64,000 nt of DNA, from the NCBI GenBank assembly GCA_012295275.1, contig CM022676.1, positions 13,454,001 to 13,518,000 of the forward strand. The letters are read 5' to 3'. A program made the position numbers and the translations under genes. How positions within the stretch are numbered: the first letter of the stretch is position 1; the number at the start of each line of letters is the position of its first letter. This document shows positions 1 through 64,000 of the stretch, piece by piece. A model generated the notes under the pieces. It saw only the letters and a program-made list of their open reading frames with translations. It was not told the DNA's origin and searched no databases. The stretch comes from Chrysomallon squamiferum (lineage: Eukaryota; Animalia; Mollusca).

Positions 1-213
1 AGTCAGGACAGAGTGGAACTTGTGTGTGTAACACCACTTTTCTAGGAACACCTGCTGGCACAGTAAGCTGGATAACTCCTGATGGAACTGTCACACACAC
101 ACAAACTCTTGTCTTGAAATCTATTAACAGAAAGTACAACAATCAGAACTACACTTGTCAAGTGAGAAACTACGTGGAGACCAGAAACTTGACATTTACA
201 ACAAAACTAGCAT
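1..213 (+). CDS. Gene A Ig exon, module a (partial)
   Basis: GTCVCNTT...VSW...QNYTCQV; donor T|GTATGT after 213; near-identical to 29205-29468 (-). Confidence 0.88.
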
Positions 214-3200
214 GTATGTTTACAATATCAATGTACGAATTTTAGTAACATTTTTCTTATTTGTCTGTAAATCCTCTGTGATTCACAATTTTTGTAAATT
301 AGTTTTTACTGTTAAAAAATAGTAGTGACACAAACTAAAATTGTTCTTCATAAAATGAATTGTTTGTGAAATTTTGTAATTTTCTAATACAGATTAACTG
401 TTATTATCTACCATTTTATTCTGTCTTTTGTAAGATTAAAGATACAATATATTCTAATGATGTTCCAAATTTTAGTTGGTCCTGACAGAACTGATATAAA
501 TGGAAACCAAGATAATTTTGATGCTGATGGAATCAGAAATTTGACCTTGACCTGTAAAAGTACATCATCAAGTCCCAGTGTGAACTTTACTTGGAGAAAC
601 CTCACTAGTGGTCAGATTCTGATTTCAAATGAACCAATCAGAGAACAAGACGCTGGTGATGGAGGAAAGCTGTTTAGTCAGAATCTGGTTTTGGTTCCAC
701 AGTGGTATCAAGATGGAGATGAAATAGAATGTGAAATACAGAATTCTCAGATACCTGAACAAAACTCAAAAACAAAAACTACACTGAGTTTGATTTGTGA
801 GTAGAATGTAAAATATTATTTATAATAATAGTAATGATGATGAAAATAATAATTAGCAGGCTCTTAATATATACTAGATTTAGATTTGCTAAATTTTTGA
901 TTAACAAGACATATGACATTTATATGTGTAATGTTACTCTTCACTTACAACTGGGCTAAAAAATGGACTAATTAACAGCAATCATTATATTTTTAAAATA
1001 TCTATCAAACGGATCAAAAAGTTATGCAATAATTAAATATCTATCTGTGTATGTCAGATTTATGAAGTAAACTACATCTAAAATTTTATTTATTGTTCCA
1101 TATTTATAGAAAACCATTAATAAATATACTGAAAATGAATCAACATAACTAATAAAAGTTTGATGTTTATTATAACTCAACATAAAATTATTGCATTCAG
1201 AGAAGGATGAAAAAGGATGATGCCAGACTAGAAATTTCCCCAGTTGGAGAAACATGGATGTAGTGTTATTTATCGAGAAAATTTGCCCCTTCTTTGCTAT
1301 ATGATTTAACAGTGACATATATTTCTTTCAACCATTCCGATGAACTGACTAATACATATGAGAGCACAGACTCTTTTCTGAAAATTAAAATGTCATCAGA
1401 GAGAAGACATAGTTATTTATAATAAATCTACGGATTTAAATCCATTCTCTTTTCCATAATACAGTAGTTCAAATGAGTATAATTACTATGATAATTTTTC
1501 TTTCAGCTGCACCTAAGATCATTAACAAAACAGAGAACATTGTGGGAGCTGAGATAGGAAATCCTGTTGTATTACACAAATCTGTGTTTTGTAAACCAAG
1601 TTACACAAATTTTACCTGGAGTAAATTTGATGATCAAACTGATTTTAACAACACTCTACAAATACACAGTAAAACAGTAACAGATTCTGGTTACACATTT
1701 TCTCTCAATATCAGTAATTTTACTCAAGATGACATTGGAACGTACAAACTGACTGTCTGTAATGAAGTTGGATGTTCTCAGTTTTCTGTGAACCTAACTG
1801 CAGCAGGTCCACCTCTTCCTCCTAAAGAGTTCCAACAAGAAAGAGAATCAACATCAGACACAGTGTTCTTGTCCTGGCTACCTAACTACCCAGGTGGTAA
1901 TTTCAAACAAAGATTTATACTGCAGTACAAACCACAAAGTGACTCTAACTGGATTACTGCTTGGCAAAGTGAATGGTTTGATGACTCAATACAAGGACAC
2001 AAAGTACTTTTTAATATCACAGATCTTCAGTCTAAACAAGTTTATAATATTCGACTGTCAGCTCAAAGTAGCAGACTTTCAAATAACACCAGTAAATATG
2101 TTAGACTTGATGTCACAACACAGGGTAAGTAAATTGTATATTGTGAAAACATTTAAAATTAACATAAAGTTAAAATGAAATTGATGATTCAATCACTATC
2201 TAATTATTCCAAAAAATGGAGATCATTTCTTTGTGTGTATTTTTAAAAGGTTTCAGTTTTCAGTTAAAGCTATATTTTTAGAAAGACAAAATGTGGTGCA
2301 TATAAGAATTGTGGATTAATAAAACATAATTAAGAAATCTTTGCATTTGTATTTACAGTTATTGTTTATGATGTTAAATAATTACAATTTTAGAAAAACC
2401 GAGTGGTTCAGGTTCTCTGCTTGGTGCAGCTGTAGGAGGAGCTGTTGGTTCTGTGACTGTCATTGTTGTCATAGTGATACTTGTTCTTTTACTTAGAAGA
2501 CATCTGCCATTTGTTTTCTCAAGTAAAATGGGTAATATACTGTTAAGACTACAACTGACTCAATCTCAGTGTCTGCTCTTGAAAATTTGTCGAACATGCT
2601 GTGAAGTCTACCACTATCATTTTGTTTTTTCAAGAAATGCCATGTGTTAACTCTAGGATGATAATTATCCAAACAAATTTGTTTTCAATTTCTTTTATTA
2701 TTCCTTTTTGTTTTCATCTAATATGTAATACAGATTACTGTCTTTCGTTATTTGTAGATCTATTAGGAGTGTGAAATATTGTTTATTAGTTTCTTAGTAA
2801 AAGAAGAACATTTTTGATTAAGTGATTTTAATAGAATATCCTTTTCTTCATAGATTTATAATAATGAAACAACCTATGCAACTCAAACAATAAGCAGCTT
2901 CTTCTGTTCTTAAAATAAATAATTTCCTTGCTAAAATAGTATTTTATTATCTTTAATTAAAGGTAAGGATGCAGAAAGTGGAAAGTAAGTTAACTTATTA
3001 GCTTCTATTCTGGCTTAATCTTTATTGCTTTGTGTAGTTGTTTCATTCTTTTTCTCTCTTTTTGTTTTTTTCTCAAGTCTTTCAAATACCATTTAAGTCA
3101 TACCTTCGTGTGCATTATTTCTTCATGTTTTTCTTATAACAAGAATATCTACATATGTCATGGTGTGCTTATTACTCCTAAATTCAGATAGAAATCAAGC

Positions 3201-6200
3201 AAATATTTCATTTTGTTTCATTGTGTATGTTTGTGTGTAAACAGCTGATCTTCAGCTTAAATAACTTAAATAACTCTTAATTGTGTTTTACTTGTTTGTG
3301 TTTAAAAGAGGCAAAAAGGAATTACCTTAATTCAGATAGTATTTGTAATTGCTACAATTTATTAGTTTAGAAAAGTTAAATTTAATTTGTTAATTTCTCT
3401 TGTTTTACGTTTTGTTGCTTTATTGGTAGAAGATTAAGAATAGTAAAAAAGAAAAGTTTCATAATTACCATTTTGTTATAAAATTGGCTAAAAAAGTGAT
3501 TTTGATAAATTTTACATAGGAATCCAAAGTATAATGTCATAGTGGTTTAACATTTTTATTGTTTCTACATCTAATTAAGAAGCATACAGCTACTAGACTA
3601 GTTACATACAATTACTAATCTTAAAAAGAGACATCAATATTTTTATAAAAAAGATAAAATAATTTTAAAATGGAATGAATTACTATACTGTTCTTCTTGA
3701 ATCTGCATGTAATAAAATGAATAGTCTAAATGTGATATAGGCAGCTTAATTTATTCATTAGTAATGGGTTTTTTTTTTTTTTTTAAATATATATACATAC
3801 AAAAATAAAATCTATTCCAATCTGCCAGGAATTGTTTCTATTTTAGGCATCCATAAATCTGTTTTTGTTATGCTTGTTTTTAGTATTTTGCCCTGAATTT
3901 TAAAGAATTGTTTGAAAACGTAGCTTTTGATACTGAAATAACTGTCTGGGTTAGCCTTCAGTTTGCCTCTTTAATAAAACTATTTGTATCTTTCCACCAC
4001 TCTGTCTTTTCTGAGACATACACAAATGTATCAGTATGATAAACTCTGATGTTAAATATAATAATAATTGTTTCCACACATAATCCTAAATATACATATT
4101 TGAAGCTAAATTTTAACACTTTTAATTTTTGCTTTTCAGTCCAAGGAATATACCTGCACATGAAATGCCTGGTATGAGTTACTTTTTAATAATCATTTTA
4201 CTCTTTTATTGTTGTTGTTTTTTTATAGTTTATACTTTTCCCATCATGAAATAATATCTTTTCAGTTTAACTAGGGTTTAACTTTTATTATTATTATTTT
4301 ATTAACTTTTTTCATTTCCTTTTTTGTTTGTTTATTGGGTTTTTTCTTTCTTTTTTTCCTTTACCAATGTTACTGTTTTAAATAGTATAACAACAGATAT
4401 GGGAAGAGATGTATATTTGGACTGTATCTGTTTATTTTATTTTATTTTTTTTTATTTTTAAAGAAGAAAGAACAAAAGCGTCAGAAAAAAACATACATTA
4501 AGTTTGTTATTCACTGCTTTGTGATCTTTTACAGTTTTGGAGGACAGTCAATTATATAATCTGTTTAATAACAGTTCCACATCATTAAAACTGCCTGGTA
4601 TGCCTTGTAACAAAACAATATATATATATATATATGTATTTATTTATTTATTTGTTATTTGATTTATATAACATCTATAAAGTAGTTCTAAATTTTATTA
4701 CTACATAACTTATAAAAATAATCTGTCACATTTTTAACCATTTTATTATTAATACTGTTTTATTTTAGTGTTGGAAGATAATGATTTGTATTATACCTCT
4801 AGTAATGATGGTGTAAAGAATGTACAGCTGCCAGGTGACTGATTGCAAATCTTTTCGTCTTTTTCTTTCTATTTAAGAAAAGAAAGTAAAGAGTGTGTTA
4901 TTTCATATCTTAATCAGTTTGAATAATATTTTATATATTAAACTGTCATCTTCAGATGATCTAGTTTTAGAAAAATTTTATTTTCTTTGGTAATATAAAC
5001 ATTTTAAGACTAAATAATTATTTAGAAACAAAATTACAGAATTATAACATGTTATTTTGTCTTTATATGAAAAAACAAATAACTATGGTCATATTAGGCC
5101 AGATACAAATTTAATGGGTTGCAGGATTAATAGTTTATTAAAGCCTTTTACATTCTTTCCTGTTTATGGGAAAGTGAATTTGTAAATTACTTGTTACGCA
5201 GCAATTTCGTCTTTTTTCTATTTCACATTTTGTTTGTTTCATTAAGTTCTAGAGGATAATGTGATCTATCACACAAATAATACTGCAGCTGCAAAGAAGG
5301 TACAAATACCAGGTGAGTGTAATTATATTGCTATTTTACTGCCATTATTAAGTGCTGTTTTAAATCTTGAAAATTAAGTCTTACATGTCAGCCACTCTAA
5401 GGACAATGCCCCACTTTTTAATGACAGAGGATTTTATCAAACCTTATTTAATACAAAAATACTACATTCTGATCACTGAGTATTCACTTGTTAATTTACA
5501 TACTGTCGTTGACTGAACGGCAAGCAAACAGAGTTTGATTGTAACAAATATAATTTTGTGTATCAGCTCTGAACCATCAAAATACTTTCACAATTTTATG
5601 TCATTTAAATAATAACCGAATAGTTGGTTTATATTTTTGAATATCTGATAAAGATGTGAGTGTTGATAACTAAGAGATAAATGAATGCATAAATGTACAT
5701 GTTGTTAAGTAGCTATGCTAGGTAAAAAGTGGCAAAATTTGAATACCAGACTTATTTTTGGTTTTTGACACAAGCATTTAGAAAACATACATAAAAATGT
5801 AATTTATTCTGTGCGATTTTATAGAAACAGATATCAGTTTGAATTATTTGACCTGGGTTGGAGATATTCATGAAATGTGGTAATATAATTTAAACAAATA
5901 AAATAATAATAAAATAAAAAAAATAAAACAACATTTTTTACTATAACAAATGGGCATCATTTCCATTGTTTCAATTCTGTAACATAAATATTAATGATTT
6001 TTCATTTTCGCCACATGCGCCTTTAATTAGAATAATAATAGTAATGCTTTACTATTGTTACTTTTGTTCTACATTTATTTGTTTTAATGATCTAAATTAA
6101 TAGCATTGAAGGATGTACATATATTTTTAGCTTTTAATGATGCCATTTTCAGTTTTCTCTTCTTTTAGTAATGTAATTAATGTAATGAGAATAAAATTTA

Positions 6201-7681
6201 CAATAATAGAAATTGTGTGTGTGCCTGTATGTGTGCTCAACCTGAGTTATGTTCAAGTGGGGAAAATGTGATGGAAAATCCAGAAAGCCAATATTCAGTT
6301 GTTATTAAAGCCACATGTAATCAGAGTGATTACACCGAAAAAAATAAAAAAATAAAATTACTTTGCTATGAATACAGAACACATTTAACTGTAACACATA
6401 AAAGGCAGGTGTTAATTCATTTATTTCACACAATATTTGTTATTTATGCAAAACAACAACAACAACAACACTACAGTAACTTAATAACAAAATGCCATCT
6501 CATTACATGTATGTTTCATATTTGGAATTTAGTATGAAGAATAATTTCTGTAATTTTCTGAGATTATTAGCATCTGAAGAACATATGTGGATCAAAATGT
6601 ATCTCTTGTACTGTAACATGTATGTTGTTCTAAGTGCATGGATTTCAGATATGTAGTCCAAAATTCCCATAAAAGAGTTAAAGTAAAATCACAAATAATA
6701 CTTTAAAAATGCCTTGATATTATAAAGAAAAATTAATAAACGTACTCTATTTCTAATCAATAAATATATATATATTTTATTTAGAAAGTGAAGTTTTACC
6801 AGGAATAAATACAGTTAAATCTTGAACTCAAACTTCCATTTATTAATATCCATACAAGTTTACAAATATTAATATTTTTCAAATTACTTTCTCAATTATA
6901 ATTTCACTTTTAAAATGATTTTTGTTTTTCTTCCTATTGCAGATGATAAAAGACCACTGCATCAGTCTTCAAGGGGTAAATATATTTGAGAATTTATCAT
7001 TTTGAATTTATAAATAACCAATAACAATTAAAAAAAAATTTAAATTTAAAATAAAAGAAAGAAAATCTTATTACTCAATATTGATTAGTGCTATTCTCTT
7101 TCACATTTGCTAAAATGAAATTTTAAAATTGAAATATATTTTCCATTGCAGTTATATAATTTTTTGGGGGATTTATGAAATCAACTCATCAACTGTTGTC
7201 TAAGAAGCAGACATGTCCCTTTATAATTTTTTGTGTTTTAATTCAGGTGATACTTACGAAAATGTTGGAATTGGAAAAGTAGATAATCAATATGCTAATG
7301 CTGCTTACAGTGGAAATGATGATCCTACCTGTGAAAATGTCAAGGTAATTGTATTGAATGTTGTGTTAATGTAATTATATGAAGCCTGCAAAAGACATGG
7401 TATAAAGGAAATAAAAATAGACAAACGATTAATTGAAAAGATACTGTTAATAGCAGGGAGGCATATGTATACTTTTTAAGCTGACAACAGCTCAATTATT
7501 TCAGGGACCAAAGCATGGACGAAATAAAGATGGGTTGCTGTATGTTGGTATAGATTTCTCTAACACACAACCAAGTAAACAAGTTCACAAAACACAGGAC
7601 AAAGTGGAGTACATCTCCATTGACTGGAACAAGAAAGCAGAACCACTTCCTGATAATAAAGAAACTGAACCAAAATATTAA
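1..7681 (+). CDS. Gene A: IgSF (Ig-Ig-Ig-FN3-TM) receptor with ITIM-bearing cytoplasmic tail, 5' end outside window; exons <1-213, 476-796, 1507-2124, 2394-2531, 2963-2984, 4140-4171, 4535-4597, 4769-4834, 5247-5312, 6943-6975, 7247-7344, 7505-7681
   Basis: All listed exons have AG/GT boundaries and join in one continuous frame to TAA at 7679-7681. Ig motifs (C...W...YxC), FN3 motif (LSW...F.LQYK...L....Y..RL.A), hydrophobic TM followed by RR, tail with LLYVGI and VEYISI. Confidence 0.88.
476..796 (+). CDS. Gene A Ig (C2-set-like) exon, module b
   Basis: tttag| acceptor, LTLTC...FTW...DGDEIECE, T|GTGAGT donor; 321 nt, same length as paralogue 28563-28883. Confidence 0.9.
1507..2124 (+). CDS. 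Gene A Ig+FN3 exon, module g
   Basis: tttcag| acceptor, G|GTAAGT donor; Ig (FTW...DIGTYKLTVCNEVG) followed by FN3 (GPPLPP...LSW.P...QRFILQYK). Confidence 0.92.
2394..2531 (+). CDS. Gene A transmembrane exon (TM type 1)
   Basis: EKPSGSGSLLGAAVGGAVGSVTVIVVIVILVLLLRRHLPFVFSSKM; paralogue at 57049-57186 (-). Confidence 0.88.
4535..5312 (+). CDS. Gene A three tandemly duplicated cytoplasmic micro-exons (4535-4597, 4769-4834, 5247-5312), each VLED-x3-Y...P
   Basis: VLEDSQLYNLFNNSSTSLKLP / VLEDNDLYYTSSNDGVKNVQLP / VLEDNVIYHTNNTAAAKKVQIP; all phase 1-1 with AG/GT. Confidence 0.82.
6235..6340 (+). pseudogene. Decayed cytoplasmic exon of gene A containing SQYSVV (ITIM consensus), splice sites lost
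   Basis: AQPE...ENPESQYSVVIK is homologous to the intact exon at 13757-13891 (-), but the acceptor and donor regions are missing here. Confidence 0.7.
7247..7344 (+). CDS. Gene A cytoplasmic exon with YENV / YANA motifs
   Basis: GDTYENVGIGKVDNQYANAAYSGNDDPTCENVK; attcag| and |GTAATT; paralogue 12862-12959 (-). Confidence 0.83.
7505..7681 (+). CDS. Gene A terminal exon with two ITIMs
   Basis: GPKHGRNKDGLLYVGIDFSNTQPSKQVHKTQDKVEYISIDWNKKAEPLPDNKETEPKY*; tttcag| acceptor, phase 0 matches the preceding exon; AATAAA near 7740. Confidence 0.87.
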   Translation, partial: GPKHGRNKDGLLYVGIDFSNTQPSKQVHKTQDKVEYISIDWNKKAEPLPDNKETEPKY

Positions 7682-10681
7682 TGAACAAAATGTTATATTC
7701 ATATGGAACCAAACCCCTATAAAAACTACAACAAAATGAAATAAAAATCCACTATTTTATATATTTGTACTTTTATTTACTTTTCAAAATATCATCAGCT
7801 ATTTAATGTTTGGTATTTTTTCTTTATCTGCCATAAACAAAAGTGTTCATGTATTATACCATACAGAGAAATTTGTAGATAAAATCTGAAGAGATCATTA
7901 GCATTCTTCCAGAATTATAATACAGTGACTATGGAATTCCAAGAAAAGAAATAATGCTTAGCAAGAATTATTAATTTTTGAACAAATATGGACCATGTCT
8001 AAAATGTATTGATTATAATTTTTTAATGCTTTAGTTACAGTTGTGTTCTAATACTGTTTTAGAGCTTTCCTTCATGTATAAACAATTTTAGGGTTGTTAT
8101 TGTGAACTGTGTCACAAAATGATTTCAAACTGGAGAATACTTATTTTAAATTGAAGAAAAAGTACCTCAAAAATGAATTCTTTTTTCCCCTATAAATAAG
8201 AAGTGAACTATTAAGAATGAATAGAGAAATCTTAGTTTTATATTGTTAAGAATAAAATATATTTTATAACTAAAATAAAAATAATTATTTTCTATTTTAT
8301 GTATTTTTTTTAAAATATACAAAATACTTGTATTTCTTGTAAATATATATTTTAATGTGTGTGTGTGTGTCTGTGTGAGTTCCTTAAATGTATGTTTGCA
8401 GAAATATGTGTTAAATGGAATAAGTACATTTTGATACAGGTGTAAATATGTTTCATTAAGAGATCTATAGTTTGAATGTAAGTATGAATATATTCATACA
8501 AAATCTAATTTAAGGTCAGACAAAATCAATTTTGTATAATTTTGTATGCTATTTTATTTTATTTTTAAAACGGAGTTAGAAAACTAGACAATATAAATTC
8601 TGACAAGGATGTTTATCATGTTCATTTAGTATTTTGCTTTTCTCTTCCATACAAAAGATTTTACTTAAATGTATTATTAGAGGCAATCTAATTCAGGCTT
8701 CAAGTATTTGTAGTTTTTATTTCCTTCTTAATTCGGTGTGCCTAAAAGAATTGACACCTGGACAGGATTCTAAAAATGACACATCAATAAACAAATGTAA
8801 ACTTAACAATGTTGCCTGTTTCTCATCCAGATTTTTTGTTACTTTCATATTTTGTGAATTACATTGTGTGTCTAATTGTTGAATAAATTGACTTTGTTTC
8901 ATAACCAATTTATTGATTATTTTACAAAATCTTTACCTATGGTCCTAATATGTACTAATTAACGAAAATTACTGGGATAACATTACAAGTCTAATACCAA
9001 ATTATTTAGAGTTTTTTGTTCTCTTTGATATATAAAATTTAATACATCTGTTTCAATCAGGATAGTTTTATTATTTTCATAGAGCTCACACTGTGGGAAT
9101 ATTGTTAAGTATTTTTAAATATTAGCTGATGATACTGCAAATATTTATTTTTATTCATAATATTAAATTGAGAGTGTAAAGTTAATATTGTTTATTAATT
9201 TTCAATATTAAAAAACAATGAAATAAGTGCTGCTTTTAACAAATCCTGATTTTTGCTATATTGATTTTTGTATCACATTGTATAGTTTTATGGATATTTG
9301 TAAAATGTTAGCATTTGCATTGTTGTATTCGTTTTAATCAATTGCTTCTACTTATTAATATATTTTTATTGTTGTTGTTGTTGTTGTAAATAGACAAAAT
9401 ATTCCATCATAATTTCTTAAACATTCCATGAAATGATTTTCTATTGACAGATTTTATTTTGAGTGTCTGAGATTTTGCATCATTTATAAAGGATAAATAT
9501 TTTATTTAAGAAATATTTCAAAAATTAAATGATGTTTGATATGAGATACGTTTTTCATCATGTTTATTTGGAGTAAGTTGATGGATTCAGTGCTAATGGA
9601 TTTTTATTGTTGGCTGTTTAAGTCAGTATCCAGCTTGTATAAACAAAACTGTTATATTAAATTGCCAACACGTCCGATAGGTATGCATACATTATATTCA
9701 TACATACATATATTATATATACATTATATACATATATACATGCATTATTATACATATATTATATACATATATACATGCATTATATACATACATACGTACA
9801 ATATACAGACATATATACATACATTTATTTGCTATTTATAAATACAAAATGATATCAAATGTTAAATTCTCAAATATAGTTACTACTGGAAGACTGGTGC
9901 AATGATTTTTCATCACCTCAATAGGGGAAGAAACACAACCAAATATTTTAAAAGTAAAATAAATTATAACTGAGAAAGTAATTTGAAAAATATTATTATT
10001 TGTATGGATATTAATAAAGGGATAGTTGTGTTCAAGATTCATCAGAATTCTCTTTCTAACCAAAAATATATGTTTATTAATTAACAAGAGTACAAGTTGT
10101 TTATTAATTTTGCTTTGTATATAAAACACCTTTCAAAGTATTATTTGAGATTTTATTTAAACTTTTTTTAATGTGAATTTTGGTCTGAATGTTTTTAAAC
10201 CATACACTTAAAACAACATTTGACATATTCAAGTACAAAGAGATACATCTGTTAATAATCTCTGAAAATTACAAAATTATTCTTCCTAATAAATCCCAAG
10301 AATGAAATGCAGGACAAGGAATGACCGAATTAGTTTTAAAAAGATGTCAAACTGGAAAACGTTGTCTTTCTGTTAGTAACTTAGGACTGTACCAATATGT
10401 TACATCCTCTACGTCAGACTGATGTGCTTGCTTTCGTGAATCTTTTTTACTTGGTAAATGTAAAACTATCATTCTAAGATGCAGTTTTAATCATAACTGG
10501 TGCATCACTACAATCTTGTATTAGAGAAGTTTTTGTAAAAAAGTAAATTAAAATATCAAAAGAGTCAAAGTTAAACTGTTACAGATGTCTTAATTAAAGG
10601 TATGTCTTATAAAAGATGATATTACATTTCTCACATAAACCTTTTGAATAATTTGAATAAATTGGAGTTAAAATCTTTGAG

Positions 10682-10714
<33 letters not shown>

Positions 10715-10872
10715 TTATTTTTATATTTTATTATTTTTTTTTTGTTTTTTAGGAAAATTAAATTTCACTTTATTGTTTCATGCTATATCATGGTCCATAC
10801 TTCCAAACACTAATCATATCTGTTTTTTTGTATACAAAATAAACTAATAAAAACGTAACAATTGTATAGTCT

Positions 10873-10930
<58 letters not shown>

Positions 10931-13915
10931 TTCACAATCCTAATGGGTAAAAAATGTTATATTACAGCTGATTCACCTTTTTTTGTTTTCTTTTTTTTGT
11001 TTATCGTTTGCATTAACCAAAGCCTATCCTTTCTTTATCTCTTTCTTCTCATTTTTCATTTATTGATCTGCAACATCAAAAATCTGATGAGGCGGCATTT
11101 AAAAAAAAAAAACTTAAGGAGTTCATTAATTTTGTTTTAAAATGAAATTAACTGATTAGTTAAATGCGCTTTAGTGCAGAAATAACAAGAATTATGTTAA
11201 ATGAATTAATAAAGATCCTGAAAGTAACATGATAAAAGAAAATAACATGACTTGTATGACTTTCAGTTAAATATTTTATTTACTCATATCAAAATAATGT
11301 TTTGCTTTTATCATACCTCTGTCGTTTTCTTTGTTTTCAGTTTAATTGCTCTGTTTGGTCTTAATAACAACTGAATATTGGTTTTCTGAGTTTTCAGTAA
11401 CAGATTCCTCACTTGTACCTGGCTCAGGTTCGGCAATATTTGTTTCTTCAAAGAATGTGAAACAAATTTACGCTTATGTCATCTTATGTTGTATTTGTAT
11501 TTTATTACATTAGTTACATTAATAGAAGAGGAACAAAATTAAAAAATATAGAATCAAAAACTGACGATATGTGTACATCATTCAATGCTATTAATTTAGA
11601 TCACCAATAGTAATAAAATATAACAGAAAATTTAAACAAAATAAAAATATAATGAAACACAAAAATAAACAGCAGCAGTAATATCAACTGTAGAAATAGA
11701 ACAAATGTAACAATAGTAAAGCATTACTTTTATTATTCTAATTAAAGGGGCATGTAGTGAAAAATCATTTTTTATTTATGTTACAGAATTGAAAGATTTG
11801 AAATAATGTCCTTTTATTACATCATAAAAATAGTTTTGGTTTATTATTTTACGACAAATTTTTATTTTTACTTTTGTCTTTTTTTTAAATACCGTGCTAT
11901 TCAAATTGCTGGGCTTCATCATAAAACAAAAAAATTAATCTTTACTTAAATACTTCAAAAGAAAGTAATGTATATATATATATATGACATTTTATTTTTT
12001 ATTTAAAAAAAAGAAAAAAGACAACAACAAAAACACAGGAAAGTTATATAAAGGTCATATGAAAAGAAGAGATAATGTTTCCAAGATTTTCTTTCAGTCA
12101 TTTTAAAGTGTTTGTTTCTAAATATATACATTTCTAATTTGGAAAAGAAAAAAGACATGACACATTTATATGAAAAAGTAAATTTTGTCACTAGCATACC
12201 CCGTTAACAACATATAAATTTAGGCATTCATTAACTATTAGTTATTAATGGTCACATTTTCTTTAACACATATTCACAAATATAAACCAGATACTGGGTT
12301 ATTACTTAAATGACATGAAATTGTTGAAATGTTTTAATCTATTCAGTTTGTGATACATAAAACAATATTTATTATAATCAAACAGTTTTTTTGCTATTCA
12401 GTCATTCACATTAGGTATATTAACAACTAAACAATCAGATCAGAATGTAATATTTCTGTATTAAAGTCCGTAGAGTGGCTGAAATGTAAGACAATATTTT
12501 CAAGAATACAACGTTACACAAGATTGAAAAATAACACTAAATTATGTTAATAATGAATGTAACATAATAATATATTTACACTTATCTAGTTTTTGCCTCT
12601 TTTTGCAGCTGCAGCATTAGTTGTATGATAGATCATATTATCCATATTACCCATCTTAATCTCGGCCACACTTTGCTCCCTGAAATAACAGAGGCATAAA
12701 ATGAAACAACCAGTTGATGGTGTCAGCTTAAAACGTATGCATCTGCCTTCCTGTTATCAACAGTAACTGTACTTTTTTTCTTCTTCTATTTTTAATGTCT
12801 TTATATCATGTTTTTTTCAGGCTTCTTATACTTACGTTAAAATAACAGTCAATAAAATTACCGTAACATTTTCACAGGCAGGATCATCATTTCCACTGTA
12901 AGCAGCATTAACATATATATTATATTCTTTTCCAATTCCAACATTTTCGTAACTATCACCTAAATTAAAACACGTCTTAGGCAACAGTTGATGAGTTGGT
13001 TTCATAATTCCCCCACCCAAAAAACAATTACGTAACTGTAATGAAATGGAAAGATTATGTTTCAATTTTAAAATTTCACTTGACCAAATGTGAAAAAGAA
13101 TATCACTAATTAGAATAGAGTCATTATAAGACTTTTTTTTTAATTTTTAAATTTTTAATTATTTGCTATTGATAAATTCAAAATGATACCAGATGTTAAA
13201 TTCTCAAATATATTTACTCCTTGAAGACTGATGCAGTGGTCTTTTATCATCTGCAATATGGGAACAAAAACAAAAACATTTTAAAAGTGAAATAAATTAA
13301 AACTGAGAAAGTAACTTGAACAAATATTATTACCTGTAAAGTTGTATGGATATTAAATGGAAAATAGAGTTCAAGATTCACCTGTATTCATTCCTTGTAT
13401 AAATTCACTTTCTAATTATAAATTTATATTTTTTACTTACAAATAGAACATGTGTTTATTAATTTTTCTTTGCATACTAAGCACTTTTCAAAGTATTATA
13501 TGAAATTTTATTTAAACCTTTTTTTTTGGGGGGGGAATTTTGGTCTGAATGTTTGAAATCCAAATAAGCAGTTCAGTTATCTTTTAAGTTACTTATTTTA
13601 GTGGGGTTTTTTGTGAAGAAATAAAAAATATGATGTTAAATAAATGAATGAAAATATTGAGAGGCACATATGAAATAACATAACATCTGGCTGTTATGGT
13701 TTACAGTTAAATGTTTTATTTACTCATATCGAAGTAATTTTTTGTTTTTAACATACCTCTGTCTTTTTCTTTCTTGTCAGTAATATCACTCTGTTTACAT
13801 CTGTTCTTAACAACAACTGAATATTGGCTTTCTGGATTTTCCATCACATTTTTCTCACTTGTAACTGTCTCAGGTTGAGCAGTATTTGTTTCTTCAAAAA
13901 ATATGAATGAATGTA

Positions 13916-14704
13916 CAGTGATACTTAAGTTACGAGTGCACCAGCTTATGAGTTTTCTGAGTTACGAGCAGTCGCAGAGGTGATTTTTTGCTTTGAGTTG
14001 TGAGCCAAAATCTGAATTACGAGTGAGTTTCAGATACACCGCCGCTAGTTGGCGCAATGAACAACATAACATCGGCCCAGCATCCCGTGCCTCGCTCACT
14101 TGATTTATGTCGTTACCTCGCCATTGAAGCACCTCTATTATGCTTGTGTTTTATGCAGTATTTTGCCAAATTTCTGTTTTCTGACCATGAATCCTAAGAA
14201 AGTGAATGCAAAGGACATTGCTGAGAAGAAGAAATGGATGATGTCCATTGAATTAAAGCATGAAATAAACGAAAAACATGAGCGAGGTGTGCATGCAGTC
14301 AAAATGGCTAGGCAATACGAGCGTAGTACTACTATGATACATACCATACTAAAACAGAAGGAGTTGATAAAAGCTACAACTCCTGCTAAAGGTGTTAAAA
14401 TAATTTTAAAGCATCAGACCTATGTCATGAAAAGACTGAAAAACCCTAACCATGTACACTTTACAAAATCAATCTATTTCTTTACAGTCTCTTTTATTTT
14501 GTTTTTATACAATATGTGTCGTTTATACATGCATTTTTCTTATTTAAAAATATGTTACAAAAAAATGGAGTAGTTTTGGGGAGACTGGAACAGATTAATG
14601 GTATTTCAATAATTTGATTTTGGAAAATTGATTTGCTATATGAGCAAACTGAGTTACTAGCTGGGTCACAGAACAAATTAAACTCATAAGTCAAGGTACC
14701 ACTG
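13916..14704 (+). mobile_element. Internally deleted Tigger/pogo-family (Tc1/mariner superfamily) DNA transposon
   Basis: TA target duplications flank imperfect TIRs CAGTGATACTTAAGTTACGAG / CTCATAAGTCAAGGTACCACTG; ORF 14100-14573 includes a CENP-B-type N-terminal HTH-like fragment (MSIELKHEINEKHERGV...MARQYERS...IHTILKQK). Confidence 0.88.
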
Positions 14705-17392
14705 TATATATATTCTGTCATTTTAAATTTTGTTTTTATTTTATTAAATTAATTACATTGACAAAAGAGGAGAAAAATGAAAAATGACATCATTATAAAC
14801 TGAAAATATATGTACATCCTTCAATGCTATTAATATAGATCATTAACAGAACAAAAAATAAATAACAAAATATTTTAAAAAACTAATAACAGTGAAACTA
14901 AGAAAAGTAAGCAGCAATAACAGTTTTACATGTAGCACAAAAGTAACAATAGTAAAGTATTCCTTTTATTATTCTGATTGAGGGGGTGTGCGGTGAAAAT
15001 GAAAAATCAGTATTCTTTATGTTGCAGAATTGAAATGATTGAAATAATCCACATTTGTTATATTAAGAAACTAGTACTAGTTACTGTTTCTTTTTTTGTG
15101 ACAAATAGTTAATTTTATATTTGTTTTTTTTTAAATTTCATGAACATCTCCAACAGAAACCAATATATATAATTCAAACTGATGTTTGTCTACAAAATCA
15201 CGGAGAGAAATTAGTCTTCATGTAAATACTTCCAAAGAAATATTTAAAAGTTAATATGTTTTTCAAGTTGTGTAAAGTTTATATGAAATGAACAATGACT
15301 TTTTCCAAGACTTTCTTTTTGTCATTTTGTAGTGTTTGTTTCTAAATAAATATACATTTCAAATTTGGAATCTAGCACAAATAGTTATCATGCAGCATCT
15401 TCCCAAAATGTTAGCATAGTGTGAAAAATGATACATCTAAAAAAGAAAATTAAGTAAATGAAGCTTTATGAACCATATTTCCATTTATTATGGCTATAAT
15501 GATGATGTTCTTCTTCATTATTATGTAATCTGTTTATATGCATTTTCTTTACCAAACAAAACCCTGAAACATTTATCAGAAAAAGTACATGGTTAATGTA
15601 TGTAAATGGTTCTGTCAAAAATTAAAAACAGGTTTCTTATACAAATGTTGTCAGTTTTTGCCTAACATATCCCCTTAACAACATATACATTTAAGCATTC
15701 ATTAACTATTAGTTATCAACTCACATCTTTATCAGATACTCAAAAATATCAACCAGTTAGTGGATTACTGTTTAAATGATATAAGATTGTGAAAGTGTTT
15801 TGATCTATTTAGATCTGAAACATAAAATTATATTTGTTATAATCAAACACTGTTTGCTTGCCGTTCAGTCAACGACAGTATGTAAATTAACAAGTGAATA
15901 CTCAATGATGTAGTATTTTTGTATTAAATAAGGTTTTATAAAATCCTCTGTCATTAATAAGTGGGGCATTGTCCTTAGAGTGGCTGACATGTAAGCTTAA
16001 TTTTCAAGATTTAAAACAGCACTTAATAATGGCAGTAAAATAGCAATATAATTACACTCACCTGGTATTTGTACCTTCTTTGCAGCTGCAGCATTATCTG
16101 TGTGATAGATCACATTATCCTCTAAAACTTAATGAAAGAAACAAACAAAATGTGAAATAGAAAAAAAGAAGAAATATTTCTTTTGGAGGGACTCAGAATA
16201 TTTATAACCTACAGTTTATCATATACAATACTTAGGACACAGCTAATAAAAGAAGAAACGTGCTGTGTAACGAGCAGTTTATATATTCACCTTCCCATAA
16301 ACAGGAAAGAATGCAACACGTCTTTAATAAACTATCTGTGGAGCACAGAGAGGATAAATCCTGCAACCCGTTACATCTGTATCTGGTCTAAATATTACAA
16401 TTTAATTATAAACCACTTCTTATCATTAACATGTTGTTATGTGTCCAGTTTTTTCATATTAACAGAAAATGACATGCTACAATCTTTAAATTTGTTTCTA
16501 AATAATTATTTAGTCTGAAAATGCTTATATTACCAAAGAAAATAATTTTTTACTAAAACTAGATCTTTTGAAGATAAAAGTTTAATATATAAAATATTAT
16601 TCAAACTGATTAAGATATGAAATAACACACTCTTTACTTTCTTTTCTTAAATAGAATGTCAACTGTGAAAAGATTTGAAAAAGATCACCTGGCAACTGTA
16701 CATTCTTTACACCATTATTGATACGTTATGTTGCAGAACTGTTATTAGACAATAATATGTTTGAATGGCCTCCAAACTGTAAAAAAGATCTTCAAGTAGT
16801 GAATCACAAAGTGAATGATTTTTCTTCTGCTTCTTTTTATTTTTCTTCAAAAATTACTTATGACAAATGCAGTCGAAAAATATATTTTTTTTCCTTACTT
16901 ATTTCAATCACATTAATATAAGTAAGATATATATAAGTTAAAAAATAAATAAAATAAGAATAATAATAAAAACAAATAAAAACAAATATAAATAAAAAGA
17001 AAGAAGTTCAATTAACACTTTTAGAACTGAAAACGCAAGATTTTATGTTAAGTATAAACCATGCAGGTAATTTGCTTGGACAAAAAAGCAAAATTAAGTG
17101 TATTCAAATGTGAAATAAAATATGGAGTAATATGCCTCCAAATAAGTATATTTATTACTATGTGTGGAAATCTTATTACTGCATTTAACATAGTGTTTAT
17201 TATATTGATACATTTGTGTATGTCTCAGAAAAGATAGGGTGGTGGAAAGATACAATTAGTTTGATTAAAGAGGCAAATTGAAGGCTAACATTTCTTGACA
17301 TCATCCTTATTCGACCCTCCCTGAAAAAAAGAGAAGAATTAAAATCGATCTTGATTTTGCTGATATATGTACAGTTTAAATATATGAACAGA

Positions 17393-17423
<31 letters not shown>

Positions 17424-19125
17424 TACAAAAGTAATTTTAATTATTGTGGTTTGGAAAATGATTTAACTGATTTTCATCATATCTCAAAAATATTTAATTA
17501 CATTTACATTAAAAAAGTTTTATTTTTTAAAACACATGTATATACATAAAATGCAAGTACTTTGTAGTAGTTGAGTAATAATAAACATGGATCTTTTCTT
17601 AGTTTTGTCGAACCATTTTCCAAGTAAATATTATTTAGCAGAACTTAACAATGTGATCACTGACTTAATGCTTCTGTGTTCTTAGTTATTTTTACACCAT
17701 TAATACATATACATTTTTCAAACTGTTAATTACTGTGCTAATTATAAATTGCTGAGATCCAACTACTAAAAAATAAATTAAAAAATATGAAAATATCATA
17801 CATGTACAAATACCAAAGCCAATCTGAAATCAAAGGCTTGTTTCTCATTATTGCTGAAAAAATATAAAATCTTGACAGACATGTACAGACAGATGTACTA
17901 TTATTTTTCTTGTAACATGGATAACAAATGAAATTTTAAACCAGTAAACAAGTGTTTCTTAAATATTAATATTTACTCCAAAGATGCAAATTGGTCTAAT
18001 TAACAGCATGAGACAAAGACATATTAAATGCCTGAGTGCCAGAGGTGAATTCACAGATTATAAATAAAATGTTCTGATGTTTATACTCCATGTTTGACCC
18101 CTCGATCTCTGGCAACATATAAACTGACTAACTTGTATATTTATTAATGGTTTTCTGTTAATATGGAACAACAAATAAAATTTTAGATGTAGTTTACTTC
18201 ATCCAGGAACTGATATACTTTTTACTTTTTCATAGTTATTAGTCCTTATATCAACTTTTAGCCCAGTTTTAAGGAAAGAGTAAAATAATACTTATAACTG
18301 TGTAAAGAGGAAATGAAATTTCAAAACTGAGTTTATCAAATATCGTTAAAAAGGTATATCCATATATATACCAGATAAATACAGTTAAATATTACTTTCT
18401 TTACAATTAGGATTATTTAAAATTATATACTCTTTAAAAATATGTTCAACTAAATTATACAATACATTTTAGAACTGAGTAATAATCTATGAACCTGCCT
18501 AAACTTTTGCAACATGATACTGAATAGATGTTAACTTAGGTATTATATCACAGGCAATGCAAAAAAAATAAAAAAATAAAATAAAACTGAGCAAAATTCA
18601 ATATAAAATAAAATAACCGTCACACACATATTATAAGTTTATATATATATAAATATCAAGACATTTTATTTTCTATCAGTGTACTCAACATTTCTTAGAA
18701 CAAGGTTTGCCAATATTAACTGGAACGAACAGTGTCAAAATACAAGAACTGTGTTTCATTAAAGTATTTAGTGTTATATTTTCAGATTACTTTGGATCGT
18801 TTTTGTGGAGTGTGAAGTTATTTGTAGCCTGACACATAAATGTCTGACTGTTGTCTGTGTAGGACAGATTTTTGAACAGCCAGTAGGAGTTTGTGTGTGT
18901 GGAATCTTTCACTCCGTTATTAAACCAGACAGTCACAAATGGGACACTGCACGTCAGGTTTCTAATCTGACATTCTAACAACACAGCGAATGTTGAGTGT
19001 GTCTCCTTCATAAATCATTTGTCCTGTCTCGTATCCTCTTATTTCTGAAAACACAAATTTTACTAGTCAAAAATTACATTTAAAATTGTTATTATCTGTT
19101 TAATATCACATGAATAGTTTAAAAA

Positions 19126-19219
<94 letters not shown>

Positions 19220-20280
19220 TGGCTTGCATTTCAGTGCCAGAAATGTTGTTCACAAATCAGAATGTGAATCCTAAAGCAAACTGTATCCAAAACAGAATAA
19301 AAGTAAATACTCAAAATCTATTCATTATCATTACTGTGGTTGTTATTGTTAGAGTTATCGTTATTATTATTATAAAATAAACTATTTTTACAATGTACTA
19401 ACAAATCAAACTCAGTTTAGTTTTACTGCTTATCCAGCTTTCTGTGCCAGCAGGTGTTCCTAGAAAAGTGGTGTTACACACACAAGTTCCACTCTGTCCT
19501 GACTCTATGTAAGTATTTCGACACTCACCACTTGTAAAAGGAAAGTTTGGCGGATCTGTAAGTGAAAACTTCAATATTAAAAAAATATGTTAAATTTAAT
19601 AATTACCTGACTGTTGATTCTATCTGATTAACAAAAAAGTATGTATTTATGTATGTATTTAGATATATATATATATTAAACAATGACACAGATTACACTC
19701 CCTAAAGTCGGCATCAATGCATATCAAAACAAGGCCTGAGTTTCAAGTTCTCTCCCGTGACCTCCGTGTTCATCAAACGGAACACCCCGCTTATCGCTTC
19801 CCGAACTAGAACTTCAACTCACTTCATTTCTATCCCAAAGCCCATGATAGTTAACTGCGGTTGTCGGTTAAATCCACGGAATAGAAAAAAATAAAAATAA
19901 AAATAAAAAAGATTACAACGAAGGTATTCATTGGACAAATTTCCAAGCTGTGTTAATTTGTCACACAAAACAAGCCACATTAATGTAACTATTAAAATGT
20001 GTAAACAAACTTTAGAAATTCGTTATCGCCTATTTTGCTGTAATGGTCAGATGAACTTTAATTATTTGCATACATCGGTAGTTAAAGGCAGGTTATTTAC
20101 TGGTTTTAATTATTAATACATACTTATTTAATATTTGTTTCTATATATATATATATTATTCCGTTAATAAAATCTTTATTTAGTACACGCAATAGAAATG
20201 CATCTAAAGAAATACAGTTTCTTAGATAACCGGGTTTTACGTTAAACATAGACGATATTATCTATATTCGACACAAATAA

Positions 20281-20321
<41 letters not shown>

Positions 20322-20706
20322 ATAGTAGTAGTAGTAGTAGTAGTAGATGTATCAATAATAATAAGAAAAAGAAAAAAGAAGAAAAACTTTCTGGAGAAAT
20401 GTTGGAATTTTGCATCACTTTCAGCACTGATTGAATGTTTATTTCTTTTTAGCAGAAAGACACCACTAGTGTTGTTTTAAGTGAAAGTGGTCTTTATTAT
20501 AATTATTATTATTTCATGAAAAATTAACATATATTATTTTATTATTAGCTGTGTTATTCTGTTTTTAAAGTTACACAATGGTTAACTCAAAGTTTTATTG
20601 AAATTAACAATGGCAGAAGAAAACTAATTCGGTTTTAAATATCTACATTTTACATTATTATCAAACACAGAATACAGTTATTTCATTCGTCATGTTTTAT
20701 TCATGA

Positions 20707-20771
<65 letters not shown>

Positions 20772-21492
20772 AGATCTTAAATAATGGAAAGTAGAACTGT
20801 TTCATTTTGTAGACGAAAGTGAAGTTAGACCTGTGACTGGATATCTGTGATAATTATTTGAATTTTTCTCATGGTTTGATATAAAAACTGTAAGGTTGGA
20901 TTATTACCGAAGTTTTGAAAATGTTTTCTTTTCTTTTATTTAACTTAATATATAGGTACTAATGCATATTTTCCTTGTTAAGCCAGCAGATCCAGTCTAA
21001 TTATTCATCCACATTAGTTCTCAGCAATTTTCAACAATAACATATTAAAACAACACATCTAGAATAATAGCAGTACAAAATTTAGCTTGATTGTATCTTA
21101 CATTGAAACAAACATATATGATTATGTACTGTATAATTGTTCCCTACATCTTGTTTCTCTAAGTTAATTAAATCCTGACTTTAGATACAGTCTTAATGCT
21201 CTAATAAATAAATAAATAAATAACAACAACAACAGCAACAACAACAACAACAATAATAATAATAATAATAAATTAAAAAAGAAAATAGGCAAAAACAAAA
21301 GAAAACGAGTACTCTTTAGCAATTAACAGATTCTTAATTCACCCTATTAGCCTTGTAATTCTGCATTCGACGTTTCGAATAAATAAAAAAAGAAACGGAG
21401 AAATGTGAAACTGTTTTCTATAATTAATCTAATAATAATTAGAATAAATGTATGTATATATATATATATTTATATTTATCAGTTAAATCTGA

Positions 21493-21664
21493 TAAATTAA
21501 ACTCAAAGTTGTATTACTATATATTATATAATCTGCCTCTGAAATTTTATATATATATAATTTCACACTGTTTAGCTGAAGCTGGGTCTTCATAGTGCTA
21601 TTCATTCACTTGTAATAGAGGCAGATTATATAATATACAGTGATACAACTTTAAGTTAAATTTT
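21493..21664. repeat. Local inverted repeat, ~45 bp arms, ~75 bp spacer
   Basis: AAACTCAAAGTTGTATTACTATATATTATATAATCTGCCTCT (to 21540) vs AGAGGCAGATTATATAATATACAGTGATACAACTTTAAGTT (from 21617). Confidence 0.85.
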
Positions 21665-21873
21665 AACACAAAACCAGCCCTAATCAGCACAGAGATTGAA
21701 TGAACGTTTTCACTGCATCCTTTTTATCGGTAATTTCTAACATGTTTGTTTTAATGTATCAACAAATAGATGAAAAATATATAAATAAGTAAATAAATAA
21801 ATAATAGATCAACAAATAGATAAAAAATATATAAATAAGTAAATACATAAATAATAGATTGAAGGAAACTTAC

Positions 21874-21928
21874 CTGTGCTGTATCTAACAATTACGAGAG
21901 AAACAAGTAAATATCGCAACAGCGCCAT
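21874..21928 (-). pseudogene. Signal-peptide exon of gene B (MALLRYLLVSLVIVRYST-G)
   Basis: 55 nt from ATG to G|GTAAGT, paralogous to 33131-33185 and 42885-42939. Confidence 0.85.
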
Positions 21929-22015
21929 TGTGTATGCTGTGACTAAACTTGTTTCCTCCGAGTACACGAGCTGTACTTTATCTAGGTTAAGTTATTATGT
22001 CACATTTCTATGGCG
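21929..22015 (-). promoter_or_regulatory. Conserved 5' cassette upstream of the gene B ATG (shared with C and D)
   Basis: ~85 bp conserved block with AGATAA and an ETS-like purine run just upstream of the ATG; function is inferred. Confidence 0.5.
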
Positions 22016-23140
22016 CTGTCCAATTTTTATATATTTATTTCACTTTATTTATTATTTTTCAGATGATTTCCTTTTCAGTTATTTGTCAGTAATCATATCT
22101 TGAAAGTCACGACAAAACATTTATATTTATAAAACGAAAGAACATTTCTTGTCATAGGCTTTTCGCAGTCGATTAACTCAGCAAAGCGTATACGACACTT
22201 ATATCATTGAATTGTACAACTAATCTATAGCGGTCTACGTCTTCGCGTTTTTATGTCACCCACTTGAGAACCGGTCAGTAACTGAATATTTTATGCCTAA
22301 TTCATTGTCAAATCATGTGTTTTTCAAAAAACAAAAACAAAACATTTACACAATATTACTTATTAACCATCATTATTTTATCAGTTAAGTGTGGATATTT
22401 AAACTAAGACATTTAATAAACTGATATGTAGCAGAGAGAGAACAGAGAAGTAATAGAACTGCAAAATGTTATTTTCTTAATTATATGATTTTTTTTCTGG
22501 GATAAAAACCCGCTCTTCAAATTAAAGAGGATACATTCTGTGCTACAGATCACAACGTAAAGTAAAGTGAAATGTTAAATTATCTGAATCAAGTTAAACT
22601 TAGACAGTCAGCTTAAAATGGACAATTTTTATTACAGTAAATGTCAAATTCAAATGTCTCACTGCTAAAGATCTTCTGTGAAAATATCCGTTCCATTATT
22701 AATTTGAGCAAATGTTACAAATAAAAATATATAAGTTCATGAAACGAGGATGACATTACATGTTTTCATACAGATATTTTAGGGTATAAAATTATGTATT
22801 ACTAACGAAGTCCGATCTCCATAAACAATCACTCGTGTGGCTTTAATTAAGTTCAACATCATTTAACAAAGAAACACAACTAAATTATATTTAATATTAT
22901 TACATTGTCACTTTATTACAACTGTCTAACATAACTACATCATTTCATGAAATAGTTGTAAAGAATTAAGAAAAGAGAATAAATATATCAATGTTATGAT
23001 GAACAGTTAATTTTCTTACATCTGTTTTTACTAATTTATAGAAGTTTTAATAACTCTTGCGGAGACCGGACATACGAAACCGGAAGTTTATTCTACTTCC
23101 GTTTCTTGTTTCCTGACCTGCGCACAACTCACTCCCGTTC

Positions 23141-23422
23141 ACATTGTTTTCTTATTACAACACATTAATTATTGGCAAATAAGCTTTAGTTGTGGTGGAT
23201 TATTAAACTAAGTAAGACACGTAGGTATCACTAAAGGTGGCATTTATTGTATGTTCAGAAAATGATTAGGTATAGTGAAATAGAAAGATCAATCTCTTAA
23301 GATTCTCAATTAAATGATTTCCACTGAAACCAGAGTTTTATGTTATTTTTATCAAACGTGTTTGTTAAAATCTTTTTTCTCTGATAAGAATGAGTGACGG
23401 TTTAATAGTTACACTGTATATT

Positions 23423-23430
<8 letters not shown>
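23141..23430 (+). repeat. ~290 bp dispersed repeat, second copy at 46393-46764
   Basis: Shared GGCAAATAAGCTTTAGTTGTGGTGGATTATTAAACTAAGTAAGACAC ... GATAAGAATGAGTGACGGTTTAATAGTTACA. Confidence 0.85.
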
Positions 23431-23518
<88 letters not shown>

Positions 23519-23524
23519 TCTCTC
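23427..23524. repeat. (CT)n microsatellite just downstream of the gene C stop
   Basis: Direct reading; homologous position to 35073-35187 in gene D. Confidence 0.95.
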
Positions 23525-23578
23525 CCCTCATAGGCGTCCGAGAAATTTCATCTTTGCAACTTTTAGATGTTGAATCAA

Positions 23579-23716
23579 TTACACTGTATTTTCATATACA
23601 TTGCCTAGAAAGAAAAAAAAGAAAGAAATAAATAAAGAAAAAAAAAGAAAAAATACTTGAAATAACTACAGAAACTCTAGAAGCCATGATTTCTAACACT
23701 TTTTTCAAAAATATGC

Positions 23717-23750
<34 letters not shown>

Positions 23751-26389
23751 TAGAATTGGTGATAAGAAATAGGGAATGAAAACATTTGAGATTTTCTTTG
23801 CAAACACACATTTAATTTTAACACACTAAGATGTTATTTCCAATTCTCATCGTAGTTGGATAAATTTAATATGATAAATAAAAGTGAATAATTCTAAATA
23901 AATGTTATTACCTGAACTCGGTCTGTTATCTGACACCTTCAGCTTTTCATACTCAGGTGCATCACTTGATTGTAGACACTCGTACTGAGTTGTAGGTATT
24001 TGAGAATGTTCTATAAATTTATTAATTTACTATAAACTCTTTGTATACATCTCGAAAAACTATTTTTCTTGGATTCAGTTATATTTTTTAGAAAATATTT
24101 ATTACAGAAATTATTACGGAATTTGGAAAAAAAAATATTTAGGCGCTTATTTTTAATTCATTTACTTCATTTCAGTGTCTTTGAATTTAAAATACTGTTG
24201 TATATCAAACAAATCTAATAATGTTCTCTCAGTCTTGGTTGAAATTTCACTTTAGGAATATATATATATATAAAGAAAAAAGAAGTTAACTAAACATTTT
24301 TAGAAAACATATCTGAATTTTACTCTTGAATATTTCATCATTAAAAACAACCGGAAGAAGAAAACAACAACAGCTAAGAAGATATGCCAGTCATTTTGTC
24401 AGGATAAATGATATTAATTGCTCTATCCAGGGAAAATTATGTTTCGTCGGAGAACCGAATATCTGAACAAATTTCAGTATGACAAAGTAGACCTATAATT
24501 TATACTCTACAAATAATCTGTCGATAGCGAATGGTTTCGACGTCGACATAGGCAGTTTTTATGTCACCTGTAATTCGTTGCATTATTTTTACTTATTAAT
24601 TGTTCATGCCCTTCATGCACTGAACAAAATGTGTGTATACCTGACTATATATAACTCTCTGTCTCTCTGAGTGTATGGGTTTATGTATGAGGTGCGTTTA
24701 TGTATATGAAAAACTGGCATCTGACTTTATATTTCCGCGATAATCTTGACTTGTGTTTCAAGATCTATTTAGTTTGAATCGTTTCAAGTATTAACAAGAC
24801 AGCTTCTTCGAATGCTAAGTTTTCTAAAAAAGCATAATGGATTTCTTATTTTACCTGAGCGAACAGCTGTTTCCTGGACTGAATCCATAGACACATCTTG
24901 ATATCTGTGAAACATAATACGAAAAAAAAATACTGGTACCTTTTTCAAATATATTTGGTTTTAGTAGCATTTCATTAATGAGACAATCACATACTTTGCA
25001 GATACATTAATGTGAATGCAGCAATGAAGATATTTTATTAGAGGTTAATATATTTTCAATCCTGATACAGTTTAAAAGGAAAACTTACTTTAAACATGAA
25101 TGATATAATATAGTTATGCACTTTAGGCATACTAGTGTCTATATCAAACAATGTCTTTAGGTAATTTAGTAAACATACAATGAATATCTCTTATCATAGT
25201 AATATTCAGAAATATTTCAACACAGTACTCACGTGTGTGTTTCATTTCCATTTTTGCTGTCTGAACCTGTAACATATATTTATAGTTGTATTTTAGAAGC
25301 TAAGTAAGTATTCTTACATTGAAATAATTGGATTTTATTTTTATTTTTAAACAACCAATGAAAAAAGAAAGAAACAATTATACAAATAAATAAATGAACA
25401 CACATACATACACACACATATAAAGTGATAGAAAAAAATATTAAAAATAAAAAATAAGAATGAAAGATATTTTTAAAATAAATAAAAACTACAATGAAAT
25501 AAATATAAAATATTCAAAACAATAAAACGATAACTAATGAATGAGTCTAAAATTTAACTGACTACGGATGGTGTAACCTCTTCTTCTCAAGATGAACAGA
25601 ATAATTATTGCAGGAAAGCAGAGCAGAAGTATTCCTACTACCAGACCAATTCCAATTCCAGTTCCAAGTGTTGCCATGGACGAAGATTCTTCTGTAGTAA
25701 TTATAATAATAAGTTCAACTCCATAAATCATTTATCAGCATTAACATTTAATTTTGCTTTATATTTATTTTTTTAATTATTATTTTTTTTCTTCTAACAT
25801 TTTTCATTAAATAACGTAAATAGTTCGGATTAAGTGAGATTCAACAAAACCTGTTTAAATGTTGTGTAAAAAAAAAAATAATAATAATAAAAAAAAATAA
25901 TAATAATAATAATAATAACAATAATAATAATAATAATAATAATAATAATCATAAATAAATATATAAATAAATAACAATTTTGCTGAAATTTTAAATGGAG
26001 AATTGAAAACTATATATATATTTTACTTACTAAAATTTATTGTTGTTAAAGTGGTACAAACAGTCAAACAGTAACGGCTGTCAGTTTTATTTGCAGAAGA
26101 GTAAATTTTAAAGTGGTAGGAAGAATTGGACTTGAGATGAGAAATGAGTAAAGAAAAAGTCTTGTCGTGTGTCTTATTGTCTGACACTTGCAGACTGATA
26201 GACTGGTCTTCAGTAGACAAGCGTTGTTCAACAGTGAATCTAGTGAACTTGTTTGTGTTGTACTTCCACTTGAGATCTACTGAAGTTTCTAACACATTTG
26301 TGCAGTAACACCATTCAGGAGCTGATTCAAGAACTAAAACGTGAAAAAGGATTTATGTGTTTTAATTTCATCCGCAATATATTTAAATA

Positions 26390-26451
<62 letters not shown>

Positions 26452-26991
26452 ATATATATATCTATCGACACAATCGCATGCACATTTTAGTAAAGTCATA
26501 ATATAAACATTGACATTGGCTAATTCTCATAGGTATGGAAACAATAACAAAATCAGTTGCATTTGCTAACAAAGGTGACATGAAAAAAGTGTAAATGAAG
26601 TTACCTGTAACTATGACACTGGCAGATCCTGACATTGAAGTGTTAAAAGAAGTTTTTGAAGTTGCTGAACACGTGTACTCTCCTTGGTCTGACTGTTGAA
26701 ATGAGGAGATTTGAAACAGAGAACTGTCAGTGAGGTGTTTTGTACCAGTTCGCCATTCAAATACAACACTGTCTGGATTGCTGTCAGCTGTACAGCGTAG
26801 TATCACAAGTTTTCCCAGTTCAACTCTGATGTGACTCTCTGATAAAATTCTCACTCTGGGAACATCTACTCAGTTGTGAATAAAGGCAAAGTAAAAACGA
26901 AATTAAGATTCATATATTTGTATACATACTCTAAACATAACATTACATAACTAAAGTGAGAGTATTTATTTATTTGTTTGTTTTATTATTC

Positions 26992-27050
<59 letters not shown>

Positions 27051-27843
27051 TTGTTGTAAACTTAATTTTGATTCCTTTCTTTATAACGTGATGTAATGAA
27101 AATAATATAAATATGAATTTCCTTTTTTTTTCTGAGAGGCTACACTAATTTAAACAGTAAACACTCAGAAATTCTCTTGATGTATTAAAATCACATGAAA
27201 AAAAAAAGAGAAAAGAAAATAGCTCATAATCGCATGAACATCTTTTAAATTTCAAATAACAAGAATATCTTAAAATCATCCTTCAAAAACAACATTTTAA
27301 TACTCACAGTAAACATTTAGTGTTTTATTTTCAGATGACTTTGGATCATTTTTGTGGAGTGTGAAGTTATTTGTAGCCTGACACATAAATGTCTGTCTGT
27401 TGTCTGTGTAGGACAGATTTTTGAACAGCCAGTAGGAGTTTGTGTGAGTGGAATCTTTCACTCCGTTTTTAAACCAGACAATCACAGCTGGAGGATTTCC
27501 TCTGTCAGACACTGCACAAGTCAGCTTTCTACTCTGACCTTCTAACCACGGAAAACTCAAACTTGGAGCCAGGTCTGGAGATGATGGTGGATCTAAATAA
27601 AACATGATAAAGAATTTGTTAAAATGTCTACTTAAAAACCTTAAGAATAATAAAAAATAAATGGAAAAAAACTAAGAAAAAATCACTACCAAATTATTAA
27701 ACTGTTCTAATCATTATTTTTGTTATCTTTCTGTGTTTTTACTGTTGCTTTCGTCAGTGTTACTGTTATTAATATTATTATCATCATAATCATTATCATC
27801 ATCATCAGTATAATTGTCATTACAATTATCATCATTATCATCA

Positions 27844-27890
<47 letters not shown>

Positions 27891-28453
27891 GTTATTATTG
27901 TTAAATACTTACAGTACACAGTGAGTGTTTCAGTGTCTATGAGATTATATCTGTGAGTCTGGTGAACTGCACTGCACTGACAAGTCTTAGAGTTGAGATT
28001 TCTTGTAACTGTAAAAGACAAATCTACAAAAACACTGTTTTCATCTCTCTCAGATGAAGTTTTCCTGTGATCTGTGTCACAAGACAGACTTACTGATGTC
28101 ACTAGATGTTTACCACCTGACACAACACAGCGAATGTTCAGTGTGTCTCCTTCATAAATCACTTGTCCTGTCTTGTATCCTCTTATTTCTGGAGGATCCA
28201 CAGGTGGATCTGAAAACAAAATTGTTATTATCTGTTTTGTTAATTTTCACGATGTTTTTCACAGGACAGTCAACACTGTGTACACATTCCAGGGTGTATG
28301 TGATCACATCTCACACAGCTTATCCTTATTCTTAATTTCAATGAATGAGTTAAATACATCTAGATTGTGTTTGAGTCCGATCTATGCTAAACAAATCATA
28401 TTATGGCACCTGAACCTAATTCTATCCAAAACAAGTAAATATTCAAAATCAGT

Positions 28454-28507
<54 letters not shown>

Positions 28508-31500
28508 GTTGTTGTTGTTGTTATTGTTATTATTAGTATATAATATTTTACACTGTACTCACAAATCAAACTCAGTGTAGTTTTTGTTTTTGAGTTTTGT
28601 TCAGGTATCTGAGAATTCTGTGTTTCACACTCTATTTCATCTCCATCTTGATACCACTGTGGAACCAAAACCAGATTCTGACTAAACAGCTTTCCTCCAT
28701 CACGAGCGTCTTGTTGTCTGATTGGTTCGTTTGAAATCAGAATCTGACCACTAGTGAGATTTCTCCAAGTAAAGTTCACACTGGGACTTGATGATGCACT
28801 AATACAGGTCAAGGTCAATGTTTTGATTCCATCAGCATCAAAATCTGCTTGGTTGCCAGTTATATCAGTTCTATCAGGATCAACTAAAATTTATAACATT
28901 ATAAGACTATACTGGTTCTTTAATCTTAGAAAATGGAAAAAAAGATGTGAAAACAAAAAAAGAAGTAGAGGATAACAATTAAACTGTGTTAGTAAATTAT
29001 AAAATGTCACAAATAAATTCATTTTCTTTAAGAATAATCTTATTTTGTGTCGCTCTTACTTTTTAATAAAATTAAAAAATATTTAAAAAAATTAAAAATA
29101 AATAAAATAGAAAAAAATAAATATACAATAAATTCTGAATAAAAGAATTACAAACAGATAAAAAAAATGTTATTAAAGTTTTAACAATGTTATTGTAAAC
29201 CTACATGCTAGTTTTGTTGTAAATGTCAAGTTTCTGGTCTCCACGTAGTTTCTCACTTGACAAGTGTAGTTCTGATTGTTGTACTTTCTGTTAATAGATT
29301 TCAAGACAAGAGTTTGTGTGTGTGTGTCAGTTCCATCAGGAGTTACCCAGCTTACTGTGCCAGCAGGTGTTCCTACAAAAGTGGTGTTACACACACAAGT
29401 TCCACTCTGTCCTGACTCTATGTAAGTATCTGGACACTCACCACTTGTAAAAGGAAAGTCTGGTGGTCCTGTAAGTGAAAATTTTATATTATTAAAAATA
29501 TGTTAAATTTAATTGAATTAATAATTACCTGACTGTTAAATAAACATAGGAAAAATGTTATTTCAGTTCAGTTCTGTCACTTCTGAACCAGAATGAAGTC
29601 AAATATCTACAGAAATCTACTCTTCACATATTAGTTAGTGTATTCTATGTACAGTGAGAACAGTGATCATTCCTCTTTTCCTGTTAGTTTCATAATAATG
29701 AACGAAGTTTATAAAGGTTTTATTATAATACGATAATTTTGTTCATATAATAAAACTGATATGTAACAGAAATTATTAATTCAGTTAAATGCAGTGATCG
29801 TAATACTCCTGATACAATTTACTGATAATTAACAAGTAACAAAAAACTATTTCATTTTTAATACAAATAAATATTGTGAAATTTATGTTTTTTGAAACAA
29901 GAATCCCTTAAACTACCGACACTTAAAACACAATGGTATTCAATTCATACCTCTCAAGTTCAGCTGAAGTGAAAAATATTTTCATACTTTATTTAGTTTC
30001 ATTATCATATTAATATCTAAGCAGTATTAGAAAATAAAAATGTAAATTCAGGTTAAAGGTTTTTTTTTAATGCGGATTCTAATTTATTTATGATAATTAT
30101 TTAACTATATTTTCGGACAGTCCTAGTTTTTTCATGACATAACAAAATTTCACAACAGTGAATAATTATGAATATAATACAGTTTATGTTCAATCATGTT
30201 TTGTAATCTGTTTAACTCAAGTAACTGTACTAATAGAAATAAAAACGTACAGCAATGTTACAAGTACATTCACATAGAAATTACATGCACACACATACCA
30301 AACAGATATTTTAAAGAATCTTCATAATTATTTTGACTAAACTTTAAGATATGAATTACTGATGTGAATTTGCACTTTTAGCATTATGTTAATGTCAGTC
30401 ATATTTCATATGTTGAAATAAATGGGAGATTTCTAAATTTGTAAAAATAAAATAAATAATTTCTTTGAATTACTAATCCAATTTTGTTAGTTGAGTTGAC
30501 AACAGGGATACTTTGGTCAATCATCAAGTCATTTTCAGCAGCACAGAAAACTTTCTGACCATCATGATCTCTGCTGGCTGTGTACGTCACATTTAATGTT
30601 GTCAGTCTGTCAGTAGTAGTGGGAGATCCAGTGATGCTGACAGGAAGCTTGTTACTGTCTACGTACCACAAGATCTGTGAAACAGTCGGTGCTGGTTTGG
30701 CTCCATGTACAACACAGGTAAAAACAGCAGAGTTTCCCTCAGTGATGTTAAGTGAGTTTGGTCTTGATCCAGAAACTTCTGTGATTGTATAATTAACTGG
30801 AGCTGAATAATATAAATGAGGAAACACTGATAAACCTGGTACATTTATTTGTATTATTATACTGCAAATTCTAGATAAAAGTTATTATGTTTATGTCTAA
30901 TTAAAACAGTAAATATTAATATATTTGCAAGTGAACACTGTTATTAACATTTGACTTTCTAAAATTTTATGTAGAATAAGTATTTCAAAAATTAATTAAT
31001 CAGCTGCACAGTATTAACTGATTGTAAAGTCAAAAACATATGTATCATTCAGTTAATACTCTGAGCAGTCAAAGTTTATTTTTGAAGAATAACTAATAGA
31101 AATGAAAACAAAAATTCAGTATAAAATTACAAAGTGCTGTGCTTAAATGAATTATGATCAGTGTTTGAGCAAAAAAAAAGTTAAATCTCAGTTATCTACC
31201 TAACTGTATAAATAATAAAGATAAAATTATCACTTACTGTAAACTTGTAAATCTAAACTGTTGCTAACACTTTTATAATAGTTACATGTCCAGTCAGTTT
31301 CATCTAAAAGACTGACACTGTTTACTGTGAGATTGAAGAGTTTAGATGTTCCTATGTCACCAGAACATTTACAAGAGTAACCAGTATCAGAATCAACTTG
31401 TTGACAAGATGACAGAACTATACAAACAGTTTGTCCATTTCTTAGAAAGGCAACAGGTAAAGTGACGCTGCCAGATACAGAACACTGGAATGTGTAGCTT

Positions 31501-32707
31501 TGACTCAACATGGCAAAAAGAGAACCAGAAAGGTTTACAAAACCTAAAAAAATATTATAAATAATAAAGAATAAAATAACATTAAATTAAATTAAAGAAA
31601 GAAGAAAAATAGAAAGAAATGAAATTTTATTACTATCTATATCTATCTGTCTGTCGATATATATATACACACATACACACACTGAAACGTATACATAAAA
31701 CAAAAATAAATAATAAATAACTAAAGTAACTGTTTAAATAAATAAACATTTAATAAAAAATAAAGTGGTTTGATGTCTCTATTAATATTCCTTATTTGGA
31801 AATGATCTATGTATCCGTCTATCTTTGCATATTCTCTCTCCATGTCTTTTTCTCTGTGTGTGTGCGTGTGTGTGTTTCGTTTTGTAAGCAGCAGCTCACA
31901 TCTTTGTTTCCAAATTTTAAAAAGTCTGTAAATTCCGTTGTCCGTAGCTCCATTCATCCTCAGCCCTTGTCTAACAATGCGGCGTTGCTAGCCATTCTAA
32001 GTTTCGCGTTTTATTTCAAAATTATAATGTCACTTTACAACAGTGTATCTTTCGTTGACTTGGCAATCACTTACAATCTCACTTCTAATACCATGTATAA
32101 AGCTAATAGTGTAGCGTGTGTAATTTGTTTATTCACTCCTGTTACACTGTCTCAGGCCGCATGTTACACTGCGCATGTCTGTCAGTACCGTAGATCTTAC
32201 AACTAATGCACTTCACAGTATTAACATGTAAAAATTGACGAAGAAACTGGCATAAATGCAGAGAGACAGACATACAGATAGACTATGGACGAACAGACAT
32301 ATTTACATCAGATCAGTTGAAAATGAATTTGGAGCCGATATTATCGTAAATGTTATTAAGATTTTATTTATTTATAATGATAATAAACAATAAATAATAC
32401 AACTTCATTCTTTTGAATATCGATATCAAATAACGGTTTTCGTATTCAGGACCCGACTTTGGGTTTGTATATTCGGTCAATCTGTTTTCTGCTTCTTAAC
32501 CCTTATAAATCAGGTTTGGTTTATATTTAATTATGAAAAATTTATAGCCCTTAAAAAATAATTAATACCTGAAACTTATTTTGTAAGATTATTATCTGAA
32601 ACCCGATTATATATAGCATATGCAAATGTCTAGGAACTCTAAAAAAGACGGAGTTTCAAATCCTATGGTTTTAGTAATAGGTAACCACTGACTATAGAAA
32701 GAATAAT

Positions 32708-32756
<49 letters not shown>

Positions 32757-33185
32757 TACTAGAGTCCACACCTTTCATAAAATTTACTATTAATTAATAC
32801 AAAGCTGAAATATAACAAATCAAAACAAAAACCCCATATAACCAGTATTACCATCTTCACTGACAGTTAAAAAGGTTTTGTTCTATAGTCTTACAGAGAA
32901 CGGTTTTTGACAAATAACAAAAACGAAATTATTTTTAATTCACTGTACGAAACATGTAAAACACTCAGAAAACTTGAATATGCCTGTTTAATGTCACTAA
33001 AGTTATTTCACAAGGAAGAACCAAACAGTAATTATATGAAATAAATAACAAGTGTTGAGACTCGGAGTACAGGCTAGTGTTACATAAATGTCAGACGACT
33101 TTTCTAGTGTAAAACTTTAATCAAACTTACCTGTGCTGTATCTAATAATCGTAAGAAAAACAAGTAAATATCTCAACAGCGCCAT
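23579..33185 (-). CDS. Gene C: SP-7xIg-FN3-TM receptor with one ITAM; exons 33185-33131, 31543-31238, 30802-30464, 29468-29205, 28883-28563, 28209-27913, 27592-27308, 26865-26605, 26333-26031, 25691-25563, 25266-25233, 24904-24855, 24010-23912, 23604-23579
   Basis: Continuous frame from MALLRYLLVFLTIIRYSTG to GNVYENTV*. All splice sites are canonical except the donor after 30464 (GAAATT instead of GTAATT). Confidence 0.85.
23912..24010 (-). CDS. Gene C ITAM exon
   Basis: EHSQIPTTQ-YECL-QSSDAPE-YEKL-KVSDNRPSS: YxxL-x7-YxxL; tatag| acceptor, G|GTAATA donor. Confidence 0.87.
25563..25691 (-). CDS. Gene C transmembrane exon (TM type 2)
   Basis: ESSSMATLGTGIGIGLVVGILLLCFPAIIILFILRRRGYTIR. Confidence 0.88.
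26031..26333 (-). CDS. Gene C FN3-like exon, module f
   Basis: TSVDLKW...FTVE...ISHLKSNSSYHFKIYS; phase 1-1. Confidence 0.85.
26605..26865 (-). CDS. Gene C Ig exon, module e
   Basis: VILRCTADSNP...FEW...SDQGEYTCSA. Confidence 0.9.
27308..27592 (-). CDS. Gene C Ig exon, module d
   Basis: KLTCAVSDRGNPPAVIVWFKNG...FMCQATN; paralogue 63174-63458. Confidence 0.9.
27913..28209 (-). CDS. Gene C Ig exon, module c
   Basis: EGDTLNIRCVVSGGK...CQCSAVHQ; paralogue 63788->64000. Confidence 0.88.
28563..28883 (-). CDS. Gene C Ig exon, module b
   Basis: Near-identical to 476-796. Confidence 0.9.
29205..29468 (-). CDS. Gene C Ig exon, module a
   Basis: PPDFPFTSGECPDTYIESGQSGTCVC...W...YTCQV; near-identical to 1-213. 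Confidence 0.88.
30464..30802 (-). CDS. Gene C second Ig (C2-set-like) exon
   Basis: EGNSAVFTCVVHGAKPAP...ILWY...DHDGQKVFCAAEN; 339 nt; donor non-canonical. Confidence 0.82.
31238..31543 (-). CDS. Gene C N-terminal atypical Cys-rich V-like Ig exon
   Basis: YTFQCSV...FLRNG..VC..LSSC....GYSCKC....FNLTV....LDETDWTC; ttttag| and A|GTAAGT. Confidence 0.8.
33131..33185 (-). CDS. Gene C signal-peptide exon
   Basis: MALLRYLLVFLTIIRYST-G, G|GTAAGT. Confidence 0.87.
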
Positions 33186-33280
33186 TTTGAATAATGCGAA
33201 TAAACTTGTTTCTTCCGGGTACACGAGTTGTACTTTATCTAGGTTAACTTACAGTGTCACTTTATTACTACAGCGCTCTA
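33186..33280 (-). promoter_or_regulatory. Conserved 5' cassette of gene C (CCGGAAG and AGATAA on the minus strand)
   Basis: CTTCCGG at 33212-33218 and TTATCT at 33235-33240; conserved with B and D. Confidence 0.5.
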
Positions 33281-33453
33281 GCTATAGTGTAGCGTCTATT
33301 TCTGTCTCAGTTGTATAAAGTTTATCAGTCGGACTTGAATTAATCATTATAAAATAAAAACATGCTTATGACATTAAGGGAAAGAGGAATTACAGTGAAC
33401 AACTTTACCTCTGTAATCATACCAGTCTCTAATAAATAAATAAAAGATAAATA

Positions 33454-33497
<44 letters not shown>

Positions 33498-34039
33498 TAA
33501 TGATGATGATGATAAAATGATGATTTGCAAAAGAATTTCGCTGTGGCCACTGTTTAGATATATTCACTCTCACATATATTCACTAGAAACTATTTCTGTA
33601 GTACCAGCTGAAGTAAAGTTATGAATTTTCAAATATTATTATTATTATTATTATTATTACTGATGTAGCGCAGCTGAATGATGTTTTAACTTTGGTTTCA
33701 CATATCAATGTTAAATACACTTTGCACAGTCATGAAAGAAAAACGAGACTGAGTATTTGGAATACAAGGAATGATATAATTATTATGAAGCATGCTTTGT
33801 TAGAGACAATCACACTTCAGAACGGTGTCTATGAGAATCGAGGTATTTTAAAAATGGCATTTATTTAAAAAGATCGACAATTGTAGTTATGAGTCAACAT
33901 TGTATTTTCCGAAATGAAAATCATTTTTTAAAATATTCAAATACGTTGCATACTGTAATATTTACCTCATTCGGAACAGTTTAGTTAAAGGTGGGTTTTC
34001 ACAGCACGATTCACTTACTTGTCATATATATGTCGTGCA

Positions 34040-34400
34040 GTTAATATAATTATATAGTGACAAAACTTTAAGTTGTTTGAACACAAAACCAGCTGTAAAA
34101 GGGACACAAACTGAATGAATGGTTTGCGTTTTGTGACATGATTCTTATCCCAGTAATTTTGAGTGTGTTGTGACTAAACTTCTTTTCTACGGGTGAATGA
34201 GTTGTCTCTCTGTACGTTATCTTTTTGTGTCACGTTATTACTACAGCGCTCTCTCTATTATAGACAGACTACTTCTTTCTGACTTATATAAAATTATTCT
34301 GTGTCAGTCTAGTGTTAGCTATGAAAATTAATTAAGCACATGTTTATAGAATGAAGGGAAGTACGTATTATAGTATCATTGTTTCATGACTGTTGCGGAA
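34040..34400 (-). pseudogene. Degenerate extra copy of the promoter/intron-1 cassette with the signal exon lost
   Basis: TGACTAAACTT...TGTGTCACGTTATTACTACAGCGCTCT and CACAAAACCAGC match the cassettes at B, C and D; no intact MALLRY exon. Confidence 0.55.
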
Positions 34401-35070
34401 TTATAGTTTGGTTTATTATATTCTTTCTCTTTGTCACTTGAGTTCTCTTCATCTTACATAACGTATTATATTTATGATACTCGTTCCATGTGACGTGTTT
34501 GTGTTTGTATCATAATACGAAATTATTAAATTGACATGCACGTGTACACATTCTGGAAACATACATAAACTAGAAACTTTCTTTATAATGGACAATATAT
34601 TTTGTTTGAATTTTGTCTTTAAAAAAAAGCCCACACATATTCAATGGTACAAAGAGAAAATAAAAATAAAACCTTTTGTGTTTTGTTATAATTATAGAAT
34701 ATGCTTCTAGATCAGGCAAATTGTAATCTGAAGTTAACTTGAAAACGTTGTAAATATCAGACAAGAGTTGCATCCCTTTAAGTCTATCGTCTTGATAAGA
34801 GATTTATTAAACAAAAGTTACAACAAATCAAAGTCCTGAATTAGATGCTGTTTTAGTTTTGTATCGTTCTCAGCACATGAAAATCCATTGGTTATTCACA
34901 GGTTCAAGTCTCGGATAGTTTCGAACATATTCCACACTACCAGTCCAGACTGTCTCTAACAATCATGACAGAAACAAGTGAGTGTCCTATTAGCGCCTTT
35001 GTATATATTTGTTTTTTATCCGAGTAAACGCGTTGTACTCTGTCTAGGCCATCGTAACACATCATTATTA

Positions 35071-35189
<119 letters not shown>

Positions 35190-35248
35190 GAAATAGTTCC
35201 AGAGAGGTCCGAAAAATTTCATCTTTGTAATTTTAGATGTTGAATCAG

Positions 35249-35431
35249 TCACACTGTATTTTCATATACATTGCCTAGAAAGAAAGAAAGAAAGGAAAAG
35301 TAAATAAATAAAAAGAACAAAAACGATTTGGCATAAAAATAAATTGAAATAACTACAGAGACTCTGGATGCCCTGATTTCTAACACGTTTCAAAAATATG
35401 CTTATGATGATTATTATCATCGTCATCATTA

Positions 35432-35490
<59 letters not shown>

Positions 35491-36817
35491 TTCTATTGGT
35501 ATAAAAATCTCCTGATAACGAATAGGAAATAAAAACATTTTAGATTTTCTTTACAAATACAAATTTTATTTCAGCATAGTAATAAGTTATTATCAACTAT
35601 CATCGTAGTTGGATACATTTTAATATGATAAATAAAAGTGAATAATTCTAAATAAATGTTATTACCTGAACTCGGTCTGTTATCAGACACCTTCAGCTTT
35701 TCATACGCAGGTGCATCACGTGATTGTAGACACTCGTACTGAGTTGTAGGTATTTGAGAAAGTTCTATAAATTAATTAATATTTTCATATTACACATTTT
35801 CTTTGTACACATTGTGATAAAGTATTTTTCCGTTATATTTTCTAGAAAATATTTATTAAAGAAATCGTTACTGGAATTTGAAAAAAATATTAGGTGCTTA
35901 TTTCTAATTCATTTAATTTACTGCAGTTTCTTTGAGTTTATAACACTATTGTATATAAAACAAACTTTATAATATTCTTTCAGTCTTTGTTGAAATTACT
36001 TATTAATTGTTCAAGCTCTTCACTTCGAAGTGAATAAAATATGTGACTGTATGTAACTGTCTGCCTCTTTGTGTGTATGGGTTTATGCAGAAGATTCGTT
36101 AATGTGTATGAAAAATTGGCATCCGATTTTGAATTTCCGCAATCATCTTGACTTGTGTTGAATCGTTTGAATCGTTTTATGTATTAAAGAGACAAATTCT
36201 TTGCAAAGGAAAGTGCTCTAGTAAAACTAGGATATAAAAACGATATTCAAAACACTGGATTTCGTATTTTACCTGAACGAAAAGCTGTGTCCTGGACTGA
36301 ATCCATTGATACATCTTGATATCTGTGAAACATAATAAGAAAATTATACTGGTATCTCATTCAAGTATATTTGGTTTTAGTAGCATTGCATTAACGAGAC
36401 AATCACATACTTTGTAGACGCATTTATATTAGTGCGATAATGCACATATTTTACAAACAGTTAATATACTTTCAATCCTGATACAATTTCACAGCAAAAC
36501 CGGCTTTAAACATAAGTAATGATATAACATAGTTATGGACTTTAGACATACTAGTGTCTGTGTCAAAACAAGGTCTGTAGGTAATTTAGTAAACAGACAC
36601 TGAATATCTATTATAATAGTAGTAATCATAAACATTTCAAGACAGTACTCACGTATGTATTTCATTTTCATTTTTGCTGTCTGAACCTGTAACATATATA
36701 TACAGTTGTATTTTACAAGCTAAATAATAACTCTTACATTGAAATAATTGGATTTGGTTTTCTTTTTTAAACAACCAATGAAAAAAGAAAGATACAATAA
36801 TAAAAATAAATAAATGA

Positions 36818-36849
<32 letters not shown>

Positions 36850-39800
36850 ACATATACATATATATAGTTAAAGAGACAGAAAAAATATTAAAAATAAAAA
36901 GTAAGAAAGAAAGATAATTTTTAAATAAATAATTAAAAACTACAATAAAATAAATATGAAATATTCAAAGCACTAAAACAATAACTACTGAAAGAGTTTA
37001 AAATTTAACTGACTACGGATGGTGTAACCTCTTCTCCTCAGGATGAGTAGAACAATTATTGCAGGAAAGCAGAGCAGAAGTATTCCTACTGCCAGACCAA
37101 TTCCAATTCCAGTTCCAGTTCCAGTTCCAAGTGTTGCCTTGGACGAAGATTCTTCTACAGTAATTATAATAACAAGTCTAACTACATAAATCAATTATCC
37201 TCATTTACGTTTAATTTTGTTTCATTTTATTTTTTTTTTAAATTATAATTCTTTCTTCTAAAGATCTTTCATTAAATAATGTCAATAGTTTGGACAATGT
37301 CAGATTCAACAGAACCTGTATACATGTACCGTAAAAAACAAAACAAAAACACTCAGAGAAGAAGTAAATAAATAAATAAATAAGTATTTCGCTAAAATTG
37401 TAAATGAAGAATCGAAAACTATAAATATTATTTTACTTACTAAAAGTAGTACAAACAGTCAAACAGTAACGACTGTCAGTTTTATTTGCAGAAGAGTAAA
37501 TTTTAAAGTGGTAGGAAGAATTGGACTTGAGATGAGAAATGTGTAAAGAAAAAGTCTTGTCGTGTGTCTTATTGTCTGACACTTGCAGACTGATAGACTG
37601 GTCTTCAGTAGACAAGCGTTGTTCAACAGTGAATCTAGTGAACTTGTTTGTGTTGTACTTCCACTTGAGATCTACTGAAGTTTCTAACACATTTGTACAG
37701 TAACACCATTCAGGAGCTGATTCAAGAACTAAAACATGAAAAATGATTTATGCTGTTTTAATTTCATCCGCAATATATTTAAATAGTTTAACGTTGGGAA
37801 TAATATATATGTGTGTGTGTGTGTGTTATATATATATATATAGACACACCCACATTTTAATAAAGTCTGCATATACAAATTTACACTGGCTAATTCTGAC
37901 AGGTATGGAAACAATAACAAAATCAGTTGAACTTGCTAACAAAGGTGACATGAAAAAAGTGTAAATAAAGTTACCTGTAACAATGACACTGGCAGATCCT
38001 GACACTGAAGTGTTAAAAGAAGTTTTTGAAGTTGCTGAACACGTGTACTCTCCTTGGTCTGACTGTTGAAATGAGGAGATTTGAAACAGAGAACTGTCAG
38101 TGAGGTGTTTTGTACCAGTTCGCCATTCAAATACAACACTGTCTGGATTACTGTCAGCTGTACAGCGTAGTATCAAAAGTTTTCCCAGTTCAACTCTGAT
38201 GTGACTCTCTGATAAAATTCTGACTCTAGGTGCATCTACAGATATTGAAAAAAAAAGTGTGAACAAAAATTAGAATACGTGGAAACAGAAATTATAGATT
38301 GCAATGTAAATGTCGTGAATTATTCCACAGAAAACAATAAATGTGAAATTAATGTACAATTAATAAATATCGAGAAGATATGTACAGTTATGAAAAGCAA
38401 ATGAATTAATATCTGTGTATTGCTGTTTAGTATTTGTAGATATGAGATCAGCATACCAAAAGCAAATATCAGTTATTACTTGAGACATCTTTAAAAGTAA
38501 TTTCAATATTATTTATTTACTTACTTACTTACTTAGTTAACATAAAAGTCATAAAGAAAAAAAATAAACATACAATACACATTAATATGGAGAGAATTAG
38601 ATTCAGGTCTGTGTTGTCCATTTCTGTCTGTGAAGATATTTCCAGCTGAACATTTGTACCAGACTCCATTGTCTTCCTTTGTAGGTGTCAGTGACAAGTT
38701 AAATCCTGTGTGTTGTATGTTTGTTCCATTTCTAATCCAGTAAAACTGAGCTGCTGGATTTCCTTTACCACTGTCAGGTAAAGAACAAATCAAAGAGCCT
38801 CCTCTGTTTTCTAGCCATGGCTGTTTAGGATCTGATGAAAGTGTTGGTCTGTTTGGAGGATCTATATAAAATATTCTCATTTTAATTGACTAATTATTTT
38901 ATTTTTATTTTTACATTTGCCCCTTGGAAAAAAAAAACACAAAAAAAAAAACCAACAAAAAAAACCCAACAACAGTCTTATTATTTTTCTTGAAGACGTG
39001 TGTTCAATGATAAACACCAAAACTGAATATTAGAATAATTTAGTTTTTCTTTTTTTTCAAATATTCTTGTTTTAATTGTTGTAATTTAAATCAGCATCAT
39101 ATATTTATACACACGTACATAAATAAATAAATACGCACTTTCATTATTGGAGCTGTAATTTGTTTTTTAATTAATATTACTCTTTTCTTTATGGGGTTTG
39201 TGGAATGCCAAAATACAAGAATATGTGTCTTACTAATAAAATATATAACATCTTCTATTTTGAAAGATTTTATTCACTTATTTGATTTAGTGATTTTAAC
39301 CTGTCAGTATTTTAAAAGTTATGTTGAGGACGAAGTGGAAAGAGTAAGGCTTAAATGACTTGTAAATACAAAATAAATAAATAAATAAATAAATAAAAAT
39401 TACAAACTCTAATCATTTTGATAAAGAAATCCAAAATGTAACACCTGAGGAGGGACAATTAATATTTGGTTCGAAGTCAGAAAAAAGTGGGAATAGTTGG
39501 AATCAGTCATGTTTATCTAATCATCTTAAATTGTCTGATGTTAAAAGTCTTACACCACACATCAAGTATTCCAGTGTTGGATGTTACAAGAGTTTGTCCA
39601 GGAATCCCTGCTTTGCAGTAAACACTGTGTCCATCATCTGACTCAGTCAGTGTGAGTGACACAGAACTCTTTCTTACAGTCAGGTCACCTGATGTGATAT
39701 TTATGTTGCTGATTCCTGTGTTTATCTGTTGATTATTCTTGTACCAGTAAACAGACGAGACTGGGTTGCTAGGTGACGTGACACATGTCAGAGAGACAAA

Positions 39801-40573
39801 ACCTTCACTGACTTGTATTTTATCTTTCTGTGAACTGATGTTTAATAGTGTCACCTCTTTTACCTGTACTGTGATAAATATATAAATAATAAAATTACTG
39901 TATCAGACTTACAATCTGTTGAACTATTATGCATTCATTGATTTATCATAAGAAAATCTGAATTAATAATTTGAATATCAAATAACACATGGAAATACTT
40001 CATATTCGTACGCCAGCAATTCGTCTTGCTTTATTGCATATGTGTTTGAATGCATGCGTGCGTGCGTGCGTGCTTGTGTATGTGCATAATTAAAAAAAAG
40101 TAAATACATTTAGTTGAACTAGTAACAATGGAGCATAGTTTAGTCACCTGGAAAGTTAAAGGTACAAATAAACTTGTCATAGACGTCATTATTAAAAGAC
40201 GGATGAATCAAGTGTGTGGTGACATTAACTTTTCCTTGTACAGTTAAATAATTCATAGTCAGCCTGGCAACAGTTTTAACTTGTGGACTTGTACAACCAT
40301 CACTGACTGTTGTAGTAACTGGAGTCAAGTTCTTAAAAATAAATATGAAATATAAATATAATGACAGTTATTAATTTATTCCTTTACTAATAGAACATAA
40401 AAAGTACATAGGAAAAACAAATATTTTATTCTTATAAATGTTCCTTGGGTCTGTTCACGGTTATAAAATTTTGGAATTGTAATGAATCGACAGTGTTTTT
40501 TATTTTATTTTTTTTTTTTTTTGTATGGACAAAAATCATTTTTTGCCATGTAAAATAATCATTGTAATATTTG

Positions 40574-40613
<40 letters not shown>

Positions 40614-41007
40614 TATTTTCATTTTTGCTTCAGATATACATTTCAACTGTAAAAATATATTTTAAAAAATGTTTTTTTTTTTCAGTGGGGTTTAGTGGGG
40701 TGTTTGCTGTTGATTGATAAAATAAAAGCAAAATATTTATAATAATACATGATACATTTTCATTGTAATTTTTGTTTCATTTTTGAACAAAACTTACCAT
40801 AGAAGTTTCAGCAAAAAGATACCAGGAGATGTTCACAGCTGGATAAACACAGCCAGTCATTATGCTGACAGTAAAATCTGTCTGAGAATCAATGTCTCTC
40901 TGATTTGGACACGCATCAGTGAAATTTATCACTGATACCTCAACAACAGCTAAAATGTTATAATAAAATAATAATGAAATAAACCAAAAAATGAATGAAT
41001 GAATGAA

Positions 41008-41042
<35 letters not shown>

Positions 41043-42939
41043 ACATTTATTTTTAAAGCAATGGCCATTTTGAATGATAATATCTCTAGCATCTTCATTT
41101 ATTTTTATTGTTTTGCATTTCTTATTAAATTTAGGTCTAGAATCATCATCATCATCATCATTATCATCATTATTATCTTCATTTAATGATTTAAAAATAT
41201 AAAATATTTTCACCTTGTTTTTTTTTTTGTTTTTTTGTGTTTCTTTTCAAATAAAACTATTTTCATATCTGACTTTTAAACTAATAATTTTAAAAAAAAA
41301 ACCTTTTTTGTTGCTGTTCTGGTTTTCTGTTTTTGTGTTTATTTTGTGTCAACTTTTAAAAATAAAACAAAACAATACTTTTTTTTATTCTTTTTTTATT
41401 ATTATTATTTTTTTATTTTTTAATAAAATTATTTAACGAATGAAAAAGAAGGAGAAGTAAAATTAAAAAGAATAGAAACCACTGACTTGATTGAATACAA
41501 GTAATACTAATTGTTAAATTACAGGATTACTCTATAGATGGAAAACAGTAAATTTACTTCGGTTGTTTTGGCACATGGGATTGTGTGTCTGTGTGTATGT
41601 GTGTTCATCTAAAGTTAAACGGAAAACCGCCAAATAATAAATGACTACTTACGATGGATTTCCAACATTTTCAAAGAACTTACTTGCAAAAGGAGCTGTA
41701 AGTGTTAAACTCACAGAATGCACAATGTTTTGATAAGTTTCAGTAACTGTCCAGGTTCCTGCGTGTTTTGTTTCATTAAAAGATGAAATCTCAAGAGTTA
41801 TGACATGTGTAGACTGTCTTGTTACATTGTAATTAAATCCAGAACCACACGGTCCACCTGAATCAAAACATCCTCCTTGTGCTGATCCATTCAGTTTGAA
41901 AAAACACCTCCTGTTATGTCTTCTTCACTGTTTGTGTAGATGAAAACAAGAGACTGACCAAGCACTGGCATTTTCTTGTCTGTGGCAAGAATTCTATTTC
42001 CTGCAAAGATAATAAAAATAACGAAACAAACATAAATACAAAATAAATAACTAAAAAAATAAAATAAAACATAAGTAAGGAACTAAATGAGTGAATGAAT
42101 GAATGAATAAATAAATCAATAAATGAATAAATAAACAAATAAATAAACAAATAGTATGCCTTAGCTGCTACTCTCAAACAGGTTTATCAAAGACAATTGT
42201 GTCTGTTTTCCTGTATTTGAGAATCTGTTTGATGTCGTCTTTGCGTGGACTGCAACTGTGTAGTATGAATAATGAATCATCTTTACAAATAACAATATTA
42301 TTTCCATTTAATTTAAAAGAGTGCACTATGCTATATTGTATAATGTATTTACCCTGGTTTCGTACATGTTGTTGATCTATGCAAGTGAAGTTTTTAATGA
42401 AATCCTGGCTTTAGATTCTGTCAAAACGTTCTAATAATTAAAGTAAATAAATAAATAAAATAATCAGTAAATAATAGTAATAATAATAATAATAATAAGT
42501 TAAAAACAAACAATATATAAAAAAACGTATGCTGAACTGATTCATTAATAATTGACGCATTCTTAATTCGTTTAATTAGCCTTGTAATTGTAAAGTCGGT
42601 GTTTTCATTAAAAAGCAAAAGAATCGAAGAAATGTCAAACCGCTTTGTGAATTAGTCTAACAGCGTAATACAATTTGCTTACTTAAACACGTAATTTCAT
42701 AGCATTAGTGATAGATAACCCGTGCAGTTTAAATAAGATATGGTGATCAAGCTTTAAGTTTTAACACAACACAAGCCCTAACCAGAACAGAAACTTAATA
42801 AGTACATGGACCTTAGATATTGTCCGTAATATCCAGCATATTTGTTCTAATTTATCAGCTAAAAATAATAATAAAAGAGCTTACCTAGACAGTAAGTAAC
42901 AATCGTCAGAGAAATAAATAAATATCTCAACAGCGCCAT
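35249..42939 (-). CDS. Gene D: SP-V-like-C1-like-3xIg-FN3-TM receptor with one ITAM (frameshifted in exon 2: pseudogene or sequence error); exons 42939-42885, 42000-41684, 40949-40798, 40331-40148, 39868-39554, 38861-38574, 38235-37975, 37728-37441, 37154-37014, 36686-36653, 36322-36273, 35764-35666, 35274-35249
   Basis: Canonical splice sites with compatible phases. The only lesion seen is one missing base in the A6 run at 41899-41904. The 3' seven exons are near-identical to gene C. Confidence 0.8.
35666..35764 (-). CDS. Gene D ITAM exon
   Basis: ELSQIPTTQ-YECL-QSRDAPA-YEKL-KVSDNRPSS. Confidence 0.85.
37014..37154 (-). CDS. Gene D transmembrane exon (TM type 2)
   Basis: ESSSKATLGTGTGTGIGIGLAVGILLLCFPAIIVLLILRRRG; 12 nt longer than in C through GGAACT repeat expansion. 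Confidence 0.87.
38574..38861 (-). CDS. Gene D Ig exon
   Basis: SLICSLPDSGKGNPAAQFYWIRNG...EDNGVWYKCSAGN. Confidence 0.88.
39554..39868 (-). CDS. Gene D Ig (C2-set-like) exon
   Basis: VSLTCVTSPSNPVSSVYWYKN...DDGHSVYCKA. Confidence 0.88.
42885..42939 (-). CDS. Gene D signal-peptide exon
   Basis: MALLRYLFISLTIVTYCL-G, G|GTAAGC. Confidence 0.85.
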
Positions 42940-43891
42940 TGTGAATGTTGTGACTAAACTTGTTTCTTCCGGGTACACGAGTTTTACTTTATCTAGGTTA
43001 AGTTATTGTGTCACATTACTACAGCTTTGTCATTCTATTATATTTTTGATATATTTATTTCATTTTATTTGTCATTTTTCACCTGATTTTTTTTAAATTT
43101 GTTTGTAAATATAACTTGAAAATTTCGCTATTTATAAAACATTTATATTTATAAAATGAGAGGAAATTATTTATTGTGGGCTTACTCGAGTCCACTAACT
43201 CAGTAAAGTGTGTACGACACTTACTACATACTTGAACGTAACAAATACTCTGTAGCTGTTTACTTAGTGACGTGTTAATGTCATTCACTTGAGAATCGGT
43301 AAGTAATTGATTATTTTATATCTAATTCATGAACTTTTTTGAGATCAAAGTAAATAGAAATAGTTAATTAGTTGAATGAAATTAAAACCAGTCAGTTATC
43401 TTAAATGAAAATATTTTATTACAGTAAATGTGAAATTTAAATATTTCACTCTTACAGATTTTGTGTGAAAATATCGGTTCCGTTATTATTTTCAGAAAAT
43501 AAGTTAGAAATAGAAATTATTTAAGTTCATGAAACGAGGATGACATTAGATATTGTCTTATAATATACAATCTATTACCAAAGCGACAAATATTTCAGTA
43601 AACTGATGAACAATCACTCGTATAGTTGAAGCGAACCGAACTTCAGTACCAATTGAATACAGAGAAACACAACTAAATTGTATTTAATACTATTACACTG
43701 TCACATTACTTCCTCGTTTCAGTAAGTATTTTGTAAAGAAATAAAAGAACAAGGCTGAATGTGTGTGTTGTGAACAGGAGATAATTTTCTTTCATGTTGT
43801 TTTTGTTAATTTACAGAAACCGTAAAAACACTGATCTCCCGCTCTCTCTGTCAAATGGTTTGAGCTTTGTAATTTTTGGATGCAGAATCAT

Positions 43892-43917
43892 TTACACTGT
43901 ATTTTCATATACGTTCC
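43892..43917 (-). pseudogene. Orphan terminal exon GNVYENTV* of a lost ITAM-type paralogue
   Basis: ctag|GG AAC GTA TAT GAA AAT ACA GTG TAA with flanks homologous to the 3' ends of C and D; no matching upstream exons seen. Confidence 0.75.
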
Positions 43918-44283
43918 CTAGGTAAAAACAAATAATAATCATAATCATAATAAAACAAAAAATTTAAAAGAAATTGTGTAAAAGATACATTGAAAATAAC
44001 TAAAGAAACTCTGCAGCAATGACTGCTAACAACAGTTTTGAAAAACCTAACTGGAAGCGGTCTCTTACGATGTTTCGATTCGGCAAATTTAATCTTGGCA
44101 TCTTGTAACTCGACTGTAACATCAAAATGAAAATGAGGCATCAATGAGAACACTGAAGCTTTAAATATCCACCTACAGGCCTAAGCTTCATAATTATCTG
44201 GAGTATATTTCTAAATTAAATATAAGTTTTGATGGATGTTCTATCATATTTCTAATAATATCGATAATATTATATTTTTGTAA

Positions 44284-44314
<31 letters not shown>

Positions 44315-44624
44315 TGCATGCATGTATGTATGTGTGTATGTATGTATGTATGAATACATGTTCAGATGTGCTTGTGGTGATAGTAATACTTGAACTATTT
44401 TCGAACTGGCTGAAAATAATGTAGTTATGACACAATTTCCCAAATTCTGCCATGGCTCCAGTAATGTGATACATTTTTTTTCTGGTTGTACTTAATCGCA
44501 ATCAGCATTTGAGGATAAAAACACAAGTATGTCACATTCGCTGTGGGAGATAACTCTTGACTCTATATACTTGTAAAACATTAAACTTCGTAATACAACC
44601 TGACTCAGAACACTACTACTACTG

Positions 44625-44661
<37 letters not shown>

Positions 44662-44871
44662 TATTACTACTGCTCCTACTACTGCTATTATTATTATTAT
44701 TATTATTATTATTTGTATCTTTTTTTTTCTTTTTTTCTTTTTTTTTAACGGCACATGCCAGAATTATAGCTATTTTACTTCAAGTAAGAACATCTGTATT
44801 GTTATTTCAGAATGGTGTCGTAATAAATAAATAAATAAAATTCTACTGATCCGAAATAGCCAAATTTAATA

Positions 44872-45460
44872 CAGTGGTAGCTTGACTTACGAATTTAATT
44901 CGTTCCATAACTGAGCTCGTAACTCAATTTGCTCGTATATCAAATCTATTTTCCCATTGAAATTAATTGAAATAACGTTAATCCGTTCCAGCCCCCCACC
45001 CCAGTTTTTGTAACGTGTTTTTAAATAAGAAATATGTATTTATAAATGACCAATATTGTATAAAAGCAAAATAAAAGAGAATGTAACTAAATAAATTGGT
45101 TTTGTAAAGTGTACAGGGTTAAAGTTTTTCCATCTTTTCATGGACAGAGGTTAGAAAGTATTTTTCATGGACAGAGCTTAGAAATTATTTTAATGCTTTG
45201 GCTGGAGTTACAGCCTTTATCGACTCTTTCTGCTTCAATATGTATCCTATCATAAAAATGCTACGCTCGTACTGCCTAACCATGTTCACTACATGCATAC
45301 CTCGCTCATGTTTTTCTGTGATTTCATGCTTTAATTCAATGGACTTCATCCGCGTCTTCTTCTCAGCACTGTCCTGTGCACTCACTTTCGTAGGATCCAT
45401 GATCAAAATGCGAGCACAAGACAAAAGAGATGCTTCCACGGCGAAGTAACGACAAAAAAA
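44872..45460 (-). mobile_element. Second Tigger/pogo-family element, truncated at one end
   Basis: TA+CAGTGGTAGCTTGACTTACGAA TIR; ORF 45185-45520 (-) contains MKSIELKHEITEKHERG...VRQYERS, homologous to the 13916 copy. Confidence 0.85.
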
Positions 45461-45789
45461 AGTGGATATCAACATATAATGGTGAAAGAGTTTCACACAG
45501 TAAATGAATTCTTCGAGCAATAAACCCTTCCTAAATATTTTGTGAAACTCAAAATCTGAAATTAAATATTTTACCCATATTCCACTTCATCACCTGTTGT
45601 TTTGTTTTACAGCCCTATTACTAATATTAAGGTTAACAATGCTTTCCATATTACTAACAAATATAATAATTTTTTTTTTTAAAGTCCTGGTTTTCTTCCA
45701 TTTGGAAGTAAATGTTTTATAATGGTAAAAATTAGTACTTATTAATTTTCAAGATTTCGATCTTTATTGCTTTATTTTTCATTTTCAAG

Positions 45790-46089
45790 TTCCTTTGCAA
45801 AAAAGGTTTGAAGAACAACTGGATCAACTCCAGTAAAGCCAGCAATTCTTACACAACTGACCTGTTCAATCGACCCTTGCCATCCAGAAGCTGTAATCAC
45901 ATGGACTTTAAACGGTTCAAAGATAACAGACGGCATTATCAGCTCCACTGAGACAATTGTTGACTCTGGTATTGTACCGAGGAGCAGTTTAAATGAAAAC
46001 TTTAATACAGAAGATAATGGGAAAAGTTTGGTTTGTTCAGTTACTAATGGTCATTATCATGTGTCATCGAGCAACCCTTGATAATCAAG
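45790..46089 (+). pseudogene. Frameshifted C2-set-like Ig exon (gene F)
   Basis: QLTCSIDPCHPEAVITWTLNG...EDNGKSLVCSVTN in one frame; frameshifts and stops near both ends; AG/GT boundaries. Confidence 0.7.
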
Positions 46090-46256
46090 GTTGGTTTCAT
46101 TCATATTAATTCACAATGATCTACTACAAGTTGTTATTAATATCATTTTGTTTCCTGGTTCAAATAATGACACAAAAATTAGATGTTTCTTCAGACTACT
46201 TGTGTGTGTCTGCATGTGTATAATATAATTTTTATTTTTATTTTTAATATTATTAT

Positions 46257-46301
<45 letters not shown>

Positions 46302-47516
46302 ATCTATAGGCCTTCTTCGGGTTCATTATTTTTGTTTGATTTCCAAAGACTTATTAGTTAATGTCTTGTACTTCTTTAATTAGTAAAGAGACACATTGTT
46401 TTCTTATTTCAAAACGCAAATTACTGGCAAATAAGCTTTAGTTGTGGTGGATTATTAAACTAAGTAAGACACCTTGGTATCACGTTGGCATTTAGTGTGT
46501 GTTCAGAAAATGATTAGGTATAGTGAAATGAAAGATGTTGAATGATAAATAGCAAGATCAATCTCCTAAGATTTTAACTGAAACCAGAGCTTTATGATAA
46601 TTTTATGAAACGTGTTTTTTAAAATCTTTTTTCTCTGATAAGAATGAGTGACGGTTTAATAGTTACATTCTGTTTCTGTCTTATATCAACGTTATTACAG
46701 AACATTCAAGTCTAATAATTGTTAATAATATTAAACATTTCATGTACACTGTATATTGCAATCTTTCTTCTTTCTTCCCCTCTCTCTCTCTATCTCTCTC
46801 TCTCTTGGTCGATGGTCCATATAATCATTATATAACAATTAACCATGAAGAAATGTATGTTTTGTATCCCCTTATGAATTCAACATGAGTAATATACAAA
46901 TGAATAGGTCACCAATTTTGGATAAAGCTCAAATTTTGCAAATTTTAATTTAATTTTGTCATCTGGTAGGATATTTGCCAAAATCAGGTCTAGAAATGAC
47001 TGGAAATTGCATGAGAAGGAAGTTCAAACCACTTAAAGGCACAAATGTTCAGCCATCTAGAAAAATACTGAAACTGAAACAAAAGACATTTGCTATTTAC
47101 AAGAGTCATTTAATGAAGAATTGTTTTGATATGTGTGTGGGTGTATGTGTGTGTGTGTTAATTAAACATTAAATATAATTGTGTAATTTTTAAAGCTGTA
47201 TATTGCACTTTTAAAACAAAAAATTAATTATTACTGTCATGGGCATTCTGCTTATTATTCATTAACATGAATTTTTTTAAATAATTCATATGAGTGATTT
47301 TGTAGTGTTATATCAAATAACCTACAGATTGTTTAATATGACAATAATCCAGATTCCTACGTATTAATTATTTTTAATGTTATCATGTTCCTATTTTACA
47401 ACTTTCTGTTAATACTTTAAAACATATATGATCCTGAAAAACACAAATAAACAAATTAAAATTTCAGATACTATAAGTTATGGATGAATCAATGAATGGT
47501 ATAATTTCCTTTTCAG

Positions 47517-48163
47517 CAGAAGAAAGAAGTTCAACAGATGTTCCTACAACAACTCCAAGCTTGGGATCAGGTTCTTCCTGTAATTTAGTTTGTACTATCC
47601 TCATTATTATCAGTGTCACAGGTCTTTGTATAATTGTAACATATTGTTTGATATCACTAAGAAACCAAAGCACAAAGAAAACAAATACAACTGAAAATGT
47701 TGATCTGGGCAGTGAAAGCAACATTGAAAAGATTCAAACTGAGACAACAGCTTTTACTGTTAGCAAAGCAGAAGAAAATTCTAACATCCAAGAGAACATT
47801 TTCAAAAAACGTCACAATGAAGATGTAGAAAGTTCACAGTCTGTCAAAGTTAGGATTGCTAATGAATCTTCACCCAGTTATCAAGGTAATGATGAAGAGG
47901 ATGAAAGGTCTGAAGATTACTCACGTAATGAAATCACTATACAACCTAGAAGTCAACCTGTTAGTAAAGATGTCTGTAAAGAACACACAAGATCTGAAGA
48001 TTGTCAACAGTCAGTCACTGATTCACTGAATGGAGTTGATGATAAAAGTGGCAGTACAACAGTCACCCAACATCCTGCCAGACAGAATCACACTGATGTT
48101 GATTATCACACTGAACAGCATTCACAGATACATGTTACCATCATTAATGTGAAAAATAAATAA
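47517..48163 (+). CDS. Gene F terminal exon: stalk + Cys-rich TM + long acidic Ser/Thr-rich cytoplasmic tail
   Basis: Open 227-aa ORF in AT-rich DNA; tttcag| phase-1 acceptor; TM LVCTILIIISVTGLCIIVTYCLISL followed by RNQSTKK. Confidence 0.7.
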
Positions 48164-48430
48164 CAAATTCAGGAATTTCAAATTTAATTGATTTTAATTC
48201 CAAACTTTTTATATGATTCAGATCAATACACTTAGCTACTACACAACATGATAGGTTATTTTAATTAAATTCTAGATGCATTGATTGTTTCTGGATTCTG
48301 CTTAACTAAGCAAGGAACACTTCATTTCTGTCTTTTATCTCTGATATAACAAAACAGTAGTTTAAAAACAAATATCTGTATTATATTGATAGTTTTCCTT
48401 ACAGACTGAGATAAATGTATAGCTTAATGC

Positions 48431-48477
<47 letters not shown>

Positions 48478-51400
48478 CAAAATCTGCTGTTATACAAAGT
48501 AAAACCTTTTTAGCGGTCTTGATTATGTTTGCATTAAGGAACTTCTATAACAGATTAACAATATATTAACTAAAACTGTGATAACTTCAAACCCCAGTTT
48601 ATTTTCTTTTTCCTTTATTCCCCCATAAATGAAAGAGCATCAGTGTTATTATTACAAACTTTGTTTTTATATAATGTAGAGATGTTTTTTTTTTTCTTTT
48701 TCCCACAAGTAAACCCTTTTGAGTATTTTTGGCCTGAACTCAGAATTTACCAATATGGAATTGTTGACCTGTGCTCTCAGTGTCTTTTGTTGTGGAATGT
48801 CCTGTATGAATGTTTTAATGAGACTAAACAGAATATTTAATTATTTTGATATGTCATTCTTAGATTTTTTTGTGTGTTTTATTAATAGGTAATGTTATGC
48901 TCACATTTTTCATTTATTTTTCTGTTTACTGTTGTGTCTCAGTTTTCCTGCAGATAACATTTTTTTACACTTTTTAAATGTTTTAATGTATTGTAATAGA
49001 ACTTTTTACAACTTTTAGAAACAACAAAATCATTTTCAGTAAGTGTTTTGTTTTTGTTTGTATATATATATTTGTGTGTTTACTCCAGTTTTCCTTAACA
49101 TTTTTAATTTTTAAAGCTTGTAATAGAATTTTTAAGTAGTGTTTGTATACATGTATTTACTCCATTCCTTCCTTTAACAAGCTTGTAATTATTTAAGTAA
49201 TAAACTGTATTTAGAATTTTTTTCTGTGACAATGTTTTATTCCATCTTTTGTTTCACACAATACAGAGGCAAAACTGAAATCATGTAAGTATAAGCATCA
49301 CATTAAATATAATGATAATGGTGAATATAAATAAAATTAATCTTCAGTTCAGTTTTGATAATGATACTAAAACATTGTGAAATAAATAGATGTAATAATT
49401 ATCTTAACTGACTCAGCATCGCCTGTTTTTAGTATATTATGCATTTTACTCCAGACTTTATTCCTGTTAACAAAAAAAATGAAAATAACAATAATAATAA
49501 TTATAGATATGTATCAGATTTTTGTGATTAGATTAAATATTAAAATTGTAATTTACAATACTTGTTAACATTACTAACTTCAAACTGTATATAACAATAA
49601 TTAAGTTGGCTTGTTATGAGGGATGTATATAACATTTAGACATCTATAGCAAAATAGAGAGAAGGAAAATGTACATGCTACAGTCTACTTTATTGTCCTT
49701 GTTTCTATTAATTAAAAAAAATGCTTTTCGTTTACTTTGTCAGTGTAAGGTTAAACATACTTGATTCTCATCTGTGTGTATGTGTGTGTGTGTGTGTGAG
49801 TTTGAATCTCAGTAATTGTTTGCATGTGTTTATATGTGTCTATATATGTGCATATGTATGGCTTACATCTAACCCTAACTCATTGCTACTCATCTGTGAT
49901 AGATTATTTATCTATTTTACATTACACAGTATTTTTGTGTAGTTAATTCAGAAATAAAATAGACAATTCTTTTACAAATACATGCATCTATCCTAATTAA
50001 ATTATTATGCACATATATTTACACATTTTCATGTTGTCAATACTCAGTTTATATTTGTTTTAACAGTTACATAATATTAGTCATCTAAGTTTGTTAGAAG
50101 TTCATCCGCATTTGTATTATGTGGTATTTTTCCTTCACAAATTCATAGAACATTACATAAATATAGAATATCTTAATTGAAATAGAGTTTGTTACACATT
50201 TCTGTAACACATTATTCACTTTTAGAACTTAAAGCAAATCTAGAAAGAAAGAAAATATTACACAAAACATAATAATATTCAAAGTTAGAAGCTATAAGTC
50301 AAATATAGAAATTAATTTGCATTTCTTCATTACATTACATGTGTACATATATCTATGTAAATATGCATCTAAAAATGTGTATCCATGGATTTGTATATGT
50401 ATGAGTGTTTCCTTATGTGCGTCAGTTTCTTCATATGTACTTAGGATAGATGGATAGACAGATAGAAAGACTAATTCTTATTATTTTAACAGACTGAAAA
50501 ATCATATGCAGTTGTGCATACAAAAGGTTAACTAAAGTAATCACTGAAATAAAATTATAACTGGAAATTATGTTATGCGGCTGGAGGAGATTATATGGAA
50601 CATACAGCAACTTCCCACAGCTGTGTTACCCACCACTATTAAAGTATGTTCCCATGAGTTTACTGTGACATGAGTATCACTGCAAATTTAAGGCTTTTGA
50701 AAATGTTAGCAGAAGAGCTAAACGTTATAGTTCAACAGTATTGTGAAAAATAAGACAATACGCCCATCATACAGTATTTGCTGTATAAGAATTACTTCAA
50801 ATAATGCAATTCAGTATGAATAAAAACTTTTGTCAATAGAGTTCAGAGTGTAATCCATTAATGACAAAAATACATGACTTAACAGCATTGTTGCATATGA
50901 CATAAAGATATATTTATGTGTTTTTGTATTCCTTCGATAACAAAGAAATAAAAGAACTTCCCTGTATTGAACAGAACGCATTTCGTATGATATGGTAATA
51001 TTTAAAAAAAATTTAAAAAAATAAAATACGATCAATGCATTCATGATACGAACATACCAGGATCTTGGTATAACATTGTTTCAGACAATTATAAAAAAAA
51101 GATAATATAAATAAGAATGACATAACAGTTTGTAACAACAACAAAAATTATAATTACTATTGTTTTCCGTTTTTTCCAAGCGGCTGAAAAACGAAATCAG
51201 TTGAGAAAGAGAGGAAAAAATATTTTACTCTTTTTACTTTTTCTTTTCCTTCTTTTTCTTTTTTATTTGTCTTTCTTTCTTTCTTCATTTATTTACTTGC
51301 TTATGCACTTATTTGTTTGTTTGTTTGTTTATTTGTTTATTTGTTTATTATTATATTTTTCTCTTATATTTATAATATTATTATAATATTTGACTCTTTT

Positions 51401-51789
51401 CATTTCTCATTTTCTTTCCTTATTTTTCTTCATTTCTTTCTTTCATTCTTCATTTGTTTATTTGCTTATGTACTGTTCTTTGTTTGTTTATTTATGTACT
51501 TATTTATTTATTTATTTATTTATTTATTATGGTAGTAGTAATAATATTGTAGCCTAGGCTGATAAAGCAGAAGACGACAGTTCACATGTTAAAAAGCAGA
51601 AATGTTTTATTTTACCAGTTTCTGTCAGTCATCTTGTGCTGTTAAGTTTCAGACTGACAGAGGAAATGTGGTGACGACTAAAATAAGTTATTTGACTAAA
51701 AACAACGCGGTTTTCACAGACAGGATCAACATACCCGATTATTTAATAACCACACTAGGGCCTGTGGCTGGAACGAGAAATTGATAATT

Positions 51790-51792
<3 letters not shown>

Positions 51793-51869
<77 letters not shown>
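51793..51869. repeat. (CT)n microsatellite
   Basis: Direct reading. Confidence 0.95.
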
Positions 51870-51870
<1 letters not shown>

Positions 51871-52151
51871 ATATTTGGAAAAGAGATAGAAAGAGGACAA
51901 AGGGGTGGGGATATAGAGAGCAAGTGAGATTGTTATATTTGTTTTATTATGTATTATATATTATATAAAGCCCCATATTAAACAAATTATAGTAAATAAT
52001 AAAACAAATATAATAAGTAGATATTTCTGTAAAATATTTTCTAAGAACAAGATAAAAATACGTTCTAATTTTAGACTGAATTCAGCAGGATAACTCAACT
52101 GTATATTAAAGAAACAAAGAAATAAACTGTGTTTAATATGAAATATTTATT

Positions 52152-52208
<57 letters not shown>

Positions 52209-52311
52209 GTTTTTTTCTCGGTGCATGTTACGATAATAAAAATGTTGCATTAAACAACTGAAGAAAATGAAATTATTGTTAACAATGTAGGCGGTTAATG
52301 AAATATTTACG

Positions 52312-52366
<55 letters not shown>

Positions 52367-52404
52367 AATAAAATAAATAAAAAGTCGACAAATTTAGCAA
52401 ATTT

Positions 52405-53142
52405 ACGGTCTAAGGGAAATAACTCTATTTAAAAATGCCGCAAAATGCTTAAAAAATGCCTCGAGTGAAAGAAATCTTTTATACAATATATTTGATAAAA
52501 ATAAATTTTAAAGTATTGTTGGAATAAGAGGACTCATTTTATTTTTATCATTATAAATTTCTGTTTTTCAATACCATAAATTACCAGGAATAACTCTATT
52601 TTAGTATTTCGATCTAGTCAGAAATGGCCATTTTACACAATATTACTAAAAATATGAAAAAGGTAAAATTATATGAAAACTTTATGTTTAAAGTAAGTTT
52701 TTCGAAACGAAGGAATTTACATTTATTGTATTTATTACTAATTTATATTTATTGTTTACATTCATACCTTTATTTCAGTTTTATTAGTATATGAATTTTA
52801 GTTTGTTCCGTTCATAGAAACACATACACACACACACTGACCTATATTTGAAAATATAATTTGTTTATACCTAGGTTTTGTATGAAATACAAAACAAATT
52901 AATGTTATGGTCTAAGAGGAACAACTCTAAAATGAGTTTTCCGATTTACTTGTTTTCGTTAACTATGTTACAAAATTTAATACAATTACAATATAGTTAC
53001 GTTTTAAAAAATACTGAAAACAAGAACTCAATAATTACATTTATTCCAGTATTAAGGAATAAGAGAAAATTAAAATTAATTCAAAGTACAACCAAAGTGA
53101 CTGTTCCGAAGTTATATTTTAGAGTTATTCCCCTTACACCGT
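52405..53142. mobile_element. Non-autonomous TIR element (MITE-like), ~740 bp
   Basis: ACGGTCTAAGGGAAATAACTCTA at 52405 vs TAGAGTTATTCCCCTTACACCGT at 53120-53142; internal partial copies near 52585 and 52910. Confidence 0.7.
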
Positions 53143-53274
53143 TAAATTTTTTTTCTTGAAACTAATCCTAAATGTATATATTTTGCTTTTCTTTCCTTTT
53201 AGTTTATTTATTTATTAATTTTTATCAGCGCTAGTAATATATTTTTTTATTCTACTCATTAATCTTCCCTCTAT

Positions 53275-53342
<68 letters not shown>

Positions 53343-53944
53343 AATAGTAATAATAATAATAACAATAATACTAAATTAATATGAAGTTACTTTTAGCATT
53401 AACCTTTGACAATTTTTGGCTTTTATGACAAAAAAATTATAATTTGCACTTCTTCTTTTCATTTACTTCATTTAAAAATGTTATTCAGTATTTGTTTAAC
53501 TTTTTTTTATTTAATTTAATTTTATTTCTTATTCAAGCTTTACATTTATATATTAAAAGTTAAAATATGATCACAATATGGAATAAATGTCAAATTAAAA
53601 TAAATTTGTTCTCTACGTAATCTTTCTTTCTTAATAAATGAAAAATAAAATAGTTTGTTGTTTCAATCTTTTTTGTTTCTTTTTTGTTTATGTATTTATT
53701 ATTAGTAGTAGTAATACTGGTAGTTGGAGTAGCAATAGAAGTAGTTTCCCTTTCTGTTTCCTAGACTTTATTTTGTGACATATTTAGAGTTATGGTTATG
53801 GTTATGGTGAAGACTTGGGTTAGAAATATTTTGTAGATAAAACATGTCAAATGTTAAAAATATTAAAAATGTGTTTTAGAATAAAAAAATTAAAAAAACA
53901 TAAAGTAAAACAACAACAACAAAAACAACAACAATAACAACAAC

Positions 53945-53984
<40 letters not shown>

Positions 53985-54520
53985 TAGTAATAATAAATAA
54001 TAAAATTAACAATAACAATAATAAATAAGTAAATAAACAAATAAATAAATAAATAAATAAATAAAACAAATTAATTCAGTAAATCCAGGACGTTGCTTAT
54101 CAAAGTTAGAAACAGACTTAAATGCAAATATTTCCTAAAACATAATAAAGAATAAGATGGATATTAATTAATAATTAATTGAATCAAATTTAGTTTTCTT
54201 TATTTTTTAGTTTTTTTAGTTTTTTTTACAAAGAGGATTTAGGCCTTGGCCAGGGTTGCTAGGATTAGGGTTTGATGTCAGTCTCAGTTTAAATTTTTAT
54301 TATATAACCTGATGAAGCATTATGTATAATACTTAAAATGATTCATTTGTAACTTACACACAAGAGTAAATGTATTTAAATTTAATCCATTTCCTCACAT
54401 ACAGTACATTTTTACTCAACATAAAATGTATCTCTGATGACTACACTAGAATTTGACAACTCACTTATTAACTTGACTTTGATTACTGCATCAACAATTA
54501 TTATTTATCTAAATGAGGCA

Positions 54521-54623
<103 letters not shown>

Positions 54624-54713
54624 TACAAACTTAAAATATTTTTTTAAAATAATAAAATAAAATAAATAAGTAAATAAATAAATACAAAATGTAATCAACA
54701 AAACCTCCAAAAC

Positions 54714-54819
<106 letters not shown>

Positions 54820-55721
54820 CTTGTATTAATGGAAAATCTAGAAGATGCAAAACTGTCCTGCACATGAATATGTGGGGACTGCAAAACAAAGTTCGTTCTC
54901 AGTTTAAATCTTCTGTGATGGTGTGCAAAGTGGAGGCTGTATTTTTTCTTCTGAGACAGTTAATTGATTTTCGACTGAGAAAGAAAGCATATTGGAAGTA
55001 TATGAAATATATTTTGATTTCTTCGCATTCTAAGAAGACCTACTTAAATAGCTTTGATATTTGTACTTGATTAATGTTCCTAATACCACTTAACGTATTC
55101 ATTTTTTAAGGAATCTACTTTCAATTGTCTTCTTTACATTTCTGAAGGCTAGCTTCTAATGTAAATAAAGTTTGTTAATGAAAATACAAATATTAATAAA
55201 AAAATAGATAATTAAAAACAAAGAAATATCTTTTAAACTAAATGTATTTATTATGCTACTGTTTGCTATTAGTACATTACAAACTTTTAGTTATTGGAGG
55301 ACATTTTCTTTTTGTATGTTTTACTCTTTTAGACATTTTTAAGATGCACTTGGCTTCTTTTCACATAAGCTGTAAAGATTATTTGTTCCTGGGATTTTGT
55401 TTGGACAAGTTTGCAATACTCACTGTAACAATACTTAATGTCTAATTCTTCTCAAACATTTTGTTCCTAAAATCACAACTACATGCATTTCAACTGTATT
55501 ATCTTTCTTCTTGAAATTCGCAACCATCATAAAGAAGCAAGTGTTTAGTACTGCATGTTCCCTGTATGAATTTAAAATATTTACCACAAACACACTTTTA
55601 TGATGTTTCCATATAAATTCTTGAATGAAAACATTCAGTAAATTCATCTGCAGTATTTATTTATTTATTTTTTTTATTTTTATTTTTTTTATTATTCTGC
55701 TTATTGTTGTTGTTATTGTTG

Positions 55722-55758
<37 letters not shown>

Positions 55759-56392
55759 ATTTACAACAAATGTTATTGTTTCACTTTATTATAATAATAA
55801 TGATAATAATAATGTGTGCGCTACTCTTTAAAACATTTCGTCAAATTTATTGAGTATAACATGATATAAGTACAAAAAAAAGTAAAAATTTAACATGATA
55901 TTTATTTTGAAAGGAAATATCGAGAAACATAATCAACATTTACGAAATAGAACAAACGCTGATTTACTTAATAAATAAATAAATAAAAAATGAAATCAGT
56001 CTGTTATTTTATGTATTCATGTGAAAATATATGGAATAAGAGAGACTATAAGATATAGTCAGCATATGCATTTTTTTTTTCTTATACATTTGATTTTCAA
56101 TTCCTTTATTAAATTATTTTTCATATCAAAATTCTCTGTTCATCTTCAATTTACAAAAGCAATTCCTTAGAAATGTCTTTTCAAGGAAACGTCTGACACG
56201 ATTGGTGTTTCTTTTCACTAGAAAATATTTTCTTATATTGTGTTATATAACAGTTAAACAATTAGTTTCTGGTTATTGAATTTAGCTTCTTTCAAAGAAA
56301 ACGTGAAGTATCAGTGTAAGTAGATAGAATACAGTAGCTATCATATTGATTAAAAACGTACACAATGTAAAGTTACCTTCATTATAATAATA

Positions 56393-56511
56393 TCATTTGT
56401 CACTTTTCTTCAGATTTTCATACAGGTTCAGTTTAGTGTATTGTGGTTCTTCTCTGCTTTCTTGCAGACCTTGATACGTGTGGTCAGCTGTTACAGTGTT
56501 ATTTACAGCAC
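56393..56511 (-). CDS. Gene E terminal ITAM exon
   Basis: GAVNNTVTADHT-YQGL-QESREEPQ-YTKL-NL-YENL-KKSDK*. Confidence 0.87.
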
Positions 56512-59500
56512 CTGAAATAATTTTAAATGTTTAAATAAAATATATTCTCTTTAAAATAACACTGATTTCATTATAGGTTAAGAAATATAATTATGTTTAC
56601 CAGTTTGTCTCAGATTTTCGTACATCTCAATTCTTGAGTATTCAGTAGTATCTCTGTTTTGTTGAAGTCCTTCGTATGTTTGATCTGTAACTGGACTAGG
56701 ATGTTCCATAACTGTAAAGGTAACAGAAATCAGAAACTGATAGACAAAATATTACAACATTTAGAATTGTGTTCAGGAAAATACTGAACTGTTACAAAAA
56801 CAGCAACAACGACTATTACTGCTGGTACTACAAGTATTAATGCTACAACGTAATTTTATGTAATATTTGTGAAAGATTTTATCGTATGTTTTGTGTGTTT
56901 TTTTGTTTTTTTACCGTTATGCTAAAAGGTAAGAATCTTCAGGTATAGATTATTATAATTGAAGGATTCACAATGAAGAAAATAACCTACAAGACAGTTA
57001 CTGTTATTGTTTAATTTATCACAATTTGCAGATTGTTTAAGAAGATACCAGATTTGTTTGAAAATGGTCCACGTCTTCTAAGCAAGAAAACAAGTATCAC
57101 TATGACAACAATGACAGTCACAGAACCAACAGCTCCTCCTACAGCTGCACCAAGCAGAGAACTAGAACCAATCTGTTCTTCTGAAGCTGTAATAGATAAA
57201 TAACAACTATAAAGTATAATACCATTTTTTTCTTCTAAAGATGTAATTGTTAAATAACATATATAATACCATTTTGCTGTTCTACAGATGTAAATGATAT
57301 TAATATTTCACTTATAATTGTTTTTCTGTAAACGAAAGAAACACTATTTTATTATTAGTATTATTAATAGTAATTAAATACCATAGTAACATTTTATTCT
57401 TCAGTAACTGTTATCAATGCTTAATGATGATTGATATTATTATTATTTTTTAAATGTTTATCATGGAAAGGTGATTAATAATTAAATACAAGCAATAATG
57501 TTGTTATAAAATTGTAATTACAAAATAAATATCAAACAAATTCATCTTTTTATTATAAAACCGTAAAATGTATTAATGTGTATGTATATGTGTGTGTGTG
57601 TGTGCGCGCGCGCAGGGATATATTGACTTACGAGTGCCCCAACTGAATCTCGATCACAAAACGAATTAAACTCGTAAGTCAAGGTATCACTGTATATATA
57701 TGTAATTTTCCGCCTGCTTGTTAAGACAATTTCTAATGTTAGTAAAAAGAAAGAAAACCTTTCAGATGTGTGATTGGATTATACTAAAAATCAGCAGAGA
57801 GAAGAGTGATAAATATTGTATGGAAATGAATGAAATGTAAGATACTTCCACTGAAAATGAATAAAATTCTGTAACAAAAGAAAATAAATATACTCATTCG
57901 CATAGAGATACACGAAAACACACATGCAATCTTACACTCAGAGCTGTATAAACAGTAATACACTAATAGTATATACTCTGTAACTGGAATAAAACATCAA
58001 AAGGTAATAAATCCAATATTACCAAACATGATAAAATTCAATTAAATGATTTAACTATAAAGCTATATATATTTATACTGAGAAATTGTAGAACATATAA
58101 ATATTTCATACGTATTTATTTTCATCGTTTTTGTACATATTTTATTTTATTTTACTACTGGTACTACTACTAACAAAATAATTTTCATTTAATTAAATTT
58201 AATAGCAGATAACCTTTTGTAATTACTTGAAAAATGACGTAATTGCTCATATTGTCTTGAGTTCTTTTGTTTTCAGCAGAAATTCTGACATCATAAATTG
58301 TTTTGTCTTTGAGATTGCTGATATTAAAATATATTTTCTGTCCTTGTGTTTAGTAATCGAACAGTTCACTATGGCAAGTAGTAATCCAGTTAATCTTTAC
58401 TTACCCTGTGTTTTAACTTCAAGTGTAACATATTTACTGATGTTATTTGAAAGTCTGTTACTCTCAGCTGTCAGTCGAATATTGTAAACTTGTTTAGGCT
58501 GAAGATCTGTGATGTTGAAAAATATTTTGTGTCTGTATGCTGAGTCATCAAATAATTCACTTTGCCAAGCAGTTATCCAGTTAGATTCACTTTGTGCTTT
58601 GTACTGCAGTATAAATCTTTGTTTGAAATTACCACCTGGGTAGTTAGGTACCCATGACAAGAACACTGTGTCTGATGTTGATTCTCTTTCTTGTTGGAAC
58701 TCTTTAGGAGGAAGAGGTGGACCTGCTCCAGTTAGGTTCACAGAAAACTGAGAACATCCAACTTCATTACAGACAGTCAGCTTGTACATTCCAATGTCAT
58801 CTTGAGTAAAATTACTGATACTGAGAGAAAACTTGTAACCAGAATCTGCTACTGTCTTACTGTGTATTTGTAGTGTGATGTTTTCTCTTGTGACCTGACT
58901 GTTGTTAAAGTCAGTTTGATCATCAAATTTACTCCAGGTAAAAGTTGTGTAACTTGGATTACAAAACATAGATTTGTGTAATACAACAGGATTTCCTATC
59001 TCAGCTCCCACAATGTTGTCCATTTTGTTAATGATCTTAGGTGCAGCTGAAAGTAAAAATAACCATATTAATTATAATCATTTAAACTACTGCAATATTG
59101 AATATTTGAATGCAGCTGAAAGTGTAATTATATGAATGATAAACAGTTAAACTATTGCATTATTAAAAAGAGATTATATTTGAATGCAGCTGAAAGTATA
59201 ATTATATTAATGATAAAGATTTACCTATTGTATTGTAATGTGTGTTTATTTTAAACATGTGAAGAGTAATAATTCTTAACAAAAGTAATTTGAAATATTG
59301 TAGTGTTCCAGAGGATTTAATCAATTTTTACAATACATGAACAAATTTAGACATTCAACATTAAGAAATATAAAGATCTGAATTTTTAAAACACATGGAT
59401 GCTGCTGTGTTCTTTGTTAAGTATAACTCAATTTTATACATTATTGAATATTTGTTCTTCTTTCGAACTTTTAATTACTGAACCAATACTGTTTAGTTAT

Positions 59501-62500
59501 CATTCAATCTCTCGGTCATAAAATTGATGCTGATCTCATAAATGGTTTTTCTCCCAAACTGTATAACAAAGCAATGAAATCTGTTTATAGCCTAACAGTT
59601 AAAAGTCGTCAGAATAACCTCCCCATCAACTGTGTAGTTGATTTATTTGATAAATTAATACAGCCAATTTTATTGTATGGTTGTGGAATACGGTGCTTTA
59701 CAAATATATAACTAATAGAAAGACTCCATATGAAATTGTGTAAGTATTTACTAAATGTTAATAAATGTACCCCTGGTTTTATGATCTATGGTGAACTCGG
59801 ACGGTATCCCCTTTGTATTTCTATAAAAGTAAGAATGATAACGTTTTGGGGGAACCTAATTTGCAAAACCCAAAACAAGATTTCCTCACAACTATATTAT
59901 TTAATGCATGTTATCGATTCTGCTTACAACAAATTTGTAATAAATATTGAAGATGTTTGTGGTTTAACATATATATGGACGTATTACAACTTTGATAATG
60001 TTAAATGGTTACATATCCAAAATATTACATGATCAGTTTTAACAATTATGGAAAAATCAAACTGAAACATTTCTAAAGGCTATTAATTATAATTTTTTTT
60101 AAAATGAACTGAAATTAGAAAACCATCTTATTTTGCTGTCTCAGAAGAATGCTAATATCTTATGTAAATTTAGAACCGCGAATGCTAAACTTCCTTTTGA
60201 AACTGGACGATGGTCTAATATTCTAAGACTCTTAGTAAGAGACAACAGAAAATGTTATATCTGTAATCTTAACAAAATTGGAGATGAATGTAATGATCCT
60301 GTATTATTAAATGAAACAAAAGGTATCCAAGATAAATATATGAGACATTCAAATATAATTTCATAAAATAATTTGTTTAACAGTAAAAATATATTTTTAT
60401 TAAAAAAGCTATGTTTGGTAATAAGAACTGTATGTGAGAGTATGTCCTCCACTTTAAAATTCCACATATGTGTATTATAATTTTGTTATTATGTAGCTGT
60501 AATACATTCTTCTCTGTACTGTAATCCTACAGTTTATGACAATAAAGTCACTGTCATTGTCATTGTCATCAACAATTTTTATCTTTCCAGAGCTTCACTC
60601 TTAATACCAAATATAACAGTGTTGACTTGTCTATATCACACCAGTCCAAGTTCAAAGCTTGTTTCTGGTTACTGCTGAACAAAGAAAACATAGACAGACT
60701 GAAAAATGTGGAAGTCATACGGGTGTTAAATTTATTGTTACATGGATAACAAATGTTGGTTCAATTATAGACCAGTATACAAGTCCTTCTTAAAAGATTA
60801 GTTTTGTTGCACGGATGCAATTTGTTACAGAATGAGACAAAGATGTAAGAAATCTCTCAGCTATCTAAGGTGAATTCACTGATTATTAATCACATGTGCT
60901 GAGGTGTAGACTCCATGTTTGACCCCTCAATCTTTGGCTACATATAAAGCTACTAACTTTATGTTTATCAATGATTTTCTGTAAATATGGAGTAATAAAT
61001 ACAATTTTGGATGAAGTTTACTTCATTAATTTGATTCACCAGGAAACTGATTTATTTCTTTTACCTTTTTACCCTTAAATACGTCTGAAAGGATTTTTTA
61101 TAAATAGCGATTGCTATGTCAACTGTTAGCATAGTTTTAAGGAAATAAAATAAAAAAATTGAGTTTATAATATATTTCAAAAAAAGGTTGTATATATATA
61201 TATACACACATACAAGATAAATACAGTTAAATAATTTTCTTCACAACTAGAATTATTTAAAAATTATTACTATTAAAAAATATGGAAACTATGTTACACA
61301 TTACATTTGAGAATTCAGTAGCCATTTATGAAACCTGCATAGAAATTTGGAACATGACAGTGAACAGATGTTAATTGAGGTATTATTATATAGGTTGTGG
61401 AAGTTCAGTAAACATTATTGTTTTGTTATTAAATTATAGATTGGTACCTTTAACATAAACACTGCTGATTTTGTTTTGTAGTAAACGTCCATTCCTGTCT
61501 GGGATTCCATTTTCCACAATACAGACGTAGATTCCACTGTCTTCAAATGTAACAGGATTAAACTTCAATCTGTACTGATTACCTGTTACCTTTGTTCCTG
61601 ACACATCTTGAATAAACACGTCATTCCAGTAATGTTTGAAGTGTTTGAAGTTCATGTTGTCAGGACGACCATCAGCAGAACAGTTGATATTCAGTGACAT
61701 GTTTTCAGTTGTGTTTAAAGAAGGAAAAGTCAGATCAGGAGCATCTGTAAACAATTACTAAATTTACAGTAATAAACCAAGTCATCAAGTTAAACAAGTC
61801 GTCATACACTTGATAATCTAACTGTCTGCCTAAAGATAACAGATCACAATAACTAAAACAAGATACTATTTTATAAATATGTTATATGTACATTTACAAT
61901 TCCATTTTATAAAAAAACAAAAATGCAAAACAAACAAACCCCAACCCCCCCCCCCAAAACTAGAAACATTGCTGATAAATACTTAATTAGGAATTAAAAT
62001 ATAATTTACATAGAAAGTTAACAGAAAACTCAAATAATTAGTGTTTTAATTACTCACAGTTAACTATAATTTTAATCTGAGATGTTCCAGTTAGTGTTGC
62101 CAGTGAAGATGACGCTGTTGCTGTACACGTGTATGTACCGTGGTGGTCTCTGTCAAGTACTGGAATATGTAAAGGGAAACCACCAGTCCAGTGAGGTGAG
62201 GTTGATGTCCAGTTGAGTGTTGTGTTTGGAGGATTGTTGTCTGCAGAACAGTTGACTACATCCAGACTTTGTCCTTCCCGTCTTATGATTGGTCCTGATT
62301 TATCAATACTCACTCGTGGTTGGTCTGTTAAAAATTAAGAATAAGAATGATGTAAATGTGAAATTTAAAGTATGTAAACTGCTGACTCACCTCATATTTT
62401 TCCACAATCTTTCTATTAGATATACTTATATAAATAAACATAATAAGATGATATTTTCTCAATGTTCAGTTTAACAAATAATAAAATCCTATTTGTTGAT

Positions 62501-64000
62501 TTTATTGTTTACTTGAACTTCCATATGGTATTTATATTTTAATAAATATTAGAATCATATACTGACAATTAATATACCAATTATTTTATCAAAAATTACC
62601 AGTTCCCTTAATATTGTCTTTTTCTCTACTTATGATAAAAACAGTGAATGTTGTAATGCACTAAACACTTTTTTTCTAATTACTGAGTCATTTTTTTCAT
62701 GGAAAAAGTGTTATCAACACACCATGATTGTTTCCATACATTAGTAGTTGGAAGACAAAAAATGTTGACTTTGGTAAACAACTTCTCTGTATTTTAAATA
62801 AATATAGCTGCAGGAATTTTGATAGCAAAGTGAAAATTAACCACATAAAAGAATTAAGGAAACACATGTGTTGAACTGAAAGACGCTGTCCAGAAAAAGC
62901 AAGACAATATTAATCAAGTTCTAAATAATAAATAAAGAAGCTTTTGACAACGCAAATAGTACAGAAAAAAAACATTTCAGTGAATAGAAAATTCAACAAA
63001 ATTCAACATAAAATAAAATAATACTCATGCATGATTTGGTAAGTTTATATGTATAAATATCCAGATTATTTTAATTTTCTTTAAGAGTACTCATCATTAA
63101 TTAGAACTAGATTTGTGAATAGAACATTTCAGAGATAATAACATTTTGTTTCATTAAACTACACAGTACTCACAGTAAACATTTAGTGTTTTATTTTCAG
63201 ATGACTTTGGATCATTTTTGTGGAGTGTGAAGTTATTTGTAGCCTGACACATAAATGTCTGACTGTTGTCTGTGTAGGACAGATTTTTGAACAGCCAGTA
63301 GGAGTTTGTGTGTGTGGAATCTTTCACTCCGTTCTTAAACCAGACAGTCACAGCTGGAGGATTTCCTCTGTCAGACACTGCACAAGTCAGCTTTCTACTC
63401 AGACCTTCTAACCACGGAAAACTCAAACTTGAAACCAGATCTGGTGATGATGGCGGATCTAAACAAAACATTATAAAGAATTTATTAAAATGTCGAATTA
63501 AAAATACTTTAAGAATAATAAAAAAGTAAACCAAGAAAACAAAGTATTTTAGTGTTCTAATCATTATGTTTGTTAATTTCCTTTCAGTGTTTTTACTGTT
63601 GCTTTCATCATTGTTACTGTTATTGTTATTATCATCACTGTTATTATTATTATCATCACCATCAATATCATTTCCATTATTATTTTCATCGTCATTATTA
63701 TTATTATTATTTGTATTATTGTTGTTGTTGTTGTTGTTGTTGTTATTATTATTATTATTACTACTATTATCACTATTATATACTTACAGTACACAGTGAG
63801 TGTTTCAGTGTCTGTGAGATTATATCTGTGAGTCTGGTGAACTGCACTGCACTGACAAGTCTTAGAGTTGAGATTTCTTGTAACTGTAAATGACAAATCT
63901 ACAAAAACACTGTTTTCATCTCTCTCAGATGAAGTTTTCATGTGAGCTGTGTCACAAGACAGACTTACTGATGTCACTAGAGGTTTACCACCTGACACAA
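56393..64000 (-). CDS. Gene E: multi-Ig-FN3-TM receptor with two ITAMs, 5' end outside window; exons >64000-63788, 63458-63174, 62324-62058, 61744-61448, 59046-58405, 57186-57049, 56711-56601, 56511-56393
   Basis: All boundaries AG/GT, phase 1-1, continuous frame to TGA at 56395-56393. Confidence 0.88.
56601..56711 (-). CDS. Gene E first ITAM exon
   Basis: VMEHPSPVTDQT-YEGL-QQNRDTTE-YSRI-EM-YENL-RQT. Confidence 0.87.
57049..57186 (-). CDS. Gene E transmembrane exon (TM type 1)
   Basis: SEEQIGSSSLLGAAVGGAVGSVTVIVVIVILVFLLRRRGPFSNKS; alternative in-frame acceptor 6 nt inside. Confidence 0.87.
57613..57692. mobile_element. 80-bp MITE-like derivative of the same Tigger/pogo family
   Basis: TTGACTTACGAG ... 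CTCGTAAGTCAAGGTATCACTG+TA: only the two TIR ends remain. Confidence 0.75.
58405..59046 (-). CDS. Gene E Ig+FN3 exon, module g
   Basis: Paralogue of 1507-2124 with an extra 8 aa (SQVTRENI). Confidence 0.92.
59550..60569 (+). mobile_element. 5'-truncated degenerate non-LTR retrotransposon (LINE) 3' end, antisense in a gene E intron
   Basis: LFDKLIQPILLYGC, YGELGRYPL, KFRTANAKLPFETGRW and RKCYICNLNKIGDE motifs typical of LINE ORF2 C-termini; AATAAA followed by a (TGTCAT)n tail. Confidence 0.85.
61448..61744 (-). CDS. Gene E Ig exon, module k
   Basis: LNINCSADGRP...FEDSGIYVCIVENG. Confidence 0.9.
62058..62324 (-). CDS. Gene E Ig exon, module j
   Basis: EGQSLDVVNCSADNNPP...LNW...DHHGTYTCTA. Confidence 0.88.
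63174..63458 (-). CDS. Gene E Ig exon, module d
   Basis: Near-identical to 27308-27592. Confidence 0.9.
63788..64000 (-). CDS. Gene E Ig exon, module c (partial)
   Basis: Near-identical to 27913-28209. Confidence 0.88.

Follow-up and report, generated by a model that had tools for sequence, protein, structure and literature searches.

Tandem Ig-FN3 receptors in Chrysomallon squamiferum with seemingly old ITIM or ITAM tails on probably recently exchanged outer modules, probable paired immune receptors

Paired receptors are usually regarded as the response of vertebrates to pathogens that turn inhibitory receptors to their own use, and SIGLEC11/16, CD300A/C and CEACAM are further mammalian examples beside those compared here. 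In the available text of PMC3210942, the mammalian paired receptors KLRC, KLRI, KLRB, Ly49 and PIR have homogenised ectodomains. A 64-kb stretch of the Chrysomallon squamiferum genome, hereafter the window, resembles these pairs, as that text describes them, in its clustered paralogues, their opposite tyrosine motifs, and ectodomains that group by species where tails group by class (PMC3210942). It departs from them in that mammalian homogenisation covers the ligand-binding domain, whereas here it is seen for the membrane-proximal Ig-FN3-transmembrane (TM) module; moreover, the snail ITAMs sit in the receptor's own tail behind TM segments that, where shown, lack a charged residue, and orthology was not detected.

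Oyster receptors comparable with those of the window include CgIgIT and CgNCAM1. The latter, in the accessible part of PMC11841013, has three Ig domains, an FN3 domain, a TM segment and two ITIMs and co-precipitates with SHIP2; gene A of the window, likened to it by description, is likewise a molluscan Ig-FN3-TM receptor with two ITIMs, whereas CgNCAM1 is given there as one gene without activating partner or cluster. CgIgR, as partly available in PMC6994640, comprises five Ig domains, a TM segment and an ITAM and recruits CgSyk. It too carries its own ITAM, and its YTEL-x8-YEKL as printed resembles, by description, the YECL-x7-YEKL of genes C and D; unlike the snail genes it is presented there as a single gene without FN3 or a paired inhibitory partner.

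Outside the molluscs, the cnidarian Hydractinia Alr family comprises 41 loci with a genetic tie to allorecognition and, like the window, clusters genes of V/I-set Ig, FN3-like and TM parts with pseudogenes and both ITAM and ITIM tails (PMC9546547, in part); Alr tails are described in the same portion as mostly unalignable, whereas the two snail tail classes are conserved across species. The Botryllus fester co-receptors (FcoR), also an invertebrate IgSF family with signalling-motif tails, bear ITIM or hemITAM tails and show intergenic recombination and gene-content variation (PMC12582321 and PMC12065747, each in part). As portrayed there, FcoR differ from the snail cluster in their Sushi domain, hemITAM, pairing with fester and motif swap via splicing, where the snail genes have FN3, full ITAMs and a swap at the DNA level. 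The clusters PTC1/GRC, PTC2 and LG5R of Biomphalaria, a gastropod as well, encode single-pass receptors that are linked to resistance against parasites and of which some contain FN3, yet they are not multi-Ig as described in the accessible portion, and 'ITIM' is absent from the main text there (PMC13712769). ITAM/ITIM Ig clusters in Hydractinia and Botryllus, and tests of single ITAM or ITIM Ig receptors in oyster, are already known; searches of the open-licence PMC and bioRxiv literature found no molluscan example of a clustered ITIM/ITAM pair whose ectodomains are homogenised lineage by lineage.

Receptor genes and predicted signalling tails in the window

Paralogues A, C, D and E cluster with pseudogene B inside the 64 kb (Table 1). 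The preliminary description, which counted at least five loci each running from a signal peptide through Ig and FN3 domains to a TM segment, overstated this array: four loci carry FN3 and TM, B carries neither, and a signal-peptide-like first exon, judged by eye, occurs in B, C and D only. Genes A and E have their 5′ ends beyond the window edges. All exon joins of A, C and E, and those of D after the V exon, are in frame at GT-AG sites, and all 14 tested ectodomain exon translations from the four genes match Pfam Ig or FN3 at E<=0.01, with 5–7 Ig domains that give ordinary Pfam matches. In the third exon of gene C the in-phase donor (30512) is weak and makes the Ig domain shorter, and the V-like exon of gene D (317 nt) is frameshifted.

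Table 1 Features of the receptor cluster in the 64-kb window (positions within the window)
Feature	Position	Strand	Details
Gene A, ectodomain and TM	3..2531	+	Ig 3-213 (partial), Ig 476-796, Ig-FN3 1507-2124, TM 2394-2531
Gene A, inhibitory-type tail	2963..7681	+	In-frame GT-AG model; LLYVGI at 7535, VEYISI at 7604; tyrosine spacing 23 residues
Gene A, tail exons	2963-2984, 4140-4171, 4769-4834, 5247-5312, 6943-6975, 7247-7344, 7505-7681	+	
Decayed gene A tail exon	6209..6330	+	Third ITIM-like motif SQYSVV
Pseudogene B	9825..21927	-	First exon, C/D-type, about 21928-21874; shared Ig exon fragments 19615-18766
Gene C, 901-aa model	23579..33185	-	Signal-peptide-like exon 33185-33131, 7 Ig exons, FN3 26333-26031, TM 25691-25578
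Gene C, tail exons	25266-25233, 24904-24855, 24010-23912, 23604-23579	-	YECL-x7-YEKL in 24010-23912 (YECL at 23984, YEKL at 23951)
Gene D	35249..42939	-	Signal-peptide-like exon 42939-42885, V-like exon 42000-41684, 4 further Ig domains
Gene D, 3′ part	FN3 37728-37441, TM 37154-37029, ITAM exon 35764-35666	-	YECL at 35738, YEKL at 35705
Orphan C/D-type last exon	43859..44045	-	GNVYENTV*; upstream of D
Gene E	56393..64000	-	Ig exons window end to 61448, Ig-FN3 59046-58405, TM 57186-57049
Gene E, ITAM exons	56711-56601, 56511-56393	-	YEGL-x8-YSRI (56676/56640), YQGL-x8-YTKL (56476/56440)

All eight motif strings quoted in the preliminary description are present, in frame-consistent GT-AG exons 3′ of a TM exon, giving two ITIMs in the tail exons of A, one ITAM each in those of C and D and two ITAMs in those of E. 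The bare ITAM pattern alone is no evidence, because it has 69 six-frame matches in the window, most of them in microsatellite sequence; just 4 of the 69 fall inside tail exons. We take the tail motifs as real because of the in-frame GT-AG joins and Pfam domains together with shuffle tests and conservation in the vent snail Gigantopelta aegis. None of 20,000 tail shuffles yielded the two ITAMs of gene E, and one ITAM arose in 0.06% (gene C) and 0.18% (gene D) of shuffles; the two ITIMs of gene A were reached in 4%, weakly above chance. Splice sites for the decayed tail exon of gene A were sought and not found; a donor is retained in the copy in B (13892-13757), and the tail of the G. aegis protein P0009 has SLYASV at the place matching SQYSVV.

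RNA contigs compared with positions 1-8300 of the window contain at least three A-type tail joints (4170-4768, 6974-7246 and 7342-7503), corresponding to 3 of 7 A-type tail introns, but for the other four, the TM-to-tail intron included, no joint was found among those listed; tail-to-TM joining is present in the predicted G. aegis models. These contigs differ from the window by about 4-7% and may represent another allele or a paralogue. Another contig, with the letters of gene E at all 29 positions listed, joins FN3 to TM and is seen as far as the TM exon, and a third, mosaic variant has 8 of 23 E-type letters in common. An RNA joint at 213-476 was dropped as support for gene A: 8 of 10 listed letters of its contig are those of gene C, and it therefore supports a C-like transcript.

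Outer modules shared across tail classes

That ectodomain exons are common to both tail classes, as the preliminary description held, is clear from the alignments. The Ig-FN3 exons of A and E are 89% identical in nucleotides, and A/C and E/C Ig exons share 90-96% of their amino acids, the most distal visible Ig exons of A being 90-96% like those of C. Over the whole Ig-FN3-TM module, A, with its ITIMs, and E, with its ITAMs, are 87% identical in amino acids (dS 0.11), and their TM exons contain an identical 74-nt run (A 2412..2485 on the plus strand; E from 57162 downward). Similarity drops just past the RR stop-transfer codons, where the cytoplasmic part starts, and the A and E tails have no match to each other at E<=1. 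Global A/E intron identities were set aside, since DNA rich in AT readily yields chance alignments.

Gene conversion or unequal crossing-over could be what shifts ectodomains between tail classes, with an exchange boundary presumably close to the cytoplasmic side of the TM exon. The TM sequence hinted at transfer from activating to inhibitory genes, a reading that was set aside because it would require a rooted tree.

Unequal crossing-over might also be purely neutral, in a fast-turnover family whose tails do signal, whose shared ectodomains are a by-product and whose partners differ in their ligands. The dS of every paralogue pair with synonymous changes is low and similar whatever the tail (0.05-0.14), as such shuffling would predict, and gene D with its frameshift fits as well. 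Pseudogene B does too: rather than simply the decayed copy of A that it had been called, it is a dead chimera in which a C/D-type start and shared Ig fragments precede duplicated A-type tail remnants, the last exon containing stop codons and breaking off before the ITIMs. Also in favour of neutral shuffling, the V exon of C and that of D have no tblastn match to each other; the tails of these genes share 90% amino acid identity (dN/dS 0.40). We nevertheless consider this explanation unlikely, given that both tail classes have been retained, that A/E likeness drops where the cytoplasmic part starts and that, as described below, cross-class pairing appears separately in two lineages. Positive selection was not indicated, a point against the paired reading: dN/dS lay at 0.2-0.6 in those ectodomain exons that have synonymous differences. 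The orphan exon upstream of D is a relic of a further tandem unit.

Relatives in Gigantopelta aegis and other molluscs

The nearest relatives come from the gene models of G. aegis, a snail that has both tail classes. Its ITIM protein P0025 and ITAM protein P0005 are 98% identical over the Ig-FN3-TM module, which between the two species retains 54-62% identity, so that in this proximal module ectodomains are closer within a species across signal class (87% and 98%) than within a class across species. Forcing the ectodomain tree by tail class was rejected (nine sequences, delta lnL 242, AU p 5.8e-60), also without P0025 (p 2.5e-5). The tails show homology across species by class: A matches P0025 at 46% over 192 aa and P0009 at 63% over 99 aa, and E matches P0004 and P0005 at 46-49% over 67-68 aa, the double-ITAM tail being common to all three. 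An A-type tail homologue also occurs in Haliotis P0007, and the tandem-tyrosine tail exon is retained in abalone and clam proteins, the second abalone tyrosine (TEYAGI) being off the ITIM consensus. On these comparisons, both tail classes appear to predate the split of the two snail lineages, and the membrane-proximal module is homogenised within each lineage as in vertebrate paired receptors, a pattern shown here for that module only. Between C and P0005, the V domains share just 33% identity.

The proteins from Gigantopelta are model predictions, and P0001 ends with a transposase-like piece (PF13358), so mis-joins occur among them. The preliminary description expected the tails to escape automatic annotation, which was half right: the G. 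aegis relatives are indeed labelled hemicentin-, titin-, NCAM-, DSCAM-, syg-2-like or uncharacterized, but four of the seven module-bearing models include a motif-bearing tail. With the FN3 exon of C as query for longer proteins, none of 40 candidates matched; on this weak evidence, relatives of the C/D FN3-TM-tail module were not found elsewhere. P0011 and P0012 were discarded as repetitive chance matches; in the protein search behind them, 12 of 15 matches were inspected, P0018, P0019 and P0022 being left out. Oyster proteins were absent from the matches of two protein searches and from the named matches of a further one, and cnidarian proteins were absent from the matches of the first of these searches.

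Nephrin combines multiple Ig domains with one FN3 domain and a TM segment, and gene C, with seven Ig domains, FN3 and TM, is laid out in the same way. Atlas feature matches include nephrin clusters (0.93-0.94), source labels include syg-2-like, and extra YEN motifs, which could bind Grb2-type adaptors, are possible adaptor sites. The cluster might then be an expansion of nephrin/SYG-2-type adhesion or cell-recognition genes whose tyrosines dock cytoskeletal or developmental adaptors rather than form an immune switch. We judge this improbable. The best PDB matches are generic Ig without a close orthologue (CEA 1.7e-28, FCRL5 1e-15, SYG-2 4.6e-11, the last ranking 12th of 52 for query P0005), the double ITAMs of canonical spacing are conserved, and the genes, multi-copy, pseudogene-rich and 54-62% identical between related snails, are unlike conserved adhesion genes; they do not represent single-copy orthologues within any known adhesion family.

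An allorecognition locus of the Hydractinia Alr or Botryllus FcoR kind, to which the preliminary description had also alluded, seems a very remote prospect. Alr shares the layout of V/I-set Ig, FN3, TM and ITAM or ITIM in the accessible part of PMC9546547, but with 1-3 atypical Ig domains as against the 5-7 ordinary ones here. The top Atlas feature match of P0005 is the cnidarian cluster 'Allorecognition 2' (0.96), an alignment-free lead, its Atlas structure matches all being uninformative at TM<0.5, and the mosaic variant among the RNA contigs would also suit such a locus. Chrysomallon is, however, a solitary snail, and we know of no natural fusion reaction for such an animal; nothing points to such a role.

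Proposed paired signalling and its implications

We return to paired immune receptors. Judged from sequence, tandem Ig-FN3 single-pass receptors in which old ITIM or ITAM tails are joined to recently exchanged outer modules are probably receptors of this kind, and molluscs likely have vertebrate-like paired immune receptors. The near-identical cross-class modules in two snail lineages partly support the paired reading of the preliminary description, for the proximal Ig-FN3-TM module only. Its 'independently evolved' agrees with the absence of detectable orthology to vertebrate or cnidarian receptors, yet within molluscs the ITIM tail exon goes far back, being present in abalone and clam, and oyster ITAM and ITIM Ig receptors have already been published.

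Clustering of the receptors would lead to phosphorylation of the tail tyrosines, upon which ITAM members may recruit a Syk-family kinase, by analogy with oyster CgIgR and Syk, and ITIM members a SHP or SHIP phosphatase, as with oyster CgNCAM1 and SHIP2. Partners on haemocytes would see the same ligand, perhaps a microbial surface or a self marker. More tentatively, and with somewhat more doubt than confidence, we suggest a true molluscan paired complex, in which an ITIM module predating the gastropod-bivalve split lies beside ITAM modules and ectodomains are recopied in each lineage, convergent with the mammalian Ly49/PIR/Siglec arms race.

If so, a third main animal branch would have the paired design, and convergence would extend beyond the motifs alone to the evolutionary signature. 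Concealed by names like 'hemicentin-1-like' or 'uncharacterized', the G. aegis proteins XP_041378941.1 and XP_041378983.1 identify candidate genes through which to study how vent snails distinguish symbionts and pathogens, and in these symbiont-bearing snails the complex could weigh tolerance of bacteria against attack on them.

Anatomy of the receptor cluster

The window is AT-rich animal DNA with many microsatellites (GC 21–33% per 2 kb), and all eight tyrosine-motif strings named in a preliminary description, which had claimed at least five paired receptor loci with inhibitory-type (ITIM) and activating-type (ITAM) motifs, are present in it. Because the bare ITAM pattern matches 69 times over six frames, just 4 of them in exons of the cytoplasmic tails, and so means little by itself, exons were assembled by hand and their splice sites and phase then verified. 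The resulting genes A, C, D and E have Pfam Ig or FN3 matches in 14 of 14 tested ectodomain exons. Gene A has a 174-aa tail over seven small exons with LLYVGI and VEYISI at its end, while gene C runs from a signal-peptide-like exon (judged by eye) through seven Ig domains, FN3 and a transmembrane segment (TM) to a 70-aa tail with YECL-x7-YEKL, to which the D tail is 90% identical. The receptor-cluster anatomy described earlier is real but more ragged: the V exon of D carries a frameshift, the sole in-phase donor of the third C exon is weak and truncates an Ig domain, and locus B, without FN3, TM and ITIMs, is a pseudogene.

Features of the window and their positions
Feature	Position	Strand	Remarks
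Gene A	3–7681	+	Start beyond window; Ig, Ig, Ig-FN3, TM, tail
Gene C	33185–23579	−	Complete 901-aa protein model
Gene D	42939–35249	−	FN3-TM-tail as in C; other Ig domain set in front
Gene E	ends 56393	−	Start beyond window; at least five Ig, FN3, TM, two ITAM exons
V-like exon of D	41684–42000	−	Both canonical Ig cysteines absent in frames read; V exon of C differs
Promoter and first-exon repeats ahead of B, C, D	21849–22305, 33123–33396, 42863–43330		Tandem unit takes in preceding gene's last exon
Fourth promoter/first-exon relic	34166–34374		Near 34200; lacks ATG
Partial duplicate of E FN3 coding stretch	58271–58392	−	Directly downstream of exon
Further receptor-like gene	45812–48163	+	C2-set Ig exon (Pfam PF08205, E-value 2.4e-7)
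Short element, two copies	14179–14707, 44869–45408		78% identical; ORF remnants
Broken ORFs	59475–60366	+	In E intron preceding Ig-FN3 exon

The Ig exon of the further receptor-like gene meets stop codons shortly ahead of a possible donor, and its next exon encodes a TM-like segment followed by a long polar tail that has neither ITAM nor ITIM; blastn found no match between this gene and A–E. One copy of the short element is inserted in the B tail, and its ORF remnants presumably resemble a pogo/Tigger-type transposase N-terminus. The broken ORFs in the E intron presumably resemble the terminal part of a LINE-type reverse transcriptase element.

Tail motifs and molluscan relatives

When each tail was shuffled 20000 times, the two ITAMs of E were reached in 0 of 20000 trials and one ITAM in 0.06% for C and 0.18% for D. 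The two ITIMs of A were reached in 4%, so that the case for the A tail is conservation and not the motif. Relatives of its last exon occur in Haliotis rubra, H. cracherodii and the clam Ruditapes philippinarum, in the last behind a TM segment, and the inhibitory tail module therefore likely predates the gastropod–bivalve split. The tyrosine spacing of 23 residues is constant across snail and abalone proteins. YEN motifs (YENV, YENT, YENL), which may be Grb2-type docking sites, are present in all four tails and are kept in Gigantopelta (YENV, YQNL) and abalone (YENT).

With the A Ig-FN3 exon as query, 5 of 825 candidate proteins matched, all from Gigantopelta aegis at 57–59% identity and labelled titin-, DSCAM-, syg-2-, NCAM- and hemicentin-like; the window therefore probably comes from a peltospirid vent snail related to it. 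That the genes encode nephrin-like adhesion molecules appears improbable, as PDB matches are generic and SYG-2 ranks 12th of 52. An E-like double ITAM ends the Gigantopelta models P0004 and P0005, and an A-type tail (LVYVGI, VEYMSI) is found on a similar Ig-FN3-TM module in P0009 and P0025, both retrieved via cluster look-ups. The C/D FN3 exon had no outside relatives among 40 candidates; for the C N-terminal domain, alignment-free likeness in the Atlas cluster database to unnamed mollusc clusters and V-set clusters is a lead only.

Probable ectodomain exchange between tail classes

Separate lineages of the two tail classes would predict ectodomains grouped by tail. The membrane-proximal Ig-FN3-TM modules instead cluster by species: the ITIM gene A and the ITAM gene E show 87% identity and, within an incomplete set of predicted Gigantopelta models (one of which, P0001, terminates in a transposase-like piece), P0025 (ITIM) and P0005 (ITAM) 98%, against 54–62% between window and Gigantopelta modules and just 63% between the two Gigantopelta ITIM genes. 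Tails show the opposite pattern, with likeness within a class across species (A to P0025, 46% over 192 aa, and to P0009, 63% over 99 aa; E to P0004 and P0005, 46–49%) and no match between ITIM and ITAM tails at E ≤ 0.001 among those compared. A tree of nine membrane-proximal modules, built without an outgroup, was rejected when forced to split the six known ITIM/ITAM genes (delta lnL 242, AU p 5.8e-60); lacking an outgroup, we claim no direction of exchange. The A and E Ig-FN3 exons differ by a dS of 0.11, and their TM exons share a 74-nt identical stretch beyond which, at the cytoplasmic face, likeness drops. Together, the grouping of modules and of tails, the rejected tree and the A/E near-identity suggest that ectodomains, in their membrane-proximal module only, were swapped between tail classes after the two snails diverged, independently in each lineage.

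Exons are modular and almost all phase 1, allowing in-frame shuffling; C has distal Ig exons in common with A and other ones in common with E, and locus B is a dead chimera. Ectodomain exon dN/dS of 0.2–0.6, over few codons, indicates purifying, not positive, selection. Neutral shuffling among partners without shared ligands is a doubtful account of this pattern. For paired receptors, unequal crossing-over or conversion would keep the outer parts of activating and inhibitory members alike.

Transcription and predicted signalling

RNA contigs compared with window positions 1–8300 contain A-type tail joints at 4170–4768, 6974–7246 and 7342–7503, at least three of the seven A tail introns; the matches listed for this interval hold no joint for the other four, TM-to-tail included. 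These contigs, ~4–7% divergent from the window, could represent alleles or paralogues. One contig of 877 nt agrees with E at all 29 of the sites listed, has FN3 spliced to the E TM exon, and runs 269 nt further, a length in keeping with the 254 nt that the predicted E model requires up to its stop codon. A second, abundant contig has E-type letters at only 8 of 23 sites, and thus a third, mosaic variant is transcribed. Across 55000–63000, the best DNA runs hold 0.22–0.41 of sampled words, for which high haplotype divergence or fragmented contigs are possible reasons.

The paired-receptor reading of the preliminary description now gains, beyond motifs, an evolutionary signature in two lineages, and on sequence grounds the cluster would work like a paired receptor cluster. 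We do not assign it to the Alr, FcoR or nephrin families. Hydractinia Alr is described as a cluster of 41 Ig-FN3-TM loci with ITAMs and ITIMs (PMC9546547), and Botryllus FcoRs as recombining receptors with ITIMs or hemITAMs (PMC12582321, PMC12065747); allorecognition is a highly improbable role here. In mammalian families, ligand-binding domains of opposing partners are reported to be homogenised after speciation (PMC3210942), and Biomphalaria has clustered single-pass receptors, with no ITIMs reported in the available text (PMC13712769). The accessible portions of an invertebrate IgSF review (PMC11999971) and of a vent-snail genome paper (PMC7736800), the latter without the word 'immunoglobulin', do not describe this family. 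Openly licensed literature on mollusc, snail or lophotrochozoan ITAM and ITIM clusters yields only such papers; oyster work elsewhere could overlap.

In the proposed mechanism, ligand-driven clustering would lead a Src-family kinase to phosphorylate the predicted tail tyrosines, whereupon ITAM tails would recruit a Syk-type tandem SH2 kinase and tandem ITIMs an SHP or SHIP phosphatase, a chain established in vertebrates. Molluscan precedent comes from the oyster, where CgIgR is reported to interact with CgSyk (PMC6994640) and CgNCAM1, which has the Ig-FN3-TM layout and a pair of ITIMs, with SHIP2 (PMC11841013). These genes are, in our assessment, probably paired immune receptors, kept matched outside and signalling oppositely via Syk-type and SHP/SHIP partners, and the balance of activating and inhibitory members would set phagocytosis or inflammatory output.

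Follow-up and report, generated by a model that had tools for sequence, protein, structure and literature searches.

Genes A and E of the scaly-foot snail Chrysomallon squamiferum, found in the 64,000-nucleotide stretch of DNA analysed here (the window), are probably an inhibitory-type and an activating-type member, with two ITIMs and two ITAMs respectively, of a clustered and likely multi-copy Ig–FN3–TM family. Under this reading, to which we give a probability of roughly 0.6, the two tail classes already existed before the lineage parted from Gigantopelta aegis, and the membrane-proximal exons were likely re-matched by exon-level conversion. The family itself is a real, paired-receptor-like mollusc family; that its members share a ligand and signal in opposite directions is suggested by analogy. 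A hallmark of innate immunity in vertebrates is the paired receptor, whose inhibitory and activating members gene conversion keeps matched; Siglec-5/14, CD300A/C and LILR are among the further vertebrate examples. Feature coordinates are collected in Table 1.

Table 1. Features of the cluster in the window, with strand and remarks.
Feature	Position	Strand	Remarks
Gene A Ig3 exon, cut by window start	1..213	+	matches gene C 29417-29203; RNA joint 213->476
Gene A Ig4 exon (C2-set)	476..796	+	dS 0.10 to gene C copy
Gene A shared Ig+FN3 exon	1507..2124	+	AG/GT ends, phase 1; Pfam Ig I-set and fn3
Gene A TM exon	2394..2531	+	2412-2485 identical to E (57162-57089)
Gene A tail micro-exons	2963-2984, 4140-4171, 4535-4597, 4769-4834	+	in-frame model
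Gene A tail micro-exons	5247-5312, 6943-6975, 7247-7344	+	in-frame model
Gene A last exon	7505..7681	+	two ITIMs and stop codon; conserved in G. aegis, Haliotis, Argopecten and Mya proteins
Pseudogene B	9825..21930	-	leader; fused C/E-type Ig exon fragments and E-type introns; two broken A-type tails
Gene C	23579..33185	-	leader; Ig exons common with A (Ig3, Ig4) and with E (Ig5, Ig6)
Gene D	35249..42941	-	Ig-FN3-TM and single-ITAM tail common with C
Gene E tail exons (56601-56711, 56393-56511)	56393..56711	-	one ITAM and one YENL apiece
Gene E TM exon	57049..57186	-	
Remnant, 3' half of older FN3 exon	58212..58391	-	in E intron, 13 nt past donor; one stop, no frameshift
Gene E shared Ig+FN3 exon	58405..59046	-	AG/GT ends, phase 1; Pfam Ig I-set and fn3
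Gene E upstream Ig exons (63788-64000, cut by window end; 63174-63458; 62058-62324; 61448-61744)	61448..64000	-	

About 56 kb separates the shared exons of A and E, which are on opposite strands, and the related genes B, C and D are found in between. Over the Ig+FN3 exon the two genes differ at 43 of 618 aligned nucleotides and 27 of 205 aligned residues (87% protein identity), with a single gap of 24 nt, or 8 residues, on the A side. An earlier note on this DNA, made by eye from the letters, had counted about 27 differences in 206 residues plus an 8-residue indel, and its count holds, as does its single residue change in the TM core (L/F). Divergence in the shared exon amounts to dS 0.114 and dN 0.063 (dN/dS 0.55); the most divergent block of 25 codons has pN 0.15 and pS 0.22, and no window along the exon has a clear excess of non-synonymous change. 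Given a synonymous divergence of 0.11, conversion of the shared exon, read from the sequence, is not very recent. Recent conversion might be read from the 74-nt identical run in the TM core, but this reading was rejected, because identity at its 23 synonymous sites alone is not significant (P 0.075).

All exons of A and E within the window are in frame, and all exon junctions are phase 1. Gene A reads in frame from the TM across eight tail exons; the micro-exons encode LEDNxxY repeats and YENV, and the complete tail carries two ITIMs (LLYVGI and VEYISI), three NxxY and two YxN motifs. Gene E encodes an FN3 and no fewer than five Ig domains, and its two tail exons read in frame and hold two ITAMs (YxxL-x8-YxxI/L), each followed by YENL; the splicing of this tail rests on the sequence and on G. 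aegis gene models. The opposite tails that the earlier note had proposed are thus confirmed: A has no ITAM and E no ITIM, and the motifs are conserved class by class in G. aegis. The likely ligand-binding N-termini of both genes fall beyond the window, and the shared part that is seen is a membrane-proximal module.

Gene A appears to be the reduced member. It is without four Ig exons that E possesses but retains pieces of E-type intron, which implies a deletion in A. The 8 residues of the gap, found in E, are present in all 11 other aligned rows. In the structure model of E they form part of a long beta-hairpin (mean pLDDT 84); in the A model (mean pLDDT 75) the region is poorly predicted, with residues 41–60 at 36–47, compared with 74–76 in E. 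Furthermore, A has apparently lost the acceptor of one tail exon, and its TM-exon acceptor seems to have shifted, lying 6 nt downstream of the E-type position. To call A and E the clearest true pair, as the earlier note did, is therefore too strong. Their similarity is real; however, the shared exon is apparently common to tens of copies, A lacks the four Ig exons of E, and the upstream Ig exons of A match those of gene C, which has an ITAM tail and another TM.

Relatives were sought in protein databases. All five protein matches (among 825 candidates of 360–2000 residues) are from G. aegis, at 57–59% identity, and a near-length search gave six ENA protein matches at 57–61% identity among 69 candidates. 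G. aegis is a vent snail carrying bacterial symbionts. More distant relatives occur in Haliotis, scallops, Mya, Solemya and Ruditapes; in two scans of metagenome contigs, relatives were confirmed in 0 of 94 and 0 of 293 pattern matches. The family in G. aegis includes XP_041372798.1, with an ITIM tail, and XP_041379249.1 and XP_041378983.1, with ITAM tails; the G. aegis models are automatic annotations. They belong to the same family as A and E, with which they have domain order and both tail classes in common, E in particular sharing its domain order with the proteins P0005 and P0003. One G. aegis protein, P0160, joins this ectodomain to an A-type tail (E 4e-43; 63% identity over the last 99 residues), and two, P0004 and P0005, join it to an E-type tail (46% identity over 67 and 49% over 68 residues), while cross-class tail comparisons with G. 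aegis give E 0.06 or worse. Both tail classes thus occur on this ectodomain in G. aegis, so both are older than the species split.

The A tail may be traced further. Its C-terminal module matches 6 of 168 fetched proteins, from G. aegis, Haliotis (three), Mya and Argopecten, and by this distribution is older still than the G. aegis split; the E tail matches 4 of the 168, two of them weakly. No Pfam family was found for the last exon of A. A search with this exon gave a single Haliotis protein among four candidates, and the ITIM member of G. aegis was reached through cluster members instead.

The ectodomains have a different history from the tails. The Ig+FN3 regions of A and E are each 55–62% identical to six G. 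aegis sequences. Class was read from an annotated tail for three of the six, from the TM segment for P0001 and P0002, and, for P0003, whose tail is not annotated, from its 95% Ig+FN3 identity to the ITIM-tailed P0160. ITIM and ITAM members among them are 66–73% identical in Ig+FN3, below the 87% of A and E. The A+E ectodomain clade has support of 100/99 in a tree of 21 rows and 100/100 in one of 19 rows; the latter, used for the AU tests, omits the long-branch Haliotis sequences P0168 and P0038, and the fragment P0011 is in neither. The AU test rejects grouping A with the G. aegis ITIM ectodomains (p 1e-50) and E with the ITAM ectodomains (p 3e-54), so the histories of ectodomain and tail conflict. 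Three placements of A+E among the G. aegis groups (p 0.25, 0.42 and 0.43) all stand unrejected, so that either class may have been the donor, in one event or in several. The TM cores of A and E are closer to the ITAM-type TM of G. aegis than to its ITIM-type TM.

The earlier note had offered two mechanisms, a tail swap in the intron after the TM exon or gene conversion of the ectodomain, and had suggested aligning A to E to locate the breakpoint. This alignment was run. In A coordinates, the alignable stretches are 1452–2133 and 2359–2512. Identity stops inside the TM exon, just past an RR at about 2501, and the introns on either side of this exon are unalignable. For the FN3–TM intron the score is 28 against a shuffle mean of 28.1 (reached by 56 of 100 shuffles), and for the post-TM intron it is 25 against 23.8 (reached by 37 of 100). 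In the intron ahead of the shared exon, a patch of about 150 nt (score 99, reached by 0 of 40 shuffles) and about 55 nt at the acceptor can be aligned. The complete divergence that the note had seen after the TM exon holds for the tails, which are unrelated (BLASTP E 1.5), but it begins earlier, within the exon. In both species the length of the TM-exon end past the RR goes with the tail class. It is 10 residues for A and P0160 and 8 for E; for P0004 and P0005, whose exon ends were placed by alignment, it is about 7–8.

A physical trace of replacement may be preserved in E, in the intron just past the shared exon. The half-exon there (58391–58212) is 64–66% identical in DNA to A and E, whereas the identity between A and E over the same part is 87%. 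As protein it is 46% identical to A and to E and 48–49% to P0160 (59 residues, E 4e-12). There are 13 informative sites, at which A and E have one residue, the majority of the outgroup another, and the remnant one of these two: it sides with the outgroup at 7 of them and with A/E at 6. The simplest reading of these figures is that a family-type copy replaced an older E exon out of register; alternatively, the remnant could be an inserted fragment of a divergent paralogue.

RNA contigs from four runs of one study were mapped onto A; stretches left uncovered are not read as unexpressed. The joint 213->476, with GT..AG ends, was found in 3 of the 3 RNA runs mapped over it. In three of the four runs (X1, X3 and X4, with joints of equal depth) the TM exon is joined to A-type tail exons through to the ITIM exon. 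These contigs come from paralogues rather than from A, having 4–9 differences in 97 nt where listed. They match the tail joints of A, with none listed for 4535–4597. Where the earlier note had looked to transcripts for a different tail, such paralogous contigs connect this TM with the ITIM tail. X1 and X4 each contain four contigs that depart from the TM at 2501 and match E in the first 8 bases of their end; ITIM-tail transcripts and E-like TM ends thus co-occur in these two runs. One X3 contig equals A at 7246–7406, with 0 differences over 161 nt and the splice 6974->7246. Among the best 15 of 17 joints, none corresponds to 796->1507 or 2124->2394 of A, and a loose end in X1 at 796, past Ig4, runs into a C/E-type Ig exon and not into the next exon of A.

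Read depth in a further run, X5, hints that the shared exon is multi-copy. The kind of this run is not on record; since it covers introns, it behaves like DNA. Depth was 55–95 in five bins of the post-TM intron, 1677 for a 190-nt contig piece over A 1742–1931, and 522 at one site of the ITIM exon. The ratios are about 18–31 fold for the shared exon and 5–10 fold for the ITIM exon; depth is no copy number, and a figure of about 18–31 copies of the shared exon is to be taken as a hint. The sequencing runs share 0.15–0.21 of the words, and no habitat is read from them for this reason.

The neighbouring genes mix the same parts. Pseudogene B, in which a stop cuts the ITIM exon, joins E-type upstream DNA to an A-type tail. 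Gene C ends in a different Ig–FN3–TM with a single-ITAM tail, and the first Ig exon of D is apparently frameshifted. Unlike the introns beside the TM exon of A and E, those between shared exons align at 77% for A and C and at 84% for E and C, although exon divergence is similar (dS 0.02–0.10); the Ig3 comparison of A and C, being out of frame, was left out of the dN/dS analysis.

Taken from the sequence, the outer parts of A and E were likely re-matched by exon-level copying, while the tails are old. The ITAM gene E would have received a copy of a family-type Ig+FN3 exon together with some flanking intron, about 55 nt upstream and 9 nt downstream, while the 3' half of its own old FN3 exon stayed in place. 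The TM core would have been matched in a separate step, and A would afterwards have lost its four Ig exons and 8 residues of the extended beta-hairpin. By analogy with the oyster receptors CgIgR and CgNCAM1, ligand clustering would lead to tyrosine phosphorylation. The tandem ITAMs of E-type tails would then recruit a Syk/Shark kinase and promote phagocytosis, as CgIgR does with CgSyk, and the two ITIMs of A-type tails would weaken the response by bringing in SHIP or SHP phosphatases, as CgNCAM1 does with CgSHIP2. Conversion would keep the ectodomains matched, such that microbes bound by the inhibitory member also meet the activating one. The shared ligand, argued by analogy, is the weakest link of this mechanism, since the proximal module is the only part seen in common.

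Several other explanations were weighed against this one. One is the note's other option, the tail swap: a single recombination in the post-TM intron would have moved one tail class onto the other ectodomain, after which duplication spread the product and the introns decayed. Phase 1 at every junction would keep the frame in such an event, the TM cores of A and E resemble the ITAM-type TM of G. aegis, and placement of A+E with either G. aegis class is unrejected. Nevertheless, we regard it as quite improbable and do not favour it over conversion: the pre-TM intron is as unalignable as the post-TM intron, similarity already stops inside the TM exon, whose end is class-specific in both species, and E retains an older FN3 half-exon. 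The restriction of similarity to exons, the class-specific TM end and the FN3 remnant together fit exon-level conversion better than one post-TM swap. Ectodomain conversion is well supported, as the tails predate the G. aegis split while the ectodomains of A and E form their own clade. Still less probable, indeed hardly credible, is an assembly chimera, in which repeated exons were wrongly put together at the shared exons or between TM and tail. In its favour are the high repetition of the exon and an RNA mapping confined to A, but A and E are separated by 43 nucleotide differences, the 24-nt gap and unrelated introns, both architectures occur in a second species, and RNA contigs splice TM to ITIM tail.

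Birth-and-death evolution and exon shuffling in a tandem array could also have produced the shared exons as a by-product, with A shortened and possibly decaying and no matched pair involved. We consider this unlikely, though it accounts for much: the loss from A of four Ig exons, 8 residues and apparently one tail-exon acceptor, its weakly modelled Ig domain around the deletion, the broken B and apparently broken D, the mixture in C of exons common with A, E and D, and the absence of 796->1507 from the best 15 of 17 RNA joints. It sits less well with in-frame exons in A and E at dN/dS 0.55, with an RNA contig identical to the A tail across a splice, and with the persistence of both tail classes on one ectodomain type in two species. 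Finally, the genes may be nephrin/SYG-2- or NCAM-like adhesion or neural receptors, whose tyrosine motifs serve cytoskeletal adaptors or endocytosis, although we think this very improbable. YxN is a Grb2-type consensus, the database names of relatives are of the adhesion type (titin-, Dscam-, syg-2-, L1- and hemicentin-like), and the best fold matches are Ig–FN3 tandems of titin and NCAM, at 17–22% identity (17–21% for the solved NCAM tandems). Yet these names are generic and disagree among near-identical proteins, and the fold matches are generic as well. Immune receptors typically show gene clustering, pseudogenes and exon mixing, and oyster Ig receptors with such motifs are described as binding microbes and signalling via Syk or SHIP2.

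A and E are likened to vertebrate paired receptors by architecture. They differ from these in that the match seen covers the membrane-proximal Ig+FN3 and TM core and not the N-terminal ligand-binding domain, in a dS of 0.11 that is not near zero, and in a family of apparently tens of copies. The closest parallel is with the paired ceacam genes of Xenopus, which are described as lying in one cluster with similar ectodomains and ITIM or ITAM tails, in opposite orientation, with conversion whose identity is confined to exons and with diverged flanking introns (PMC5112662). In the model given there, conversion keeps the ectodomains alike so that microbes meet the activating member (PMC5112662). 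Among mollusc proteins, gene A shares with oyster CgNCAM1, by description, Ig domains, one FN3, a TM and two ITIMs; CgNCAM1 is reported to bind microbes and to interact with SHIP2 (PMC11841013). NCAM proper has two FN3 domains ahead of the membrane, according to the same source (PMC11841013), whereas A and E have one. Like E, oyster CgIgR is a mollusc Ig receptor carrying its own ITAM, and it is described as recruiting Syk (CgSyk) and promoting phagocytosis (PMC6994640). It has five Ig domains and one ITAM with no FN3 described, unlike the FN3 and two ITAMs of E (PMC6994640); E may work alike but is built differently. The main text of the CgNCAM1 paper contains neither 'ITAM' nor 'paired' (PMC11841013), and that of the CgIgR paper does not contain 'ITIM' (PMC6994640).

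Invertebrate clusters outside the molluscs provide further comparisons. The Alr family of Hydractinia is a cluster of TM genes with Ig/FN3-like domains, whose tails carry ITAMs in some members and ITIMs in others, but forms a cnidarian allorecognition locus, and the Alr passages of that paper contain no matched ITIM/ITAM ectodomain pairs or cross-species test (10.1101/2022.03.04.482883). Fester/FcoR of Botryllus are IgSF clusters in which intergenic recombination is described to mix ectodomains and intracellular parts, with ITIM and hemITAM tails (PMC12582321). Unlike A and E, they belong to a chordate and form two-gene receptor/co-receptor pairs, their motifs are switched by allele and by splicing within one gene, and hemITAMs take the place of tandem ITAMs (PMC12582321). 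No paired ITIM/ITAM family of molluscs was found among the top matches of the literature searches, in which subscription journals, carrying much of mollusc immunology, were thinly covered; in the literature found, ITAM and ITIM Ig receptors of molluscs are described only singly. The principle is already known, from ITAM/ITIM clusters in Hydractinia and from ectodomain–tail mixing in Botryllus; a mollusc case in which the comparison of two species points to re-matched ectodomains appears to be new. A and E are best filed as a variant of paired receptors which, we infer by analogy, works alike.

The locus provides sequence evidence for both tail classes on one ectodomain family in two species, together with a physical trace of exon replacement. 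Whether the host–microbe arms race proposed for vertebrate paired receptors has shaped mollusc receptors too, and whether such receptors help to handle bacteria within symbiont-carrying snails, can now be tested. More tentatively, and with the odds somewhat against it, molluscs may possess a true paired-receptor system independent of that of vertebrates, in which an ITIM module conserved between gastropods and bivalves and a tandem-ITAM tail are borne on ectodomains that exon-level conversion matches in each lineage and that bind the same microbial ligand. If so, vent snails could balance tolerance against engulfment of bacteria, their symbionts included.

Similar processes may have acted in G. 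aegis. Between P0005 and P0003, identity by domain is 89, 74, 62, 73, 61 and 72%, with one row, 'Ig(2)', excluded as a match of non-equivalent domains. These differences from domain to domain suggest patchy homogenisation in that species too.

Upstream of its tail, gene C carries Ig exons that match those of both A, the ITIM-tailed Ig-FN3-TM receptor gene, and E, its double-ITAM-tailed counterpart, with dS values of 0.10 against A and 0.02-0.09 against E. On the strength of this sequence match, C is a further candidate activating partner for A. A second Ig-FN3-TM unit is common to C and the related gene D, and both also have an in-frame spliced tail with one ITAM.

The first Ig exon of D (41680-42000, - strand) is apparently frameshifted and a later Ig piece (40143-40367, - strand) terminates in a stop; D may therefore be a pseudogene, albeit one with an intact tail. 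Its Ig exon at 38575-38889 (- strand) has 57-62% identity to the family proteins P0003 and P0005 of the related snail Gigantopelta aegis, far above the 35-40% that its counterparts in C and E reach. The lone last exon of the C/D type may have terminated a further gene that has since been lost.

Features located in the window
Feature	Position	Strand	Location
Pseudogene B	9825-21930	-	
Gene C	23579-33185	-	
Gene D	35249-42941	-	
Lone copy of C/D-type last exon	43890-43930	-	upstream of D leader
Ig-like piece and TM exon with long tail	45812-48160	+	
Degenerate reading frames	59475-60363	+	within large intron of E

A similar split by tail is seen further afield: Solemya, Pecten, Haliotis, Argopecten and Mya supply distant relatives with the Ig-FN3-TM layout that are either ITAM-tailed (P0088, P0095, P0103 and P0117) or bear a tail of the same type as that of A (P0102, P0125 and P0145). 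Haliotis cracherodii has one relative of each kind, on contigs of equal listed length.

A transcript from a paralogue of A uses the region 6234-6340 (+ strand) as a tail exon, with joints 5307->6234 and 6303->6939; the 5' end of this exon appears to be gone in A, and the A gene model skips it in frame. Pseudogene B contains two broken A-type tails in tandem and two exon-to-exon fusions, joining the start of Ig3 to the end of Ig4 and the start of Ig5 to Ig6.

Self-comparison of the window gave no match between the Ig-like/TM piece and A-E. The degenerate frames resemble the end of a non-LTR retroelement. Fragments 14070-14710 and 44869-45408 are related (78% identity over 551 nt) and resemble a Tigger/CENP-B-type DNA transposon.

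Follow-up and report, generated by a model that had tools for sequence, protein, structure and literature searches.

Mosaic exon composition of a cluster of predicted ITAM/ITIM Ig/FN3 receptor genes in Chrysomallon squamiferum

The 64-kb stretch of Chrysomallon squamiferum DNA analysed here (the window) carries five neighbouring genes, A to E, for predicted single-pass Ig/FN3 surface receptors with ITAM or ITIM tails, whose exons are shared in a mosaic fashion. This mosaic probably arose in the germline, by duplication of a template, internal deletions, a few unequal exchanges and ongoing exon-centred gene conversion. Underlying this reading are the exon maps and identities, conflicting module trees, deletion footprints in A and B, synonymous divergence far below that of introns, and spliced mosaic RNA.

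Gene models and shared exons

The module maps proposed for A to E in an earlier, sequence-only reading were all recovered exon by exon with AG/GT sites (Table 1). Both ends of the window cut genes: base 1 falls within exon a of A, and base 64000 within exon c of E, which leaves the 5' ends of both genes outside and makes their maps partial architectures. The exons of A together give an open frame of 614 aa, the last exon holding two ITIM-consensus motifs; the model excludes a putative ITIM exon around 6240-6330, as both of its splice sites are lost relative to B. The 922-aa open frame of C depends on splicing of the C2 exon at a GA donor in place of GT, and the frame of D stays open only when V2 is omitted or its frameshift is taken as an assembly error. 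C and D end in one ITAM each and E in two, A carries two ITIMs, and B is a pseudogene. The TM segments have no charged residue, and the ITAM sits in the receptor's own tail.

Table 1. Positions of genes, exons and related features in the window
Feature	Position	Strand	Remarks
Gene A	1..7681	+	a 1-213, b 476-796, g (Ig+FN3) 1507-2124, TM1 2394-2531, tail
A tail exons	2963-2984, 4140-4171, 4535-4597, 4769-4834, 5247-5312, 6943-6975, 7247-7344, 7505-7681	+	
A b-g intron	797..1506	+	5' end resembles C b-c intron; middle and 3' end resemble E k-g intron
Third copy of A/B-type tail	9825..12650	-	partial
Pseudogene B	12862..21928	-	inverted relative to A
B A-type tail exons	17300-12862	-	
B c/d fusion	about 18765-19044	-	
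B a/b fusion	about 19400-19555	-	
B signal-peptide exon	21874-21928	-	
Gene C	23579..33185	-	SP 33185-33131, V1 31543-31238, C2 30802-30464, a 29468-29205, b 28883-28563, c 28209-27913, d 27592-27308, e 26865-26605, f (FN3) 26333-26031, TM2 25691-25563
C tail	24010-23912	-	one ITAM
C d-e intron	26866..27307	-	mosaic junction
Gene D	35249..42939	-	SP 42939-42885, V2 42000-41684 (frameshift), C1-like 40949-40798 and 40331-40148, h 39868-39554, i 38861-38574, e 38235-37975, f 37728-37441, TM2 37154-37014, one-ITAM tail
Gene E	56395..64000	-	c 64000-63788, d 63458-63174, j 62324-62058, k 61744-61448, g 59046-58405, TM1 57186-57049
E ITAM exons (two)	56711-56601, 56511-56395	-	
Older stranded copy, 3' part of FN3 domain	58213..58349	-	directly past E g donor

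Shared exons are 87-99% identical overall. The exon maps and identities uphold the proposal that C has a and b as in A (210/213 and 302/321 nt identical), c and d as in E (208/213 and 275/285), and e, f, TM2 and tail as in D (253/261, 283/288 and 122/129 for the first three); A and E share g (575/618, 93%) and TM1 (115/132). The counterparts that are not shared, d versus i and e versus j, have just 32-35% protein identity. Phase 1-1 was counted in 22 of the 25 complete domain or TM exons, the exceptions being V2 of D (317 nt, with a frameshift in a T run) and a C1-like domain spread over two exons. Nearly all domain exons do have this phase, as proposed, but Ig-domain exons are ordinarily of phase 1-1.

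Domain order, deletions and chimaeras

The snail genes share the collinear V-b-c-d-j-k-g(Ig+FN3)-TM series of the molluscan nephrin/SYG-2-like family. The closest proteins come from Gigantopelta aegis (56-64% for h, i, k and g; 57-64% for h and i of D). Proteins of Gigantopelta, Haliotis, Argopecten and Tegillarca that bear the names 'syg-2-like', 'nephrin-like' or 'CD22-like', by automatic annotation only, have like domain classes in like order, and several of them (P0004, P0005, P0009, P0012, P0104 and P0124) have ITAMs in their tails. Haliotis (abalone) P0140/P0170 read V1-b-c-d-j-k-g, with seven modules of P0170 matched in order at 28-43%; Gigantopelta P0007 reads C1-h-b'-c'-i-j'-k, and P0005 reads V-x-c'-i-j'-k-g-TM1-2xITAM. 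Gene E has the domain order of the abalone and Gigantopelta proteins, and V-b-c-d-j-k-g is an old order retained from abalone to this snail. Protein searches found no close relative of the e-f-TM2 cassette or of the a, b and d versions: exon b returned no longer protein at E 0.01 (weak evidence), and exon d, searched against 50% representatives, had none among the best 150 of 644 matches, with a top module score of 66 bits.

This ancestral order and deletion suffice for A, B and E, without shuffling among their ectodomain exons. The b-g intron of A, for which 0/200 shuffles reach the score of either of its two matches (the b-c match being marginal, 54 vs a shuffle maximum of 51), is the footprint of a deletion of c-d-j-k. 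B retains remnants of E-type d-j and k-g introns, and has a/b and c/d fusions inside exons, a stop in the d remnant and a truncated last (ITIM) exon; it is a decayed copy of the old V-b-c-d-j-k-g order. The modules of the proposed map 'SP-a/b-c/d-(lost)-ITIM-type tail' were thus recovered, but as parts of a pseudogene whose ITIM exon is truncated. The stranded FN3 copy beside E is identical to E's own g at 18/41 residues and to five Gigantopelta proteins at 19-23 of 43-44.

Whole-gene duplication, deletion and purifying selection alone, with exon likeness due to constraint and introns that diverged fast, would account fully for A, B and E, and blocks a-b, c-d and e-to-tail do have introns common to the copies at a similar 16-27% divergence. 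However, this account fails for gene C, whose d goes with E and whose e goes with D. The d/i tree unites C with E (support 96/99), a C+D grouping being rejected at p-AU 5e-70; the j/e tree unites C with D (100/99), with C+E rejected at p-AU 0.0013, so that neighbouring domains give the incongruent phylogenies that had been expected. In the same analyses, a grouping of D i with Gigantopelta i was neither rejected nor resolved (p-AU 0.28), and one of E j with Gigantopelta j' was borderline (p-AU 0.048). Nor does constraint explain the run of 74 identical nt in the Gly/Val/Ala-rich TM1 exon of A and E, which is flanked by introns that do not align, or a pseudogene remnant with 0/19 four-fold differences. 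We consider duplication without exchange or conversion improbable.

The e-f-TM2-ITAM cassette, which stands behind two unrelated 5' halves in C and D, is a true chimaera, as does g-TM1 with its opposite tails in A and E. The idea that ectodomain and tail type are uncoupled agrees with the latter pair, which share g and TM1 yet end in ITIMs and ITAMs, respectively. From the orders of P0005 and P0007, the h and i of D precede k-g in Gigantopelta but e-f in this snail. The earlier picture of mosaics from a 'common pool' is borne out for the C/D cassette and the A/E tails; several other shares reflect one ancestral order plus deletion, and a freely shared pool of exons is an overstatement.

Exchange points, gene conversion and transcripts

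Recombination within introns, as first suggested, is not supported, because homology between the genes breaks off either at a donor or some 15 nt into an exon, and the junction introns align with no partner above shuffles (the real scores were attained in 59, 121 and 80 of 200 shuffles). In pairwise intron comparison, the C d-e intron had no homologue in the D i-e or E d-j intron.

Synonymous differences in eight C pairs amounted to 24.5/406 sites, compared with 235/1318 intron sites at least 30 nt from an exon (p 3e-10), a contrast measured inside this family, in which AT-rich introns may mutate or misalign faster. At four-fold sites 14/350 differ in ten pairs (4%) vs 18% in introns, a contrast consistent with gene conversion centred on exons; lower synonymous than intron divergence is predicted by a model of conversion plus purifying selection (10.1101/2025.10.29.685298). 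B and E have an identical 119-nt run in d, and the B intron that follows differs at 37/138 sites. Conversion also appears to reach beyond exons, as in a 68-nt intron piece of A and B with only 3 differing sites. There was no sign of diversifying selection between copies, non-synonymous differences not exceeding synonymous ones in most pairs; they do so in a and c (3:0 and 4:1), where the counts are too small.

The comparison with RNA and DNA contigs covered one gene, C, without its 5' part, in two DNA runs and in the RNA runs X8 and X9. C/D-type RNA was observed in the samples, and RNA contigs carry the C splices b-c, c-d, d-e and e-f. The sequence-only reading had looked to spanning reads for its mosaic junctions, and the GT-AG d-e joint of C (27308 to 26865) is spliced in RNA of two samples, runs X8 and X9, with C's own first 15 nt of e and only 3 other letters, all further in. 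Because the short side of the joint has 28-29 letters, below the 31-letter bridging bar, and contigs collapse paralogues, we take it as that of a C-type transcript rather than of this very locus. Exon skipping, the other suggested source of variety, was absent among 15 of 25 RNA joints listed.

RNA contains more exon combinations than the window. In X8, two i-like ends, neither from D, are joined to e; in X9, an ITAM exon runs on into a tail exon of A/B type (12615-12643, with 1 mismatch in 29); and c-like and d-like contigs turn unlike mid-exon, the tail joint and mid-exon mosaics coming from one contig each with 30 letters listed. Such e exons behind d and other ends, and the tail joint, would suit a freely recombining pool in which any phase-1 exon moves by intron crossover to give many independent combinations, as would the c'-i-j'-k common to Gigantopelta P0005 and P0007, which differ upstream. 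We regard this as unlikely, since the domain order is retained from abalone to this snail, swaps stay within a positional class (d/i, followed by e/j), and the junction introns lack hybrid homology. Somatic rearrangement or conversion in blood cells could also be read from combinations absent from the window, but it is hardly credible: the genes each come with a signal-peptide exon of their own and with introns of the ordinary kind, the junction introns are old and unalignable, and further germline paralogues outside the window explain the extra RNA combinations. Incomplete segments, the mark of somatically rearranging receptors, were not found; the genes are whole in the genome and their introns are spliced from RNA.

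An assembly artefact, with paralogues collapsed or mis-joined or majority exon letters copied by polishing, would find room in the DNA reads, where no run contains more than 41% of the words sampled from gene C and no contig crosses d-intron-e among 32 of 846 pieces listed; the D T-run frameshift and the C GA donor could be errors. Against this, independent RNA carries the d-e splice with C's own start of e, and both DNA runs have single exon-length contigs with 2-4 differences at depths far above intron contigs (in X1, e 348, d 150 and c 170 vs 12-24), which hints at many near-identical copies, although depth is not equal to copy number. We therefore hold an artefact to be very improbable.

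In the germline history that we favour, an old V-b-c-d-j-k-g-TM template would have been duplicated, and internal deletions would then have shortened copies, as the intron footprints in A and B show. A few unequal exchanges may have swapped the membrane-proximal cassette or the tail, presumably at or within exons, the parts in which paralogues remain similar, and phase 1-1 would let the products remain in frame. Continuing exon-centred gene conversion is the likely cause of the homogeneity of exons.

Paired receptors and their meaning

Genes of opposite motif have like extracellular parts (A/E: g 93% nt, plus TM1; A/C: a and b, 94-99%), and the two ITIM-consensus motifs of A stand opposite the ITAMs of C, D and E. 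By analogy, the predicted ITAM members may activate through a Syk-like kinase and the ITIM member may inhibit through an SHP-like phosphatase, so that the set could act as paired immune or self/non-self receptors. With the same genetics, the genes could instead encode adhesion or neural-recognition molecules of nephrin/SYG-2 type, as their Ig-array, FN3 and TM architecture, names such as 'syg-2-like' and matches to nephrin and SYG-2 would suggest; these matches reach only 23-24%, also for Drosophila nephrin. We give this function a minority chance, considering the canonical ITAMs/ITIMs on otherwise shared scaffolds, the pseudogenes and the fast lineage-specific turnover. Moreover, the accessible part of the source on oyster CgIgR describes a multi-Ig TM receptor with five Ig domains and a tail ITAM that binds bacteria and recruits Syk (PMC6994640); the snail receptors resemble it by architecture, but it is a single receptor, with no ITIM partner or mosaic cluster reported there.

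There are further parallels. Hydractinia Alr is an invertebrate cluster of Ig + FN3-like + TM receptors with one domain per exon, exon shuffling, pseudogenes and tail ITAMs/ITIMs (10.1101/2022.03.04.482883); the likeness is architectural, Alr having 1-3 Ig domains vs up to seven here and being an allorecognition family, a role that the comparison does not extend to the snail genes; among the protein matches, none bore the name of an Alr protein. Xenopus XFL builds many architectures from a small number of Ig subtypes and two kinds of TM, with pairs of like ectodomains and birth and death (PMC2413239); it is a vertebrate family, not homologous as such, and its activating forms use the FcR-gamma adaptor, unlike the snail's own-tail ITAM. 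Siglec-11 and Siglec-16, inhibitory and activating paralogues, owe their continued likeness to repeated gene conversion, in which a dead allele serves as donor (PMC5701461), much as a dead copy is involved here, whereas the proven shared part of the snail ITIM/ITAM pair is membrane-proximal (g, TM1), any V domains of A and E lying outside the window.

Vertebrates and a cnidarian are known to have paired ITAM/ITIM Ig receptors whose evolution proceeds through domain shuffling and conversion; in the open-access literature we found none of this kind for a gastropod or as a molluscan cluster. A bolder and tentative extension is a large molluscan receptor complex, comparable to the leukocyte receptor complex of vertebrates, where conversion at the scale of exons would remix ectodomain pieces, half-domains and ITAM/ITIM tail exons into individual paired sets per snail, possibly directed at symbiont versus pathogen. 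The cluster offers a clear example in nature of exons that are kept similar while conversion passes the introns by. Should the pairing prove functional, molluscs would use the same activate/inhibit logic, in a family hidden under names such as 'titin-like' and 'syg-2-like', and these genes would be concrete candidates for how a vent snail handles bacteria.

Gene inventory and other elements

The window is animal DNA (G+C 28%), and its self-comparison revealed repeated blocks in both orientations. Exon mapping resolved five related genes, A to E, and bore out the module maps of the sequence-only reading, with the proviso that A and E are clipped by the window ends and B is a pseudogene. Pfam assigned an Ig or FN3 domain to 14 of the 18 scanned pieces; an Ig match was absent for three unrelated frames and for the V2 piece of D, an exon that carries a frameshift. 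The tail of A has two ITIM-consensus motifs; ITAMs occur singly in the tails of C and D and twice in that of E. Ig exons are ordinarily phase 1-1, as were 22/25 complete domain or membrane (TM) exons.

Genes and other features of the window
Feature	Position	Strand	Remarks
Gene A	1-7681	+	Exon mapping; clipped by window end
Gene B	12862-21928	-	Exon mapping; pseudogene
Gene C	23579-33185	-	Exon mapping
Gene D	35249-42939	-	Exon mapping
Gene E	56395-64000	-	Exon mapping; clipped by window end
Tail exons of A	4535-5312	+	Three in tandem, phase 1-1, 63-66 nt, one or two tyrosines each
C2 exon of C	30464		In-frame donor GA, not GT
Second b-to-c joint	28209/28567		RNA runs X8, X9; four differing letters at b end
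GA arrays	23427-23524, 35073-35187		Just past last exons of C and D
AAT arrays	25877-25954, 26983-27050, 27766-27903, 28458-28539, 63620-63779		In introns beside many domain exons
C2/C1-set Ig fragment	45812-46081	+	Between D and E; lone, stop at end
TM-plus-long-tail exon	47517-48163	+	Between D and E; different receptor gene
DNA-transposon-like copies	14030-14707, 44869-45460; short piece ~57640-57700		Degenerate; one within tail of B
Inserted fragments	59500-60370	+	In k-g intron of E
Promoter/signal-peptide copies	33958-34374, 34940-35000		Shared region, decayed; upstream of C
3' flank of C	23140-23413		Copied at 46392-46667

The GA donor of C2 may be erroneous, may be one of the rare splice sites, or may force this phase 1-1 exon to be skipped. 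The tandem exons of A indicate that tails are modular too. Sea-urchin Sp185/333 genes have reportedly been proposed to diversify between bounding microsatellites; such arrays are common throughout the window, so no link to diversification is shown. The fragments in E presumably resemble a non-LTR retrotransposon, and a Pfam scan of one piece gave no match. The promoter/signal-peptide and 3'-flank copies are signs of further lost genes.

Exchange, deletion and the position of junctions

A common exon pool, as the sequence-only reading had it, is not needed for A and B. A's b-g intron retains parts of the k-g intron seen in E as well as the beginning of the b-c intron seen in C, indicating that c-d-j-k was deleted from A; B, which has A's tail, still contains parts of the d-j and k-g introns seen in E, and thus represents the same long template in decayed form. 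Exchange is needed for the e-f-TM2-ITAM cassette, which lies behind c-d in C and behind h-i in D, and for g-TM1, which carries an ITIM tail in A and an ITAM tail in E. The per-module trees were incongruent, as predicted: C grouped with E in the d/i tree (12 rows; C+D rejected, p-AU 5e-70) and with D in the j/e tree (11 rows; C+E rejected, p-AU 0.0013), long branches being flagged in both.

Homology between C and E stops 7 nt past the d donor, and that between C and D is patchy at the beginning of e, becoming almost complete once 15 nt of the exon have passed. C's d-e intron matched D's i-e and E's d-j introns no better than shuffles (score reached by 59/200 and 121/200), nor did the introns flanking TM1 match between A and E (136/200 and 77/200); for the six intron pairs expected to be homologous, the score was reached by 0/200. 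The proposed intronic recombination thus went unsupported, and the exchanges would be old or made within exons. We regard a free pool recombining in introns as unlikely.

Independent reads and relatives

Part of gene C was present in 9 of 11 sequencing runs, and half of its words were in none; four runs were compared with 23530-29000, all as contigs. Both RNA runs contained GT-AG joints b-c, d-e and e-f; in the d-e joint the shorter side spans 28-29 letters, slightly less than the bridging bar. X9 held a c-d piece, and at its d-e joint e begins with the letters of C's copy. The second b-to-c joint represents a b paralogue or an allele. C's d-e intron was covered in both DNA runs, and no contig bridged it among the pieces listed. 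An assembly error appears very improbable and somatic rearrangement scarcely credible.

Among 24 of 147 loose ends, X8 showed two i-like exon ends, neither of them D's, joined to e, and X9 showed the ITAM exon spliced to a tail exon of A/B type as well as c-like and d-like contigs that turn unlike mid-exon (one contig each). In DNA, contigs of exon length had several-fold the depth of intron contigs, which hints at a larger family; depth is not a measure of copy number.

The g exon matched five proteins, all from Gigantopelta aegis (57-59%), which makes a related neomphaline snail the likely source of the DNA. Module order is V1-b-c-d-j-k-g in the abalone (Haliotis) proteins P0140/P0170, C1-h-b'-c'-i-j'-k in Gigantopelta P0007, and V-x-c'-i-j'-k-g-TM1 followed by two ITAMs in Gigantopelta P0005 (primes, relatives' versions); scallop and ark-clam proteins have c-d...k-g with ITAM. 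The b-c-d-j-k-g order is thus old.

Exon homogeneity, mechanism and function

Eight exon pairs involving C differed at 24.5/406 synonymous sites versus 235/1318 intron sites at least 30 nt from an exon (p 3e-10; no single-copy control). In a set of ten pairs, including two from A and E with introns outside the compared set, 14/350 four-fold sites differed. Intron divergence was 13-15% at 8-60 nt from the exon and 19-20% farther out. An identical run of 74 nt in TM1 is common to A and E. Pseudogene B has one of 119 nt in common with d of E (four-fold differences 0/19), and its introns are ~27% different from those of E. Such a pattern is expected, in the part of the source available, when interlocus gene conversion is modelled together with purifying selection (10.1101/2025.10.29.685298). 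Duplication with constraint alone seems improbable. One 68-nt stretch of intron has only 3 differing sites between A and B, which speaks against a purely exonic process.

We consider it most likely that a long template was duplicated in the germline, and that its copies would have undergone internal deletions, a few swaps of cassettes and tails, and continuing conversion centred on exons, with phase 1-1 holding the products in frame. This reading and its four weaker rivals are not mutually exclusive.

An immune role may be proposed by analogy with an oyster five-Ig ITAM receptor, which, in the portion of the report consulted, binds bacteria and recruits Syk (PMC6994640); a role in adhesion instead is possible at a fairly low probability. 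Judged from parts of the sources, the genes resemble in their way of working the Hydractinia Alr family (10.1101/2022.03.04.482883; 10.1101/2022.03.25.485889), Xenopus XFL receptors (PMC2413239) and Siglec-11/16 (PMC5701461). They carry the sequence marks of paired receptors; a shared ligand domain, co-expression and signalling are putative. In the literature covered, which took in few subscription papers and was mostly judged by listing, no such molluscan cluster was found described.
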